Below, one piece after another: positions 1 through 54,187 of a stretch of 54,187 nt of DNA. The notes beneath the pieces were generated by a model. The model searched no databases. It was not told where the DNA came from and was given only the letters and a program-made list of their open reading frames with translations. Each line of letters opens with the position of its first letter. Position 1 is the stretch's first letter. The translations under genes were made by a program, and so were the position numbers. Source of the stretch: a virus (lineage: Duplodnaviria > Heunggongvirae > Uroviricota > Caudoviricetes); IMG/VR virus record IMGVR_UViG_2821091796_000001, positions 64,001-118,187 of that record; one strand, written 5' to 3'.

Positions 1-3000
1 CTGGTCGAGGGCAAGTTCACCTATCCGAACTCAGCCTTTGTGTTTATGGATATTGATGCTGAGCTTTTCGGCTCGAGCATCCCCGCGCGCTCCTATCACG
101 TTCGTGGCCTGAAAGTTAATGTCCCTTCGAACTATGACCCGATCACACGCACCTACGCTGGCGTGTGGAACGGCACATTCAAGATTGCCTGGACCTCAAA
201 TCCGGCCTGGGTGTTCTACGATCTTCTGATCAACGACCGATATGGTTTGGGTGAGTTCATCGATCCCAATGGTATTGATAAGTGGGGTCTTTACCAGATC
301 GCTCGCTATTGCGACGAAAATGTCTTCAGCGGATACAAGACCGCTCAAGGCGTTAAGATCATGGGGCCGCGCTACCAGTTCAATGGCGTGATCAACTCGC
401 GTAAGGAAGCCTTCGAGGTTCTTCGCGACGTTGCGGCTACCTTCCGCGGCATGAGCTTCTGGAACGTCAACCAGATCTTTGCCGTTGCCGACCTTCCATC
501 CGATCCACAGAAGCTTGTCTCGCCTGCCAACGTTATCAATGGTGACTTTACTTATTCTGGCACTGCTATTTCGGCGCGTCACTCCGTCGCCATCGTCAAT
601 TGGAATGACCCGAACGATTTCTACCGCCCTGCTACCGAAGTCGTCATTAACGACGAAATGCTCAAGAAGTATGGCTGGAAGGAAACCAAGTATCAGGCGA
701 CCGGCTGCACCAATCGCGGTCAGGCACATCGCATCGGCCGCTGGATCCTCGATGTCGAGCAGAACGAAACCGAGACGGTCAATTACGAGTGCTCATTCGA
801 CCATATCGACGTGCGTCCATTTGATATCATCGCGATTGCAGATCCGCGTAAGGCCGCCTATCGCAACGGTGGGCGTTTGGCAGGCGTGGATATCTCCGGA
901 ACAAAAATCACCTTTGACGCGCCCTTCCAGTTTATCGCCGGCGAGACCCATTATCTATCGGCTGTGCTTCCGGACGGCAATGTCGTCACCAAGCAGGTCG
1001 GCGCTTGGACCGAAGTAACCGATGGTCATGCCCTCGGCGCAACGCTAACCACTCCATTTTCACCGCTGCCGATCGTTGGAGCCATGTGGGCCATCGCATC
1101 GGCATCCGCACGTCCGCGTCAGTATCGCGTCCTCAATATTGAGGAGAGCGACAAGAACAAGTTCAAGATCACGGCGCTGTTCCATGATCCCAATAAATAC
1201 GCACGTGTCGAGGACGAGACGCTTCTCGAGCCGATCCGTTATACTCGTCCGCCGAATTCGATCAAAGCACCGACGAACCTTAAGGCACAGCAATCACGTT
1301 CTTATGAGAATGGCGCGCCGAAGAACCGTATCTTGTTCGGCTGGACGCCGGCTGATGACTTCATGGCAACGCGCTACCGCGTGTATGCCTCGACGCCTGA
1401 CGGCAAGATTGATTTTGGGGAAACAGCGCAGACCTCGATCGATGTCGATAATGTTGTCGATGGTCTCTACATCTTCGCCGTTGAGGCGCTCGGCTATAAC
1501 GGGCTGCGCTCTCAGCCGGCAGTGCTTGAATTCCATGCGGAAGGCTTCGGCGCATCCGAAATGCCAAGCATCGAGAACCTCGTGCTTGCCAACGGCGTAT
1601 CGGGCACATTCCCAGGATCTCGTGTTGAGCTAACCTGGGACAACAAGTTCCCAGGCTCGACCGCTGCAAACAATCCATTCTTCCTGCGCAATAACGTCAA
1701 GGTCTATGACGCGACCAAGACGCCTGAAGCCCTTTTGCGCAATGAAGTGGTGCTTGTTCCGAGCTACACCTACGACATCGACAAGAACATGGCTGACACA
1801 TCAGCGCTTGGCCGCATCCCTGCGCGCCGGCTGCGCTTCGAAGTAACTGTCTCCGATGTGTTCGAACGCACTTCGTTGCCAAAGACGATCACTGTCGAGA
1901 ATCCTGCGCCTGGCGTTGCCGTCGTGCAGGTTCAGGCGGGCTTTGCCCAGATCTATGTCTCTTGGCAGCCCAATTTTGATCTGGACTACGCAGGCACCGC
2001 GGTCTGGCTCGAGAAGAATAGTGGCTACAATCCGCAGGAGACTGAGCCAAAGTTCTCCGGTCGCGGTGGTGCTTATGTCTTCAAGACCGACGAGACCGTG
2101 CCGTTTTATGTCCGTGTCGGTCACTACGACAGCTTCTCGCGCATTCCCGAAAACGTCTCCAGCGAATTCATGATTACGCCGCTGTCACTTGACCTGGATA
2201 CAGAACCGCCAGCGGTGCCGTCTGGCCTCACGCTGACTTCCAGGGTCGATACCGTAGAGGGCGTCGCTCAGCGCGTCCTTCTGCAGGCTACCTGGAATGC
2301 TGCCGAAGAAAAAGACTTTGCCTACTACGATGTTCGCATCCGTGAAGGACAGGGTAACTACGTCTCCATGACAACGGCCGAAAACCGCTATGAGTGGTCG
2401 GTCAAGCCTGAGACGGAATATACCGTGACCGTGCGCGGCGTTGATATGCTCGGCAATCAGTCCACCTATGCTGGGACGGCAACGCATAAGACGATCGAGT
2501 GTGACGAAATTGCTGACCTGATTAACGGCGGAAGCACATCGATCAATCCGGGCAAGATTCGTATTTCCGGAAACACCTATCTTTCCGACTGGCGCAAAGG
2601 CGGCGATGAAACCAGAATCGATGGCGGTGAGCTTTCGGCAAATACGGTGCGAGCAAATACGCTTGAGATCGGGCTTCGAAATCTGGTGTTCGAAGGACTC
2701 ACATTCGAACATAACAAGCCAGCCGCCAATCAGGTTTCATGGACATCCGGTGTCATCCGATATCCGGGTGACGATGGCAATATTGCTTCGCGAACCGTTG
2801 TCGCTGGAATTGCAACCTGGACTTCAGGATCGCTTTATTTGATCTGGCTGAAAGGCGCGACCGAAATCACCACGACTACGGTTGTTGCAACAGCCTACGC
2901 CTCAAATGCGGTTGTGCTTGCGGTCTATCGGGGAAACACGGACCTCGTCACCGATGCCGGCAAGACGATCATTGACGGTTCGAACATCAAGACTGGCACG

Positions 3001-3885
3001 ATCGACGCTCAGCAGATTAAAGCCAAGGCAATTAAATCAGATTTGATTGATGCGGGAGCGATCAATACGGGTCATTTGCAGTCTGGTTCCATTACAGCAG
3101 AGACACTTGCTGTCGGCACTGGCGGTAACTGGCTGGACAATTCCGACATGTCAGCTGGTCTGGCAAACTGGGTTAAGATTGATGGCACGGGAGGTGTAGC
3201 TTCGGTTTTATCCATTCGAACCGATACGTATGCGCCTGTAGGTGGAGCCCTTGAAGTTGTCGTTGCAAACGGCGTCACTGACAGCACTTATTACACTGAC
3301 GTCTATGCCGCGAATGTCGATGGATCCATAAGGGATTTCCCGGTCGAGCCAGGTCAGAAATATGAGTTCTCGGTCTATGCCTTGAACCATCGATCCACTG
3401 CGCAGATTTACATGCAGTTCAAGGATGCTGATAACAATCACATCGCTTACGCTGCAAGTTCGGTCTTTCCGAGCGACGACATTAATCCACTTAAAAACCT
3501 CGCCAATTACAAGCGAGTATTCGTGATAGCGACAGCACCCGCCGGCGCTGTTCGAATGACAGTGCGTCTTCGTAAGGGAGCGACCCTTACGAGCACGTCG
3601 AGCTACATGTGGATGACGCGTGCCAAGCTCGCAAAAGCGGAAGTAAATCAGACCGGTCCTTCACCATGGGCCGTCGGCGGATCGACCAAAATCGGCGCTG
3701 GTCATATCGAGACCAGCTCTCTGTCGGCGATCAGCGCAAACCTTGGCGCAATCACTGCAGGCTCTCTCAATATCAACAACCGCTTCATAGTGGATGGCGC
3801 CGGTAACACGACGATCCGTTCCGCCACCTCTGGCGCTCGTCTGGAAATGACGAGTTCTTACATCCTGATGGTGGATGGCACATAA
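1..3885 (+). CDS. Tail tip / host-specificity protein J (TipJ-like), 5'-partial
   Basis: Frame open from base 1; lambda-J motifs (AWTSNPAWVFYDLL, RYGLG, DKWGLYQIARYCDE, RYQFNG), FN3-like repeats, a CBM-like segment (~3120-3650) and a DUF1983-like end (SLSAISANLGAITAG). Confidence 0.92.
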   Translation: MVEGKFTYPNSAFVFMDIDAELFGSSIPARSYHVRGLKVNVPSNYDPITRTYAGVWNGTFKIAWTSNPAWVFYDLLINDRYGLGEFIDPNGIDKWGLYQIARYCDENVFSGYKTAQGVKIMGPRYQFNGVINSRKEAFEVLRDVAATFRGMSFWNVNQIFAVADLPSDPQKLVSPANVINGDFTYSGTAISARHSVAIVNWNDPNDFYRPATEVVINDEMLKKYGWKETKYQATGCTNRGQAHRIGRWILDVEQNETETVNYECSFDHIDVRPFDIIAIADPRKAAYRNGGRLAGVDISGTKITFDAPFQFIAGETHYLSAVLPDGNVVTKQVGAWTEVTDGHALGATLTTPFSPLPIVGAMWAIASASARPRQYRVLNIEESDKNKFKITALFHDPNKYARVEDETLLEPIRYTRPPNSIKAPTNLKAQQSRSYENGAPKNRILFGWTPADDFMATRYRVYASTPDGKIDFGETAQTSIDVDNVVDGLYIFAVEALGYNGLRSQPAVLEFHAEGFGASEMPSIENLVLANGVSGTFPGSRVELTWDNKFPGSTAANNPFFLRNNVKVYDATKTPEALLRNEVVLVPSYTYDIDKNMADTSALGRIPARRLRFEVTVSDVFERTSLPKTITVENPAPGVAVVQVQAGFAQIYVSWQPNFDLDYAGTAVWLEKNSGYNPQETEPKFSGRGGAYVFKTDETVPFYVRVGHYDSFSRIPENVSSEFMITPLSLDLDTEPPAVPSGLTLTSRVDTVEGVAQRVLLQATWNAAEEKDFAYYDVRIREGQGNYVSMTTAENRYEWSVKPETEYTVTVRGVDMLGNQSTYAGTATHKTIECDEIADLINGGSTSINPGKIRISGNTYLSDWRKGGDETRIDGGELSANTVRANTLEIGLRNLVFEGLTFEHNKPAANQVSWTSGVIRYPGDDGNIASRTVVAGIATWTSGSLYLIWLKGATEITTTTVVATAYASNAVVLAVYRGNTDLVTDAGKTIIDGSNIKTGTIDAQQIKAKAIKSDLIDAGAINTGHLQSGSITAETLAVGTGGNWLDNSDMSAGLANWVKIDGTGGVASVLSIRTDTYAPVGGALEVVVANGVTDSTYYTDVYAANVDGSIRDFPVEPGQKYEFSVYALNHRSTAQIYMQFKDADNNHIAYAASSVFPSDDINPLKNLANYKRVFVIATAPAGAVRMTVRLRKGATLTSTSSYMWMTRAKLAKAEVNQTGPSPWAVGGSTKIGAGHIETSSLSAISANLGAITAGSLNINNRFIVDGAGNTTIRSATSGARLEMTSSYILMVDGT

Positions 3886-4250
3886 TGACCAACCGTTTGA
3901 TTTTTGGCAATTTTAACGGCGAACAGGTGCTTAGAATATCAAGACCTGGTTTCGATGTTTTGGGCAATCTAACCGACGAACAGCTCGCGTTCGATAGTCG
4001 ATGGTATTACACCGGCCGCGTCTGGTTAAAGGGTGTCGCAAATATAGGCGCTGGTCCATACACCATCGATTTTGGACGCACATTCCAAAAACTGCCGATG
4101 GTCGAGATTTTCTACACCGTCTCGGGATCGCCTTATTACAGGCAGGGTTCGTTCGACCAGTATTCGTTCACCAACTACAACATGACCCTTCGGTTCACGG
4201 CGAGTAATGCCCAAAACAAGAACGTCTATTATTTTGTCATGGAGTCGTAG
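3885..4250 (+). CDS. Tail-tip accessory protein, paralogue 1
   Basis: TAATG overlap with J; N-terminal LRISRPGFDV motif shared with the next two genes. Confidence 0.7.
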   Translation: MTNRLIFGNFNGEQVLRISRPGFDVLGNLTDEQLAFDSRWYYTGRVWLKGVANIGAGPYTIDFGRTFQKLPMVEIFYTVSGSPYYRQGSFDQYSFTNYNMTLRFTASNAQNKNVYYFVMES

Positions 4251-4252
4251 AG

Positions 4253-4615
4253 ATGGCTCCAAGAATTATTCTAGGCGATGCCGGGGCAGGGCAGATTTTC
4301 AGGATATCGAGGCCTGGCAAGAATGTATTGAACGCAAGTCAAGACGATCTCATGTTCGATGGCTACAATCCAATGTTGCAGATGGTGCACAGGGGTGTGG
4401 TTCGCATTCCTGTCGCCAAGGGTTCTTACGTCGAAGTAAACACCATTGATCAAGGTTATTGGCCGCTCATTCATCTAGCGGGTGGGTGGGCTTACACCGT
4501 TGGTATCCACTACCTTTCGAACAGCACCTTCCGAATTGGATATTTCGATGACTCGTTTGTATCTGGATCTCCTGTCGCTGTGAGCTACATCGTCACAAAT
4601 CAGAGGTTTGGCTAA
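4253..4615 (+). CDS. Tail-tip accessory protein, paralogue 2
   Basis: N-terminal FRISRPGKNV motif; tightly packed in operon. Confidence 0.7.
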   Translation: MAPRIILGDAGAGQIFRISRPGKNVLNASQDDLMFDGYNPMLQMVHRGVVRIPVAKGSYVEVNTIDQGYWPLIHLAGGWAYTVGIHYLSNSTFRIGYFDDSFVSGSPVAVSYIVTNQRFG

Positions 4616-5065
4616 ATGAGCAATCGTCTCTTGATGCGACCTGACCTCGTTCGAGTATCTCGAGCCGGAACTGACGTTTACACGGCAGGATGGGATAATC
4701 TTCTCTTCACGACAGAGAGGTCGGTGCAGCATTTTTTCTTGGAAGGGCTCGTTAACCTTCCAAACGGAAACGGCAGTAACACTCAGTCAGGAACGACAGA
4801 GATTTTCTTCGGAAAAACCTTTCCGACGGCGCCGTGGTTTTACCTCCAGGTTGGCAACTATTTTCCCAATAGCTTTTGCTACATAGGCGCCATCGGCAAC
4901 TATAACGGATCCAATAATACAAGCTGGTGGGCAACTGTTGGATACCCGGACCCGCTAATTGGGTGGGGTGGTGACAGACTTCCGATCAGCTGGTTTGTCG
5001 AAAGAAATGCCGTTCCGTCAGGGCCGGTAAGATACAGAATTTTGGATTTGGATCTGGAAAATTAA
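4616..5065 (+). CDS. Tail-tip accessory protein, paralogue 3
   Basis: N-terminal VRVSRAGTDV motif; abuts previous stop. Confidence 0.7.
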   Translation: MSNRLLMRPDLVRVSRAGTDVYTAGWDNLLFTTERSVQHFFLEGLVNLPNGNGSNTQSGTTEIFFGKTFPTAPWFYLQVGNYFPNSFCYIGAIGNYNGSNNTSWWATVGYPDPLIGWGGDRLPISWFVERNAVPSGPVRYRILDLDLEN

Positions 5066-5074
5066 GGAGTCGAA

Positions 5075-5572
5075 ATGATCGTCCAGCACACTGACGAAGG
5101 TTTTATCACCAACATCATGTTCGACCCTGTTCCTGACGAGATCGTTCAGGCAATGACGAACAAGAATATCAAATTCATCAACATCAAGGGCACTCCGCTA
5201 CCCCCTGAACAGTTGTTACATCCCATCAGCGGCGAAATGGTGGTTGATGAACTGGGAGAGCCCATCTTTCAGTCGCCTGGACTACGTGACGTGATCATAG
5301 ACCTATCGCACGATTATGTCTTTGACGGTGCAATCACCCCTCGGCCCATTTTCGAAGCCCCGGATATAATTCACATCAAAGCCGATGGCGTGGACATGCA
5401 GGTCGTCGAGAACCTACCTGAAGGCGCAACACTGATCGTTGATGGGAAGATTCACATGCTTGAAGGAACGTCGTTGACGATCTCGTCGGACATGCCTGCT
5501 CAATACGATATCCTCATTCAAAAATTTCCGTATCTCGATCGAACAATTAGGGTGGTCGCCGATGCTGCTTAA
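5075..5572 (+). CDS. Hypothetical tail-associated protein
   Basis: AGGAG RBS; position in tail operon. Confidence 0.65.
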   Translation: MIVQHTDEGFITNIMFDPVPDEIVQAMTNKNIKFINIKGTPLPPEQLLHPISGEMVVDELGEPIFQSPGLRDVIIDLSHDYVFDGAITPRPIFEAPDIIHIKADGVDMQVVENLPEGATLIVDGKIHMLEGTSLTISSDMPAQYDILIQKFPYLDRTIRVVADAA

Positions 5573-5996
5573 ACTTACCAAGGATTTGCCCGAACTAAGG
5601 AAATCCGCAAATGCAACAATCGATACGGAAGCCGAAGCTTTACGCTTGACGTTCATCACGCCTGGCGACGGGCAGGCGATGGCTTATCAGCAGAAAAAGC
5701 TCGAGGCGGAAGCGTATCTTGCCAACACCTTGATCTCGCCGGCTGAGGTTCCGCATATCGCCTTTGAGGCCGAGGCTGCCGGAGTATCGTTGATGGAGCA
5801 GTCAATGCTCGTGGTGACGATGTTTCATGAATGGCAACAGATTTCGGCGTTGATTGAAAAAGCGCGTCTGTCGGCCAAGAGTCGGGTTGGTCAAGCTGCG
5901 GATCCCCAAGCAATCGAAACGGCCGCTCAAGTTGATTGGTCCGAGGTATTAGGACTTGCAAATCGTTCTGCGGTTGTGGATAATGTAAGTCAATAA
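5562..5996 (+). CDS. Tail assembly / DUF4376-like protein
   Basis: ITPGDGQAMAYQQKKLEAEAY motif typical of alphaproteobacterial phage tail-associated proteins; overlaps upstream gene. Confidence 0.55.
   Translation: MLLKLTKDLPELRKSANATIDTEAEALRLTFITPGDGQAMAYQQKKLEAEAYLANTLISPAEVPHIAFEAEAAGVSLMEQSMLVVTMFHEWQQISALIEKARLSAKSRVGQAADPQAIETAAQVDWSEVLGLANRSAVVDNVSQ
5956..5984 (+). promoter_or_regulatory. Putative sigma70-type promoter for the lysis cassette
   Basis: TTGCAA-17-GATAAT immediately followed by an operator. Confidence 0.5.
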
Positions 5997-6004
5997 TGAT
6001 TTAC
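5985..6004. promoter_or_regulatory. Palindromic operator copy 1
   Basis: GTAAGTCAATAATGATTTAC. Confidence 0.85.
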
Positions 6005-6024
6005 TTTATTTCTAGGAGCCTAGT

Positions 6025-6360
6025 ATGTCTGGTCAAGTTGAAGGCTTCAGGATTACGCCGGCGAGGGTTGCGTTCTTCCTATCCCTCGTCGCCGCCGTCA
6101 GCGTCTTCAAGCCGATCTATACCTATCTCAGCGACCAGATCGTTCATGAGACTGTTCAGGACAATAGGATCACCAAGACCGAACAGGATGTCGCCAGCTT
6201 TCGTGGCGACGTGAAAGAGCTCAAGGGCTCGATTGACGGGCTCAAAGACCAAGTCGTTCGCCTAACCATCGTGCTCGAAGGCCAAGATCGCAAGAAGGCG
6301 CTTCTTACGTTGCCTGCACAGCAATTCCAGTCCCCGCGAGACATCGCAAATATTGAATAG
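6025..6360 (+). CDS. Single-TM coiled-coil protein (XhlA/holin-like lysis accessory)
   Basis: AGGAG RBS; N-terminal hydrophobic helix then heptad coiled coil; directly upstream of endolysin. Confidence 0.55.
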   Translation: MSGQVEGFRITPARVAFFLSLVAAVSVFKPIYTYLSDQIVHETVQDNRITKTEQDVASFRGDVKELKGSIDGLKDQVVRLTIVLEGQDRKKALLTLPAQQFQSPRDIANIE

Positions 6361-6372
6361 GAGTAATCCTTT

Positions 6373-6888
6373 ATGACTGCATTCCAGAGTTCTGGTCCTA
6401 CGTGGATCGACATCGCAGCTCGCTACATTGGCGAGCGCGAAATCAAAGGCCCCAAGCACAATTCAAAAATCCTAGAGTGGTGGGAAAAGATGAAGGCGCC
6501 TTATCGCGACGATGAGACCGCCTGGTGCGGCGCATTTGTCGGCGGTGTTTTGGTTGAGGCCGGCCTTCCCGCCTATCCCAAAGGAGCAGGGGCTCGCAAC
6601 TGGCTCGAATACGGCACACCGCTGAGTCAACCGGCCGTTGGTTGCATCGTCGTCTTTTGGCGCGGATCGAAGTCGGGTTGGTCCGGCCATGTTGGCTTCG
6701 TCGTCGGCAAGGATCAGGCAGGCAATCTGATGGTTCTGGGCGGCAATCAGGGCGACATGGTATCGATCAAGCCTTTCGGCAAGGATCGCATTCTCGGCTA
6801 TCGCTGGCCTTCGATCGCTCCGGTTGCAAGCCGATATGTTCTGCCGGTTCTGCGTTCCGATGGACGCCTTAGCACCGACGAAGCCTAA
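6373..6888 (+). CDS. Endolysin, TIGR02594 family (NlpC/P60-CHAP-like)
   Basis: DDETAWCGAFV, GHVGF and VLGGNQ motifs (Cys-His dyad). Confidence 0.85.
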   Translation: MTAFQSSGPTWIDIAARYIGEREIKGPKHNSKILEWWEKMKAPYRDDETAWCGAFVGGVLVEAGLPAYPKGAGARNWLEYGTPLSQPAVGCIVVFWRGSKSGWSGHVGFVVGKDQAGNLMVLGGNQGDMVSIKPFGKDRILGYRWPSIAPVASRYVLPVLRSDGRLSTDEA

Positions 6889-6891
6889 TTA

Positions 6892-6911
6892 GTCAATCAG
6901 GATTGATTTAC
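6892..6911. promoter_or_regulatory. Palindromic operator copy 2
   Basis: GTCAATCAGGATTGATTTAC, abuts ATG at 6912. Confidence 0.65.
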
Positions 6912-7376
6912 ATGTCCGAAGTCAAAGACCACATCGCTGAGTTGATCGAGGCATACCGCGTCAACAAGAAGCTCATCGCCTACGGCATTTCTGCGACGCA
7001 GGCTTTGATCGATGGCGTCAAAGTTGAGGCCAACAATGTCGATGAGGAAACGGCAATGGAACTGTTCGAGGTCGATTACCTCGAGGTTCCAGGTTTTGAC
7101 GATCTGCCGGCCGAGCTTCATTCTCAGTTGTTCGCCATCGGCGTGATCGTCGGCACGACACGCGCTGCCTTGATGCTGCAATCAGCCTTGCGCGAATTTG
7201 CACCGCGCAAGACGCAACACATCACCGGCATCATGGAACTTGATAATTACACCGACTGCGCATCGCTGGTTTCCCGCGGCAAGACCGAAGAGTTGATCGA
7301 AATGGTCAATCTGAAGTTCGCGGATCTGTGCAAACGCCTCGATGCTAAGTTCCCAACCTTCCGGACGCTCGAATGA
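6912..7376 (+). CDS. Degenerate GH108 lysozyme-like protein
   Basis: YGIS...A..LF..DY....DDLP..L...LF..GV..G..RA..MLQ.AL pattern matches GH108; the N-terminal EGG catalytic motif is absent. Confidence 0.55.
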   Translation: MSEVKDHIAELIEAYRVNKKLIAYGISATQALIDGVKVEANNVDEETAMELFEVDYLEVPGFDDLPAELHSQLFAIGVIVGTTRAALMLQSALREFAPRKTQHITGIMELDNYTDCASLVSRGKTEELIEMVNLKFADLCKRLDAKFPTFRTLE

Positions 7377-7636
7377 GCCAAGGTCTTCCTCCAAAGACAT
7401 CCCGGACATTCACCAAGCGGATGCTGATTGCTAACGTGATCCTGTGTTGGGCTGAGATTTTCTTTGGCACCTATATGGGCGCGACTGAAGGTGTGATCGT
7501 TGCCGCATTCGGTCTGATCGGCATCTGCTTCTCGGCCTATATGGGCGTCGGGCACTTCGACTTCCGTAGGGCGACTGATTTCATCACATCAATGACGAAT
7601 GCTTCGCAATCCGACGAAGTGGAGCCGAAGGAATGA
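7373..7636 (+). CDS. Putative holin (2 TM)
   Basis: Two hydrophobic helices, charged C-terminus; between lysin-like genes and spanins. Confidence 0.55.
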   Translation: MSQGLPPKTSRTFTKRMLIANVILCWAEIFFGTYMGATEGVIVAAFGLIGICFSAYMGVGHFDFRRATDFITSMTNASQSDEVEPKE

Positions 7637-8013
7637 TTGCCAAGCTTCTTCAGCCATTCCTAATTCCAATTGCCTTCGTCGCCGGCCTTTTGCTGATGTT
7701 CTGCGGCTACGGTCTTTACGATACCTGGCTTGCCTATCCGGCGGTAAAGAAAGAGGCCCTCCAGGGCTATGTGCTTGAGACGACACTTATCGCAAAGCAG
7801 GCAGAGCTTGACGCTGTGCGCAGACAGATCGGCCTGCAGATGATCGCACAAAGTCAATTCGAAACAGTGCTGAAACACGTTCAGGAGCTCGCTGACGCGA
7901 ACCAAGCACAAAACGCACAGGAAATAGCTGACTATGAAAAGAAGCTCGCTGACGCTGGCCGTAGCTGTCCTATCGACGCTGACGATATTAAGTGGCTGCG
8001 GAACAGCAAGTAA
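7633..8013 (+). CDS. i-spanin (Rz-like)
   Basis: N-terminal TM anchor, helical periplasmic part, overlapped by a lipoprotein gene. Confidence 0.7.
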   Translation: MIAKLLQPFLIPIAFVAGLLLMFCGYGLYDTWLAYPAVKKEALQGYVLETTLIAKQAELDAVRRQIGLQMIAQSQFETVLKHVQELADANQAQNAQEIADYEKKLADAGRSCPIDADDIKWLRNSK

Positions 8014-8269
8014 GGAGCTGAAGGCAGCCGCTATCACGCAAGGAACCGTTGATGCTGGCCTTAATCTTCTGGATATGCCGCCTGATTGCCGAAAGACCGA
8101 GCAACACCCGCCGCTTGTTATCGGAATGGAAGCACTCACTGCGGCAAAGTTGGAGGGTCAAGCTCTCGATCGCCAGAATGCCCGGACGAACCGCTGCAAT
8201 GCTTATCAGGATCAGGTCCGGAAAGAACTCTCAGAATTAAGCCGGAAGATCAGGACGAAGACGGAGTAA
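7934..8269 (+). CDS. o-spanin (Rz1-like lipoprotein)
   Basis: Signal peptide with lipobox LSGC; overlaps Rz-like gene in another frame. Confidence 0.72.
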   Translation: MKRSSLTLAVAVLSTLTILSGCGTASKELKAAAITQGTVDAGLNLLDMPPDCRKTEQHPPLVIGMEALTAAKLEGQALDRQNARTNRCNAYQDQVRKELSELSRKIRTKTE

Positions 8270-8290
8270 CGCCGTCTTTCGTTCATTACT
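8258..8290 (+). terminator. Possible terminator after lysis cassette
   Basis: AAGACGG/CCGTCTT stem followed by a T-rich tract. Confidence 0.4.
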
Positions 8291-8338
8291 ATTCTTCTAT
8301 TCTACTAAATAACACATATGACGAAACGAGGCAGGGAA

Positions 8339-10198
8339 ATGACTTCCGGATTTGACACAAAACGCTTTGTAGAAACCTACAATGATACAGTAAATTTCCC
8401 GAACCTAACTGAAGTCGCTCTTGAACTTGGAATCTCTTATCAGACTGTCCGGAACAGGGCAGCAATTCTGCGCGGACAGAAAAAGCGTGACGCGACCGTT
8501 CCGGAATTGGTATCACGCGTCGTTAGCGCAAAGAAACCGGATAATGACAACTACGTTTCGCCGAAAGAGCACGCAAAGATCCGCGCTGATCGTCTGCGTG
8601 GTGAGGTCTCTGCCCTGGTGCAGAAATCACGCTATCCAGTCATCAATCCCGAAGCCATTGTCGTCGAAAGCTATGTTTCGATCATCTATGACAGAATAAA
8701 CGGCATCACCGCCGAGAAGGAAGGCACGCCGCGCACGTGGCTGACAGATACGTTGCGCGTTGAAGGCATCGAGGATCCGCGCGGACGCAAGTTTATCTTC
8801 ACTTCTGCCCAGAACGACGCTGAGATCGATAGTCCATTCTGGAAGTCACTCAACACCTATGCAAATTTCATGGACGCCGACATCATTGTCGGTCCTTTGA
8901 CCTATGAGACCCAATGGTGGAGTGAAAACAACCCAACCTCGCGAAACTACGCTTCGGAACTCGAGGAATTCCTCTGCTTCGGCCAAATGGAGATCGGCAA
9001 GAACTTCGTTTTCTGCGGTGAAATGAACACGCTGCCGACCGCGCGCCGACCGATTTCGGATCTGACGACATACAGTCAAGGACGTTGGGCAGTGTTTCCG
9101 CATCCGATGCTTCAGCTCAAATCCATTCCTTCAACAGATCCGTCCGTTCAAGCACATCAGGTCATGACAACCGGTTCAGTCACCAAGCCGAAGATCATTC
9201 CGCGCAAGGCCGGTGTGAAGTCGATCTTCCATCAAGTGCTCGGCGCAACGATAGTCGAATTCGACCAAGACGGTGATGTGTTTTGCCGTCAGATTAACGC
9301 GGATGACGACGGCTCGTTCTATGAGCTGGAGTTCTTTGTCGATGGCGACCATATCGAACTTTGCGAAGGGCCTGTTGATGCAATCACGGCGGGCGACATT
9401 CATATCACCAAAGCCGATCCGAAGAATGTCGAGGCCACTTTCGGTTTCAATCCTAAAACCCATGCGCCGGTTGCAGGCTCACTCCTTGGAACGATCCGCA
9501 CCAAGAAGCTCTTTGCGCATGACATCCACGATAACGAGCGCCGCAATCATCACCATGTTCACGACAACGCCTATTCATTTGAAATGGCAGTGCGTGGTCG
9601 AGATAGCGTCCAAGAAGAGGTCGGCGAGACTGTTGATTTCCTTTCCTACCTGAAGCATCTGGTTGAAGAAGTGGTTGTCGTCGAATCCAATCACGATCTG
9701 GCCTTAGAGCGATATGTCCGCGAAGGGCGCTACCGAAATGACGGTATCAATATCCGCTACGGGATGAAACTCGAGGATGCCTATCTTGCCTGGCGCGAGG
9801 AAGCGGCGCTTGATCTCGACAGCGGCCGCAAGCCACGCACCTTCTCGTTGCTCGAATGGGCTGTGCGTGATCTCGGCGGTTCCGATCTGGACGGCATAAC
9901 TTGGGTGCATGACGGCCAGTCCCACAAGGTCAACGGCATCGAATGCGGTCATCATGGTTTTCGCGGCGCCAACGGTGCTCGAGGATCGGTTGCAGGCTAC
10001 GCGCAGCTCGGTGTTAAGATGACCATCGGCGATAAGCATTCCCCTGAGATCCTTGACGGCGTATATGTCGCCGGCGTCATGGCCCTTCAAATGGGCTATA
10101 ACAAAGGCCCGTCCGGTTGGGCTGTCACCAACGTAATTCAATATCCCAACGGAAAGCGCACTCTGGTAACTCTTCAGAACGGCAAATGGCGTGCTTGA
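8339..10198 (+). CDS. N-terminal HTH + calcineurin-like metallophosphoesterase
   Basis: LTEVALELGISYQTVRNRA HTH; GDIH, HDIHD, SNHD, GHHG and GDKHS metal-binding motifs; start chosen at ATG 8339. Confidence 0.75.
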   Translation: MTSGFDTKRFVETYNDTVNFPNLTEVALELGISYQTVRNRAAILRGQKKRDATVPELVSRVVSAKKPDNDNYVSPKEHAKIRADRLRGEVSALVQKSRYPVINPEAIVVESYVSIIYDRINGITAEKEGTPRTWLTDTLRVEGIEDPRGRKFIFTSAQNDAEIDSPFWKSLNTYANFMDADIIVGPLTYETQWWSENNPTSRNYASELEEFLCFGQMEIGKNFVFCGEMNTLPTARRPISDLTTYSQGRWAVFPHPMLQLKSIPSTDPSVQAHQVMTTGSVTKPKIIPRKAGVKSIFHQVLGATIVEFDQDGDVFCRQINADDDGSFYELEFFVDGDHIELCEGPVDAITAGDIHITKADPKNVEATFGFNPKTHAPVAGSLLGTIRTKKLFAHDIHDNERRNHHHVHDNAYSFEMAVRGRDSVQEEVGETVDFLSYLKHLVEEVVVVESNHDLALERYVREGRYRNDGINIRYGMKLEDAYLAWREEAALDLDSGRKPRTFSLLEWAVRDLGGSDLDGITWVHDGQSHKVNGIECGHHGFRGANGARGSVAGYAQLGVKMTIGDKHSPEILDGVYVAGVMALQMGYNKGPSGWAVTNVIQYPNGKRTLVTLQNGKWRA

Positions 10199-10200
10199 TA

Positions 10201-10220
10201 GTAAGTCATTATTGATTTAC
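10201..10220. promoter_or_regulatory. Palindromic operator copy 3
   Basis: GTAAGTCATTATTGATTTAC upstream of tail-fibre module. Confidence 0.85.
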
Positions 10221-10247
10221 TATTAATCACAATTTCTCGGAGATATT

Positions 10248-10598
10248 ATGAGCACTCGCAAGGTCAAATCCAAAGCAATTCGAGCCGGTTACGATTGGAG
10301 CATCCGCATCAACTTTGCAGGCTCGAGTGTCAGTTTCCCCTCGACGGCAACATTCGTTGCTCAAGTGCGCCGAGATCCGACGGCAACGGATATTCTTGCG
10401 ACGATGACGACGGCTGACCTCGGTGTGCAGCGCGTAGACACAAACACGATTGATCTTGTGCTCGCCGGCTACAAGACAGTCAACTGGCCCGAGCGCACCG
10501 CTTACATTGACGTGGTGCGCACTGACGGCGGAATTCAGCATCTTGGCTTCTCGCTTGCGGTTCCCGTTATCCTTCCAATTACTCGAGGCGTTTCATAA
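10248..10598 (+). CDS. Small virion/baseplate-like (BppU-N-like) protein
   Basis: GGAGA RBS; beta-rich 116 aa; TAATG-coupled to tail fibre. Confidence 0.5.
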   Translation: MSTRKVKSKAIRAGYDWSIRINFAGSSVSFPSTATFVAQVRRDPTATDILATMTTADLGVQRVDTNTIDLVLAGYKTVNWPERTAYIDVVRTDGGIQHLGFSLAVPVILPITRGVS

Positions 10599-13498
10599 TG
10601 GAAGAAATTCGCGTTAGCCTCGGCATTCAAGACTTAGATCTTGAGGGCAACGGTCCGGACATGGCCGAAATCACGATCAACACTGACGCCGCTTTGATCG
10701 AGATTACCGGTAATGGCCCAGACCAACCTGAAATCATCATTCAGCCGTCCGGTGCGCCTGGTCCAACCGGATCGATCACGCCTGAGCTTGTTGCTTTGCG
10801 CAACGAGGCAAATGCATCCCGCGATGCGGCGCATACCTCTGAAGTGAACTCTGCTGCGTCCGCGACGACGGCATCAGGCGCAAAGTCCGATGCGGCTGCA
10901 TCTGCGGCAGCCGCCAAGGCATCAAAGGATACCGCGGTGTCGTCGGAAGCCGGGGCCATCTCAGCAAAGAACGCCGCGTCCGCTTCGGCGACCGCAGCTT
11001 CTGGGTCCGCCACGTTGGCTGATCAAGCTGCTGATGACTCGGTTGCCGCACTTGCCGCATCCGAAACTGCTCGCGATGTAGCGGTTCAGGCTAAATCAGA
11101 TAGCGTGTCCGCCCGGAACGAGTCTGTTCAAGCTCGCGACCAAGCTGTGCAAACGGTGACCGATATTAATGCGGCACGCGACGCGGCAATTGCGGCGAAA
11201 AATGCTGCGGCAGCGAGCGAAACCAACAGTAAGGCCAGTTCCGAAAGCGCTTCAGCTTCCGCAGCTTCAGCCGGTTCGAGCAAGACTGCCGCTGAAACAG
11301 CGGCTACTTCCGCAAACGATGCGAAAGCCGCGGCAGCTCAGAGCCAAGCGAGTGCGCTAGAAAGCAAGAATACTGCCTCACAGGCGGCGTCCACGGCGAC
11401 AAGTGCGCGAGATAGTGCATTGGCCGCTCGCGCAGACGCAGCGGGTGCCAAAGATGGTGCCGTTACTGCGCGTGGAGAGGCCGAGGCATTCTCTCAGACG
11501 GCACTTCAGGCGAAGAGCGAAGCAGAAGCCTCGAAATCCTCAGCGCATCAATCCGCTCTCGACGCCGCAGCCAGTGCCACTCAAGTCGCTGACAAACAGG
11601 CAAAATCAGAAAAGAACCAACCTGGCGGATATGCTGGGTTGGATGCCACTGGTAAGCTCGATAAAGAACAGCTTCCGCCGCTAGGTGGCCTAGCTGGCAA
11701 AGAGAGTATTTCAACGGGCGATATCGATAATAAGGCGGTTACGCTTGCAAAGCAGGCCGACGTGGCGTCTGGCGTTATTATGGGCCGAGTATCAGCGGGC
11801 TCGGGCTCTCAAGAAGCGTTGACGAAAGCTCAGGTAAGAGATGCTCTCAGCATCTCCAACGTCAACAATACGTCCGATGCTGATAAGCCGATCTCGACTG
11901 CGCAGGCAGCTGTAAATGCTACCAAAGCGCCGCTCGCTTCGCCAGTTTTCACAGATACTCCAACAGTTCCGACTGCCGCAGTATCGAATGACAGCAAACA
12001 GATTGCGAACACCGCTTACGTTCAGCAGGAGCTGCGCAAGCTCATCGGCTCAGCTCCAGCCGAACTGGACACAATTTATGAACTTGCGGCAAAGCTGCAG
12101 GAGAGTGGATCCGCCATTGGTGCCATCAACACTAGCCTAGCGCTGAAGATGGAAAAGGCGAACAATCTTTCGGATCTGGCCGATGTTGCGGTCGCTCGCA
12201 CGAACCTTGGTCTCGGCACAGCGGCAACGAAAGCTGTTGCGGATTTTGCGGCTTCAACCCACGATCACGCTGCCGCTACCGCTTCGGCATCCGGATTTAT
12301 GACGTCCGCGCAATTCACCAAGCTTAGCGGGATCGAAGTAAATGCGGATGTAACCAAGCAGTCCAACGTAGTTGCGGCGCTCCAAACTCTAACCGTCATT
12401 GATCCTGCAGACTCAACAATGATGTTCGGTCAGGATCGAAAATGGACTTGGCTGTCCGCTAAGAACCTTTTGAAGAACTATTTTGATACCATCTATCAAA
12501 AGGCATTGGGATACGTTGCCGTGAATAAGGCCGGCGACACTATGACCGGCAATCTGTCCGTAAAGGTCGGAACAGGCGGCTCCGTCCAGCTGTGCGGCGC
12601 GGTAGATGCAAATCCTGGCTACGTTTCCTTCCATAAACCTGACGGGACTCGCGCCGGATATATCGGTTACTATAACGGCACGCGCGTTAACTTGGCAGCA
12701 GAGGGCGGATTTACCGGACACAACTTCAACGGTGACATAAATGTTGACGGTGGTCCGATCTATACAAAGAATGGCTTTTACGCACGAGCCCTATCTGCGG
12801 CTGCAAATGCTCATCTGTGGCTGCAAGGTCCAGGTAATGAAGATCGTGCCGTCATTTACGCGGATACTAACAACAATCTCAATCTCCGAGTTGCTGGCTG
12901 GGCAAACTGGCAAATTCGCGCAGATAATACGCTCGCAGGACATCCAAAGGCAGCCTGGATGGGGCAAAACGATGCTGGCGCTTCTTTACTAATTCAGAAC
13001 AATGGCGGCACAGGTGACGCCAATCTTGCGATGCAGGCCTTTGTTTGCACCGGCGCATACGGCATTAAAATAGGACTGCGCGCTGACGGATATTATGGTC
13101 TCGGCGGTTGGTCCGCTGCGCCGTGGCGTTGGTATTCCGCCCCGAGCGGCGACATGACAGCATCGGGAAACGTAATTGCATACTCTGATCCGCGCCTGAA
13201 AGACGATGTCAGTAATATTGAAAATGCTTTGGAAATCGTTCGAAAACTGAACGGTGTTCGCTTCACCTGGAATCACAAAACCAAATTGATCGGCCGACCG
13301 GGACAGCGAGATATCGGCGTTCTGGCTGACGAGGTTGAAGCCGTTCTTCCTGAGATCGTAGGTCGTTCAATGCCGGATCAGGACAATGACAATGAGGAAT
13401 GGAAGATGGTCGCTTACGACAAGATGGTGCCAGTCTTGATCGAAGCTATCAAGGAATTGGCTGAAAAAGTGGAGCGCCTCGAAAATGACGCTGCCTAG
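10598..13498 (+). CDS. Long tail fibre with Ala/Ser-rich shaft and C-terminal peptidase S74 intramolecular chaperone
   Basis: Stf-like ASA repeats; AYSDPRLK...GVLADEVEAVLPEIV...VAYDKMVPVLIEAIKEL S74 signature. Confidence 0.88.
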   Translation: MEEIRVSLGIQDLDLEGNGPDMAEITINTDAALIEITGNGPDQPEIIIQPSGAPGPTGSITPELVALRNEANASRDAAHTSEVNSAASATTASGAKSDAAASAAAAKASKDTAVSSEAGAISAKNAASASATAASGSATLADQAADDSVAALAASETARDVAVQAKSDSVSARNESVQARDQAVQTVTDINAARDAAIAAKNAAAASETNSKASSESASASAASAGSSKTAAETAATSANDAKAAAAQSQASALESKNTASQAASTATSARDSALAARADAAGAKDGAVTARGEAEAFSQTALQAKSEAEASKSSAHQSALDAAASATQVADKQAKSEKNQPGGYAGLDATGKLDKEQLPPLGGLAGKESISTGDIDNKAVTLAKQADVASGVIMGRVSAGSGSQEALTKAQVRDALSISNVNNTSDADKPISTAQAAVNATKAPLASPVFTDTPTVPTAAVSNDSKQIANTAYVQQELRKLIGSAPAELDTIYELAAKLQESGSAIGAINTSLALKMEKANNLSDLADVAVARTNLGLGTAATKAVADFAASTHDHAAATASASGFMTSAQFTKLSGIEVNADVTKQSNVVAALQTLTVIDPADSTMMFGQDRKWTWLSAKNLLKNYFDTIYQKALGYVAVNKAGDTMTGNLSVKVGTGGSVQLCGAVDANPGYVSFHKPDGTRAGYIGYYNGTRVNLAAEGGFTGHNFNGDINVDGGPIYTKNGFYARALSAAANAHLWLQGPGNEDRAVIYADTNNNLNLRVAGWANWQIRADNTLAGHPKAAWMGQNDAGASLLIQNNGGTGDANLAMQAFVCTGAYGIKIGLRADGYYGLGGWSAAPWRWYSAPSGDMTASGNVIAYSDPRLKDDVSNIENALEIVRKLNGVRFTWNHKTKLIGRPGQRDIGVLADEVEAVLPEIVGRSMPDQDNDNEEWKMVAYDKMVPVLIEAIKELAEKVERLENDAA

Positions 13499-13970
13499 TT
13501 CCGGCGCAATGCACGCCTGGATCATCAACGGTGAGCTAGGGCGTGCAGGAAACGCTTACTTTCATATGGGAGATGGTGCCACGCGTGCACTCGCAGGAGT
13601 TCCGTCCGGTGGTTATGGAATGAATAGCTTCTTCGGCAAGTCAGTCTATCGGGTTGCCACCATCACCTGCGGCACGGACACCGTAGGTGGATATGGTTAT
13701 TCCAGCGAAGGCATCCAGATGGGCAGCATGAACCAGCAGCCGGATCCAAGCAGGACAATCACGCAGGCGGGTTACAGTGTTGCTGGTCAGATCGTCATAG
13801 TGTTCGTTGGAAATCACGTAGCTTGGGCAAACTCCGTTAATGTGATCATCGACGGTGTGGCAAGATCTAAAAATGGTGCCACTTATGACAGCTATGATAG
13901 GACGTCGATCGTTCTACCAGGCTTTTACGGTTGGTTAAATGGCGAACAGCACACACTCACCTTCAGCTAA
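13485..13970 (+). CDS. Putative tail-fibre adhesin (gp38-N-like attachment domain)
   Basis: MTLPSSGAM..INGELGR..RALAGVPSG..MNSFFGKS N-terminus; directly follows an S74-containing fibre. Confidence 0.55.
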   Translation: MTLPSSGAMHAWIINGELGRAGNAYFHMGDGATRALAGVPSGGYGMNSFFGKSVYRVATITCGTDTVGGYGYSSEGIQMGSMNQQPDPSRTITQAGYSVAGQIVIVFVGNHVAWANSVNVIIDGVARSKNGATYDSYDRTSIVLPGFYGWLNGEQHTLTFS

Positions 13971-13994
13971 GACAATCTCCAGACTGGATAAATA

Positions 13995-14324
13995 ATGAAC
14001 TTTAAATTCCGTCGCGACTATCAGAACAAGCAGGATGAGACGATCACGGTCCTCTACATTCCAGAAGACGCGCGATGCAATCCGCTCGCGCTCGTATTCA
14101 AATATAGTGATTTCAAGACACAAGAAGAACTGGACCGCTTCATACTTGCGCACGCGCCCCTAGAAGCTTGGCAACGCGCCATCGACAACGCGAACCAAAT
14201 TGAGTTTGAGATTGGCAACGTCGAGGCGACTGCAGAAGACGTCCAAAAGGCGCGCGATGCGCTTGGGTCGACTGCGACTGACATGCAATCAACGGTCGAG
14301 CAAAATCTTGAGTCAAGTAATTAA
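13995..14324 (+). CDS. Hypothetical protein
   Basis: 109-aa ORF, co-oriented, last gene of fibre module. Confidence 0.6.
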   Translation: MNFKFRRDYQNKQDETITVLYIPEDARCNPLALVFKYSDFKTQEELDRFILAHAPLEAWQRAIDNANQIEFEIGNVEATAEDVQKARDALGSTATDMQSTVEQNLESSN

Positions 14325-14343
14325 TCAATCAACACTGACTTAT
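14324..14343. promoter_or_regulatory. Palindromic operator copy 4
   Basis: ATCAATCAACACTGACTTAT. Confidence 0.7.
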
Positions 14344-14352
14344 TTATTGTAG

Positions 14353-14372
14353 ATCAATCAACATTGATCGAC
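14353..14372. promoter_or_regulatory. Palindromic operator copy 5
   Basis: ATCAATCAACATTGATCGAC, tandem with copy 4. Confidence 0.7.
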
Positions 14373-14414
14373 TATCATGAGAGGGTAAATTGCATCTCCC
14401 ATTTGGAGCTTTCC

Positions 14415-15248
14415 ATGACATCCCAGAAGAGAAAACCCGTCGCTCGCCAAGATCGCCGGAGCAAACGCGATTATTCCAACGACAACTTTCTTACGCTGGT
14501 TAAAAAGGAGTCTGAACAGCGTCGCCGTCCGGTTCAAGCCATCAAGGGTGAAATCAAGCCGCTTAATGACAAGCAGCGGGCTTATGATGCCGCAATGAAA
14601 TCCTCCGATGTTGTATTCGGCATTGGACCAGCCGGCACAGGCAAGACCTGGTTCTCGGTCGTGCGTGCAGCGCAGGCTCTACGAGATGGAGAAATCGAAA
14701 AGATTGTTCTTACTCGTCCAGCCGTCGAGGCAGGGGAGACAATGGGCTTTCTACCTGGCGAACTAGAGGAGAAGTTCGAACCCTATATTCGCCCAGTGCG
14801 TGACGCTCTCGAGGAGGCTCTCGGCTCATCCCACGTTGAAATGTATTTAAAGAATGGCAAGATCGAGGCTCGGCCGCTTGCCTACCTACGTGGGGCTTCG
14901 ATTAAGAATGCCTGGCTAATCGCCGATGAAATGCAGAACGCGACCATTCCGCAATTTAAGATGCTTCTGACCCGTATCGGCGAAAGTTCCAAGTTCATCA
15001 TCAACGGCGATCCGCGCCAGAGCGATCTTCCGGCTGGCAAGTCCGGTCTCTTAGATGCTGTTCGCCGATCCAAGGGCTTCGCCGAGGTTTCGCTTGTCGA
15101 GTTCGGTCATGACGATATCGTCCGGTCTGGATTGTGCCAGAAATTTGCGCGTGCTTACGACACTCCTGAGAACGATTGCTATAACGCAGTATGTAATGAA
15201 ACAGACAGCGGATTGCATCGGACACTGACTTATGGAGTTAACACGTAA
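14415..15248 (+). CDS. phoH: PhoH family ATPase
   Basis: GPAGTGKT, LTRPAVE, GFLPG, AYLRG, DEMQN, GDPRQSD and DIVRS motifs; GGAG RBS before ATG 14415. Confidence 0.93.
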   Translation: MTSQKRKPVARQDRRSKRDYSNDNFLTLVKKESEQRRRPVQAIKGEIKPLNDKQRAYDAAMKSSDVVFGIGPAGTGKTWFSVVRAAQALRDGEIEKIVLTRPAVEAGETMGFLPGELEEKFEPYIRPVRDALEEALGSSHVEMYLKNGKIEARPLAYLRGASIKNAWLIADEMQNATIPQFKMLLTRIGESSKFIINGDPRQSDLPAGKSGLLDAVRRSKGFAEVSLVEFGHDDIVRSGLCQKFARAYDTPENDCYNAVCNETDSGLHRTLTYGVNT

Positions 15249-15948
15249 TACACATGACGCCAGAATGTCGCCCCTAGAGGACGACATTCTGGTTTGGCAC
15301 ATCGTCGGTAAACCTTTGCTTGAACACGAACTGGAGCTCTTCGCATCCAAGTGGTTCGACTATCGTGAATTGACCCCGCTCGCGGCAACCCGCCGTTACA
15401 TCGACGTTTACGGGGAAATCTACAAGCGCCATTTCGCCGAAAATCTGGACAGCAGAGCCGCTCAATATGTCAAACCACTCACTGTCGAAAAGGTGTTTGA
15501 CGGTCTTGCCCAAGGCTTGCGCAAATACAAGCGATGGTTCATCGGATTTTGGCGTGGCCGCCAGGTCGCTGACGCACTTGGGATGCCCTATCATCTCTAC
15601 ATCGACCTCGCACTGAAGTTCCGGATGCGATACTGGAATCAGCGCCACCTTCCACAGCCGGAACATCTATTTGGCGAACTCGACGTCGAGAAGATTCAAA
15701 AGCGTTGGGAGGAGATGCAGTCAACGCGTCTCTATCTGTCGGACGAGCCAGCTTACATAATGCAAAATTATCGCGGAATCGGCCATCAGGACGATTATCA
15801 CGAGTGGCTAATGAAGCAGGCGGGACTGCGTTCCAATCCGCCTGAGTTTCTGGCGCGTTTTGTCAATGACGACTTGCTGCCCTTGGAGAAGATTGAGAAC
15901 CGCTATGACGATTTCATGGTCGAGCGCGTCAATCGCTATCTCCAGTAA
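15232..15948 (+). CDS. Hypothetical phage protein
   Basis: 238-aa ORF overlapping phoH end; no recognised motif. Confidence 0.7.
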   Translation: MELTRNTHDARMSPLEDDILVWHIVGKPLLEHELELFASKWFDYRELTPLAATRRYIDVYGEIYKRHFAENLDSRAAQYVKPLTVEKVFDGLAQGLRKYKRWFIGFWRGRQVADALGMPYHLYIDLALKFRMRYWNQRHLPQPEHLFGELDVEKIQKRWEEMQSTRLYLSDEPAYIMQNYRGIGHQDDYHEWLMKQAGLRSNPPEFLARFVNDDLLPLEKIENRYDDFMVERVNRYLQ

Positions 15949-15973
15949 CACTCCTACGAGCAAACGCTATAAT
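15948..15973 (+). promoter_or_regulatory. Phage-type promoter (upstream of Hfq-like gene)
   Basis: ACACTCC-N11-GCTATAAT. Confidence 0.7.
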
Positions 15974-16008
15974 TGAACACAGACGCACGATAAGCGAAGG
16001 ATTTTGAT

Positions 16009-16341
16009 ATGCGCGAACAATTCAACAAACAACAGGTTTTCGACCTTCGAGACAAGCAGGCTGCACGTCCTGTGCGTCAGAAGCTCGGGTTTCCTGGCAA
16101 GAGCAAAGAGAAGCGCTGGTCCCATCAGGATGATCTGGATCGCCTCGTTGGTAAAGAAATCAGCGTTGCGATAATCCTGTCAGGTGTCGAAAAGTATGTG
16201 AAGGGCACGCTACTTGCTGCCGATCAATACTTCATCAAGCTATCACTTCCATTGGTGGATTTGATGACTGGCTCTCCGGTCGATAATTCTATTCGTGTAT
16301 ATAGTAAATCAATTATTATTTACTTTTCTGAGGTTAAGTAA
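16009..16341 (+). CDS. Sm/LSm-fold Hfq-like RNA-binding protein
   Basis: HQDDL..., VKGTLLAADQYFIKL and RVYSKSII align by eye with Hfq LQDPFL, LQGQIESFDQFVILL and MVYKHAI. Confidence 0.6.
   Translation: MREQFNKQQVFDLRDKQAARPVRQKLGFPGKSKEKRWSHQDDLDRLVGKEISVAIILSGVEKYVKGTLLAADQYFIKLSLPLVDLMTGSPVDNSIRVYSKSIIIYFSEVK
16304..16323. promoter_or_regulatory. Palindromic operator copy 6 (inside 3' end of Hfq-like CDS)
   Basis: GTAAATCAATTATTATTTAC, one mismatch, 18 nt before helicase start. Confidence 0.6.
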
Positions 16342-17703
16342 GTGTCGGAAGTCGAGGAGCTAGAAGCGCCAGCCACAGAGACGACGGAAACCGAGGCGAC
16401 GAAGTTCGACTTCGACAATGCTTTCCAGCGCAAGGTCGCGGCACTCACGATCCGCGACACGAAGTTTGCGCAACGCACAAAAGACCTGATCAAACCGGAG
16501 TATTTCACGGAAGACGCGATCGGCACGGTCGTCAGCATCGTTCATAATCACGTGAAGGATTACAAGGCGGTTCCGGATCTCTCGATTCTGCCAACAATCA
16601 TTCGCGATGCGATCAGAGCTAAGAAGATCCGTTCGGATCTGGTCGAGGGCGTGAAGGAGATCATCAAGTTCTCGCTGAAGGCTGATCTGTCGAACCCCTT
16701 GTTCGTTACCAACAAGGTAGTCGATTTTGCGCGTCATCGCGCAATCGAACAGGCAATGGTCGATAGCATTCCCCTTCTGGAGAAGGGTGACTTTAAAGCG
16801 ATCGAGGCGCTGCAAAAGAAAGCACACTCGGTTGGTGCCCAAGCTGATGGCCAAGACTACGATTATTTTGAAGAGATCGAGAGCAGAACCAAGCTGCGCG
16901 ATGACTTCAAACATGGCCGCATCCTCCGGCGAGGTATAACGACCGGCGTGTCCGAGCTCGATGCCCATCTTTATCATGGCGGATGGGGTCGGCAGGAAAT
17001 GTCGTTGCTCATGGGCGCCGCCAAATCCGGTAAGACGCTCGGCCTCGGTGAGTTCTCCAAGAACGCTTCTCTGGCCGGCCACAACTGTTTCTACGCATCC
17101 TGCGAAGTGTCTTGCGAGATTATCTCGGATCGTCTCGATGCCGCGCTCTCAGAGACCGCTATGCGGCTTTTGAAGGACGACTACGAGACCGTTAAGCGTA
17201 AGATTAAAGCGGCGCAGGCGAGGGCCGGCAAGCTTTTGATGCGCAACTTCGCTTCTGGTGCGCTGAAACCAAGTCAGTTGCACCGGATCATCGACCAGCT
17301 GCGCGCCGATGGAATCCTGATTGATCTGATCACGGTTGATTACGCGGACATCATGGCCGCTGAATATCGCTCGGACAATCTGATCGACAATATGCGCGCA
17401 ATCTATATCGACCTACGTGCGATCGCCTTTGAATTTGATGCTGCGATGCTCACCGCTACGCAAACGAACCGCGAAGGCGCCAAAGCCTCAACAGCGAAAG
17501 CCACAGACGTTGCGGAAGATTTCAACAAGATCCGGACAGCAGATGTGGTGATTTCAATCAATGCGTCGGAAGAAGAACGCAAGTCCAATGAGACGCGCCT
17601 CTTCTTTGCTGCCGCCCGTAACTCGGAAGACGGCTTTACGTTGCGTTTCCGCCAGGATCGCGAGCAGCTTCGGTTCATCAAGAGCTTTCTCGGGAAAGAG
17701 TAG
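16342..17703 (+). CDS. Replicative SF4 helicase (DnaB/gp41-like)
   Basis: Walker A GAAKSGKT, VDYADIM, TATQTNR, AEDFNK motifs. Confidence 0.9.
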   Translation: MSEVEELEAPATETTETEATKFDFDNAFQRKVAALTIRDTKFAQRTKDLIKPEYFTEDAIGTVVSIVHNHVKDYKAVPDLSILPTIIRDAIRAKKIRSDLVEGVKEIIKFSLKADLSNPLFVTNKVVDFARHRAIEQAMVDSIPLLEKGDFKAIEALQKKAHSVGAQADGQDYDYFEEIESRTKLRDDFKHGRILRRGITTGVSELDAHLYHGGWGRQEMSLLMGAAKSGKTLGLGEFSKNASLAGHNCFYASCEVSCEIISDRLDAALSETAMRLLKDDYETVKRKIKAAQARAGKLLMRNFASGALKPSQLHRIIDQLRADGILIDLITVDYADIMAAEYRSDNLIDNMRAIYIDLRAIAFEFDAAMLTATQTNREGAKASTAKATDVAEDFNKIRTADVVISINASEEERKSNETRLFFAAARNSEDGFTLRFRQDREQLRFIKSFLGKE

Positions 17704-18795
17704 ATGGAAACCAAAGATATCATCAAGGAATTTGACCTCGAATATCTCTTCGAGGTCGAAAGCCTGCCATACAAAAAGGCGAGAGGGCGCTCTGGCATGC
17801 AGATCAACGCCAAGCATTGTCCTGCGTGCGGCGACTCCCGCTGGCGTGTCTATCTCAATGCCGATTCAGGCGTGGGAAACTGCTTTGTGTGCAACAAGAC
17901 ATACACCAAGCTTTCTTTCATCCATGAGCATCTGGGTCACGGTGACAAGGAATGGGGTGCAACGTTCAAAGCCTGCAAGGATATGCTCAAAGACATGGGT
18001 TATCGACCGCGGCGCACGATCACGGCGGCGGTTATTGATACGCCGACCGTTAAGCTTCCATATTCCTTTGCACTACCTACCGACGAAGGAGAGAACCTTC
18101 AATATCTTGAGCAGCGCGGTATCGACGCTTCAATGGGGAAATATTTTCACCTGCGCTTCTGCGAATACGGCTTTTGGCAATATGTGAACGAAGACGGCGA
18201 GAAAGTAATGCAGCGGTTTGACAACCGCGTGATCATTCCAGTCTATGACATAGAAGGAGATCTCGTCACGTTTCAAGGTCGTGCAATCACGACGGATAGC
18301 GAGAAGAAGTATCTCTTTCCCGCCACACTTCCAGGCACCGGCCGCTACCTGTTCAATGGACAAAACGTTCTTGCTACAAGTGAAGCCGCTATGGGCGAGG
18401 GTGCTTTCGACGTTGTTGCCATGAAGATGGCGTTTGATGATGACAATGCGCTTCGTCATGTCGTGCCGATTGGGTCCTTCGGCAAAAACCTGTCCTACGG
18501 AACACTCGACGGCAATGATCAACTCGGTGCGCTCGTTAAGCTAAAGGCGAGGGGACTTAAGCGGTTGACCATAATGTGGGACGGCGAGCACAAAGCCCTA
18601 ATGTCGGCGTTGAATGCTGCAAAGCTGGTCTCCGGTATCGGTCTCCAGGCGCGCATCGCACTGCTACCACTTGGCAAGGATCCGAATGAAGTGCTGCCGG
18701 AAGTGGTGCGACGCGCATACTTTGAGGCAGTCAACTGGTCGCCAGCGCTCGATATCAAATGGCGCCTTCGAAGTCCCTACCCGGTAAAGTCATAA
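17704..18795 (+). CDS. DNA primase (Zn finger + TOPRIM)
   Basis: CPACG...CFVC zinc finger; GEGAFD and WDGE TOPRIM motifs; KDPNE. Confidence 0.88.
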   Translation: METKDIIKEFDLEYLFEVESLPYKKARGRSGMQINAKHCPACGDSRWRVYLNADSGVGNCFVCNKTYTKLSFIHEHLGHGDKEWGATFKACKDMLKDMGYRPRRTITAAVIDTPTVKLPYSFALPTDEGENLQYLEQRGIDASMGKYFHLRFCEYGFWQYVNEDGEKVMQRFDNRVIIPVYDIEGDLVTFQGRAITTDSEKKYLFPATLPGTGRYLFNGQNVLATSEAAMGEGAFDVVAMKMAFDDDNALRHVVPIGSFGKNLSYGTLDGNDQLGALVKLKARGLKRLTIMWDGEHKALMSALNAAKLVSGIGLQARIALLPLGKDPNEVLPEVVRRAYFEAVNWSPALDIKWRLRSPYPVKS

Positions 18796-18815
18796 ATCAA
18801 TCATTATTGACTTAC
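18796..18815. promoter_or_regulatory. Palindromic operator copy 7
   Basis: ATCAATCATTATTGACTTAC. Confidence 0.85.
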
Positions 18816-18840
18816 TTTCCTATTCAGAACTTGCTATAAA
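18814..18840 (+). promoter_or_regulatory. Phage-type promoter (upstream of WGR gene)
   Basis: ACTTTCC-N12-GCTATAAA. Confidence 0.55.
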
Positions 18841-18871
18841 CGAAACAACACAGAACACAGAGAGAAACAGA

Positions 18872-19408
18872 ATGTCGGTATATCCTATCGATCTTAAGCG
18901 AGTATCGCTCGACCACATGGGCGGCACAAAAAGCTATCATTTCATCCTCGCGATGAATGCAAAAGGTCAATCAATATTGATTAGACGTTGGGGCAAGGTC
19001 AAATCCGAGGGTCAATATAGATTTGAGAAGTTCGCCGATCGTGCAAACGCAGAAAGAGCATTCGGCAAAGCAATGGATGAGCGTGAGCGCAAAGGTTATG
19101 CAGTCGTCAGCCAGAGCGAAACATTCGCCGCTGACAAGGATTCCAACATGACTGCCTTCGGGCGCATGGTGTGGGCCAAGCTTCCTGGCGATGTTGTCAA
19201 TTTTCTCGATCCGGCAATTGACGTGACTGGTCGCAAAGCTGCGCCGGTCAATACGATGGATGAAGACTTCAATCGCCTGCCGGAACAGCCACGTGGCATG
19301 ACTTACACGTCAGAGCAGATTGCAGCGGCCGAGGAAGAGCGCAAAGCCGAAATCGAGCGTCAGAAGCAGTCCAAATACTCAGCGAACCCGAACTTCGGGA
19401 GATTCTGA
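18872..19408 (+). CDS. WGR-domain protein
   Basis: YHFIL...LIRRWGKVKSEGQ...A...F..AM.ERERKGY WGR pattern; ends PNFGRF. Confidence 0.7.
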   Translation: MSVYPIDLKRVSLDHMGGTKSYHFILAMNAKGQSILIRRWGKVKSEGQYRFEKFADRANAERAFGKAMDERERKGYAVVSQSETFAADKDSNMTAFGRMVWAKLPGDVVNFLDPAIDVTGRKAAPVNTMDEDFNRLPEQPRGMTYTSEQIAAAEEERKAEIERQKQSKYSANPNFGRF

Positions 19409-19743
19409 TGGGCGACATTTCCGATGATATGCGCCTTCACGCCGAGAGTGTGCGACACGACGAAGCCTGCCTCGAGGCCGTTCGGTCTCTTCGAAAAGAA
19501 CTCAAGGTGCTTCTGCGCATAGATCATGCCGAGAACAACGCCATCTTTCGCGACAATAGGGCCAACCTGCTGAAATCTCGCGACGACCTCGACATTCTCG
19601 AAGCAATTGCGAACGAGACAGGTCGGGTCGACGCAAACATACGCATCATCGTTCGACGCGCGAGACGCAAAAAGACTGCGTCAGCGGAAACCGTGCGCTC
19701 AGAGCGCTATCGCAACTCCAATCCAAATTACGGGAGGTTCTAA
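19408..19743 (+). CDS. Hypothetical protein ending PNYGRF
   Basis: TGATG coupling; GGGAG RBS. Confidence 0.65.
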   Translation: MGDISDDMRLHAESVRHDEACLEAVRSLRKELKVLLRIDHAENNAIFRDNRANLLKSRDDLDILEAIANETGRVDANIRIIVRRARRKKTASAETVRSERYRNSNPNYGRF

Positions 19744-20282
19744 TGTCGGGTTCAGTTCTCACATTCAAACGCACCAACCAGGCCAAATTCAACTGCCCGA
19801 TCTTTGGTGTGGAAACGAGGGTCGCCGCCTGCATGCAACTTCGCGATCGGGTCTGGGCTGGCTTCAAGCCTCCGGTTCGCAAGGGCTGCCAAGCATGTAT
19901 GTCGGCCGGCAAATGTCCGATGGCAAAGCTGGTAGATAAAATGATTTACGGCAAACACGACAAGAATGCGCCAGAGCCCTACGCCTCGACCGAGCCGAAG
20001 ACTGTTCGCCTGCGCGACGATCTTCTTGAGCGCGTCCTCCCAATTATCGTGCGCGATGGAACGATGAACAACTTTGGTGTGCCGGCCAAAGAACGCGCTC
20101 TGATTGAGACGGCAAACGAGCGCATCCGCAAACAGATGCAGCATGCGCCAAGCGCTATCAGCGATACCTCTGTTACCCGTCGCAGAACAACCCTGAAACC
20201 GTCACCGGCTTCCGAACCAGCCAATGACGATCTTATCGATGCAGCTTCGTCCGGAGACATGGCTGCGGCTCTCAACGCGTGA
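19743..20282 (+). CDS. Hypothetical Cys-rich (possible metal-binding) protein
   Basis: TAATG coupling; CPIFG..C, CQAC...KCP; ends AASSGDMAAALNA. Confidence 0.65.
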   Translation: MSGSVLTFKRTNQAKFNCPIFGVETRVAACMQLRDRVWAGFKPPVRKGCQACMSAGKCPMAKLVDKMIYGKHDKNAPEPYASTEPKTVRLRDDLLERVLPIIVRDGTMNNFGVPAKERALIETANERIRKQMQHAPSAISDTSVTRRRTTLKPSPASEPANDDLIDAASSGDMAAALNA

Positions 20283-20295
20283 AAGGCGTCTAAAA

Positions 20296-21789
20296 ATGAA
20301 TGACGGATTCCAAGCATATACACTGATCAATTTGATTGCCAATACACCAGGGCGGCTCGAGAAAGAGCGTCTGGTTGGCGAGCTCGCTAAGCTCGAAATT
20401 GGACAGTTCGTTCTTAAATGGGCCTATGATCCATTCATCACGTTCGGCGTATCCTGCCCGAACCCTGATGTATTCGGCAAAATGTCGTTTAAACCAAGTA
20501 TCGTGGAGCGCATCCTCAATAAGCTCGCCTCGCGTGAATTGACGGGCCATGCTGCGCAGCGCGAGATTGCCGAGATCATGGAGTATCTCGATGAGGCCGG
20601 CGCAAAGATGTTCTACTGGATCTTGTCGAAGGATCTTAAGGCTGGCATTTCCACCACGACGATCAATTCAGTCATCCCCGGCCTGATACCGGTCTTTGCC
20701 GTTCAACGTGCGCATCCTTATGAGGAAAAGAAGGTCAAGAAGTGGCCCGTTGTTGGTGAACCAAAGCTCGATGGAATGCGAGTGACGTTCCGGGCCCGAG
20801 AAGGTCATGGTGGTTTCTTTTCACGATCCGGCAAGCGCTTTCCCGCTCTCGACTTTCTGGTCGAGCCTGTCATCCAAACTGCGTTAAAGGTGCTCGCCAC
20901 GAGCAACAATGAAGCTCTCCGCTTTACGCTCAGCACGCGGCCTGGAGATCTTGCCAGAAATGCGCGTGAAGATTTGAATTTCATGCTCGACGGAGAAGTC
21001 ATGACTGGTCTCTTCAATACTACTGGATCCGTTCGTCGCAAGTCGGAACAGGCCGAGGGAGCTGAAATTCATCTGTTCGATCTACTGTCCGGCGCAGACT
21101 TCGACGCAATCGGCAATTCTGGTCCCGAGTGGAATGTTCGGCGCAAGATGGTTGAGGAGTTTCATCGCACAGCTCGCGAAGCTGGTATTGATGCGATCCA
21201 AATCCTTCCGCGTTACTTTCTGAATAACGATGCTCAGGTTCAGGAGTTCTACGATAAGTTCTCCAATCGCTCGCTTGCGTCCTATTTGGCGCGAGGCAAC
21301 GCAGAACGTGAGGCGGAACTCGTTCCCCTGACGATGGATAATGCGACCGGCCGACCGAAAACCCTTGAAGGGATGATCGTCAAGCATACGGACGCCCAGT
21401 ATGAGAAGCGCAAGTCTTACACCTGGATGAAACTTAAAGGTGAGGAGACAGAGGATCTTAAAATTATCGGCGCTTATCCGGGCGAGCCCGATACGAAATA
21501 CGAGCATTGTCTGGGAGGTCTGTCGGTTAATAGATCCGGGGTTAAAGTGGATGTCGGCGGTGGTTTCACCGACGCAGAGCGCGAAGAAATTTGGAAGCTT
21601 TACATGGAAGATCAAGCGGCTGCGCTCGCAGGCGACATGACAATTGCCATCAGCGGCGGCTGGAAGCTTCTTGGCCGTCTCATTGAGGTCAAGTTTCATG
21701 AGGTCACGCCCGATGGATCCCTTCGTCATCCAGTATTCAAATGCTTCCGTGACGACAAAGACGGCGAAGTCGAAAAGGTGGCGGCTTGA
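20296..21789 (+). CDS. ATP-dependent DNA ligase
   Basis: EPKLDGMR (KxDGxR), LDGEVM, EGMIVKH, WMKLK, SLRHPVF motifs; start at ATG 20296. Confidence 0.92.
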   Translation: MNDGFQAYTLINLIANTPGRLEKERLVGELAKLEIGQFVLKWAYDPFITFGVSCPNPDVFGKMSFKPSIVERILNKLASRELTGHAAQREIAEIMEYLDEAGAKMFYWILSKDLKAGISTTTINSVIPGLIPVFAVQRAHPYEEKKVKKWPVVGEPKLDGMRVTFRAREGHGGFFSRSGKRFPALDFLVEPVIQTALKVLATSNNEALRFTLSTRPGDLARNAREDLNFMLDGEVMTGLFNTTGSVRRKSEQAEGAEIHLFDLLSGADFDAIGNSGPEWNVRRKMVEEFHRTAREAGIDAIQILPRYFLNNDAQVQEFYDKFSNRSLASYLARGNAEREAELVPLTMDNATGRPKTLEGMIVKHTDAQYEKRKSYTWMKLKGEETEDLKIIGAYPGEPDTKYEHCLGGLSVNRSGVKVDVGGGFTDAEREEIWKLYMEDQAAALAGDMTIAISGGWKLLGRLIEVKFHEVTPDGSLRHPVFKCFRDDKDGEVEKVAA

Positions 21790-21841
21790 CGATAATAGAC
21801 AAACGTCGCGTGCGGTTCGCCAAATAGCGTCAAATAAATCT

Positions 21842-21867
21842 GCAGTCCCTCTTTTGCTTGCTATAAT
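21842..21867 (+). promoter_or_regulatory. Phage-type promoter of putative sRNA
   Basis: GCAGTCC-N11-GCTATAAT with no downstream credible CDS. Confidence 0.72.
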
Positions 21868-21873
21868 AGAATG

Positions 21874-21966
21874 CAGAACTTGAATCCCTGGTGACTTGGG
21901 TAAAGTTACACCTCTCTGTGTCCAAGGGCCGCTTCTCCTCCCCTTACAAGCGGCCCTTTTTTTTTT
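21874..21966 (+). ncRNA. Putative trans-acting sRNA (~93 nt) with pyrimidine-rich loops
   Basis: Own promoter; predicted hairpins 21877-21907, 21908-21921 (ACAC-CUCUCU-GUGU) and terminator 21925-21957 with CUCCUCCCCUUAC loop, then a U run; 5' end estimated. Confidence 0.68.
21925..21966 (+). terminator. Rho-independent terminator
   Basis: AGGGCCGCTT/AAGCGGCCCT 10-bp stem followed by a poly-T run. Confidence 0.85.
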
Positions 21967-21968
21967 CA

Positions 21969-23069
21969 TCAATGAGCTTTCTTGCGGCGCATGTATCTGA
22001 TGACTTCGGCCAGATCTATCTGCCCGCTTTCAATCATCCGCACATAATTTCGGAAGTATCCGCCCGGATTCTTGATTTTCATTTCACCAGACTGATCCGC
22101 GGAATAAATTTCAAGCACGACGAAGAACGCGGCCGACGCTCGCAATGGGCCAATTTTCTCCATAGCTTCGTCCCAAGCGCTCCGGTGAATCCCAATTGCA
22201 CCTCGCAAGCCCGCGGCAGCCGATAGAAGTTCTCTATCGTTGCCCACAGATTCAACGTATCCAAAGGCGTCCGGGCATGCAGCGCACAAATCAGGCAAGT
22301 TGATTTCGCTTTCATTATCTCTTTGCCGTTTGTTACAAGACTGGTCAGGAGAATCTTTGTTGTTCTCAATGAGACGGCTGTTTTTGCCGCCACAGGCGGC
22401 ATTATATCTATCTTCAAGGGTAGTTTTCAGACTTTGCCACAGAGAAAGCACAGGCTCTACGGGCTGCGACGACGTTCTACGCGGCGAAAGCGCTACTAGG
22501 CGCTCATACTCGGCTTGCAGGTCGCTCGTGTCGATACTCATCTCCAATGCACTGAGAGCATACAGCGCTTCCTGAGCAGCTCTCCTGCAGATCGTAATCT
22601 GATCAAACAAGGCCATGCGAGCCCGCTGGAACTCGCGGATAGCATCCGTGCGCGCCTGCAGTTCATCTTTCCGCGCCAAGAGAGGGGAGAGATTGAAGCC
22701 ATAAGCATCGAGAATCTGACCCTGCTTGGAGCGCACAGCAAATCGCTTTCCGTTGGCACTATCGCGCGCAAGGATCACACCGGCCCGGATCAACTCCCCA
22801 ATCGCATATCGGATAGCGCGGTCGGAGAGTCCCGTTCGATCGGATAGGAACTCGTTGGAAGGCCAGACCAGGTAAAGACCGTTGATAGGCTCGCGAAAGA
22901 ACCCGACGAGCTGTGATAGAATGGACCTGGCGGATGGGCGCAGTCCCAGGGCAATTGCTGCCAGATGCGCGCTCTCGAATAGATCCTTCTTGGTGCCGGC
23001 ATCTTCCGGCACATAGCTGTCCATTGCCGGCGCTATACGGCGCCAGCCCGAATGTCCCTCGGTTCTCAA
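21969..23069 (-). CDS. repC: Plasmid replication initiator RepC (repABC type)
   Basis: VWPSNEFL, DSANGKRF, YGFNLSPL and IKNPGGYFR motifs; TTG start with GAGGAG RBS. Confidence 0.9.
   Translation of the reverse strand: MRTEGHSGWRRIAPAMDSYVPEDAGTKKDLFESAHLAAIALGLRPSARSILSQLVGFFREPINGLYLVWPSNEFLSDRTGLSDRAIRYAIGELIRAGVILARDSANGKRFAVRSKQGQILDAYGFNLSPLLARKDELQARTDAIREFQRARMALFDQITICRRAAQEALYALSALEMSIDTSDLQAEYERLVALSPRRTSSQPVEPVLSLWQSLKTTLEDRYNAACGGKNSRLIENNKDSPDQSCNKRQRDNESEINLPDLCAACPDAFGYVESVGNDRELLSAAAGLRGAIGIHRSAWDEAMEKIGPLRASAAFFVVLEIYSADQSGEMKIKNPGGYFRNYVRMIESGQIDLAEVIRYMRRKKAH
22290..22430. other. Candidate oriV inside repC
   Basis: A/T-richer mid-gene stretch with GANTC (GAATC 22351-22355); repABC origins are known to lie within repC; boundaries approximate. 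Confidence 0.35.
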
Positions 23070-23119
23070 AGTCCCGCTCCTCGCTAAGACAAAGCTTCGC
23101 CGATCACCGGAAATCAGTG

Positions 23120-23148
23120 TTGACAGTGATTCGGAAAAGTGGGAGAAC
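23120..23148 (+). promoter_or_regulatory. ctRNA promoter
   Basis: TTGACAGTGATTCG start matches the conserved repABC ctRNA promoter, including GANTC. Confidence 0.8.
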
Positions 23149-23154
23149 CTTATT

Positions 23155-23220
23155 GTTCGGGTGGTTCGCCACTTTCTATTTCAAAGCCTCGAAGGTTCCA
23201 GCCTTCGGGGCTTTTGCTTT
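23155..23220 (+). ncRNA. repC countertranscribed RNA (ctRNA / incA-like)
   Basis: Antisense to repC leader; GTGG-TTCG-CCAC hairpin plus GCCTCGAAGG/CCTTCGGGGC terminator and T tract. Confidence 0.8.
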
Positions 23221-23226
23221 GTCAGG

Positions 23227-23427
23227 TTACATTTTCAATTCCTCATCAGCGACTTTGCGCATCGTCATACGGATTGCATCCGCGCGGGTGGTTACGCCCA
23301 ACTTTTCAGCTACCTTCTGAATGGCCTGCTCGTCTTCCGGCGATAACCAGATGGTCGCCTCGCGGAAACCCTCCTGGCGCTTCTGCCGACGAAAAATAGC
23401 CATTCTCTGCGTTTCTGATCCACTCAT
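23227..23427 (-). CDS. Small RHH / DUF3018-like DNA-binding protein upstream of repC
   Basis: RRQKRQEGFREATIWL..EDEQAIQKVAEKLGVTTRADAIR ribbon-helix-helix pattern. Confidence 0.6.
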   Translation of the reverse strand: MSGSETQRMAIFRRQKRQEGFREATIWLSPEDEQAIQKVAEKLGVTTRADAIRMTMRKVADEELKM

Positions 23428-23528
23428 GTCCGACTCGCTTGCTGTCACGTAACAAGTAGCGCCGATTCTGCTACCTGTTGCAATAGGGGTTTATTAACCA
23501 CGAACAGACTTCCGCGATTCACGAGAAA

Positions 23529-23556
23529 ATGCGGCATAAGATATATTATGGAACGA
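23529..23556. other. dif-like XerC/XerD recombination site
   Basis: ATGCGGCATAA-GATATA-TTATGGAACGA: 11-6-11 layout with CATAA/TTATG inner arms as in dif. Confidence 0.75.
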
Positions 23557-23581
23557 GCGGATTTCACAGCTTCGATAGGAG

Positions 23582-23950
23582 CTATTCAGGAAGAGCGTTT
23601 ATATCAAGCGATCGGCAACTGCTTTCTGAAGTTGATGGGCCAATCGTATTTGGAAAACTAAAAGTCAGGTTCTTGCGATTGAAGACCGCCGAGTAACCGT
23701 CATACCAGGGGCAGGTCAAATAGTCGCCATTTGCCTTGCAAGGAATCTCTCGCCCACCGCCATCGGGAAATATCCAAGTTATTGCGCCATTATCAAATCT
23801 GTAGGTCAACAGGAAGCGTTGGCCCACTTTAAAGGACAGCTCTCTCATCTGGTTGGAAACAACACGGCAAATCACGAGACCTGCTGGCTCAGCCGCTTGA
23901 GCTCCGGATACGGTAAGAGCAAATCCAACACAAAGCAGAGCTCTAAGCAT
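23582..23950 (-). CDS. Secreted 4-Cys protein, paralogue A
   Basis: Sec signal MLRALLCVGFALTVSGAQA; four Cys in mature part. Confidence 0.7.
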   Translation of the reverse strand: MLRALLCVGFALTVSGAQAAEPAGLVICRVVSNQMRELSFKVGQRFLLTYRFDNGAITWIFPDGGGREIPCKANGDYLTCPWYDGYSAVFNRKNLTFSFPNTIGPSTSESSCRSLDINALPE

Positions 23951-23964
23951 TCATCATTCACCCT

Positions 23965-24321
23965 TCAATTCTTGCTGATATCTAGGGGTTTGCAACGAAG
24001 CCTCGCGAACGCTTCTTTTGCATCCGTCGCCCAGATAAACGTATCCGTTTTGGTATCGAAAACGTTGTTGCGACCGAGCACGGGCGAAAAACACGTAATG
24101 AGATTGTCGGATCTGCTACATTGCTGTGTGATCGCAACGCCAGACTCTGAAATCCAAGTCAGGTATGGAAAGTATTTATCGACACCAATGACATACCTAG
24201 CGCCCAACTGCTCATTTGAGCCAGTTGGGGCCTTCTCTACCACGCATGATAGCAAGCCGGTTGAGGCTTGAGCCGATAAAGATAGAAGCACAAACCCCAC
24301 AACTAAGAGCGATCTCAGCAT
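23965..24321 (-). CDS. Secreted 4-Cys protein, paralogue B
   Basis: Sec signal MLRSLLVVGFVLLSLSAQA; same Cys spacing and PLDI-like C-terminus as paralogue A. Confidence 0.7.
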   Translation of the reverse strand: MLRSLLVVGFVLLSLSAQASTGLLSCVVEKAPTGSNEQLGARYVIGVDKYFPYLTWISESGVAITQQCSRSDNLITCFSPVLGRNNVFDTKTDTFIWATDAKEAFARLRCKPLDISKN

Positions 24322-24429
24322 TTTAATTTTCCCCACTTGAATCCTTATAGTCGTTATTTTGAATCCTTGGAAGTGAATGACGAATCCTTGCAACCCGTTA
24401 CAAATTGTCAGAGGAATATAGGCACGCTT

Positions 24430-24449
24430 ATAAATCATTATTGACTTAT
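24430..24449. promoter_or_regulatory. Palindromic operator copy 8 (divergent control region)
   Basis: ATAAATCATTATTGACTTAT; embeds TTGACT of a possible rightward promoter. Confidence 0.85.
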
Positions 24450-24487
24450 TTTAGTGACTGGCGCTATTTTGCCGTCGTAAACAGAGA

Positions 24488-24513
24488 ACAGCCCATTAAG
24501 AGACTGCTATAAA
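24488..24513 (+). promoter_or_regulatory. Phage-type promoter (upstream of repressor)
   Basis: ACAGCCC-N11-GCTATAAA. Confidence 0.68.
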
Positions 24514-24586
24514 TATTATTGAAAGCGACGTGTTGGTGGTGCTCACGAAGCTTCATAAGAAAGTGCCTAGAAGGGGCAAATATTCA

Positions 24587-25024
24587 ATGAAAGATGACAA
24601 GATCCGTCCTTACTCACACACGCGTGTGGTGAAGTTCCTGCAAAAGCGCATGGATGAAATCAAACACCGCAAGAGTCAGTATGATATCGCGATGGAAGCC
24701 GGCTATCATAAGCCGAATATCATTTCGATGATGAAGAACGGTGATGCCAAGGTTCCGTTGGAAAAGGTGTTTATCCTGGCAAAGGCGTTCGAAGTCGATC
24801 CCAACATTCTCTTCCGCCTGGCGCTCGAACAGAACTTCGGCCAGCAGGACACTTATGCCCTGACGCAGATGATGAACCGCACGATGACGGAAAACGAACT
24901 CGCTTGGGTTGAGAAAATCCGTGCATATACGGGCGATGCCGACCCTTCGCTCACTCAGGAGCTCGAAAGTGGTTTGGAGAAGCTGCTCGATAATGCCGAG
25001 CGGAAGACAAAGACGCCAGCCTAA
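24587..25024 (+). CDS. XRE-family HTH regulator, candidate immunity repressor
   Basis: KSQYDIAMEAGYHKPNIISMMKNGDAKVPLEKVFILAKAF HTH_XRE pattern; flanked by operators; AAGGGG RBS. Confidence 0.75.
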   Translation: MKDDKIRPYSHTRVVKFLQKRMDEIKHRKSQYDIAMEAGYHKPNIISMMKNGDAKVPLEKVFILAKAFEVDPNILFRLALEQNFGQQDTYALTQMMNRTMTENELAWVEKIRAYTGDADPSLTQELESGLEKLLDNAERKTKTPA

Positions 25025-25044
25025 AAATAATTCTGAAAACGAAT

Positions 25045-25070
25045 ACGGCGCCCTTGTGGTCGCCGTTTTC
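25045..25070 (+). terminator. Probable terminator after repressor
   Basis: ACGGCG/CGCCGT stem + TTTT. Confidence 0.5.
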
Positions 25071-25084
25071 ATGTGCCAAAGGAA

Positions 25085-25104
25085 ATAAATCAATAATGAT
25101 TGAC
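25085..25104. promoter_or_regulatory. Palindromic operator copy 9
   Basis: ATAAATCAATAATGATTGAC. Confidence 0.85.
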
Positions 25105-25161
25105 TTCCTTAACGGTGCGATACTTCTTACTACCTCCCTCAAACTTACTAAGGTCTCTGAC

Positions 25162-25374
25162 ATGTCGAATGCTTCCTCTGCTATCCGTTATCAAAATGTG
25201 ACATTTGAGAATGCCTATTACGAAATCGAAAAACTGGAAAATCACGAGCTTCGTCAACAGGGTGGAGTTGACGTTCATTCCGGGACGCATCCGGTTCACG
25301 GCAATATCCATATTATCATCCCTCCAATGGGCGACGGTCTCCTTCTATTGCCATTTGTTATCCAACGATTTTAG
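25162..25374 (+). CDS. Hypothetical 70-aa protein
   Basis: ATG 25162 with AAGGT RBS-like site, between two operators. Confidence 0.5.
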   Translation: MSNASSAIRYQNVTFENAYYEIEKLENHELRQQGGVDVHSGTHPVHGNIHIIIPPMGDGLLLLPFVIQRF

Positions 25375-25382
25375 CATTATTA

Positions 25383-25402
25383 ATCAATCAACATTGATTG
25401 AT
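25383..25402. promoter_or_regulatory. Palindromic operator copy 10
   Basis: ATCAATCAACATTGATTGAT. Confidence 0.85.
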
Positions 25403-25425
25403 ATCATAAGGACAGAGAGAACAGG

Positions 25426-27681
25426 ATGAAGCGGGAAATTATAGAACTTCGGGAAGTCATCACGAAGCTTGTTCCAATGCTCACGGCCAAGAAGGTCGTC
25501 GTGACACAACGCGGCTCAAGGGCCTACGTGTCAGTCAATCCTCGCACACGCCAACCCGAGCGCGTCAACATTCCGAATGTCTCCGACACGGCCGATGCAA
25601 GTTTCATCCGCGCGATTCAAGGATTCATTGATCATGAGGTCGCGCATGTTCTTCTGACCAACTGGAAGGATTACCTTGTCAAAGGCGATGCACATGATGT
25701 GAAAAACAAGCGACTGCAGGATCTCGTCAATATCGTGGAAGACACGATGATTGAGCGGGAGATCGTCAAGATATTCCCAGGCTCGCTCAAAAATATCGCA
25801 GACCTGCGCAAGCACTTTGTTGATAAGATCACCAAGCCGGCCATGAAACTGGTCAAAGGTGACGACAAGCAGGAGTTTCGTATTCTGCTTGTGCCGCTCA
25901 TGCGCGCTCTCGCCGGTCATGTCGAGTTCCAAGCATATATGAACGAGGAAAAGCTCTGGGATCAGCCTATCGTAAAAGCGTTCGTGGATGCCCTCCCAGA
26001 GACGCTGAAAAAGGCACTTCCTAAATTCAACGCGACAAAACAGTGTCGTGAAGCTGCCGAGCTGTTGGAAAAGATTCTCTATCCAGCGCCACCTCCGCCG
26101 CCTCCCGCGCCGAAAGCAGACCCTGAGCCTAAGAAGGAAGAAAGTGAAGAAGGCGGCGATGGTCCTGGCGAAGGTAAGAAACCGCATGGCGAAGACTCGG
26201 AAGAGGCGAGCGGCGGGGAGTCTGGCGAAGCGAAAGATGCTGCGGATGGCGGAGCCAAGGCTGCTGGTAAGCCCAAAGGAAAAACACCCGAGAAAGATAT
26301 CGAGGTAGATGCTTTCGACGACGAGGCGTCGAGCGATGACGAACCTTCTGAACCAACGGACGAAGACGAAGATGACGATTTCGGCGACCCACTCGCCGGA
26401 ATGGATCATGGGATGGACGATGATGAGGGCTATGATGCACCGCCATCAGATCCCGATGGCGAAGATGACGGCGACGTGGATGATGAATTAGATGACGGCG
26501 ATAGCGGCTCTGGCTCCGGTGACACAGAAGAAGATGCAGATGGCGCAGAGGACGAGGGCGAAAGCAGCAGCGGCCGCAGTCATTCTGACGAAAAACGTCA
26601 AACATCCATTGATGAAGAAGACCCGGAGGGAGACTCCGAAAATGAAGGCGGAGTTGGAAATGGTGCCGCCGGCACCAGTGTCTTTGACCACGAGTTCAAC
26701 GACGAGGACTTCTCTGATCTGGATCTATCCTCCAAAATGGCCGATGAGATCACCAAGGGCGCTGTCCGCGACTTACACAGCGCGCCTTACACCGTCTTTA
26801 CCCGCGAATTTGATCGGATCGAGCCTCTTGATCTGAAAGACGCCAATATTCCGGATTCATGGGTTCCAAAGATGGAAAGTGAAGTGCGCTCAATGGTTGG
26901 TCGCATGCAGAAGGATATCGAGCGCATGATGGCCTCGCAGAGCCACGTCATGCGTATTCCAGGTCATCGCAGCGGTCGCTTGCACGCACCTGGTCTCCAT
27001 CGCCTTACGACAGGCGACGACCGCGTGTTCTATCGCAAGCTCGAGCATCATTCAAAAGACACGGCGGTCACTCTTCTGATCGATATTTCCGGATCGATGG
27101 TAAGCAACAACAAGATCGCTACGGCAATGGTAGCGGCCTATGCGCTCTCGACAACGTTGGAGCGAGTGAGCATCGCCCATGAGATGCTGGGTTTTACCAC
27201 TGCAGGTTATGGCGCTCTTCCGCGCACGCTCCAGGAGGCGATCGCGGATGAAGCACGCTCCTCCGGTATTCGCTGGGCGCGCACGTGTCCAATCATCATG
27301 CCCATCTACAAAGGTTTCGATGAGCGCGTGACGTCAGAGGTGAAAAAGCGCGTGGCTTACCAAGCGTATGCGCGGCCAGGCATGTTTAATAACGTCGATG
27401 GCGAGTGTGTCGAATACGCAGCGCTTCGCCTGATCAAGCGCCAGGAGAAACGCAAAGTCATGCTCGTTCTTTCAGACGGACAACCGGCCGGCGCAAATCA
27501 CAGCGACGAACGGCATTTGATGGATACCGTCAAGAAGGTCGAGAAGATGGGTATCGACCTCGTTGGCATCGGCATCATGGATGCGTCCGTGAGCAAATAC
27601 TATCCCAACAACGTGGTGCTGCGCGATGTGGCAGCCCTCCCTGGCGAAGTGATGAAGCGGTTGAAAGCGATCCTCTCTTAA
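25426..27681 (+). CDS. CobT-like VWA protein with acidic linker
   Basis: N-terminal HEVAH..NIVED; long Asp/Glu low-complexity linker; MIDAS LLIDISGSM and VLSDGQP. Confidence 0.85.
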   Translation: MKREIIELREVITKLVPMLTAKKVVVTQRGSRAYVSVNPRTRQPERVNIPNVSDTADASFIRAIQGFIDHEVAHVLLTNWKDYLVKGDAHDVKNKRLQDLVNIVEDTMIEREIVKIFPGSLKNIADLRKHFVDKITKPAMKLVKGDDKQEFRILLVPLMRALAGHVEFQAYMNEEKLWDQPIVKAFVDALPETLKKALPKFNATKQCREAAELLEKILYPAPPPPPPAPKADPEPKKEESEEGGDGPGEGKKPHGEDSEEASGGESGEAKDAADGGAKAAGKPKGKTPEKDIEVDAFDDEASSDDEPSEPTDEDEDDDFGDPLAGMDHGMDDDEGYDAPPSDPDGEDDGDVDDELDDGDSGSGSGDTEEDADGAEDEGESSSGRSHSDEKRQTSIDEEDPEGDSENEGGVGNGAAGTSVFDHEFNDEDFSDLDLSSKMADEITKGAVRDLHSAPYTVFTREFDRIEPLDLKDANIPDSWVPKMESEVRSMVGRMQKDIERMMASQSHVMRIPGHRSGRLHAPGLHRLTTGDDRVFYRKLEHHSKDTAVTLLIDISGSMVSNNKIATAMVAAYALSTTLERVSIAHEMLGFTTAGYGALPRTLQEAIADEARSSGIRWARTCPIIMPIYKGFDERVTSEVKKRVAYQAYARPGMFNNVDGECVEYAALRLIKRQEKRKVMLVLSDGQPAGANHSDERHLMDTVKKVEKMGIDLVGIGIMDASVSKYYPNNVVLRDVAALPGEVMKRLKAILS

Positions 27682-27713
27682 GAGGAGATTGTTAATCGTC
27701 ATTTCCCATATAA

Positions 27714-27733
27714 GTAAATCATTATTGACTTGA
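27714..27733. promoter_or_regulatory. Palindromic operator copy 11
   Basis: GTAAATCATTATTGACTTGA (2 mismatches), directly after TATAAG. Confidence 0.7.
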
Positions 27734-27805
27734 TATCCTAATCAAAAGTCAGTAGTTATTGAAGACAACACAGCGCAAAGCGCACAGAGACGGAGAGAGT
27801 TTCAC

Positions 27806-29053
27806 ATGGAAGATGCAGAGTTGGATCGGTCGCGTATCGTTTGTCAGATCGACGGGGTCGAGGTTCATTCTATCTCGAACCACATCAAGAAAAACTATAG
27901 CGACCCGACCAAAGATTTATGGACCGTCGAGCGTTACAAGACGGAATACCCCGATGCGCCGCTCTATTCAAAGTATGCGCTGCACCTGATCGCCGAAGAG
28001 CGCAAACGCTCCGCCGTGTCTACTGCGTCGGCTGATCCCACCGGCACCAAAAGCCGTGCGAAAGGTCTGTTTCATGAGGTCTTCAGCATGGGTAATGCGA
28101 AGGCGGCCAAATCGTCGCTCGGCAACCCGATTGAGGTTTCAATCCTCGCCAATCACCAGCCGGAAGTCGTTCCCTACCTCGAGCTCGTGGATCCGGACTA
28201 CGTTTTCAACATCGATCTGACCAAGACGGTCATGATGGCGCTTGAGCTTGGCAAGACGCTCTATCTCTGGGGCTATCATGGCACAGGTAAATCATCATTG
28301 ATTGAACAGGTGTGTGCTCGTCTTCGCCGCCCATACATGCGCGTCCAGCACACTCGCGACACTGAAGAGGCTCACATTCTCGGTCAGTGGGTTGTCGCCA
28401 CGAAGGAAGTCGAAGAAGAGGTGATGGACAAAGACGGCGTCCTTCAGAAGACCAAACGCTATATTTCGCAGACTGAGTATCAGCTCGGGCAGCTCGCACA
28501 GGCAATGATACACGGCATGGTCTACTGCGCCGATGAATATGACTATGCGATGCCAGGCGTGATCGCCGCATATCAGGCAGTCCTCGAAGGCAAGCCACTC
28601 GTCATCAAAGACGCACCTGCTGAATATCGCGTGATCAAGCCGCATCCAGAGTTCCGCTTCACTGCAACCGGCAATACGAACGGAACGGGCGACGAAACCG
28701 GCCTTTATCAAGGCACGATCATGCAGAATGCCGCCGCCTATTCGCGCTTCGCGATCACTGAGGAAGTGACATACATGGATGCTGCGACGGAGCAGTCGAT
28801 CCTCATGTCCAAGACCTCCGTGGACGAGGAAGATGCATCGAGAATCGTCCAGTTCGGCAATGCTGTGCGTGACGCCTTCAAGAAAGGCGAGCTGACAATG
28901 ACCTGCTCGCCGCGTGAGCTGATCAACGCCGCAGATAACGGTCTGAACTTCGGAGGAGACTTCATCCGAGGCATCAAGCTTGCGATCACCAACCGCTTCT
29001 CCCGCGTCGATAAGGCAGTGGCGGAGCAGTTTGCGCAGAGGTTGCTCGGCTGA
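27806..29053 (+). CDS. CobS-like MoxR-family AAA+ ATPase
   Basis: GYHGTGKS, CADEYD, ATGNTNG, SRF and SPRELI motifs; paired with VWA gene. Confidence 0.88.
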   Translation: MEDAELDRSRIVCQIDGVEVHSISNHIKKNYSDPTKDLWTVERYKTEYPDAPLYSKYALHLIAEERKRSAVSTASADPTGTKSRAKGLFHEVFSMGNAKAAKSSLGNPIEVSILANHQPEVVPYLELVDPDYVFNIDLTKTVMMALELGKTLYLWGYHGTGKSSLIEQVCARLRRPYMRVQHTRDTEEAHILGQWVVATKEVEEEVMDKDGVLQKTKRYISQTEYQLGQLAQAMIHGMVYCADEYDYAMPGVIAAYQAVLEGKPLVIKDAPAEYRVIKPHPEFRFTATGNTNGTGDETGLYQGTIMQNAAAYSRFAITEEVTYMDAATEQSILMSKTSVDEEDASRIVQFGNAVRDAFKKGELTMTCSPRELINAADNGLNFGGDFIRGIKLAITNRFSRVDKAVAEQFAQRLLG

Positions 29054-29700
29054 TGATCGACTGGAAGGAAAGTGAGCGGAACGTCAATTCGTTTGCTGAT
29101 CGGGTAATGCGCCGGCTTGAACGTGCCGGGGCGCCCCTTCACCTGCGAGAAGATATCCGACAGGAACTCTGGATCGCCTGGTGCAAGGCGCGCGACAGTT
29201 GGAACCCTCAAAAGCAAGCTGCATTCCCGACCTTTCTCTACAACGGGATGAAAATGCACATCAACCGTTGGGCCGAGAAGCACGTCAGTCGCCGGTTTGC
29301 GGAAGTCGTCGCCAAGTCGATCGATACGCCAATGACCGAGGACGGCGCAAAGCTGGAAGAAATCATCCCCTCGGCCGATCCCATGCCGGGTTCAGAGTTT
29401 GAGGAAAACAATTACTGGGAATACGCGATCGCACGCCTGAAGCCACGCGCCAAGCTGTTCATTCAATTGCTGCGCGATCCACCGGCGGAGCTTCTAAAGG
29501 AAGTTGATGCGCTCGACGCCAGAGCCGAGTTCGGCCGTTCCCGAGGCCATACAACATTTACCATGGGCGGTGTCACGACGACGCTGATCTTCGATCTGAT
29601 GGGTGCGCCGCGCTCAGAGCGGGTCAAGATTGCCGCTCAGATCCGCGAGGCCGGCGAAGAAGCAAAACGGAATGCCCATAAACGAGTGCGAGCAATATGA
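29053..29700 (+). CDS. Phage sigma70-family (group 4-like) sigma factor
   Basis: EDIRQELWIAWCKARDSWNPQKQAAFPTFLY region-2 pattern; MGAPRSERVKI region-4-like HTH; TGATG-coupled to AAA gene. Confidence 0.65.
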   Translation: MIDWKESERNVNSFADRVMRRLERAGAPLHLREDIRQELWIAWCKARDSWNPQKQAAFPTFLYNGMKMHINRWAEKHVSRRFAEVVAKSIDTPMTEDGAKLEEIIPSADPMPGSEFEENNYWEYAIARLKPRAKLFIQLLRDPPAELLKEVDALDARAEFGRSRGHTTFTMGGVTTTLIFDLMGAPRSERVKIAAQIREAGEEAKRNAHKRVRAI

Positions 29701-30221
29701 CCGATACGATCCCTCACTTTGCGCCTGGCTGTTTCGGCTCCGCGCTTTCCTTTGACGATGCCCATCCCGTTTGCCGCGGATGCGCCTTCCAGGAACAATG
29801 CAAGCCGCTTCATGCGACCAACCTCTTCGCATTGCGCGCAAGGTGGGGGATCACGACGATGCCTGACGCGCCAAAGGGCGCAACAAAGACCTCTCCGGTC
29901 AATCCGGGCGAGCTTGCTCTGCCGAAAAAGACCCAGGAACTGGTCGATCGCCTTGATCGCTCTAATCTGAACGTTACCGAAAAACTGCAGAAGGGCGAGA
30001 ACCCGTTCGCCGGCACCCTGCCCTTCATGCGCATCGTTGCGCATCTTCTTATCAAACTCGATCGCCCACTTACGCGCCAATTCGTTGCCGCCGCGTTCAT
30101 GACCAAATTCGACTGGCAGCAAAATACAGCAGACGCCCACGCTCGCATGGCCTTCCAGGCACTCGAGCATATTGGCGCAGTGCGAGAAATGAACGGCACT
30201 ATTCAAATCAAGAGGACTTAA
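29697..30221 (+). CDS. Hypothetical protein (N-terminal Cys cluster)
   Basis: CFG...CRGCAFQEQC; ATGA overlap. Confidence 0.65.
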   Translation: MTDTIPHFAPGCFGSALSFDDAHPVCRGCAFQEQCKPLHATNLFALRARWGITTMPDAPKGATKTSPVNPGELALPKKTQELVDRLDRSNLNVTEKLQKGENPFAGTLPFMRIVAHLLIKLDRPLTRQFVAAAFMTKFDWQQNTADAHARMAFQALEHIGAVREMNGTIQIKRT

Positions 30222-30222
30222 T

Positions 30223-33200
30223 ATGCACTCCATCTTAGCAGCTCGAACCGATTTCTCGATCGGCGAGTCGATTATTTCGCCGTCATCGCTCGTTGAAAAA
30301 GCAAAAGAGCTGGGCGCTCGTGCCGTCGGCATTACCGACACCATGTCGTTGACTGGTCTGGTAGATTTTACAACTCGCGCCAAGAAAGCCGAAATTAAGC
30401 CGATCATTGGCGTGCGACTGCGCATGACTGACGGGCCGGAGTGGCGTCCCGACAAGGGGCAAAAGAAGAAGGATATGCCGCCCTACTACTACTTAACGGC
30501 ATATTTTTTGACAGAGGCTGGCCTCAAAGGACTTTACCGGCTGCTGTCCCTCGCAAATTCCGAATCCCGCTTCTACTACGAGAGTAAGCTTGGCTTTGAG
30601 GATCTCTATACGGAACTGGACAATCTGGAGAAGGGCGACATCGCGCTGACCCTTGGCGACGCGCACGGTGTTATCACACATCCTCAAGTCGCCGATATCG
30701 TCACGGAACTTGCGCATCGCGTTGGCTTTGAGAATGTCTACGCCTCACTTATCGCGGTTGATACGCCCTATTTCACACGCATCAACCAGCTTTCACTCGA
30801 GGCGATCGGTCATGGCTGTCAGCCACTTACGGTGCGTCCCGCGTATTACTTCGAAGGTGAGGCTGATGCTCTTGATATCATGGGTGCTGTCGCCAACAAC
30901 GTGAAAATCACCGATGGTTGGTTCAAGTCGATGGACAATCGTGATTTTCACGTCGTCGGCGATGTTGAAATGAAGAAGCATGTCCTAAGTGCAGCCAAGC
31001 GCGTCAGTGCGCGTGGATCATTGGGGGTTGGACCAGCGTTCTCGCAGGGGCTGCTCAATACGGACAAGCTCGCCGAGCGCGTGAGCTACGTGTGGGAGAA
31101 ACAGCCTGTTTCGCTTCCGCAGATGGCGCCAAACGAGTTTCTGGCCGTCGTGGAGCAATGCAAACTTGGCTGGAAGGAACGCTTCTCTGACGCTGTATTT
31201 GGCCACCTTCCGGAAAAGACTGACCTTGCCGGCGTCTACAAGGAGCGTCTCTCCTATGAGCTCTCGGTGCTAAAGAAACTCAATTTCTCAGGCTACTTTC
31301 TCCTCGTTCAAGACGTGGTGAATTATGCGAAATCTAATGGAATTCTTGTCGGGCCTGGCCGCGGTTCTGTCGGCGGTTCTTTGGTCGCTTACCTTATGGG
31401 AATCACTGACTGTGATCCGATCCGTTTCGGACTTCTGTTTGAGCGTTTCATTAATCCTGATCGTATCGACCTTCCTGACGCCGACCTTGATTTCATGTCT
31501 GAACGTCGCCACGAAGTTGTTGAATACCTCATCAAGAAATACGGACAGGCTCGAGTAGCTGGCGTTTCGAATTTTGGCACGCTTGCCGCCGCGTCCTCGA
31601 TCCGAGATATCGGCAAAGCCGTCGGTTTGTCCGAGCGCGACACGAAGTGCTCAAAGGCAGTTCCGAAGCTGCACGGAGCTAACGTCTCCCTGGCAAATTG
31701 CGCGCTGCAGGTCGAGGAGATCCAGGAGTTCGCCGAGAAATACGAGGACAATTGGTGGCCCATCATGTGCCGTCTGGAAGAGACTACGCGCTCATACGGC
31801 CAGCACGCCGCCGGCATTATCGTTGGGGGTGTCGATCTTACGGATCGCGCTGTCATCGAAAAGCGCAAGGAAATGTCTGTCGTCTGTTGGGACAAGCGCA
31901 TCGTTGAGGATCAAGGGCTCGTCAAAATGGATCTTCTCGGGTTGAAAACGCTTGATCTGATCAACCTCACACTCAATTACATCAAAGAGCGGCATTCAAA
32001 ACGCGTCAACATCAACCGGATCCCGCTTGACGATGCGGAAGTGCTGAACAACTTCGCCAAGGGTCTCACGATCGGCATCTTCCAGTTTGAAGGCGGTGGA
32101 ATGCGCCGCTTGCTGAAAGAGCTTGGCAGCGACGGCACAATTACTTTCGATGATATTACGGCCGCAACCGCGCTTTATCGCCCAGGTCCTATGGAATCGG
32201 GAATGATGGACTCATTCTATAAGCGAAAGCAGGGTCGGGAATACATCGAATATGACCATCCATTGATGGAACCGATCCTCGAGCCAACATTTGGCGTGAT
32301 GGTCTATCAGGAACAGGTTATGCAGGTCGCTCGCGCAGTTGCCGGATACTCTGCTCCCGACGCTGACAAGCTACGCAAGATCATGGGTAAGAAATTGCCC
32401 GAAGAAATGGCGAAGGAACGCGGCAAGTTTGTCGATGGTTGTGTTGCGACGATCGGGGCAGACGAAATGTGGGCGGGGCAGCTTTTCGACAAGATTGAAG
32501 GCTTCGCCGGCTATGGCTTTAACAAGAGCCACTCAGTCGAATATACCCTGATCTCATATCAGTCCATGTATCTGAAAACGCACTATCCGGTCGAGTTCTT
32601 TGCCGCCGCGCTGACAGGTATGGATGAGGATAAGTTGCCTGGCATCATTGCGGACGCCGCTCGATTTGGCATCGACGTCTCAATGCCCGATATCAATATC
32701 TCTACCGACAGGTTTGAGATTGCGACAGATGTGCGCTTAGTCATTCCCTTCCAACGCATCAAAGGCGTCGCTGGCACAACGACCCAAGCCATTATCGAGG
32801 CGAGGAAGGCGGGTCCGTTCACGAATAAGGCGGATTTTCTCGATCGCGTGGAAAAACGCCGCTGTAACGTCAAGCATCAAGACGCCCTTGAGCGCGTTGG
32901 TGCGTTCTCTCGCATCGAGCCTGGCTCTGTTCCGGCGACCGATCCCTCGCGTGTGCGTGATCTGATCGAACTCATTCCCGGCCTGATCACGGCAAACGTG
33001 CCAGTGCACCGCGATCTGACGCGCGACAAACACGCGAAGGAAGATATCGTAGAAGTGATCCAAGAATACCGCGCCAAGCACGGTCCATCGACTGGTGATA
33101 GCGATGGACTGCCGGTCAAGCCACATTTCGGTAAGGATGCGACGTTCATGATCATCACCGACTGCCCGACACGCGGCGAGGAAGAGCTTGGATCGATGAG

Positions 33201-33588
33201 TCAGGGCGCGCAGGTTCAAGCCGTTATTGATGCCATGTTCGTGCATGATTTTAAGCGTCCTGATATCTATTGGACGGGGCTGATCAAGCGACCAAAGGCA
33301 GATAAGCAGGTCTCTTCGGACGAGATTGCCAAGTATATCGATTATCTAAAGCGCGAGATCCAGATCCTCGAGCCTCCCGTGATCGTTCTACTCGGCACAA
33401 CCACAGTGCGTCACTTTCTTCCCGATCTTAAAGGCAAGGCGTCTGATCAAGCCGGTAAGGTGGTCTATTCCAAGGAGTTCGACGCAAATCTGGTCATCGG
33501 CTTCAATCCTGGCGAACTTTACTATGCGCCGGAAAAGAGCGTGCTTCTCGAAGATGTTTTCCAGTCAGTTTTCAATCTTCTGAACTGA
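30223..33588 (+). CDS. dnaE: DNA polymerase III alpha-like (family C) with C-terminal UDG-like domain
   Basis: GPGRGSVGGSLVAY, PDADLDF, KMDLLGLKTL and GFNKSH motifs; C-terminal ~170 aa resemble family-4 UDG. Confidence 0.92.
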   Translation: MHSILAARTDFSIGESIISPSSLVEKAKELGARAVGITDTMSLTGLVDFTTRAKKAEIKPIIGVRLRMTDGPEWRPDKGQKKKDMPPYYYLTAYFLTEAGLKGLYRLLSLANSESRFYYESKLGFEDLYTELDNLEKGDIALTLGDAHGVITHPQVADIVTELAHRVGFENVYASLIAVDTPYFTRINQLSLEAIGHGCQPLTVRPAYYFEGEADALDIMGAVANNVKITDGWFKSMDNRDFHVVGDVEMKKHVLSAAKRVSARGSLGVGPAFSQGLLNTDKLAERVSYVWEKQPVSLPQMAPNEFLAVVEQCKLGWKERFSDAVFGHLPEKTDLAGVYKERLSYELSVLKKLNFSGYFLLVQDVVNYAKSNGILVGPGRGSVGGSLVAYLMGITDCDPIRFGLLFERFINPDRIDLPDADLDFMSERRHEVVEYLIKKYGQARVAGVSNFGTLAAASSIRDIGKAVGLSERDTKCSKAVPKLHGANVSLANCALQVEEIQEFAEKYEDNWWPIMCRLEETTRSYGQHAAGIIVGGVDLTDRAVIEKRKEMSVVCWDKRIVEDQGLVKMDLLGLKTLDLINLTLNYIKERHSKRVNINRIPLDDAEVLNNFAKGLTIGIFQFEGGGMRRLLKELGSDGTITFDDITAATALYRPGPMESGMMDSFYKRKQGREYIEYDHPLMEPILEPTFGVMVYQEQVMQVARAVAGYSAPDADKLRKIMGKKLPEEMAKERGKFVDGCVATIGADEMWAGQLFDKIEGFAGYGFNKSHSVEYTLISYQSMYLKTHYPVEFFAAALTGMDEDKLPGIIADAARFGIDVSMPDINISTDRFEIATDVRLVIPFQRIKGVAGTTTQAIIEARKAGPFTNKADFLDRVEKRRCNVKHQDALERVGAFSRIEPGSVPATDPSRVRDLIELIPGLITANVPVHRDLTRDKHAKEDIVEVIQEYRAKHGPSTGDSDGLPVKPHFGKDATFMIITDCPTRGEEELGSMSQGAQVQAVIDAMFVHDFKRPDIYWTGLIKRPKADKQVSSDEIAKYIDYLKREIQILEPPVIVLLGTTTVRHFLPDLKGKASDQAGKVVYSKEFDANLVIGFNPGELYYAPEKSVLLEDVFQSVFNLLN

Positions 33589-33607
33589 TTGCCGATGCAT
33601 CCCGCAA

Positions 33608-33634
33608 GCGCTCCTTGAGAGCACTTGATATAAA
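33608..33634 (+). promoter_or_regulatory. Phage-type promoter (weaker match)
   Basis: GCGCTCC-N12-GATATAAA. Confidence 0.5.
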
Positions 33635-33662
33635 TTAATCAGAACAAGCGAAAGGTCTGAAA

Positions 33663-34202
33663 ATGACGGCCACATTTACGGTCAAGAACTTCATCGACAC
33701 GGCGCAAATGAAACGCGACCTTGCCTATTCCCCTGCCGATCTGTCCAACGCTATGATGCAGCAGGCATCCCTGTTTGCACATTACGGAGTCATCGCTGCA
33801 CAGGCCTCGCGCCAGGTGGATACCGTTAAATTATTGCTTGAATCCACGGAAGCGGCCGTCTATCGCCGTGAACGTGAGACCGCACTCCAAGATGGCGAAA
33901 AACCCACAGTTGCGGATCTCGACAAACGTGTGGCGCGCAACGGCCGTGTCGTCAATATGAAGAAAGCCCTGATTGAGGCAAAACAGATTGAAGCCAACGC
34001 AAAAACTGCCACGGAAGCCTTTCGTCATCGCCGCGACATGCTGATCCAGTCCGGATCTACGGAGCGCGAGGAGATGAAGGGCGAACTTGCAATCTCGGTG
34101 CGCACGGCGCGCGACGAAGCTGCCTCCGAAAGCCGAAACAACCTGCTTGCACGCCAGAAGCAGCGCATGAAGGAGGAAGCTGCAGGATCAGAAAGTTCGT
34201 AA
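33663..34202 (+). CDS. UvsY-like recombination mediator (putative)
   Basis: All-helical; KRDL..S...L.NAMMQQASLFAHY ... AFRHRRDML pattern parallels T4 UvsY; near SSB and RecA. Confidence 0.5.
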   Translation: MTATFTVKNFIDTAQMKRDLAYSPADLSNAMMQQASLFAHYGVIAAQASRQVDTVKLLLESTEAAVYRRERETALQDGEKPTVADLDKRVARNGRVVNMKKALIEAKQIEANAKTATEAFRHRRDMLIQSGSTEREEMKGELAISVRTARDEAASESRNNLLARQKQRMKEEAAGSESS

Positions 34203-34203
34203 T

Positions 34204-34229
34204 GTAATCCTCGTTTTTGTTGATATATA
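34204..34229 (+). promoter_or_regulatory. Phage-type promoter
   Basis: GTAATCC-N11-GATATATA, operator follows. Confidence 0.68.
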
Positions 34230-34232
34230 AAA

Positions 34233-34252
34233 GTAAGTCAATAATGATTTAC
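34233..34252. promoter_or_regulatory. Palindromic operator copy 12
   Basis: GTAAGTCAATAATGATTTAC (identical to copy 1). Confidence 0.87.
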
Positions 34253-34285
34253 ATTCACTCTCAACCCCAGATAAGAGTTCAATCT

Positions 34286-34531
34286 ATGCTCAATCTCCTG
34301 ATCTCCTATTTCCTGAAGGTGCTCGGCCGTGAGCCGTCCATCGACGAGATTACCAAGCCGATCACGTCAATTGTGACCAAGCTGGAGCGGCATGCTGCAG
34401 TCCAGACGGCCAAGTCGGCCAAGAAGGAAAAAGAGGCTGCTGACGCCCTCGCCGCTTCAAAGGACCATGCCGAGACCTCAAAACGGGCAGGCCTCCTCGC
34501 ATCAAAATACGGGAACATCTTCAACGTCTGA
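34286..34531 (+). CDS. Hypothetical 81-aa protein
   Basis: ATG 34286; hydrophobic N-terminus then coiled coil. Confidence 0.55.
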   Translation: MLNLLISYFLKVLGREPSIDEITKPITSIVTKLERHAAVQTAKSAKKEKEAADALAASKDHAETSKRAGLLASKYGNIFNV

Positions 34532-34541
34532 TTTTCCCGAA

Positions 34542-34567
34542 GTAATCCTGAACATTTTCGCTATATA
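34542..34567 (+). promoter_or_regulatory. Phage-type promoter (upstream of SSB)
   Basis: GTAATCC-N11-GCTATATA. Confidence 0.72.
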
Positions 34568-34634
34568 ACGAAATAACGAAATGACGAACGCGTCACGGAG
34601 TTAGTAGCAAAGCGCAAAGTAGAAAGTAGCAAAG
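34566..34634 (+). repeat. Short A-rich tandem repeats in SSB leader
   Basis: TAACGAAA x2 + TGACGAAC; TAGCAAAG, CGCAAAG, TAGAAAG, TAGCAAAG. Confidence 0.7.
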
Positions 34635-34637
34635 CAC

Positions 34638-35627
34638 ATGGCACTCAATCCCGCACTCATGAAGCTCGTTTCAAAAGCGTCTTCGAAATACAGCCGTTCC
34701 ACTGGAACGCGGATCAAGCCCAAGGAAGGTCGCAATCGCTACCGTGTCCTGGCACCAACCTCTCTAAATGCTCCTTGGATCGGCGAAGATGGTCAGTTCT
34801 GGGCCGATCTTGGCGTCCACTGGATCAAGGCTGAACTGAATGGTAAACCGCAGGCCGTCGTAGGCTGCCGCGACGTTTGCTATGGCGAGCCATGTGAACT
34901 TGATGCCGCAATCGATCTTGCGATCAATTCGGCGATCGATGAAGAGTCCAAGAAGATCTACACCGAATGGCGCGCCAAGAAGTCCATCCTGTTGAACGTG
35001 GTCGATCATGCCGGTTCCAAGGATGAATGCGCGATCCTTGAAGTCACGCCAACGACGTTTGCGCAGATCACCGATCTGATCCAGCAGTATGGAGAGAACG
35101 AAGTTGATATTACCGACCCGCAAAACGGTATGGATATCGTCATCACCAAGACCGGCAAGGGTCTGAACACCGAGTATTCGGTCAATGTGTTTCCAGGCAA
35201 AAGCGAGCCAATCAGCAAGGATGTGCTGACACGATTGCACGATCTGAAGGCGCACATCGAGAAGGAATTCTTCCGTGGCGATGAGAAGAAGGCTCTCGCC
35301 TTCATCGCTCAGACTTCTGGCGTTGCTCTTCCGCGCATCGGCGGCCCTGCAACAACCAAGCCTGGTCTGCTGACAACCGGCAAGTCAACGCCGACAAAGG
35401 CGCTCGTGTCGGAAGATGCGGCTGTTGACGACGCAGTGATCGATGACAGCACCGAGATCGACACTGATGTTGATCTGGACGCGCTCAATGAAGCGACGAC
35501 ACTGGTCAAGACCCCTGCCAAGCCAGTCACGAAAGCGGCTGTAAAGCCCGCGCCAGTAGCTGAACCGGAAGACGCTGACGATACGAGCCTCGACGACATT
35601 CTCGCTGACCTCGACAACATCGAATAA
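34638..35627 (+). CDS. gp32-like single-stranded DNA-binding protein
   Basis: GRNRYRVL, HW..., DPQNGMDIVITKTGKG..TEY core; acidic tail ending DDILADLDNIE. Confidence 0.75.
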   Translation: MALNPALMKLVSKASSKYSRSTGTRIKPKEGRNRYRVLAPTSLNAPWIGEDGQFWADLGVHWIKAELNGKPQAVVGCRDVCYGEPCELDAAIDLAINSAIDEESKKIYTEWRAKKSILLNVVDHAGSKDECAILEVTPTTFAQITDLIQQYGENEVDITDPQNGMDIVITKTGKGLNTEYSVNVFPGKSEPISKDVLTRLHDLKAHIEKEFFRGDEKKALAFIAQTSGVALPRIGGPATTKPGLLTTGKSTPTKALVSEDAAVDDAVIDDSTEIDTDVDLDALNEATTLVKTPAKPVTKAAVKPAPVAEPEDADDTSLDDILADLDNIE

Positions 35628-35672
35628 GACCTGCGAACTGGCTCGATTTCCCCCGGTTGAGCCAGTTTCGTC

Positions 35673-35715
35673 AAGGGCGGCACGTTTTAGTTTGATTAGC
35701 GTGCCGCCCTTTCTC
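35673..35715 (+). terminator. Strong hairpin / possible terminator after SSB
   Basis: AAGGGCGGCACG/CGTGCCGCCCTT 12-bp stem; a second hairpin at 35636-35667. Confidence 0.55.
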
Positions 35716-35737
35716 GTCTCAATCAGCAAGGTTTATT

Positions 35738-36703
35738 ATGAAGCGCTATCTCCTCATCGACGGCAACAATATCGCGCACGCTGCGAACGGCACGAAAAAC
35801 AAGCTCACTGTTGGCTCCGTCGAAACGACAGCGATCTTCGGGTTTTTGCGCCAGTTGCGCAAACAGATCTCCATCTATGGCCAGTTCACGCCGATCGTCC
35901 TTTGGGACGGTGCCTCCTGGCGCAAGATGCAATACAAGGACTACAAGGAAAACCGCGAAAAGAACGACACTGCGGCCGCCCAAAAGCAAAAGGCAGAGCG
36001 CGAGTCCACCAAAAAGCAGATCCCGGCAATTCAGAAGGCGCTGCAGCTCCTCGGCGTCACACAAATAAAGGCTGCAAACATGGAAGCGGACGATCTGGCT
36101 GCAATTTGCGCCGATCGTTACATTAAGCAGGGCGCTGGTGTCGTCCTGGTCTCGGGCGACAAAGATTGGCTGCAACTCGTTGGACCGAATTGCATGTGGT
36201 TCGATCCGATTAATGATCGCAAGGTCCGCACAGTCGCCGATCTTGCTGACGAGAAAAACAAGCTCGGTATCGCCGTCAAATCCTTCAAGCAATTTGTGGA
36301 AATGAAAGCGCTTATGGGCGACACAGGCGACAACATTCCTGGCGTCGGCGGTATTGGCGACAAAGGAGCAATGGAATTTCTGGCCGAGTTCGAGTCCTAT
36401 TCGAATTTCTCGAACATGTGCTTGACCGGCGAGGTTGACCTAAAGAAGCTGCCGAAGAAGTTCCGCGATCTTGCTGAAAGCGAGGACAAGCGGATCTTGT
36501 TCATGCGCAATCTCATGCTCATGGATCTTCGGCATCCCGCGCGTCCCGCGCCCATCAACCTGAAGGTTGATCCCGGCTCGCCAAGCATCGAAACCTTTAC
36601 TCTGTTTTGTCAGCGTCTCGTGTTCAAATCATTTTTGACTGACATTGAGAATTGGGTTTCGGTCTTTCCACCCTTCAAATACCGCGAGGCTGCCGCAGCA
36701 TGA
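35738..36703 (+). CDS. 5'-3' exonuclease / flap endonuclease (T4 RNase H / PolA 5'-exo-like)
   Basis: LIDGNN, WDG, YKENR, EADDL, SGDKDWLQL and GDTGDNIPGVGGIG motifs. Confidence 0.9.
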   Translation: MKRYLLIDGNNIAHAANGTKNKLTVGSVETTAIFGFLRQLRKQISIYGQFTPIVLWDGASWRKMQYKDYKENREKNDTAAAQKQKAERESTKKQIPAIQKALQLLGVTQIKAANMEADDLAAICADRYIKQGAGVVLVSGDKDWLQLVGPNCMWFDPINDRKVRTVADLADEKNKLGIAVKSFKQFVEMKALMGDTGDNIPGVGGIGDKGAMEFLAEFESYSNFSNMCLTGEVDLKKLPKKFRDLAESEDKRILFMRNLMLMDLRHPARPAPINLKVDPGSPSIETFTLFCQRLVFKSFLTDIENWVSVFPPFKYREAAAA

Positions 36704-37359
36704 CTTGGGATCCCGGCAAGGGTGAGCCGAGCGACGTTGATCTTCGCTCATTTGGATATGCCGGCGGTCATTACATGTGCAGATGCGCCAACGCCGACTG
36801 CACAACAATCTGCGAAATGTTTCCCAATCCAACGGGACGATTTTTCGGCGACAAGCGAGCTTCTCGCTGCCGTTCCTGCGCAATGAAAGCACATGAGGAA
36901 TATCATATGGCAAAATCAAACGTGACCGCGAAAGAGCGCGTTCAGCACTCAGTTCAAAAGGTTGCAGAAGCGCTCGAGACACTGACCAAAGCGTTCGAGA
37001 GCACTGACGAGACGCTGAAATCTGACGCTGCGAGCAAGACCTTCGCCTTCGTCTCGTCAATGGTGAGTGAAAGTCACCAGCGCGCCGCCCTGTCATTTAA
37101 CGTTTCCAAAGCGCGCTCCGGTCAGTTCGATCTTGACGACGAAACATTGGTTGCGCCGGCAGTCGCGCCGGTCATCCGGCCAATTGGCATAGCACCAGCG
37201 CAAACACCAAACGTCATAACCCTACCCTACAGCGTGCCGCCGCACATCGTTCTTGGCGAGGACGGTAAACCCGAGGGGCGTCTTGCAGGGTCAAAAGTGG
37301 AGAAGGTTTCCGCCGCCTTGCGCAAGGTAGATCCAGACGCAGATTTTCTTGAAGATTAA
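36700..37359 (+). CDS. Hypothetical protein; N-terminal Cys-rich module in frame with a second ORF starting at 36907
   Basis: ATGA overlap at 36700; GYAGGHYMCRC..C...GDKRASRCRSCA; internal GAGGA RBS + ATG at 36907. Confidence 0.55.
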   Translation: MTWDPGKGEPSDVDLRSFGYAGGHYMCRCANADCTTICEMFPNPTGRFFGDKRASRCRSCAMKAHEEYHMAKSNVTAKERVQHSVQKVAEALETLTKAFESTDETLKSDAASKTFAFVSSMVSESHQRAALSFNVSKARSGQFDLDDETLVAPAVAPVIRPIGIAPAQTPNVITLPYSVPPHIVLGEDGKPEGRLAGSKVEKVSAALRKVDPDADFLED

Positions 37360-37373
37360 TTGGAGAAGTAAAA

Positions 37374-38453
37374 ATGGCATCAGCCTCAGAAATTGAAAAG
37401 ACCATTAGTTCGGTCTTTGGCGGTAATGACGAAGAGTCCACGGTGACGCAGTTCCTCAGCACTGGCTATCCAGAGCTTGATCATGCGCTCTCCAGCAAGT
37501 GGGATGGCGGTGTTCCTGTAGGCCGCCTCATCGAAATCTATGGCCCTGAAAGCTCCGGCAAGACCGCGATTGCAACTCAGATCATGATCGCAGCACAGCA
37601 GATGGGCGGCTTTGCTGGCTTCAACGATCATGAACGCTCCTTTCAGCAGTATCTTGGCGAGGGTCAGGGACTCGACACCAGCGGCTCAAAGTTCATGTAT
37701 AAAAAGCCAAAGACCTTCGAAGAGTCGATGACACTGGCGATTCAGGTTGCAATTCTGCTTCGCGAGAAGAAACTGATTGCGCCTGACGCCCCGATCGCAT
37801 GGATCTTCGACAGTCTCGCCTCGATGGTGCCTCAGTCGGCCATGTTTGACAGCAAGACAAACAAGGAAAAGACCGCCGAGCAGCGCTCCATGCACGACAA
37901 CACCGCGTTGGCGCGCGCAACATCGGCTCACTTTCCGGCTTTTGCTCAGGCTTGCGATGATCTGAACATGTGCGCGGTGTTTCTCAATCAGATCCGCATG
38001 AACATTGGCGTGGTCTACGGCAATCCCGAGACAACACCAGGCGGCAAATCTCCGAAATTCTATTTCTCGCAACGTATCTCGCTCGGCGCTAAGCCGATCA
38101 AGAAGGACTCGACCGCTGATGCGGATGTTCTTGGCTCGCAGATCACGGCAAAGATCATCAAGAATAAGGTTGCTCGCCCCTTCCGTAAGGCGACCTATCG
38201 CTTCGACTACAATGAAGACGGCACCGGTCGCTTCAATGTGCACCGCTCGATGCTCGACTTCCTCGTGGCGGAGAAGATCCTCAAGGTCAGCGGCGCCTAT
38301 GTCGAATGGACTGACGGCAAGAAATACTTCCGGGGTCCGCTTTCTGAAAAGCTGATGGCTGATCCGGCCGGTCTTGATCAGCTCAAGGCGTTGCTGCCAG
38401 CCAAATACGAACCTCCGATCGTTGCGGACGTCGATATCGAAGAGGCCGCCTAA
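37374..38453 (+). CDS. recA: RecA/UvsX-like recombinase
   Basis: EIYGPESSGKT, DSLASMVP, FLNQIR, ETTPGG and KNKVARPF motifs. Confidence 0.92.
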   Translation: MASASEIEKTISSVFGGNDEESTVTQFLSTGYPELDHALSSKWDGGVPVGRLIEIYGPESSGKTAIATQIMIAAQQMGGFAGFNDHERSFQQYLGEGQGLDTSGSKFMYKKPKTFEESMTLAIQVAILLREKKLIAPDAPIAWIFDSLASMVPQSAMFDSKTNKEKTAEQRSMHDNTALARATSAHFPAFAQACDDLNMCAVFLNQIRMNIGVVYGNPETTPGGKSPKFYFSQRISLGAKPIKKDSTADADVLGSQITAKIIKNKVARPFRKATYRFDYNEDGTGRFNVHRSMLDFLVAEKILKVSGAYVEWTDGKKYFRGPLSEKLMADPAGLDQLKALLPAKYEPPIVADVDIEEAA

Positions 38454-38459
38454 CTAAAC

Positions 38460-38482
38460 TGACCCGCTCTCGCAGCGGGTCA
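38460..38482 (+). terminator. Hairpin after recA
   Basis: TGACCCGCT/AGCGGGTCA stem; weak T tail. Confidence 0.4.
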
Positions 38483-38498
38483 ATTCTCTGGAGGATGA

Positions 38499-38729
38499 AT
38501 GCAAAGATACATGGTGAGGTTAGAGCGTAGCATTACGGCCAAACCACACGTCACAGTCGAAGTTGATGCTCACAATCCCGATGAAGCTGGAATAAAGGCG
38601 CTGCAACTTGCAAAGGCAAACGCCCTTGAATGGACAGAGGCGCTCGGCGATCAGGTTTCATCGACAATTCCCACGGTTCAATCCATCGAATTGGTCGTCG
38701 ATTATGACGATGTAATTGATGAGCGGTGA
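38499..38729 (+). CDS. Hypothetical protein
   Basis: GGAGG RBS, 76 aa. Confidence 0.6.
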   Translation: MQRYMVRLERSITAKPHVTVEVDAHNPDEAGIKALQLAKANALEWTEALGDQVSSTIPTVQSIELVVDYDDVIDER

Positions 38730-38746
38730 ACGTCTTCCCGAAAGTA

Positions 38747-38772
38747 GTATTCCCGTTTCGTTCTGCTATATA
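38747..38772 (+). promoter_or_regulatory. Phage-type promoter (upstream of ASCH gene)
   Basis: GTATTCC-N11-GCTATATA. Confidence 0.72.
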
Positions 38773-38807
38773 GATGAGTGGATTATCGGGCACAGATCGG
38801 ATCGGGA

Positions 38808-39293
38808 ATGAAGGTTATTTCAGTATGGCAGCCGTGGGCTTCTCTTATAGTTCATGGCATGAAATTCTTTGAGACTCGCACATGGTCAGCACCCAAAAGT
38901 ATTATTGGTCAAACGATAGGTATCGCCGCGACCAAGAACATCACGCCGGATCAGCGTTCGGCTTATGCCGATCCAGAGTTTCAACGCTTTTACGAACAAT
39001 GTGGCCTGCCGCCGCTCGAGGAACTGCCGCGCGCTGTTCTGCTTGGAACGGTGCTGCTGGATTCAGTCGAGCTGATCACCGAGGACTTTCTCGAGGAAAT
39101 CACGGACGAAGAGAAGGCGTTTGGCTGGCACCAGTTAGGCGGTTACGCCTGGCGCCTGCGCTATGCGCGACAGTTGCCGCATCCCATTCCCATCCAAGGG
39201 AAACAAGGAATCTATGACTGGAAAGGTTTCGACAAGCTACAGCCGGTATTGGAGAAACCGGAAGACGTTCGAGCGTATCTCCAGGTCGTGTAA
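38808..39293 (+). CDS. ASCH-domain protein
   Basis: MKVISVWQPWASLIVHGMKFFETRTW and GKQGIY ASCH signature. Confidence 0.85.
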   Translation: MKVISVWQPWASLIVHGMKFFETRTWSAPKSIIGQTIGIAATKNITPDQRSAYADPEFQRFYEQCGLPPLEELPRAVLLGTVLLDSVELITEDFLEEITDEEKAFGWHQLGGYAWRLRYARQLPHPIPIQGKQGIYDWKGFDKLQPVLEKPEDVRAYLQVV

Positions 39294-39317
39294 TTATCAA
39301 AAACGGGAAGAAAACAC

Positions 39318-39767
39318 ATGTATTACGGTAAAATCGATGTTTCCAAGCAGTGGGTAGGAAACAAAGAGAGTTCGCGGCAACAGCCCCATGGACGGTCCAT
39401 CGTTGTCATTGCTCCCAACAAAGCGGACGGCGAAGCACTGCTCAGCGATGCTTATGGGCCATTCGTTTCGGAAAGTGATCTCAACTCTGCATTCTTTCAA
39501 GGCGAGCCTCGAGATAAAATTGAGGGCTGGCTCAAAGCAGAGAACGGTTTGGCAAAGACAAAAGAGACCGAACTGCTGATTGCGGGAAATCGCCTGCTTA
39601 AAGGTATCTCTATTATCGCGATCCTTGTCCAAATGGATGGCGAAAACGATCCGTTGCAGACGCTCATCAGGGTGAAGAGCGGCGAACAAATCAAACATCT
39701 TGCTCTCGAGGATCTCGGCACGGTGCAGCTCTTCGATTTGGTTGAAACTATTGAGGGGCTCTTCTGA
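39318..39767 (+). CDS. Hypothetical protein
   Basis: 149-aa co-oriented ORF with RBS. Confidence 0.6.
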   Translation: MYYGKIDVSKQWVGNKESSRQQPHGRSIVVIAPNKADGEALLSDAYGPFVSESDLNSAFFQGEPRDKIEGWLKAENGLAKTKETELLIAGNRLLKGISIIAILVQMDGENDPLQTLIRVKSGEQIKHLALEDLGTVQLFDLVETIEGLF

Positions 39768-39779
39768 GTTAGGTGCCAT

Positions 39780-40199
39780 ATGACTTACGCAATTCGCAGG
39801 AAGCTCAAAAAGAACTTCGGTGAGGAGAAGGTCAAGAAAGGCCGGCGGACATATGGCGCGATATACACCCGCCCTGACGGCTCCAGGTTCTATCTCGCCT
39901 GGCGCCGGAAGGGAGGATTGTTTCGCGATGGTGAGCTGACGGACTCAGCGGCTTTTCGCGAGAAAAAGGCTATGTGGGCGCTCGACTTCGAAACCATCAC
40001 GATGCTCCGGCTTAAGGGCATCGAACATGTGGGCATTCTCGATCACACCAGTGGCGATATCTGGATCACTCGGCTCTGGTATTATCTCAACAAGTGTTGC
40101 GCTCCTCCCCGCAATTATACGGCGCGCGGTGGATCCGATCAGCGCTTTCTTCCCACCTATTATTTCAAGCGCAGACTCGGCCCGGTTAAAATAAAATAG
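39780..40199 (+). CDS. Hypothetical basic protein
   Basis: 139 aa, AGGT RBS. Confidence 0.6.
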   Translation: MTYAIRRKLKKNFGEEKVKKGRRTYGAIYTRPDGSRFYLAWRRKGGLFRDGELTDSAAFREKKAMWALDFETITMLRLKGIEHVGILDHTSGDIWITRLWYYLNKCCAPPRNYTARGGSDQRFLPTYYFKRRLGPVKIK

Positions 40200-40218
40200 T
40201 CAATCAATGATGATTTAC
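40199..40218. promoter_or_regulatory. Palindromic operator copy 13
   Basis: GTCAATCAATGATGATTTAC. Confidence 0.85.
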
Positions 40219-40223
40219 CTGAT

Positions 40224-40249
40224 GCACTCCTGATTGAACGCGCTATAAA
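40224..40249 (+). promoter_or_regulatory. Phage-type promoter flanked by two operators
   Basis: GCACTCC-N11-GCTATAAA. Confidence 0.75.
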
Positions 40250-40268
40250 TAAATCATCATTGATTGAT
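40249..40268. promoter_or_regulatory. Palindromic operator copy 14
   Basis: ATAAATCATCATTGATTGAT. Confidence 0.85.
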
Positions 40269-40288
40269 GACACACAGAGAGAAAGACT

Positions 40289-40780
40289 ATGGCATCAGGC
40301 GACGACATGATGAAGCTCGACACTGGCGAGCAAATTAAGAAATCCACATTCTTCGCGATCTTCAAAGGGGGTGAGAAGAAGGGCAGACGGAAGGCAGCCG
40401 TTTCCTCCGTGAGGCCATTCACGGTCACGCTTCGCGGTCAAAGCTTTACCATCGATGCAGAAGAACCGAGTCTCATCCGCGGGATCATTAACGAACTCGA
40501 CCGCGAATACATGGAGCTCCAAGAAAAGCATCGGAAGGCGGCGGCTGAACTTACGGCCGCACGCAGTTTCTTAATGAACATGCGGTCTCTCAAACCTCGT
40601 GTTCGCGTCAAGGCCGGTAGTTCAACCGTTGGTGAATCTGCCGTCGTTCTTCCACTCAAGCGCTCACGCCGCGATCTATCACATCTGACGCAGGAGGAGA
40701 GAGCAGAGGAGAAACGCCTCTATCGCAAGCGCTATTACCGCACAATCACCAAGCCGCGCAGGAAAGGTCTGGCAGCATGA
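40289..40780 (+). CDS. Hypothetical basic protein with coiled coil
   Basis: ACACAGAGAG leader; ATGA overlap with next gene. Confidence 0.62.
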   Translation: MASGDDMMKLDTGEQIKKSTFFAIFKGGEKKGRRKAAVSSVRPFTVTLRGQSFTIDAEEPSLIRGIINELDREYMELQEKHRKAAAELTAARSFLMNMRSLKPRVRVKAGSSTVGESAVVLPLKRSRRDLSHLTQEERAEEKRLYRKRYYRTITKPRRKGLAA

Positions 40781-41877
40781 CATACGGAATCGTGTCCGAT
40801 CTTCACTGTCACAAGTGGAGCGTCTTTTCGACAACCAGCGGCGACGGAGTGAACTCTCGTCTCCGCATCATCCTGGACGAGCTGGAATCGGCCGCCGGTG
40901 CGATCGGCGCGGCCGGCGGGAACACTCTTATTATTGCTGGCGACATCAATCACGTTCGCGGCTCACTCGATCCGGAAGTTCTCAATCCTCTGCAGGATTC
41001 GATCCGGCGCATTCTCGACAGCGGCGTTAATATCTACTTCATTCCAGGCAACCACGATCTTGCCGGCGAGGAAACGACAATGCTCGGCTCGACCGCGCAG
41101 ACACTGTCCGAGACATTCTCGTCGGAAGGAACGATAACAGCGATCAACACGTCTCGCCTGGTCAAGAGCGGCGACAGTCACTTCGCGTTCGTTCCGTGGT
41201 GTTCAACAACCGAGAAATTGCTCGCGGAAATACAGAAGCTCTCTGAAAAGGCCCTACTCGATGGAACACTCGCGAAAACCGACCTGATCATTCACGCCGG
41301 TATAGACGGTGTTCTTGATCACATGCCCTCGCGTGGATTGACTGCTGCGCGTCTTGCCACATTCGGCTTTCGCTACGTATTCGCTGGCCATTATCACAAT
41401 CACAAGGATCTCGGTTCTGGCGTTTACTCGATCGGCGCAACGACCCATCAGTCATGGAGCGACGTAGGTGCCTTGGCAGGCTGGATACTCGTCGGCGAAG
41501 ACGCAGAGGTCGTTCATGTTTCTTCATGCGCGCCGGCCTTCGTTGATGTGTCCGAACTTGATGAGGAACTGACGAAGGAAGTCTGCAAAGGCAATTACAT
41601 TCGCTATCGCGGCATGGAAATGACGAGCGCAGAACTCAAGGAAAAGCGGCAACTCTTTGTCGACAATGGTGCATTGGGTGTTTCGATTCAGGCGCCGAAG
41701 AAAGCTGCGGCAACACGCACTACTACGCCCACCTCGTCCGGTATGAGTATTGATAAGTCAGTCGCGAAGTATGTCGATGAGTGGAAAGAAATTCCAACTC
41801 ATGTAAGTCGCGACGAAGTCAAGAAGCTATGCTTGGAAATTCTCGCATCAACCTTAGCAGTGCACGAGGAAGCCTAA
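40777..41877 (+). CDS. SbcD/Mre11/gp47-like nuclease
   Basis: SDLH, AGDI, PGNHD, IIHA and AGHYH phosphoesterase motifs. Confidence 0.88.
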   Translation: MTYGIVSDLHCHKWSVFSTTSGDGVNSRLRIILDELESAAGAIGAAGGNTLIIAGDINHVRGSLDPEVLNPLQDSIRRILDSGVNIYFIPGNHDLAGEETTMLGSTAQTLSETFSSEGTITAINTSRLVKSGDSHFAFVPWCSTTEKLLAEIQKLSEKALLDGTLAKTDLIIHAGIDGVLDHMPSRGLTAARLATFGFRYVFAGHYHNHKDLGSGVYSIGATTHQSWSDVGALAGWILVGEDAEVVHVSSCAPAFVDVSELDEELTKEVCKGNYIRYRGMEMTSAELKEKRQLFVDNGALGVSIQAPKKAAATRTTTPTSSGMSIDKSVAKYVDEWKEIPTHVSRDEVKKLCLEILASTLAVHEEA

Positions 41878-41931
41878 AGAGTCCCGTTTTTGCTCGTGTT
41901 ATACTTTTAACATAAGCACAGGAGAGAAATA

Positions 41932-42261
41932 TTGGAACTTTATACTGTAATAATCCAAGAGGCTCGCATTGTATCAAGCTTTGACGCAAGGGGTAAAAAG
42001 GTTGGCGAAGAGACAAAGATGGTTGAAGTGACCATCAATGCCCTGCCCTACTCCACGGCTCAGATGTATAAATCGACCGATCCGCACGGCACATGCAAGA
42101 TCATTCCTTACGTTCGCGAGACATCACGCTCCAGTCGCGACAAGGCTCCACTTAAGCTGACCTTCGGCACAAGCAAAACGAAGGGGTTCGGATCTACCTC
42201 GAAATCAAAAGTAGTGACCGCTGCCGAACGCGGCGATCTTGCTGCTGCTATTAGCTCATAG
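41932..42261 (+). CDS. Hypothetical protein ending AAERGDLAAAISS
   Basis: TTG start with GGAGAG RBS. Confidence 0.6.
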   Translation: MELYTVIIQEARIVSSFDARGKKVGEETKMVEVTINALPYSTAQMYKSTDPHGTCKIIPYVRETSRSSRDKAPLKLTFGTSKTKGFGSTSKSKVVTAAERGDLAAAISS

Positions 42262-42272
42262 GATTGCCGGGA

Positions 42273-42497
42273 ATGGCTGATTGGGTTGTTCAAACGCGTG
42301 GTCGCTACGCTGGTCGAATAGGAACTGTCCAGCTCGACGATGATCTCGGATTTAAGCACGTTCGATTTGGGCCACGCGACCCGATCGTGATGTTGCGCGA
42401 CGCATCGTTGCGCCAAGCCACACAAACAGAAATTGCAGATCGCCTGGGCTGCCGAGTTCAAGACTTGCCGCCCTACCTGAAGGATGCGCCGAAATGA
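42273..42497 (+). CDS. Small hypothetical protein (possible C-terminal HTH)
   Basis: ATQTEIADRLGC; ATGA overlap with SbcC-like gene. Confidence 0.5.
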   Translation: MADWVVQTRGRYAGRIGTVQLDDDLGFKHVRFGPRDPIVMLRDASLRQATQTEIADRLGCRVQDLPPYLKDAPK

Positions 42498-44434
42498 AAT
42501 TCACCCTACTCAAAATCGAGAACTTCCTCGCTATCACAGAAGCCGAGTTTAGGCTGCATGATCGCGGCCTGGTTCTCATTCAAGGCGTCAATAAAGCCGA
42601 TACGTCAGCTGACTCCAATGGCGCCGGGAAATCGTCTCTTCCAGATGCCTTATGTTGGGTGCTTTACGGTATCACAGCCCGAGACGCATCTGGTGACGAA
42701 GTGATCAACGATAGGGCTGGCAAGGGCACGAAGGTTTCGGTTGATGTGGAAGATGACGAGGATATCTATCGGGTCATCCGGCATCGCAAGCACCCCAAGG
42801 GCAAGAATGCGCTTCATCTGCTGCATCTGCAGAAGGACGGAACGATCAATGACCTGACGCAAGGCACGGACAAGCTGACTCAGGCGAAGGTCAACACGAT
42901 CATTGGCGCATCCCACGATGTGTTCAAGTCCTCGATCTACGCGGCGCAGGAGCAAATGCCTGATCTTCCTAAGATGACGGATAAGATGCTCAAGATGCTT
43001 ATCGAGGAAGCATCCGGAGTGACGGTGCTCGAGGAATCCTACAAGCTTGCGCGAGACAAGCTGACGACTGAGCGCGGCACGCGTGACGCTATCGCCCAGC
43101 AGATCGAAAAACTCACTGAGAAAAAGGACTGGCACGAGCGCAACAAGACTTCGCTTCAGGATCAGATCGACGGGTGGGAGGAGAACCGCAGTGAAAGCGT
43201 CACGAGTGGCACCGCAGAACTGAAACAGCACGTTGAGGATGTAAAGGCACTCGACGAAGAGATTGCAGCAGCCGGCCATGCGGTTCTCGCCGCTGCAGTA
43301 AAAGAATGCGACGACAAAATCCTTGCGGTATCCGAAGAGCAGAAGCAGCTCATGCAGCTGAATCAGAAGGTCGCCCAAGCCACGTCAACGGTTAACCTGA
43401 CGCGGATGGAAGCCAAGCAGACGCAGGATGCTCATGCGCGGCAAAAGGGGAAGATCGCGGCTATCGATCATAGAGTTGGCTGCCCATGCGACGAATGCGG
43501 CCGCGAAATCACCGAAGCCGAGATCGAGGCCTCCCGCGTCTCTGCAATGGGTGTCTTGAAAACGCTCGTAGACAATTTCACGACACAGAAGAACGCATTG
43601 GAAGACGCACGTAAAGCGCTGACGTTGATCACTGACAAGCGCGACGCGTTTGAAGCGACAATGACAGACATCTCAGCGGTTAGCGCTCTGCGTGCTGCTA
43701 AACAGCGAGAGCTCGATGCGGTTAACGAGGTGATCGTAAAGCGGCGCAACCTTGCGCAAAAAGCTAAGGATCTGGCAGAGGCAATCAAGACCCTCAAAGC
43801 GCAAGAAAACCCGCATCGTTTAGGTATCACTAAGATTGACCGCGAACTTCTAACAATTTCTGCAGAGATTTGTAAGGCATCCGAACAATTACGGTTGGCG
43901 GAGGGCACCGTGGATATAGCGGAAACGGTTGTTAAAGTGTTTTCACCCTCCGGCGTTCGTGCTCATATCTTGGATGAGGTCACACCTTATCTAAATCAGC
44001 AAACAGCCAAGTATCTGTCGATCATGTCCGATAGCAATATCGAGGCAACTTGGACCACGCTGGTTAAGAACGCAAAAGGGGAACTGCGTGAAAACTTCGC
44101 AATCGAGGTTGCGAATGAGAAGGGAGGCAAGTCTTTCAGATTATTGTCCGGAGGAGAGAAGCGTAAGGTCCGTATTTCGGCGGCCCTTGCACTACAGGAT
44201 CTTGTCGCCACGCGCGCCAGGAAACCCATCGAGCTTTTCATCGGCGATGAAATCGATGATGCTCTTGATGCGGCCGGTCTGGAGCGACTGACGCAGATCC
44301 TAGAGGAGAAAGCCACTGAACGCGGATCCGTGTTCATTATTTCACATAACTCCTTGCGTGACTGGGTGTCTCAAATCATCACCATACAGAAAGAGGTCGG
44401 TGGCGAGACCACCCTGATTGAGGAGACTGTTTAG
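42494..44434 (+). CDS. SbcC/Rad50/gp46-like ABC ATPase
   Basis: SNGAGKSS Walker A, coiled coil with CPCDEC zinc hook, LSGGE signature, IGDEI Walker B. Confidence 0.9.
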   Translation: MKFTLLKIENFLAITEAEFRLHDRGLVLIQGVNKADTSADSNGAGKSSLPDALCWVLYGITARDASGDEVINDRAGKGTKVSVDVEDDEDIYRVIRHRKHPKGKNALHLLHLQKDGTINDLTQGTDKLTQAKVNTIIGASHDVFKSSIYAAQEQMPDLPKMTDKMLKMLIEEASGVTVLEESYKLARDKLTTERGTRDAIAQQIEKLTEKKDWHERNKTSLQDQIDGWEENRSESVTSGTAELKQHVEDVKALDEEIAAAGHAVLAAAVKECDDKILAVSEEQKQLMQLNQKVAQATSTVNLTRMEAKQTQDAHARQKGKIAAIDHRVGCPCDECGREITEAEIEASRVSAMGVLKTLVDNFTTQKNALEDARKALTLITDKRDAFEATMTDISAVSALRAAKQRELDAVNEVIVKRRNLAQKAKDLAEAIKTLKAQENPHRLGITKIDRELLTISAEICKASEQLRLAEGTVDIAETVVKVFSPSGVRAHILDEVTPYLNQQTAKYLSIMSDSNIEATWTTLVKNAKGELRENFAIEVANEKGGKSFRLLSGGEKRKVRISAALALQDLVATRARKPIELFIGDEIDDALDAAGLERLTQILEEKATERGSVFIISHNSLRDWVSQIITIQKEVGGETTLIEETV

Positions 44435-44443
44435 GAGGCGTAA

Positions 44444-44962
44444 ATGCCTGCGATTACACTCACCGCAACCGGACATCGACATGTCCAACTTCCCAATTGG
44501 CCCCGGATGCGGATGATTGAAGGGCGAACAGAACAGGCCCTTAAATCCATTGTTCAAAACACACTCAATTCCTGCCTGGATTTGGAGTCCTTTGTCAGTT
44601 GCGGCATGTTGGGTTTTGACATGTGCGCCACCGAAGTAGCCATTGAGATCGGCTTGCCAACAACTCTTGCCATTCCCTTTGCAGCATTCGGTTCAAAGTG
44701 GCCGGATGACATGCGCAAGCGGCTCGATCGTATGCTGGAAAGAGCCAAAGAGGTTATCACCGTCTCTAAGGGTCCGTTCTCGCTTGGGAAAATGCGTCGC
44801 GCAAATCATTGGCGCATCGATCGCGCAAATATGGTTGCGGCGCTTTGGGATGGTCGGCCGAGCGATACGAGCGACACCATTATCTATGCATATTCGCGGC
44901 GAGTCCCAGTCCAAAATCTTTATCGAGACTTTGTGAAGCACGCCGATCAATTCTTGATATAA
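44444..44962 (+). CDS. YspA/DUF1273-like SLOG family protein
   Basis: TGHR, GMLGFD..ATEVA, AIPF...W, RANHWRID, ALWDG motifs. Confidence 0.7.
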   Translation: MPAITLTATGHRHVQLPNWPRMRMIEGRTEQALKSIVQNTLNSCLDLESFVSCGMLGFDMCATEVAIEIGLPTTLAIPFAAFGSKWPDDMRKRLDRMLERAKEVITVSKGPFSLGKMRRANHWRIDRANMVAALWDGRPSDTSDTIIYAYSRRVPVQNLYRDFVKHADQFLI

Positions 44963-44963
44963 T
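44938..44963 (+). promoter_or_regulatory. Phage-type promoter
   Basis: GCACGCC-N11-GATATAAT, operator follows directly. Confidence 0.65.
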
Positions 44964-44983
44964 ATCAATCAAATTTGACTTAA
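44964..44983. promoter_or_regulatory. Palindromic operator copy 15
   Basis: ATCAATCAAATTTGACTTAA. Confidence 0.75.
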
Positions 44984-45012
44984 CACACATGGATAAAACT
45001 AAGGAAGTTTTA

Positions 45013-45531
45013 ATGGTTGCAAGACGCACAGTGGGTTTGAAACACGAGCCGGAGTATCTCAAGACAGCAGGCGCGGCGATTGTCGATGCCGTCACCAATA
45101 ACCGCATTGACGATCCGGAGGTTTTCTCGATTGAGGGAACCCCAATGGTCACGCAGAAAACCGAGGACGGTAAATACAAGCAGAAGCCTGGTATTGCTGG
45201 CCAGGAGTTCTTCATGCATGACGCATATGTCGGTGCGCGGGCCGATCTGATTTTCATTCTGAAGCCAGTTGACAGTCAGGACTACGAACACATCGAAGTT
45301 CCGGTCAAAAAGATGGATGTTACCTTCCGACACCCTTCGATGATCATCGCTGGCCATCTCAAAATGGAACCTTCAGCTGAACTCGATACTGCAATGATCG
45401 TCGCCAAACTTTACGGGGAAGCGATGTCCCAAGGTAAAGCTGTCGAAAAGGCTGAGGCCAAAGCGAAGCTGGAGGACAAGCTTTCCAAGCGTGAAGTATA
45501 TTCAAAAGTTCCAAATTTCGGGAGGTTCTGA
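45013..45531 (+). CDS. Hypothetical protein ending PNFGRF
   Basis: AAGGAAG RBS before ATG 45013; TGATG coupling to resolvase. Confidence 0.65.
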   Translation: MVARRTVGLKHEPEYLKTAGAAIVDAVTNNRIDDPEVFSIEGTPMVTQKTEDGKYKQKPGIAGQEFFMHDAYVGARADLIFILKPVDSQDYEHIEVPVKKMDVTFRHPSMIIAGHLKMEPSAELDTAMIVAKLYGEAMSQGKAVEKAEAKAKLEDKLSKREVYSKVPNFGRF

Positions 45532-46106
45532 TGGGATCGATCATTGTTGCCGGTCTTGATGGATCATTACGAAACTTTGGCGTCGCCAAACTCGCTGTCG
45601 ATCTCACCACAATGGCGCTCAGCGTCATCGGGCTGGAGCTGTCCGAGACCGCGAAAGACAAAAACAAACAGGTCCGCAAATCCTCGGATTTGTTTCGCCG
45701 AGCCCAGGAGAACCACGCAGCCGTTGTCGATGCGGTGAAGGACTGCACAGTCTGCTTCGCTGAAATCCCCTCTGGAGGGCAGAGTTACGACGCTGTGATC
45801 GGCTTCGGCATTACGATCGGTGTCTATGCGTCGCTTCCGATCCCGCTGATTGAGGTCTCGCCGGCCGAAACGAAGCTCGCTGTGCTTGGCACTCGAACAG
45901 CCTCGAAAGAGGAAATGATCGAATGGGCTTATGCGACCTATCCAGATGCTCCATGGAAAACGCAAAAGCGCGGTGGAGTTATCGTTCCGACTTTAAAGAA
46001 CGAGCATCTTGCGGATGCATGTGCAGTTGTCCATGCCGGAATCAAAACGCCGCAATTCAAGCAGGTTTTGGCCATCCTCAAGGCGAATGAGAAACTCGTC
46101 GCATAA
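45531..46106 (+). CDS. RuvC-like Holliday junction resolvase
   Basis: AGLDGSLRNFG, FAEIP, P.ETKL, HLADA motifs. Confidence 0.82.
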   Translation: MGSIIVAGLDGSLRNFGVAKLAVDLTTMALSVIGLELSETAKDKNKQVRKSSDLFRRAQENHAAVVDAVKDCTVCFAEIPSGGQSYDAVIGFGITIGVYASLPIPLIEVSPAETKLAVLGTRTASKEEMIEWAYATYPDAPWKTQKRGGVIVPTLKNEHLADACAVVHAGIKTPQFKQVLAILKANEKLVA

Positions 46107-46128
46107 TCCTTTATGTCAAGTCTACAAT
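46103..46128 (+). promoter_or_regulatory. Phage-type promoter (RNR operon)
   Basis: ATAATCC-N11-TCTACAAT, operator follows directly. Confidence 0.6.
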
Positions 46129-46148
46129 GTAAATCATTATTGATTTAC
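46129..46148. promoter_or_regulatory. Palindromic operator copy 16
   Basis: GTAAATCATTATTGATTTAC. Confidence 0.87.
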
Positions 46149-46204
46149 TATATGAAACCCCTCCCCTTTTGGAGGGGATTTCCTTCTCAGATCGCAGGTA
46201 ACAA

Positions 46205-47176
46205 ATGCTCTTTCAAGAACAAGTGGCGCGAAAGCCAAATCTCTACCCTTGGACTCAGGATTTCATCGACAAGATTTGGGCTGGATTCTGGACGCCAAAC
46301 GAGTTCAATTTTAAGGGCGACTACGGCCAATTTAAAACGGCTCTATCGCAAGAGGAACGGCTGATTATCACCCGGACCCTGTCGGCGATCGGTCAGGTCG
46401 AGATTGCGGTAAAAAAGTTCTGGGCTTTGCTTGGCGACAACCTGCCTCATCCGGCGATCGCAGATCTTGGCGGCGTCATGAGCCACTCGGAAATCATTCA
46501 TAACCTCGCCTATATCAAGCTGCTCGACAAACTTGGTCTCGATGACGTGTTTGAAGAAAACCTGAAGGAGCCCGTCGTTAAGGGCCGCGTCGAATATCTG
46601 CGCAAGCATCTGGCGAAGGTCTATGGCGACGACAAGAAGCAGTATGTGTATTCCATCATCCTTTTCACGCTGTTCGTTGAGAACGTCAGCCTGTTCTCGC
46701 AATTCTATACGATCCTATGGTTCAATCGCTTCAAGAACGTCCTGAAGGATACGGCCCAGCAGGTGCAATACACGCGCAATGAGGAGCTTCTCCACGCGCA
46801 GGTCGGTATCAAGATCATCAACACGCTGCGAGAAGAATATCCGGAACTGTTCGACGCGGATCTGGAGCAGCGCATCAGCGAAGCCACGCACGCAGCTTAC
46901 GCGTCCGAATGCGCGCTCATCGATTGGATGATCGGATCCTACGAGCGCGACGGACTGTCTGCAGATCTCCTCAAACAATACATCGCCAAGCGGATGAACG
47001 ATAGCCTCGCCGCTATCCGGTTCGCACCGCAATTCGTCACTGATCCCGCTTCCATAGCCAAGACATATTGGATGGATGAAGAGCAGTTCGGAAACAATAT
47101 GACCGATTTCTTTCACAAGAAGCCGGTCGAATACGCAAAGAAAAACAAAGCCTACGAAGTAGAGGATCTATTCTGA
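46205..47176 (+). CDS. nrdB: Ribonucleotide reductase class I beta subunit
   Basis: FWTPNE, EIAVKKFW, SEIIH..AY, ENVSLFSQF, RNEELLH and DFF motifs. Confidence 0.92.
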   Translation: MLFQEQVARKPNLYPWTQDFIDKIWAGFWTPNEFNFKGDYGQFKTALSQEERLIITRTLSAIGQVEIAVKKFWALLGDNLPHPAIADLGGVMSHSEIIHNLAYIKLLDKLGLDDVFEENLKEPVVKGRVEYLRKHLAKVYGDDKKQYVYSIILFTLFVENVSLFSQFYTILWFNRFKNVLKDTAQQVQYTRNEELLHAQVGIKIINTLREEYPELFDADLEQRISEATHAAYASECALIDWMIGSYERDGLSADLLKQYIAKRMNDSLAAIRFAPQFVTDPASIAKTYWMDEEQFGNNMTDFFHKKPVEYAKKNKAYEVEDLF

Positions 47177-47178
47177 AA

Positions 47179-48819
47179 ATGACTTACTGGTTGAATGACG
47201 ACGCGAGAACCTTTCTTGCGCGGGGCTATCTCGCGCCTGGACAGACCGCAGAGGAGCGCATTTCGGAAATCGCGCATACCGCTGCCCGTATTCTCGACCT
47301 TCCGGCTTTTGCCGCGGAGTTCGAGCAAGACGTTTTGAACGGTTGGGTGTCTCTTGCCTCGCCTGTCTGGGCGAATTTTGGCACTAACCGCGGACTGCCG
47401 ATCTCCTGTAACAACTCCTATTTCGAAGACACGACCGAAAGCATTCTGCTCAAGACTGCTGAAATCGGCATGATGACGAAGTTCGGCGCCGGCACTTCTG
47501 CCTATATCAGCGCACTTCGCCCACGCGGTGCACCGATTAAGGGCGGCGGAATGTCGAATGGTCCGGTTCACTTCATGGGCCTTTTGCAGGAAACGACCGA
47601 CATTATCAGTCAGACCGGCGTTCGCCGCGGATCTTGCGCGGTCTATATCGACATTGACCATCCCGATATTGAAGAGTTTCTCGACTGCCGCGAAGAAGGC
47701 AATGACATTCAGCATCTTTCACTAGGCGTCTGCATCCCGGACGCTTGGATGAACGATATGCGCGAGGGCGATCAGGCGAAGCGCAAAATCTGGGCGCGTG
47801 TCCTAAAAAAGCGCGCGGAGACGGGCTATCCGTATCTCTTCTTCTCCGATGCAGCCAATCGCGGCAAGCCGCAGGTCTACAAAGACAAGAACATGACCAT
47901 TTGGTCATCCAATCTTTGCACCGAGATCATGCAACCATCGAGCGCTGATGAATCCTTCGTGTGCTGCTTAGCATCAATGAACCTTCTGCATTATCCGGAC
48001 TGGAAGGATTCCGGCGCTGTCCGCCGGATGACCATGTTCCTTGATGCGGTCATGGGTGAATATATCGAGAAGGTCAAAGACAACTATTTGATGTGCAATG
48101 CCTATAATTTCGCGAAGAACCATCGTGCGATCGGCATCGGCGCTCTCGGCTGGCATTCCTTCCTGCAGTCGCGGTCGATCCCATACGAGTCCATGCAGGC
48201 AAAACTTCTGAATGCGGAGATCTTCAAACACATCGATGCAGAATCGCTTGCAGCGTCCAAGGAGATGGCAATTCTTTATGGCGAGCCCGAGCTTCTCAAG
48301 GGTTACGGTCTGCGCAATGCAACACGTATGGCGATCGCTCCAACGACGAGCTCTTCCTTCATTCTTGGCCAGGTGTCGCCGTCCACTGATCCGGAGAACT
48401 CGAACTACTACACGAAAGATTTGCAGAAGGGCAAATTCACCTACAAGAACCCCTATTTGCTCAAGGTTCTCGACGGCTACACACGCAATGATGCGGAAAC
48501 CTGGCACTCAATTCTGCTTGCCGGTGGTTCGGTCCAGCACCTCGACTTCATGTCCCAGCACGATAAGGACGTATTCAAGACTTTTGGCGAGATTGCGCAG
48601 ATCGAAATCATCACGCAGGCAGCTCAGCGCCAGCAGTTCATCGACCAAGGTCAGTCCGTCAACTTGATGATCCATCCAGACACACCGCTTAAGGATGTGA
48701 ACGCGCTCTACGTGCGTGCCTGGGAGCTTGGCTTGAAGTCGATGTATTACCAGCGCTCGACCAATCCGGCGCAGGAATTTGCCAGAACCTTGGTGAGTTG
48801 TGTGTCTTGTGAGGCATAA
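47179..48819 (+). CDS. nrdA: Ribonucleotide reductase class I alpha subunit (no ATP cone)
   Basis: ISCN, SNLCTE, AIAPT, DQGQS and C-terminal CVSCEA motifs. Confidence 0.93.
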   Translation: MTYWLNDDARTFLARGYLAPGQTAEERISEIAHTAARILDLPAFAAEFEQDVLNGWVSLASPVWANFGTNRGLPISCNNSYFEDTTESILLKTAEIGMMTKFGAGTSAYISALRPRGAPIKGGGMSNGPVHFMGLLQETTDIISQTGVRRGSCAVYIDIDHPDIEEFLDCREEGNDIQHLSLGVCIPDAWMNDMREGDQAKRKIWARVLKKRAETGYPYLFFSDAANRGKPQVYKDKNMTIWSSNLCTEIMQPSSADESFVCCLASMNLLHYPDWKDSGAVRRMTMFLDAVMGEYIEKVKDNYLMCNAYNFAKNHRAIGIGALGWHSFLQSRSIPYESMQAKLLNAEIFKHIDAESLAASKEMAILYGEPELLKGYGLRNATRMAIAPTTSSSFILGQVSPSTDPENSNYYTKDLQKGKFTYKNPYLLKVLDGYTRNDAETWHSILLAGGSVQHLDFMSQHDKDVFKTFGEIAQIEIITQAAQRQQFIDQGQSVNLMIHPDTPLKDVNALYVRAWELGLKSMYYQRSTNPAQEFARTLVSCVSCEA

Positions 48820-48865
48820 AGCGGTCTAGACCAACTTTTTCAACAGAGTTGTTGTGTCGATTCAC

Positions 48866-49034
48866 TTGACGGTGCCGTCAACTAGCATACAGACTGTCGC
48901 CAACTTCTGTAGAAGTTAAGGGACGCCGGCGGGGAGGTCGGGCTTGAAATCCGATCTTCCCACCGACTATGAAAAAAAACTGATCTTCTCCGTCTGGTAT
49001 GGACCCAGACATTCTGCATGGTGTGGACCCATGC
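48866..49034 (+). ncRNA. Possible structured non-coding element
   Basis: Five consecutive inverted repeats; G-U pairs favour + strand RNA; CTTGAC -35-like site at 48865. Confidence 0.35.
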
Positions 49035-49189
49035 TTCGCGTCACAGTGTTTCACTACCTCTGACATGGAATAACTTGAGCATAGATTGCAAGCCTCTGAG
49101 CGGTCAAACATTGAGTTAGCCACAGCTTGCGCGCTTATTTCACTGTATTCTGCGCAAAGCACTCCCGAAAATTTCTATTGAATCCATGA

Positions 49190-49215
49190 GTAGCCCTGAA
49201 TGATTCTGCTATAAG
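49190..49215 (+). promoter_or_regulatory. Phage-type promoter
   Basis: GTAGCCC-N11-GCTATAAG, overlaps operator. Confidence 0.75.
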
Positions 49216-49234
49216 TAAATCAGCAATGATTGAT
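49215..49234. promoter_or_regulatory. Palindromic operator copy 17
   Basis: GTAAATCAGCAATGATTGAT. Confidence 0.78.
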
Positions 49235-49251
49235 TATACTCGGGAGACAGA

Positions 49252-49404
49252 ATGCTCATTTTAATACTTCTTGCTGTGTATGACCTGACCACGAGGATCC
49301 TCGCGAACTCGCAGGCAAAGGTCCGGCACCCGCTTCTGCATGCCCAGCTTTTCTCGCATATGCTTTGCGTAGTTGGCTTCTCCTATTTCTGGTTCAACCG
49401 ATGA
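49252..49404 (+). CDS. 50-aa hydrophobic peptide (below ORF-track cutoff)
   Basis: GGGAG RBS; MLILILLAVY...VVGFSYFWFNR; ATGA overlap with next gene. Confidence 0.6.
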   Translation: MLILILLAVYDLTTRILANSQAKVRHPLLHAQLFSHMLCVVGFSYFWFNR

Positions 49405-49574
49405 GCGCGCCAATTTCGAAGGGCGATATCGTGACGCTTAAATATCACGAGAATGCGCCGGACATGACGGTCCAGCGCGTCGATATGCAGGGCGCTGTAG
49501 TCGTCTGGTTCGACAAGAAGAACCGCCTCTGCCGCGACTGCATCAATGAAAACCTACTAGCCAGGGTCTCGTAA
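49401..49574 (+). CDS. DUF2158/YodC-like small protein
   Basis: GDIVTLK...PDMTV...VVVWF pattern; TAATG coupling to thyX. Confidence 0.65.
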   Translation: MSAPISKGDIVTLKYHENAPDMTVQRVDMQGAVVVWFDKKNRLCRDCINENLLARVS

Positions 49575-50593
49575 TGAACATTCCATCCAAAATGCCATCC
49601 GACGACATCTTCTTCGCCAAAGTCATCGCCGATTCCGTCAGTGAGGAAGGCGTCCGCATCACGACGCTGCATTTGCGATATCCACGCATCATTCACGCCG
49701 AGCTGATGACACACCGCGTTTTCAGCCGCAATGCACGTTCGAGTAGAGCTGTGCCGGTCAAAACGATGTTGGCTGAAGTGCGCACCAATCCTTTCATTCC
49801 GTGGCACTGGGGTAAGAACCAGAAGGGAATGCAAGCCTCAGAGGAATGCAACGCGCCAGTTGAAATCTTCAATTCGGAAAATCTCCACGATGAAGAAAAC
49901 TCGTTCGGAGTGAACACTGACAGTCATTCACGCGAAAGTGCCTGGCGTCTCGCAGCCCAGTGTGCCGTTGGCTTTGCAGAAGCATTCTCCGATGCGGGCT
50001 ACCACAAGCAGATAGCCAACCGTCTCCTTGAACCGTTCATGTATATTGACGTATTGGTGACTTCGACCTCGTGGGCGAACTGGTTCTCATTGCGCGATCA
50101 CAAAGACGCGGAGCCGCACATCGCTGATCTTGCACGCTTGATGAAGATCGCTATGGAGCAATCAGCACCGCGTCTTCTCACAAAAGGTCAGTGGCATCTT
50201 CCATACATTTCTGAAGCCGACGCCGATGCTGTCGAGGATTATCTCGAGCCCTATCCCGAGACGACGCATCCTACTATCGACGTTTTGAAAAGACTCTCGG
50301 TCGCTCGCTGCGCGCGTATTTCTTACAAGCCGTTCGATGGCGACGCTTCCGTAGAAAAGGAGCTCGAGCGTTACTGGCTGCTCGTCGGCTCCACACCGCT
50401 GCATGCATCGCCGGCCGAACATCAAGCAACGCCGGACACGCTCCTAGAGACCACCCTCTATGACAATGGAGGTCACTGGATTGGCCCAAGTCAGGAATGG
50501 GACGCCGCTGAACTGCACGGCAATTTCGAGGGCTGGATCCAATATCGCAAGACGCTGCCGAACGAATACGTTCGCGATCAGCGCGCCGCTTAA
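49574..50593 (+). CDS. thyX: FAD-dependent thymidylate synthase ThyX-like
   Basis: ELMTHRVFSRNARSSRA, NRLLEP, NWFSLR, ARCARISY and HASPAEH motifs. Confidence 0.8.
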   Translation: MNIPSKMPSDDIFFAKVIADSVSEEGVRITTLHLRYPRIIHAELMTHRVFSRNARSSRAVPVKTMLAEVRTNPFIPWHWGKNQKGMQASEECNAPVEIFNSENLHDEENSFGVNTDSHSRESAWRLAAQCAVGFAEAFSDAGYHKQIANRLLEPFMYIDVLVTSTSWANWFSLRDHKDAEPHIADLARLMKIAMEQSAPRLLTKGQWHLPYISEADADAVEDYLEPYPETTHPTIDVLKRLSVARCARISYKPFDGDASVEKELERYWLLVGSTPLHASPAEHQATPDTLLETTLYDNGGHWIGPSQEWDAAELHGNFEGWIQYRKTLPNEYVRDQRAA

Positions 50594-50618
50594 TTATACC
50601 TCAAACCAGGAGAACCAA

Positions 50619-50882
50619 ATGAAACGAAACTTCGTATTTGTGGCTACGGCAATTGCCACATGTGCCATATTGGTTGGATGCGGCGTCGATCCGCAGAAAG
50701 CAACTGCGGCATTGAACGCACAGGGGATATCGGACGTGACCATTGGAGACCATGCCTTTTTCGGCTGCGGCGAGAGTGACAGTCGGGCGTCAGAATTTAG
50801 AGGAACTGGCGCAAACGGGAAGCCGGTAACTGGTGTCGTCTGCTCGGCTTGGCTCAAAGGTATAACAGTCCGCTATGACTGA
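50619..50882 (+). CDS. Small phage lipoprotein
   Basis: AGGAG RBS; lipobox LVGC; FFGCGESD...VTGVVCS. Confidence 0.75.
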   Translation: MKRNFVFVATAIATCAILVGCGVDPQKATAALNAQGISDVTIGDHAFFGCGESDSRASEFRGTGANGKPVTGVVCSAWLKGITVRYD

Positions 50883-51090
50883 CAGCACACTCGCCTACCG
50901 CATGAAGTCTCTCAACGCGGCAACGAGCGAAGAACCCGAGGAGGCCGGCCATTACTTCACCTTTGACGAGGATGAAGATGAAAGCGCCACTTGGATCGGG
51001 CCATTTGCGACAATTGAGGCGCTCGAACAAGCTGTAAGCGATGCGATCAAGGCAGCCTATGAGGCCGCTATTACCTGCTTTTTCAATTAG
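50875..51090 (+). CDS. Hypothetical acidic protein
   Basis: Overlaps upstream gene; 71 aa. Confidence 0.5.
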   Translation: MTDSTLAYRMKSLNAATSEEPEEAGHYFTFDEDEDESATWIGPFATIEALEQAVSDAIKAAYEAAITCFFN

Positions 51091-51101
51091 AAAGACCGAC
51101 A

Positions 51102-51569
51102 ATGAGCATTTATACCCTTCCTGTTAAGGTTCAGCGCACGCATGAGCGTGCCAAACTTCCCGTCTACAGCTCTAAGGAAGCTGCCGGCGCCGACCTTCAT
51201 GCCATGATCAACAACAAGATTGAAAAAGAAGTAATCGCGCCGGGACAAACCCGTCTGATTCAGACCGGTCTTAAGATCGAACTGCCGGAAGGCACCGAAG
51301 CACAAGTTCGCTCACGATCCGGTCTGGCGCTCAAGAAGTCGATCATTGTGTTGAACGCGCCGGGCACTATCGACAGTGACTATCGCGGCGAGATTGGCGT
51401 GATTATTCACAATGCTGGCAATGAGGACTTCTGGGTCAGCCATGGCGATCGCATTGCCCAATTGGTAATTGCGCCTGTTCTGCGCGGCGTCTTCGAGGAA
51501 GCGGCCGAGATTCAGTCCATCACTGATCGCGGCGAAGGTGGCTTTGGCTCAACTGGGGTGCAAAGCTGA
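51102..51569 (+). CDS. dut: dUTPase (trimeric)
   Basis: AAGADL, RSRSGLA, GTIDSDYRGEI, GDRIAQLV and RGEGGFGSTG motifs. Confidence 0.96.
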   Translation: MSIYTLPVKVQRTHERAKLPVYSSKEAAGADLHAMINNKIEKEVIAPGQTRLIQTGLKIELPEGTEAQVRSRSGLALKKSIIVLNAPGTIDSDYRGEIGVIIHNAGNEDFWVSHGDRIAQLVIAPVLRGVFEEAAEIQSITDRGEGGFGSTGVQS

Positions 51570-52189
51570 TGCTCTATGGTCTGACTGGCGCTCACAGATC
51601 CGGAAAGACCACGCTCGGCACAGCCCTTGCGGAGGATCTGGAAGGCTTGCACTTCCATGCAACTTCTACAACCGCAGTAGCCAAAGCGCACGGCTTCGAT
51701 CCGGTGGCTCCCATGAGTCTGGCCGAACGGCTGAAATTGCAGCGCATTCTGCTTTCCGATCATATCAAGACGGTCCAAGCACTTCCGCGACCATTGGTGG
51801 TCGATCGCACGCCGCTCGACTATCTCGGCTATCTCCTTGCAGAGTTCAACATGACCTCGGCCAGGAACACGACGCCCGAGGTTCTCGACGAGGCAACCAG
51901 CTTCGTCAATGAATGCCTGGACGCCGCACTGACCTATTACGACATGATCTTCTATCTTTCGCCGCTTCCAAGCTATGAGGCGGCGGAGGGTAAGCCGGAT
52001 CTAAACAAGCCGTTCCAGTGGCACCACGCACTCCTGGTGCAAGGCTCTCTGGCGATGCTCGAAGGTCGGCTGCCCTATATGATCATCGAGGATACAACAC
52101 ACGACTTCCGGCGCGATTTCGTTCAGAACCAGATTGTCGAGCGCATGGACCACATTGATATCATGACCCGCCAGAGTCCCTATCAATAA
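51569..52189 (+). CDS. P-loop kinase / AAA_28-like ATPase
   Basis: GLTGAHRSGKTT; DRTPLDYLGY; YDMIFY. Confidence 0.75.
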   Translation: MLYGLTGAHRSGKTTLGTALAEDLEGLHFHATSTTAVAKAHGFDPVAPMSLAERLKLQRILLSDHIKTVQALPRPLVVDRTPLDYLGYLLAEFNMTSARNTTPEVLDEATSFVNECLDAALTYYDMIFYLSPLPSYEAAEGKPDLNKPFQWHHALLVQGSLAMLEGRLPYMIIEDTTHDFRRDFVQNQIVERMDHIDIMTRQSPYQ

Positions 52190-52192
52190 AAG

Positions 52193-52212
52193 GTAAATCA
52201 TTATTGACTTAC
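52193..52212. promoter_or_regulatory. Palindromic operator copy 18
   Basis: GTAAATCATTATTGACTTAC; contains -35 TTGACT of TTGACT-17-TATAGC (52204-52232). Confidence 0.87.
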
Positions 52213-52243
52213 AAATGACGCTTGGATATAGCGTTTGCCACAA

Positions 52244-52270
52244 GCATTCCGATAATGCTCGCGTTATAAA
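52244..52270 (+). promoter_or_regulatory. Phage-type promoter
   Basis: GCATTCC-N12-GTTATAAA, operator follows directly. Confidence 0.65.
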
Positions 52271-52290
52271 GTAAGTCAATAATGATTGAT
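52271..52290. promoter_or_regulatory. Palindromic operator copy 19
   Basis: GTAAGTCAATAATGATTGAT. Confidence 0.87.
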
Positions 52291-52306
52291 ACAGAGAGAG
52301 ACACAG

Positions 52307-54148
52307 ATGCAGGTTTCACAGTTAGCAGAGCTTGATACCCATGCCGTTATTGGCGGTGGTAAGGCGCGTTCGTTCTCAATGTCTGACTCGGCAGAGTTCT
52401 TCACTGTGCTGTCCGACACTCTATACCGCGACAAGAAACGCGCTGTTGTGCGTGAGGTGATCTGTAATGGTTGGGACGCGCATGTCATGAACGGCTGCAC
52501 GGACAAACATCTGGAAATCACGCTCACTGACGATGAAATGATCATCAAGGATTTTGGGCCAGGTATCTCAGACGACCGCATTGTTCCGATCTACTGTGTT
52601 TACGGCGCCTCGACGAAGGTAAAGGATGATGCGCAGACCGGCGGATTCGGTCTTGGGTCAAAGGCGCCGTTTGCCTACACAGATCACTTCACGGTCGTTA
52701 GCTGCTTTGACGAAAAGAAGATCGTCTATGCGATCAGCCGGGGCGGAACAGCGACTGAGGGAAAACCTGAAATCCGTCAGATGGTCGCAGTTCCCACACA
52801 GGAAAGCGGCATAACGGTCACGATTCCCCTGCGCGAAAAAGAAGACCACGTAAAATTCGCCGGCATCATCCGTTCCGTCGTCTATCAGGGTGGAATGAAG
52901 GTTCGCTTGAATGGGCAGGAACTTGCGACGGTGAACTATGAGCAAGCGCGCAAGCGAGGCTATTGCGCCATTCTCAACCGCAACGATGAGCTGCGCGAAG
53001 CCCACGTCTATTTGCTTTACGGCACCGTTCTTTATCCAATCAGCACGACCGATCCCAGCATTACGGTTGCAACGAACCATGCCAACAATCTTATTGGGAA
53101 GGGCTTCAAGCTTGTTCTCATCGCCCCGCCGAATTCGGTTGGTGTAACGCCCAGCCGCGAATCCCTTTCCTACTCGGAAATGACCACGCAGACGATCCTT
53201 CGCCTCCTCAAGCGCGCTTCAAATGAGATTAACTCCTCAATCACCGGTGCCGGGAAGAAGGTCATCACTCGCCTTGGCTCAAAGATGACGTTTGATGATG
53301 CCCATTTTTTGACCTCGCGGATACACTACGGAGGGGTTACGAATAACGAACTCATTCAAGTGGATCCGCGCCAGATCGCGGCATACCTGGTCAGGAATAA
53401 TCTGGAGAAGATTGACGCCTCTCAGCGACGCAAATGGATCTTCTCCGGTCTCATCAAATCAAATCGCGATCAAAGGGCGGCTCTTCGCGATGCGCGCTAT
53501 CGCAATATTGATTTTGGAACTATGCGACAAGAGCAAGGCCATCGGCAGTTTGTGAAATTCGCGAGCCGGCTCGGGGCTCTGAATGAAGCTATGATTTACA
53601 GCGATCATTCTGAAATTACACGCGGCACCAAACGTTTGAAGGGGCTGCGCGAGGCCATTGAGTCCGAGGGCAAGTTCATTCGAACTCTCTATCTTGCACC
53701 AAACCGGCGTGAACTGACGTCGCTTATCGTCGGTTGCAAACTCGACGCGATGGATCGATCCAATGAATTTCACATGGGTTTGATCACAGGTTCAAAACCG
53801 TCACGTGATAAGCTTGATCGAATCCGCAGACTCGCGGAGAAATTCAAGTTCACTATTGAGGAATATGACTTTGAATGGCAGAAGCCGAAAGTCGTTCGAA
53901 CAAAGGCTCCACAAGAGACGTTCCACAATCTCGATGATTACGTCGAAGATCACCGACTGGTCGAAGCGACACTCACTGATCCAAAATTCTTTATTCGAGC
54001 ATCCACTCATAATGATGTGATGAGGTTGGGAATTAATGATTATAGCGCTCGGCATATGTTGAAAAAGCTATTCCCTGGCGCAGCGATAATCAGTATGCGA
54101 CGTCCACGCCCCATAGATTTTTCGGTTGATCTACGGGCCGTCAAATGA
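52307..54148 (+). CDS. rIIA: RIIA-like protein (N-terminal GHKL ATPase)
   Basis: LYRDKKRAVVREVICNGWDAH, IKDFGPGI, YGASTK, GGFGLGSKAPFAYTDHFTV match the T4 RIIA N-terminus; start at ATG 52307. Confidence 0.8.
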   Translation: MQVSQLAELDTHAVIGGGKARSFSMSDSAEFFTVLSDTLYRDKKRAVVREVICNGWDAHVMNGCTDKHLEITLTDDEMIIKDFGPGISDDRIVPIYCVYGASTKVKDDAQTGGFGLGSKAPFAYTDHFTVVSCFDEKKIVYAISRGGTATEGKPEIRQMVAVPTQESGITVTIPLREKEDHVKFAGIIRSVVYQGGMKVRLNGQELATVNYEQARKRGYCAILNRNDELREAHVYLLYGTVLYPISTTDPSITVATNHANNLIGKGFKLVLIAPPNSVGVTPSRESLSYSEMTTQTILRLLKRASNEINSSITGAGKKVITRLGSKMTFDDAHFLTSRIHYGGVTNNELIQVDPRQIAAYLVRNNLEKIDASQRRKWIFSGLIKSNRDQRAALRDARYRNIDFGTMRQEQGHRQFVKFASRLGALNEAMIYSDHSEITRGTKRLKGLREAIESEGKFIRTLYLAPNRRELTSLIVGCKLDAMDRSNEFHMGLITGSKPSRDKLDRIRRLAEKFKFTIEEYDFEWQKPKVVRTKAPQETFHNLDDYVEDHRLVEATLTDPKFFIRASTHNDVMRLGINDYSARHMLKKLFPGAAIISMRRPRPIDFSVDLRAVK

Positions 54149-54187
54149 GCTCACCGAAGAGTATCTGACGAGCTCATTGTGAGGCTC

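Follow-up and report, generated by a model that had tools for sequence, protein, structure and literature searches.

The element under study is a 118-kb plasmid-like phage of a rhizobial bacterium, of the RHEph10/pLM21S1 family. The window, meaning the whole stretch of 54,187 nucleotides analysed here, carries on its + strand a series of promoters that combine a GCTATAA-like -10 with upstream CC boxes. The sequence-only reading had listed 13 of these sites, all of which are present as described, and had missed a strong one at 15160 (20.4 bits). In the list below, operator designates a copy of the palindromic operator of the element.

15160..15185, + strand: promoter 15160, ACACTCCT-N-GCTATAAC, upstream of ORF 15232-15948
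15940..15973, + strand: promoter 15948, distal CC (15942), proximal ACACTCC, -10 GCTATAAT; heads 16009 (110 aa), DnaB-like helicase, then a 363-aa ORF (17704-18795)
18814..18840, + strand: promoter 18814, 12-nt spacer; heads the WGR-domain gene 18872; operator copy at 18793, just 5' of it
21842..21867, + strand: promoter 21842, GCAGTCCC-N-GCTATAAT; no downstream ORF
24488..24513, + strand: promoter 24488; heads the HTH_3 gene 24530-25024 with a predicted leader of ~10 nt
33599..33634, + strand: promoter 33608, distal CC, 12-nt spacer, GATATAAA; heads 33663-34202
34204..34251, + strand: promoter 34204; operator 34234-34251 overlaps the predicted start site
34534..34567, + strand: promoter 34542, distal CCC; heads the gp32-like SSB gene 34638, with ACGAAA repeats in the leader
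38747..38772, + strand: promoter 38747; heads the ASCH-like gene 38778, possibly leaderless
40216..40267, + strand: promoter 40224, repeat ACCTGAT / TCCTGAT 11 bp apart, GCTATAAA, operator 40250-40267; top weight-matrix score (25.6 bits)
44938..44982, + strand: promoter 44938, GCACGCC, GATATAAT, operator 44965-44982
46103..46147, + strand: promoter 46103, the weakest, TCTACAAT, perfect operator 46130-46147; ribonucleotide reductase genes downstream
49182..49233, + strand: promoter 49190, distal AATCC, proximal GTAGCCC, GCTATAAG, operator 49216-49233
52236..52289, + strand: promoter 52244, distal CC, 12-nt spacer, GTTATAAA, operator 52272-52289; heads the rIIA-like gene 52286

Of the 13 sites, each proposed to head a gene or sRNA, 11 do precede an ORF start, by 31-102 nt; no convincing ORF follows sites 21842 and 34204. 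Since no ORF follows promoter 21842, its transcript is possibly a non-coding RNA.

The class has three parts: the -10, a proximal box RYAnYCC and an optional distal CC box. Across the 26 sites of the contig the -10 takes the form YGCTATAAW, with G-14 in 25, C-13 in 20 and T-15 in 16 of them. The proximal box covers -32 to -26 with its CC at -27/-26, and the spacer from this CC to the G of G[CA]TATA is 11 nt at ten window sites and 12 nt at three (18814, 33608 and 52244), reproducing exactly the earlier count. The distal CC, at about -38/-37, lies exactly 11 bp upstream of the proximal one in 6/13 window sites and 13/27 contig-wide, being absent from roughly half of them. Information is highest at -27 and -38, approximately 5 bp on each side of the position usually contacted by sigma region 4; taken as boxes, the information is centred at -28 and -38. 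In 6/13 sites the palindromic operator begins directly 3' of the -10. The second CC box, G-14/C-13 and the operator abutting the -10 had not been noticed in the sequence-only reading, which had correctly reported the lack of TTGACA at -35. TTG is found at -35 to -33 in none of the 13 sites for every spacer from 16 to 19, and the best match to TTGACA averages 2.7 of 6 positions, versus 2.6 at random positions.

The window has 20 matches (19 on the + strand) to the loose pattern CC-N11/12-G[CAT]TA[TC]A[AT], against 3.75 +/- 2.2 expected from first-order Markov simulations. A weight matrix trained on the 13 window sites was applied to the full element and to the host, as had been suggested from the sequence. 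With a threshold of at least 14 bits it finds 9 matches in held-out sequence, the 64 kb of the contig that precede the window, compared with 0.32 per 64 kb of host chromosome. Leave-one-out scores are 12-24 bits for 12 of the 13 sites, the remaining one (46103, TCTACAAT) reaching only 1.5 bits. The contig totals 26 sites of at least 12 bits, which head a gene or a gap in the direction of transcription with the sole exception of 4860, located inside a gene. The held-out matches, the contig-wide number of sites and their placement at gene heads confirm that the promoter class is real and phage-specific.

All G[CA]TATA[AT] sites were also examined. On this element 37+31% of them have CC 11-12 nt upstream, and in five relatives the stronger of the two spacings accounts for 45-82%, RHEph10 showing a weak peak only. 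A second CC peak, 22-24 nt upstream, is seen in all relatives. The measure is flat in the host chromosome, at 6-7%, with no excess among its 1213 GCTATAW sites.

The layout of CC(-27), CC(-38) and GCTAT is kept in seven alphaproteobacterial relatives of about 115-122 kb, weakly so in RHEph10. The sequence of the boxes varies among relatives (GYAnTCC, GCAACCC, GCACTCC, GAAAACCC, GAAACGCC), as does that of the palindromic operators; GCTAT is constant and is the only universally conserved part, position -7 being free (RHEph10 has GCTATTCT). One metagenomic relative has a look-alike of the class directly 5' of CobS. A near-identity DNA search of plasmids gave zero matches. Neither the host chromosome nor two relatives devoid of the sigma-like gene described below, Escherichia coli phage Cyrano and an Aeromonas plasmid, contain the class. 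CC-box look-alikes at CobT, CobS and UvsY promoters of these two relatives were discarded as members, their frequency not exceeding that at control spacings, but are kept in mind as a caveat. Absence from the host and from the sigma-less relatives, together with conservation in the sigma-carrying alphaproteobacterial ones, supports the need for an element-encoded factor and makes ordinary host promoters an unlikely explanation, as far as sequence comparison can tell.

The -10 nevertheless resembles that of the host. The class -10 conforms to published consensuses, CTTGAC-N17-CTATAT in rhizobia and, for the -10 of RpoD promoters in Caulobacter, GCtANAWC. The host rRNA promoter has TTGACA, a 17-nt spacer and CTATAT; it was used with the literature for comparison, a de novo search for the host -10 from CTTGAC anchors in ORF-poor host DNA having given no usable signal. 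Alphaproteobacterial RpoD promoters (CTTGAC-N17-CTATAT, CTTGNN-N18-TATNNT, TTGaCgS/GCtANAWC) share the same -10 region, including C-13 and G-14. They differ upstream: CTTGAC or TTGNNN at 16-19 bp from the -10 is missing from the class (TTG in 0/13 sites), whose sites carry instead the CC boxes that the host chromosome lacks as a class. The element also has promoters of host type. Its partition promoter (contig 32542) reads CGCTATAAA without CC boxes, and CTTGAW-N17-TACTAT promoters occur in its late region and in a Shinella relative. The late-region example, compared with the host-type consensus of PMC3384568, is:

10194..10223, + strand: host-type contrast promoter, CTTGAT-N17-TACTAT, operator in the spacer, late-gene region

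Recognition by host RpoD unaided, through an extended -10, or with a host activator would make the CC boxes devices that tune strength or link expression to a host signal. The host-type -10 and G-14 in 25/26 sites favour this reading, as do the class promoter that heads the HTH gene, maybe needed in the plasmid state, the few look-alikes at the orthologous CobT and UvsY promoters of the sigma-less E. coli relative, and the divergence of the boxes, greatest between relatives of different host genera. T-15 of the extended -10 is, however, not conserved, position -15 being mostly C in relatives, the look-alikes of Cyrano and of the Aeromonas plasmid are at chance frequency, and the host shows no CC excess at its own GCTATAW sites. 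Moreover, about two thirds of the class promoters lack an operator, so that expression of the lytic replication genes would be constitutive while the element is a plasmid. We consider this explanation improbable.

Two coupled genes are candidates for the element-encoded factor:

29053..29700, + strand: sigma-like gene, 215 aa, ECF-like region 2 and region-4-like helix-turn-helix domain; candidate reader or co-reader of the promoters
29697..30221, + strand: partner gene, 174 aa, overlapping the sigma stop codon; candidate CC-box binding protein

The sigma-like product scores 26.1 bits with Pfam Sigma70_r2 (cut-off 24) and stays below the cut-off of TIGR02937. Its structure model has two domains, and its matches in the PDB are all sigma factors. 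Region 2 is of ECF type (F-x-T-[WFY]-L-Y), while region 4 is predicted from the model and a conserved helix-turn-helix-like motif only; with both regions the protein would qualify as a member of the sigma-70 family. It has 155 metagenomic cluster representatives at E<1e-30. The partner, whose gene escaped the sequence-only reading, has four invariant cysteines in its amino-terminal part and, in the model, a carboxyl-terminal winged-helix domain whose structural matches are weak (Foldseek E 0.05-0.4). A winged helix does not necessarily bind DNA. No Pfam family matches the partner at E<=10, and its sequence reveals no anti-sigma domain. A FlgM-like anti-sigma assignment was rejected, the PDB sequence match (E 1.5) being noise, and nothing else credible emerged.

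Sigma and partner genes are adjacent in every alphaproteobacterial member examined, the partner always directly 3' and translationally coupled. All these members have the pair and the motif, and the gammaproteobacterial ones have neither the sigma-like gene nor the class, an association that lineage and host fully confound. Three remote homologues of the sigma-like protein (E between about 1e-34 and 1e-41) are all found in the synteny CobT-CobS-sigma-partner-dnaE, and none of those sampled resides on an unrelated phage backbone, so that the sigma-like gene is not separable from its lineage.

The two readers proposed from the sequence were a phage sigma factor and a MotA-like activator acting with RpoD. 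The non-host character of the class and its dependence on an element factor are supported by the comparison, but homologues of the known activators were not found: MotA and AsiA (PF09114, PF09010) have no match in the whole assembly at E<=1, and CII (PF05269) gives only sub-threshold matches (E 0.09 and 0.74). The partner is a new and stronger candidate for reading the boxes.

In a rival reading, the sigma-like protein takes the place of RpoD in the holoenzyme on these promoters. Region 2 would read GCTAT(AA) and region 4 or the partner the CC boxes, as for SPO1 gp28 at middle promoters or T4 gp55/gp33 at late ones. With the promoters of such phage sigma factors (SPO1 gp28, T4 gp55/gp33, phiEco32 gp36) and of ECF sigmas, the system shares an ECF-size sigma-like gene, a coupled neighbour and a phage-specific class. 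Beyond the Pfam score, the region-4-like domain and the uniform structural matches, this reading gains from the class being the sole abundant non-host-type promoters of the element. A dyad and 7-mer search of intergenic DNA for a third class, with the class and operators masked, returned only ACGAAA repeats, ribosome-binding sites and hairpins, a search that could miss a class with one to four members. Gene and motif also go together: the alphaproteobacterial lineage has both, the gammaproteobacterial relatives that were examined neither. If RpoD were used, the sigma-like protein would be left without an evident regulon. The proximal box is GCAAC or GAAAC in some relatives, like the GnAAC of ECF -35 elements, and a short ECF-style -10 would look like the universal core, which is just GCTAT with -7 free and GCTATTCT in RHEph10. 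T4 late promoters (TATAAATA) illustrate that a phage sigma can use a -10 resembling that of the host.

Against it, eight positions of the -10, G-14 and C-13 among them, agree with the RpoD consensus of the host, and the box-less partition promoter uses this same -10. ECF-type sigmas, to which region 2 points, are not known to carry region 3, the reader of G-14, and the -10 motifs that they recognise are usually short and contain GC. The -10 found here is AT-rich and not distinct from that of the host, and the class departs from the ECF arrangement of a GGAAC-like -35, a short CGT-like -10 and a 16-17 nt spacer: AAC is at -30 to -28, about 5 bp too near the -10. The box at -28 likewise lies some 5 bp closer to the -10 than all known sites of region 4, and a single region 4 is unable to read it together with the second box at -38. 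We judge replacement of RpoD rather unlikely. Sigma-54 (GG-N10-GC) and FliA (GCCGATAA) readings were dropped, their letters and spacing being a misfit.

The architecture also has counterparts among activated promoters. As in T4 middle promoters, a host-type -10 without a -35 is combined with a box near -30, 11-13 bp from the -10, and serves replication and nucleotide-metabolism genes. The T4 box is, however, TTTGCTTTA instead of RYAnYCC, the second box one helical turn upstream is particular to the class, and the element carries the sigma-like and winged-helix genes in lieu of MotA and AsiA homologues. The short-repeat layout is that of the lambda CII promoters (PRE, PI, PaQ: TTGC-N6-TTGC around -35) and of PhoB pho boxes. 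The class and the CII promoters both have direct repeats with a period of 10-11 bp around, or replacing, a poor -35 near a usable -10, which by analogy implies an activator bound to one face of the DNA. They differ in the repeat sequence, in the number of members (~26 versus 3), in the distal repeat being present in about half of the sites here, and in the lack of a CII homologue above threshold on the element.

Alternatively, the boxes could serve negative control by a second repressor or a silencer of nucleoid type, and the -10 would fire alone once this regulator is removed. They do overlap the region that polymerase must occupy, and an element that already uses dispersed operators and ParG-type boxes favours site-specific repression. 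Yet direct repeats flanking an empty -35 are a classic activator layout, a promoter with neither -35 nor activator would be weak, and such sites would be redundant beside the master operator in 6/13 cases. This possibility is thus very remote.

We lean, tentatively and short of even confidence, to the hypothesis that the class comprises early/middle promoters of a rhizobial phage-plasmid that need an element-encoded factor, the boxes being read by the partner together with the sigma-like product. Activation at host-type promoters accords with a -10 matching the RpoD consensus and with boxes at -28/-38 that flank the usual site of sigma region 4. RNA polymerase, most likely through host RpoD, would open DNA at the RpoD-identical -10 (Y-G-C-T-A-T-A-A-W). 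The two CC boxes, one helical turn apart and straddling the empty -35 position, would be occupied by an element-encoded DNA-binding protein that recruits or stabilises polymerase, the prime candidate being the winged-helix protein encoded at 29697-30221, in concert with the sigma-like protein encoded at 29053-29700.

Operators are found before CobT, before CobS and inside CobS, all upstream of the sigma gene. The sigma/partner operon would be guarded by these palindromic operators, and therefore the factor would be made first on derepression and would then turn on the ~26 promoters. As about two thirds of the sites have no repressor operator, something else would silence them in the plasmid state. 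Promoter 24488, itself of the class, heads the HTH gene, first of the block HTH-CobT-CobS-sigma-partner-dnaE, suggesting that some members fire before the factor accumulates or that the factor self-activates. It is conceivable, though doubtful, that the products of the two coupled genes, one sigma-like and of ECF size, the other a winged helix with four cysteines and possibly an iron-sulfur cluster, form an undescribed two-protein device redirecting polymerase to CC repeats flanking an empty -35, an alphaproteobacterial parallel to sigma appropriation in T4 or to sigma factors of two subunits. This device might be linked to a nearly CC/GG-free gene cassette of the same element family.

The ~117-kb phage-plasmid family is widespread in Rhizobiales, as the 155 sigma clusters from metagenomes indicate, and its gene regulation is unstudied; a literature search found no mention of its promoters or of its sigma factor. 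The class defines an early/middle regulon of ~26 units that includes helicase, SSB, ribonucleotide reductase, rIIA and accessory genes. The proposed circuit would have three layers, from the master repressor to the sigma/winged-helix operon and on to the CC-box promoters. Should the boxes be read by the winged-helix protein or by the sigma-like one, the outcome would be a novel family of activators or a sigma of novel specificity, and the promoters could provide compact host-orthogonal tools for work in rhizobia. The motif allows annotation of transcription units and non-coding RNAs across the family.

All 13 promoters claimed by the sequence-only reading are found where it placed them, with a spacer of 11 nt in ten and 12 nt in three between a proximal CC box (RYAnYCC) and a GCTATAA-like -10. 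The asserted absence of TTGACA at -35 also stands: TTG is found in 0 of 13 sites, which do not surpass random positions in their best match to TTGACA. The window contains 20 occurrences of a loose pattern, 19 of them on the + strand, versus 3.75 +/- 2.2 in simulations. With a two-block weight matrix (CC box and -10) trained on these sites, leave-one-out scores are 12-24 bits save for site 46103 (TCTACAAT), at 1.5 bits. The cleanest test is on the contig's initial 64 kb, unseen when the class was proposed: the suggested search of the full element and host gives 9 matches of at least 14 bits there, whereas the host chromosome yields 0.32 per 64 kb. A strong site at 15160 had been overlooked. Each promoter was said to head a gene or sRNA; the real sites are oriented with transcription, and most lie 31-102 nt 5' of a start codon preceded by a GAGAGA-type ribosome-binding site. 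For the HTH_3 gene (24506-24532) and the ASCH-like gene (38765-38780) the -10 is only ~10-17 nt 5' of the called GTG start, with no Shine-Dalgarno; the two transcripts could have no leader or almost none, or their start codons could be miscalled.

The contig (G000:C16; 118,187 bp, GC 0.53), whose last 54 kb form the window, belongs to a 5.97-Mb assembly with GC ~0.565. It encodes phage structural genes and a replication module with CobT, CobS, a DnaE-UDG fusion, a gp32-like SSB, ribonucleotide reductase and rIIA. Its relatives are the Rhizobium phages RHEph10, B1VFA and RHph_N1_10 (115-122 kb) and plasmids of Shinella, Sinorhizobium (pLM21S1), Pararhizobium and Methylobacterium; such elements are termed phage-plasmids in the literature. 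From its gene content and these relatives, the contig is a complete phage-plasmid.

The 26 best sites of the contig, aligned on the -10, have invariant T-12 and A-11, almost invariant T-10 and A-9, G-14 in 25, C-13 in 20 and Y at -15 in 24, while position -7 is unconstrained (A in 15, T in 8). Upstream, C-27 is present in 25 of the 26, between Y-28 and C-26, A-30 in 18, and an additional C at -38, preceded by A or T, also in 18. Anchoring on the proximal CC reveals a second CC exactly 11 bp 5' in 13 of 27 sites, and within the window in 6 of the 13; in the best site, 40216-40235, the boxes ACCTGAT and TCCTGAT form a simple direct repeat. CC/GG dinucleotides number only two in ~1.1 kb at G000:C16:29571-30687, outside the window, a curiosity beside a class whose invariant feature is CC. 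The palindromic repressor operator of the element (AGTAAATCAAT/ATTGATTTACT) has ~45 copies on the contig. It starts immediately 3' of the -10, covering the expected start site, in 6 of the 13 sites; most remaining window sites have none. Two leaders carry further features:

34568-34600: three ACGAAA(T) units, 8 bp apart, in the leader of the gp32-like SSB gene, right after promoter 34542.
46157-46177: strong GC hairpin CCCCTCCCC-TTTT-GGAGGGG, downstream of the weak promoter 46103 and its operator and ahead of the ribonucleotide reductase genes.

The hairpin could be an attenuator or leader structure.

The layout is conserved among relatives. When the position of the upstream CC is recorded for every G[CA]TATA[AT] of a genome, CC occurs at 11/12-nt spacers in 37/31% here, 43/69% in Shinella, 21/45% in B1VFA, 21/60% in pLM21S1, and 60/40% and 82/5% in two Methylobacterium plasmids; all six have a second CC peak at 22-24 nt. 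In the host chromosome (1213 such sites) CC stays level at 6-7%. RHEph10 retains the layout with its -10 shifted to [GT]CTATTnT ([GT]CTATT[CT]T behind a CAACCCG box at, e.g., 27374, 35097, 44690 and 45640), and is therefore under-detected by GCTATAA patterns. Three distant metagenomic members also share the layout. The proximal box drifts from GYAnTCC here to GCAACCC in Shinella, GCACTCC in B1VFA and pLM21S1, and GAAAACCC and GAAACGCC in the Methylobacterium plasmids. Operator palindromes differ greatly between lineages; GCTAT is constant.

The host rRNA promoter has TTGACA, a 17-nt spacer and CTATAT. Published consensus sequences are CTTGAC-N17-CTATAT for rhizobia and CTTGNN-N18-TATNNT for Agrobacterium (PMC3384568), and TTGaCgS / GCtANAWC for Caulobacter RpoD (PMC8144410). 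GCTATAAY agrees with the Caulobacter -10 at all positions. The class thus shares the -10 of alphaproteobacterial RpoD promoters but lacks their -35 TTG: judged by sequence, its -10 is of host type and the remainder is not. The partition promoter of the element has the same -10 without CC boxes. Ordinary host-type promoters (CTTGAW-N17-TACTAT, operator in the spacer) are confined to the late (structural) region:

Window 10194-10223: host-type promoter.
G000:C16 ~47015-47050 (47027): host-type promoter.
G000:C16 ~50680-50715 (50694): host-type promoter.

Shinella has four of like design with its own operator. Since the element also builds promoters with a -35, its omission from the class looks deliberate. 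Also in the contig, a conserved inverted repeat, TTCCCnCGCC...GGCGnGGGAA (~90 nt in total; G000:C16:44968-45080, outside the window), lies 5' of a small-terminase-like gene and recurs twice in the Shinella plasmid (13973-14125 and 40852-41027).

Three points imply that some further factor is needed: the class has no -35, the host lacks the class, and most of its sites, although operator-less, precede lytic replication genes expected to be off in the plasmid state. Service by the host machinery alone is improbable. We tentatively privilege host RpoD reading the -10 while an element-encoded protein would occupy the CC boxes: the -10 is host consensus, G-14 and C-13 included, the box-less partition promoter shares it, and the boxes are most informative at -27 and -38, flanking the normal region 4 position. 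Boxes astride that position are the layout of activator-dependent promoters; repression through them seems very improbable. The sequence-only reading had offered a MotA-like activator with RpoD, in keeping with the -10 and boxes, but no homologue of MotA, AsiA or CII is found in the whole assembly.

The first candidate for the box binder is the partner (29697-30221, 174 aa), whose start overlaps the stop codon of the sigma-like gene (29053-29700) and which is present in every alphaproteobacterial member examined. It matches no Pfam family. Four invariant cysteines, C-x13-C-x2-C-x5-C, a spacing that we take to be reminiscent of iron-sulfur sites, precede a C-terminal winged helix that is modelled with confidence; its neighbours include MarR, Fur, BlaI and linker histone. 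Genes common to all six of the alphaproteobacterial relatives compared and absent from the E. coli phage Cyrano include no further transcription-type candidate except the HTH_3 protein (24530), more likely a binder of the palindromic operator.

The sigma-like protein (215 aa) has a region 2 above the Pfam cut-off and an ECF-type F-x-T-[YF]-L-Y motif. It also has a disordered linker and, at the C-terminus, a helical domain in which a helix-turn-helix-like stretch is conserved. Its structural neighbours are all sigma factors, with weak E-values. At E<1e-30 the family comprises 155 cluster representatives, those sampled all in the same synteny. That it serves as the sigma of the class, as first proposed, is rather doubtful. 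It needs a regulon and no other promoter class was found, the universal part of the -10 is only GCTAT, boxes of some relatives contain GnAAC, and gene and motif co-occur; however, reading both boxes would be beyond a single region 4, and the host-consensus -10 recurs in the box-less partition promoter.

The sigma gene is present in 6/6 alphaproteobacterial plasmids with this CobS, and none of the remaining 982 CobS-matching plasmids (all gammaproteobacterial among those listed) is among its tblastn matches. In Cyrano, DnaE directly follows CobS, searches by protein, Pfam and PHROG find no sigma, and weight-matrix matches equal random expectation. An Aeromonas plasmid, where no sigma gene was found either, encodes a remote relative of the partner's winged-helix half (hhalign probability 81%), lacking the cysteines. 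In a uniform test of intergenic DNA, six sigma-carrying members give 27-38% versus 4-11% at control spacings, Cyrano 11% versus 5%, the Aeromonas plasmid 4% versus 9%, and RHEph10, under-detected through its variant -10, 11% versus 9%. Motif and sigma gene co-occur, yet lineage and host co-vary too, making this a correlation rather than proof.

At 27690-27735, after a hairpin 3' of CobT, an operator (27715) and a CATATAAG -10-like element precede CobS and the sigma-like gene. The same gap in B1VFA and pLM21S1 has CTTGCA/CTTGCG-N18-TAAT plus operator, likely a host-type, repressor-controlled promoter of the sigma operon.

A literature search found no account of promoters or sigma factors in this phage-plasmid family. 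Several points are newly reported for the class: a distal box phased at 11 bp, held-out and host-chromosome controls plus two from sigma-less relatives, late promoters of host type as a contrast, boxes that drift while the -10 stays fixed, and a winged-helix partner that may read the boxes. Operators 5' of CobT, 5' of CobS and within CobS fit a cascade in which a master repressor would control the sigma/partner operon, whose products would then switch on the class.

Follow-up and report, generated by a model that had tools for sequence, protein, structure and literature searches.

A small RNA gene beside repC of a Rhizobium-type phage-plasmid, predicted to pair with the leaders of early operons

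What is encoded in the 179-nt gap that separates the stop codon of an ATP-dependent ligase gene (21789) from that of repC (21969-21971, minus strand) in a phage-plasmid of the RHEph10 type? A preliminary description had placed a trans-acting small RNA there, with a seed antisense to the leaders of multiple phage genes. The stretch of DNA analysed here, referred to as the window (54,187 nucleotides), is the right-hand, last 54 kb of the 118,187-bp contig C16 within a 5.97-Mb assembly. As judged from its sequence, C16 (GC content 52.8%, versus 56-57% in the large host contigs) is a 118-kb RepC-type phage-plasmid of a Rhizobium-type bacterium, similar to RHEph10 and pLM21S1. Its gene content and order match those of the Rhizobium phages RHEph10, RHph_N1_10, Y2_11, X66 and B1VFA and of the plasmid-prophage pLM21S1: primase, WGR, two small genes, the ATP-dependent ligase, the convergent RepC, RHH and an XRE repressor are followed by VWA/CobT-like, AAA+/CobS-like, sigma factor and DnaE genes and, farther along, by sbcCD and rIIA/B. 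In the literature found on this group, no small RNA has been reported.

The RNA gene and its relatives

A phage-type promoter, a non-coding stretch of about 93 nt and a strong terminator, the three elements named in the preliminary description for 21842-21966, are all present in the sequence (Table 1). The promoter belongs to a class that recurs on the contig, where 15 GCTATAA boxes were found on the sense strand compared to 7.2 expected. At 13 of these 15 sites a C-rich element ending in CC (e.g. GCAGCCC or CACTCC) is located 11-12 nt upstream of the box, and this shared two-part layout indicates that the promoter of the RNA represents a real phage class. Further examples are found in the window at 18800-18840, 40240-40270, 49207-49235 and 52260-52290. 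Many promoters of the class are followed by a palindromic operator, GTAAATCA-N3-5-TGATTTAC, with about 37 such sites in the 118-kb contig; in the relatives, the layout of promoter and operator is kept while the operator sequences differ. The promoter of the RNA has no repressor operator downstream, whereas the predicted targets described below are all positioned behind operator-bearing promoters.

Table 1. Coordinates of the RNA gene, its candidate protein partner and its predicted targets, and seeds and leader motifs of related RNAs
Element	Feature	Position	Strand	Description
Window	Phage-type promoter	21842..21867	+	C-rich element GCAGTCC, 11-nt spacer, GCTATAAT box
Window	Predicted transcript, ~93 nt	21874..21966	+	5' end inferred from the -10 box; 3' end is the U tail
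Window	Hairpin 1, conserved conformation	21890..21912	+	Stem GGUG(A)/(UA)CACC, loop CUUGGGUAAAG
Window	Seed	21912..21925	+	C/U(G)-rich linker CUCUCUGUGUCCAA between hairpin 1 and terminator
Window	Intrinsic terminator	21924..21966	+	11-bp stem, 13-nt loop CUCCUCCCCUUAC, U10 tail
Window	repC	21969-23069	minus	Pfam RP-C match
Window	Sm/Hfq-fold protein gene	16009..16341	+	110 aa; candidate RNA partner
Window	Predicted target 1, WGR-ligase operon leader	18855..18864	+	ACACAGAGAG, 10 nt complementary, -17 to -8 from ATG 18872
Window	Predicted target 2, leader of first sbcD-operon gene (40289)	40272..40281	+	ACACAGAGAG, 10 nt complementary
Window	Predicted target 3, rIIA leader	52288..52298	+	GATACAGAGAG, 11 bp with one G-U
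Window	Predicted target 4, VWA (CobT-like) gene leader	25412..25419	+	ACAGAGAG, 8 nt complementary
Window	Predicted target 5, AAA+ (CobS-like) gene leader	27783..27799	+	CACAGAGA (27783-27790, 8 nt), then GGAGAGAG
Viral contigs and relatives	Type B RNA loci	L011:9414-9489, L013, L014, L197:5262-5340, L218, L220-L225, L230
Window	Seed and shared leader motif			CUCUCUGUGUCC; ACACAGAGAG
Shinella	Seed and shared leader motif			UCUUUCUCUCUCG; GAGAGAGAA(A)
G402	Seed and shared leader motif			UUUCUCUCUCAACA; GAGAGAGAA(A)
G403	Seed and shared leader motif			ACUUUCUCUCUCA; GAGAGAGAA(A)
G401	Seed and shared leader motif			CUUUCUUGUGUCUCUCUC; AGAGACACAA
G405 (variant RNA)	Seed			UUUCCUCUUGUGUGGUGUGA; three different seed parts, one per leader

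The terminator consists of a stem (21924-21958) with its loop at 21935-21947 and a run of ten U residues to 21966, the end of which lies 2 nt from the repC stop codon. No credible open reading frame was found in the region of about 93 nt (21874-21966), nor was a tRNA, and at gathering score no Rfam family matched in the window. In E-value mode Rfam returned SorY, mmgR and ar14 only, all with E > 0.1, at chance level and driven by the terminator. A small peptide on either strand was rejected as a candidate product, as the frames vary among the homologues and the minus-strand starts are not conserved; an indel between the RNA of the window and its homologue in Shinella excludes a common reading frame. 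The sequence evidence is thus that of an independent transcription unit, as expected for a trans-acting small RNA, with a promoter, a Rho-independent terminator with U tail and no open reading frame. At its very start (21872-21890, plus strand), the predicted RNA is identical over 19 nt to the centre of a palindromic host repeat of about 130 nt, for which BLAST gave at least 138 matches across the genome of the host (e.g. C1:68945-68963; the 19-mer has E = 0.002). The homologues of the RNA do not share this stretch.

The minimum free energy fold of the RNA has -27.1 kcal/mol (z -2.5) and displays CUCUCU, which belongs to the sequence CTCTCTGTGTC at 21912-21922, as the loop of a 4-bp ACAC/GUGU hairpin, in agreement with the small hairpin loop of the preliminary description. 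Constraining the fold to the conserved hairpin 1 yields -25.0 kcal/mol, so that this conformation is only 2 kcal/mol above the minimum, and leaves the whole seed single-stranded. CUCUCU in the window is unpaired with a probability of about 0.99, and the corresponding linker is unpaired with a probability of at least 0.9 in all homologous RNAs.

Such homologues occur at the same locus of a 117-kb plasmid of Shinella zoogloeoides (NZ_CP132310.1), which is of the same phage-plasmid type, and of three metagenomic phages from IMG/VR (G401, G402 and G403) that were obtained from about 40 viral contigs by a profile scan with six ligases. The three are complete or nearly complete phages and carry the RNA type of the window, referred to as type A. 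The Shinella locus comprises a GCTATAA box, the block CCCTGGTG-CTTGGGT, a hairpin, a C/U-rich linker and a terminator, and the box, the hairpin loop, the position of the seed and the terminator are conserved in all four homologues. Together with the RNA of the window, the hairpin 1 loops follow the consensus YUGGGUYAAR, while the stems vary (GGUGA/UACACC, GGUGC/GCACC, UCGCC/GGCGA, GUUGC/GCAAC and CGAC/GUCG). RNAalifold predicted two hairpins separated by a single-stranded linker, with double compensatory changes in 9 of the 16 consensus pairs; the terminator stem covaries as well. As the homologues at the same locus keep box, hairpin, linker and terminator, 21842-21966 very probably is a gene for a conserved, structured small RNA.

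Two other segments of the RNA were considered as pairing regions. Complements of the conserved hairpin loop, which served as a negative control, are not enriched in any of the genomes, and the loop was rejected as a seed. The terminator loop CUCCUCCCCUUAC (21935-21947) is C/U-rich and has the appearance of an anti-Shine-Dalgarno sequence; it was rejected as a second seed because the loops of all homologues are short (3-7 nt; 5 nt in Shinella) and unrelated, and it is probably not a conserved seed.

A second type of RNA (type B) was found at the same locus in RHEph10, N1_10, Y2_11, the Pararhizobium plasmid p5 and several viral contigs. It is characterised by a CTATTCTATAA box, a different hairpin, a linker UCUCCUUUCCAAC that mimics the 3' tail of 16S rRNA, and a covarying terminator. 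X66, B1VFA, V1VFA-S and pLM21S1 lack the RNA, and other open reading frames occupy its position. Additional searches yielded no further members: a scan of the viral contigs with a single ligase protein gave no matches, a 15-base pattern scan of genome and viral contigs gave chance matches only, all of which lacked the flanking features, stricter patterns revealed nothing new in metagenome and viral collections, and a DNA search of 400 genomes of the family retrieved one distant element (G370) without the RNA.

Complementarity between seed and early leaders

The complements of the seed at the WGR, 40289, rIIA, VWA and AAA+ leaders proved correct in position and pairing length on re-reading, and they overlap or adjoin the ribosome-binding region as previously proposed. 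At the first four targets they end 5-8 nt before the start codon; the AAA+ gene is the exception, with its complement 16-23 nt upstream of the start and a second GGAGAGAG behind it. A leader to the left of the window (position 23118 of C16), in which a GCTATAA box and ACAGAGAG precede the ATG of a 90-aa open reading frame 7 nt downstream, is a candidate for a sixth target. With one mismatch at most, the 11-mer complement matches five times in comparison to 0.77 times expected, a number not reached in any of 100 shuffles; four of the matches are in sense orientation and located in leaders, and the one on the other strand is the RNA itself. In the whole contig, ACAGAGAG occurs eight times in sense and twice in antisense orientation (1.8 expected per strand), and five of the sense copies reside in leaders. 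Complements of at least 8 nt are present in 5 of the 57 leaders of the window, compared to 0.35 for composition-matched shuffled seeds (P = 0.0004, i.e. 0.04% of the trials); the same control gave P < 0.0002 for Shinella. The duplexes predicted for the five leaders of the window have -17 to -18 kcal/mol and cover about -20 to -7, whereas pairing of the 16S tail with the same leaders reaches -6 to -10 kcal/mol. An accessible seed thus faces short, imperfect complements at the ribosome-binding sites of several unlinked mRNAs, as is typical of trans-acting small RNAs. In the host chromosome complements are depleted (25 versus about 123 expected) and only about four are near starts, which suggests that the RNA is directed at the phage.

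The preliminary description had staked its proposal in part on covariation of seed and leaders in related elements, and such covariation was found: the five related type A genomes possess different seeds that are matched by their own leader motifs (Table 1). The pairing cores are CUCUCUGUGU with ACACAGAGAG in the window, UUUCUCUCUC with GAGAGAGAA(A) in Shinella, G402 and G403, and UUGUGUCUCU with AGAGACACAA in G401. Not counting the RNA itself, complements of at least 10 nt number 2/0, 5/0, 5/1, 7/1 and 2/0 (sense/antisense) in the five genomes, in sum 21 to 2 with 0.3-1.3 expected per genome, and almost all are located in sense-strand leaders; as the leaders within a phage share the motif they are not independent targets, and the counts effectively represent one match of seed and motif per genome. 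G405 has three such complements in sense and one in antisense orientation, and two type B genomes have none in either. Sense matches of at least 9 nt are mostly located just 5' of start codons, behind phage promoters or operators, and the leader matches recur on the same orthologues, namely WGR(-ligase), VWA, AAA+, the first gene of the sbcD operon and rIIA. For the WGR leader, each of the four seed classes pairs over exactly 10 nt with its own leader and over 5-9 nt with those of the other classes. Among the 24 possible assignments the true one ranks first (P = 0.041, the lowest value that four seed classes, a small sample from related phages, can yield); with 10 distinct RNAs the value is P = 0.002. 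Type B alone displays no cognate specificity (P = 0.5).

The resemblance of all seeds to the 3' tail of 16S rRNA implies that part of the complementarity to purine-rich ribosome-binding sites comes free. Cross-reactivity is predicted to be substantial: the Shinella seed also matches five leaders of the window over at least 8 nt, and cognate and non-cognate duplexes are only 1-3 kcal/mol apart. However, the motif is not just a variant of the Shine-Dalgarno sequence, since several leaders of G401 have a separate GGAG 3' of it. Parts of the seed without anti-Shine-Dalgarno character are mirrored in the cognate leaders, GUGU by ACAC in the window and UUGUGU by ACACAA in G401. The covariation of seeds and leaders among related phages, observed for four seed classes, supports a trans-acting RNA with multiple targets, and a single RNA probably controls many early genes.

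Mode of action and a candidate protein partner

We propose that the RNA acts in trans against ribosome-binding sites and represses early operons, a model to which, as a whole, we assign a probability of about 0.6. Transcription would start at the phage-type promoter free of operators and stop at the strong intrinsic terminator, giving rise to an RNA with a 5' hairpin and its conserved loop, the single-stranded seed CUCUCUGUGUCC, and the terminator hairpin with U tail. The seed would pair with ACACAGAGAG or close variants of it, located on the ribosome-binding site or immediately 5' of it, in the first-gene leaders of at least five early operons under repressor control (WGR-ligase, VWA, AAA+/sigma/DnaE, sbcD and rIIA). 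Most likely, pairing would block the access of ribosomes and lower early gene expression. Competition with the 30S subunit is the most economical reading, as the predicted duplexes outdo that of the 16S tail and cover about -20 to -7. The RNA might thereby provide a second, post-transcriptional layer above the repressor, or an early shut-off. Since the targets are behind operators and the promoter of the RNA has none, it would fit that the RNA is produced while the repressor is active and mops up leaky early transcripts; a shut-off of early genes in lytic growth would fit equally well.

Either host Hfq or a protein of the phage itself may serve as a helper. A 110-aa product with a basic N-terminal extension is encoded directly upstream of the DnaB-like helicase gene, and homologues of its gene are found at the corresponding position of the Shinella element and of the metagenomic contigs L200 and L201. 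The preliminary description had called the gene Hfq-like, and profile, structural model and fold matches agree on an Sm/Hfq fold. The product has no Pfam match of its own; of its roughly 30 distant homologues, a minority match such models individually (LSM in 12 and Hfq in 7 of 31), and the profile of the family matches Hfq structures (best E 6e-4). A model from the single sequence was poor and its matches were meaningless; the alignment-based model used instead (pLDDT 85.5) has the Sm topology of a helix and five strands, with Hfq and Sm/LSm proteins as best fold matches (target-normalised TM-scores 0.6-0.78). All five type A genomes carry the gene, and no copy was detected in G405, G406 and N1_10; in the genomes with type B RNA, no Sm-like gene was found. 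Given so few genomes, related to one another at that, this co-occurrence is a lead, not a proof of partnership. Among the papers listed by a full-text search, none contained the phrase 'phage-encoded Hfq'.

The resemblance of the linkers to the 16S tail gives rise to the alternative that survives best, though we regard it as unlikely: the RNA would be real and its complementarity to leaders a by-product, since a linker of this kind would fit purine-rich ribosome-binding sites in general, while the true role would be elsewhere, on host mRNAs or in cis as an antisense to repC read-through. The seeds do resemble the 16S end of the host (CACCUCCUUUCU), the type B RNAs match generic AAGGAGA sites only, and one host leader (C13) has an 11-nt complement. 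In every homologue the terminator abuts the repC stop, and since no U run comes after the hairpin when it is read on the repC strand, a transcript reading through from repC would be complementary to the RNA over its full length. However, a by-product would not be expected to show the exact mirroring of GUGU and UUGUGU in the cognate leaders, a G401 motif separate from the Shine-Dalgarno sequence, or the depletion of complements in the host, and some relatives have repC without the RNA. A role in replication control through repC read-through is ranked secondary.

Slightly less probable still is that the pairing is real and its outcome is not repression, i.e. that early mRNAs are stabilised or activated, or that the RNA titrates or partners the Sm-like protein, which would bind GA-repeat leaders. 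Gram-positive Hfq binds AG repeats on its distal face. The distribution of the Sm/Hfq-fold gene (five of five genomes with type A RNA, none of three others) would fit such a role, as would the conserved hairpin loop, which without enriched complements has the appearance of a protein-binding site. The position of the duplexes at -20 to -7 or at the start codon in most targets is, however, the geometry of translational repression.

That the motif serves a phage protein as a binding site on the DNA of early promoters, with a fortuitous inverted copy in the gap between ligase and repC and no RNA pairing, appears very improbable: the motif is close to promoters and operators, and in a few cases (G401 28331 and 46960) is at the predicted transcription start, but its spacing from the start codon varies far less than that from the -10 box, and in every phage the inverted copy occupies the same site, where it has a promoter of its own and is single-stranded, flanked by a covarying hairpin and a terminator. 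Similarly remote is the absence of any separate gene, the region being the 3' UTR and terminator of the ligase operon with chance complementarity. Transcripts from the WGR promoter must indeed end at the terminator of the RNA (and would hence carry both target and seed), and the upstream promoter element, weak by the standards of sigma-70, escaped a generic sigma-70 consensus scan. Diverged phages have, however, conserved the box, the hairpin and the position of the seed, the match of seed and leaders recurs with different sequences, and an RNA derived from a 3' UTR would carry the same seed anyway.

Beyond the proposed repression of early operons, it might be speculated that the RNA and the Sm/Hfq-fold protein form a dedicated control module in the whole group of alphaproteobacterial phage-plasmids, in which one seed holds down all repressor-controlled early operons by a common leader tag, and in which seed and tag drift together so that related phages fall into specificity groups defined by the RNA, resembling heteroimmunity. 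This joint proposal is a tentative one, and the odds are rather against it. Most phage regulatory RNAs that have been described target a single phage operon or genes of the host. In the present case, one seed appears to address tagged early operons for replication, recombination, sigma factor and rII functions; at least four versions of seed and tag have arisen by co-evolution, and a phage-borne Sm/Hfq-fold protein accompanies the RNA. Should this control of early operons be confirmed, it would constitute an RNA counterpart to protein translational repressors such as T4 RegA, a second layer of immunity in phage-plasmids, a natural set of orthogonal seed-leader pairs, and the first regulatory element to be assigned in the RHEph10/pLM21S1 group, which has been little studied.

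Comparison with known regulatory RNAs

The preliminary description had likened the RNA to C4 of P1, and this likeness holds as a concept, not as membership. In P1 and P7, which are phage-plasmids as well, the small RNA C4 pairs with the ribosome-binding region of a phage mRNA. It does so by short exposed complementary stretches, the differences of which set the specificity between related phages (PMC12197685). C4 is, however, cut from the very transcript it controls and acts on the single operon icd/ant, whereas the RNA of the window is a separate unit downstream of the ligase gene with its own promoter, at least five unlinked predicted targets in five other operons and no antirepressor; the Rfam model of C4 was not matched at gathering score and is absent from the weak matches. 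The nearest described trans-acting small RNA in a phage of this kind is VpdS of the vibriophage VP882, a Hfq-binding RNA of a plasmid-like phage that alters the levels of phage and host mRNAs (PMC12197685). VpdS, which was compared along with other phage trans-acting Hfq-bound RNAs such as PreS, affects largely host RNAs, involves competition for Hfq and has no sequence relation to the RNA described here. In contrast, the predicted regulon of the latter consists of the phage's own early operons with a common leader motif, and the phage carries an Sm-fold protein of its own.

In Rhizobiales, the RNAs of the ar14/NfeR1 'cuckoo' family and AbcR1/2 have C/U-rich unpaired seeds which pair with the purine-rich ribosome-binding sites of many mRNAs. 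The RNA of the window shares the C/U-rich unpaired seed, but its seed contains GUGU without anti-Shine-Dalgarno character and is phage-specific. Members of ar14 are recognised by CCUCCUCCC motifs in conserved loops; the RNA reached only 16.4 bits against a gathering score of 58.8, and did so by its C/U-rich terminator loop, which is absent from all homologues. T4 RegA is a protein that binds to the ribosome-binding regions of many early mRNAs, including that of rIIB, and shuts off their translation. It may be regarded as a functional analogue, with the difference that the specificity determinant in the window is an RNA. Taken as a class, the RNA is best likened to multi-target small RNAs of the Hfq type, and it is a member of neither C4, ar14/cuckoo, AbcR nor the repABC ctRNAs. 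With the latter it has in common that a small RNA is located beside repC in a Rhizobiales replicon. The ctRNAs, however, are encoded upstream of repC and are antisense to its leader, whereas the RNA described here lies 3' of repC in convergent orientation. Unmatched by Rfam at gathering score, a strong 14-bp hairpin followed by a T-rich stretch (23183-23214, plus strand) occurs upstream of repC and antisense to its leader, at the very position where a repC ctRNA would be expected.
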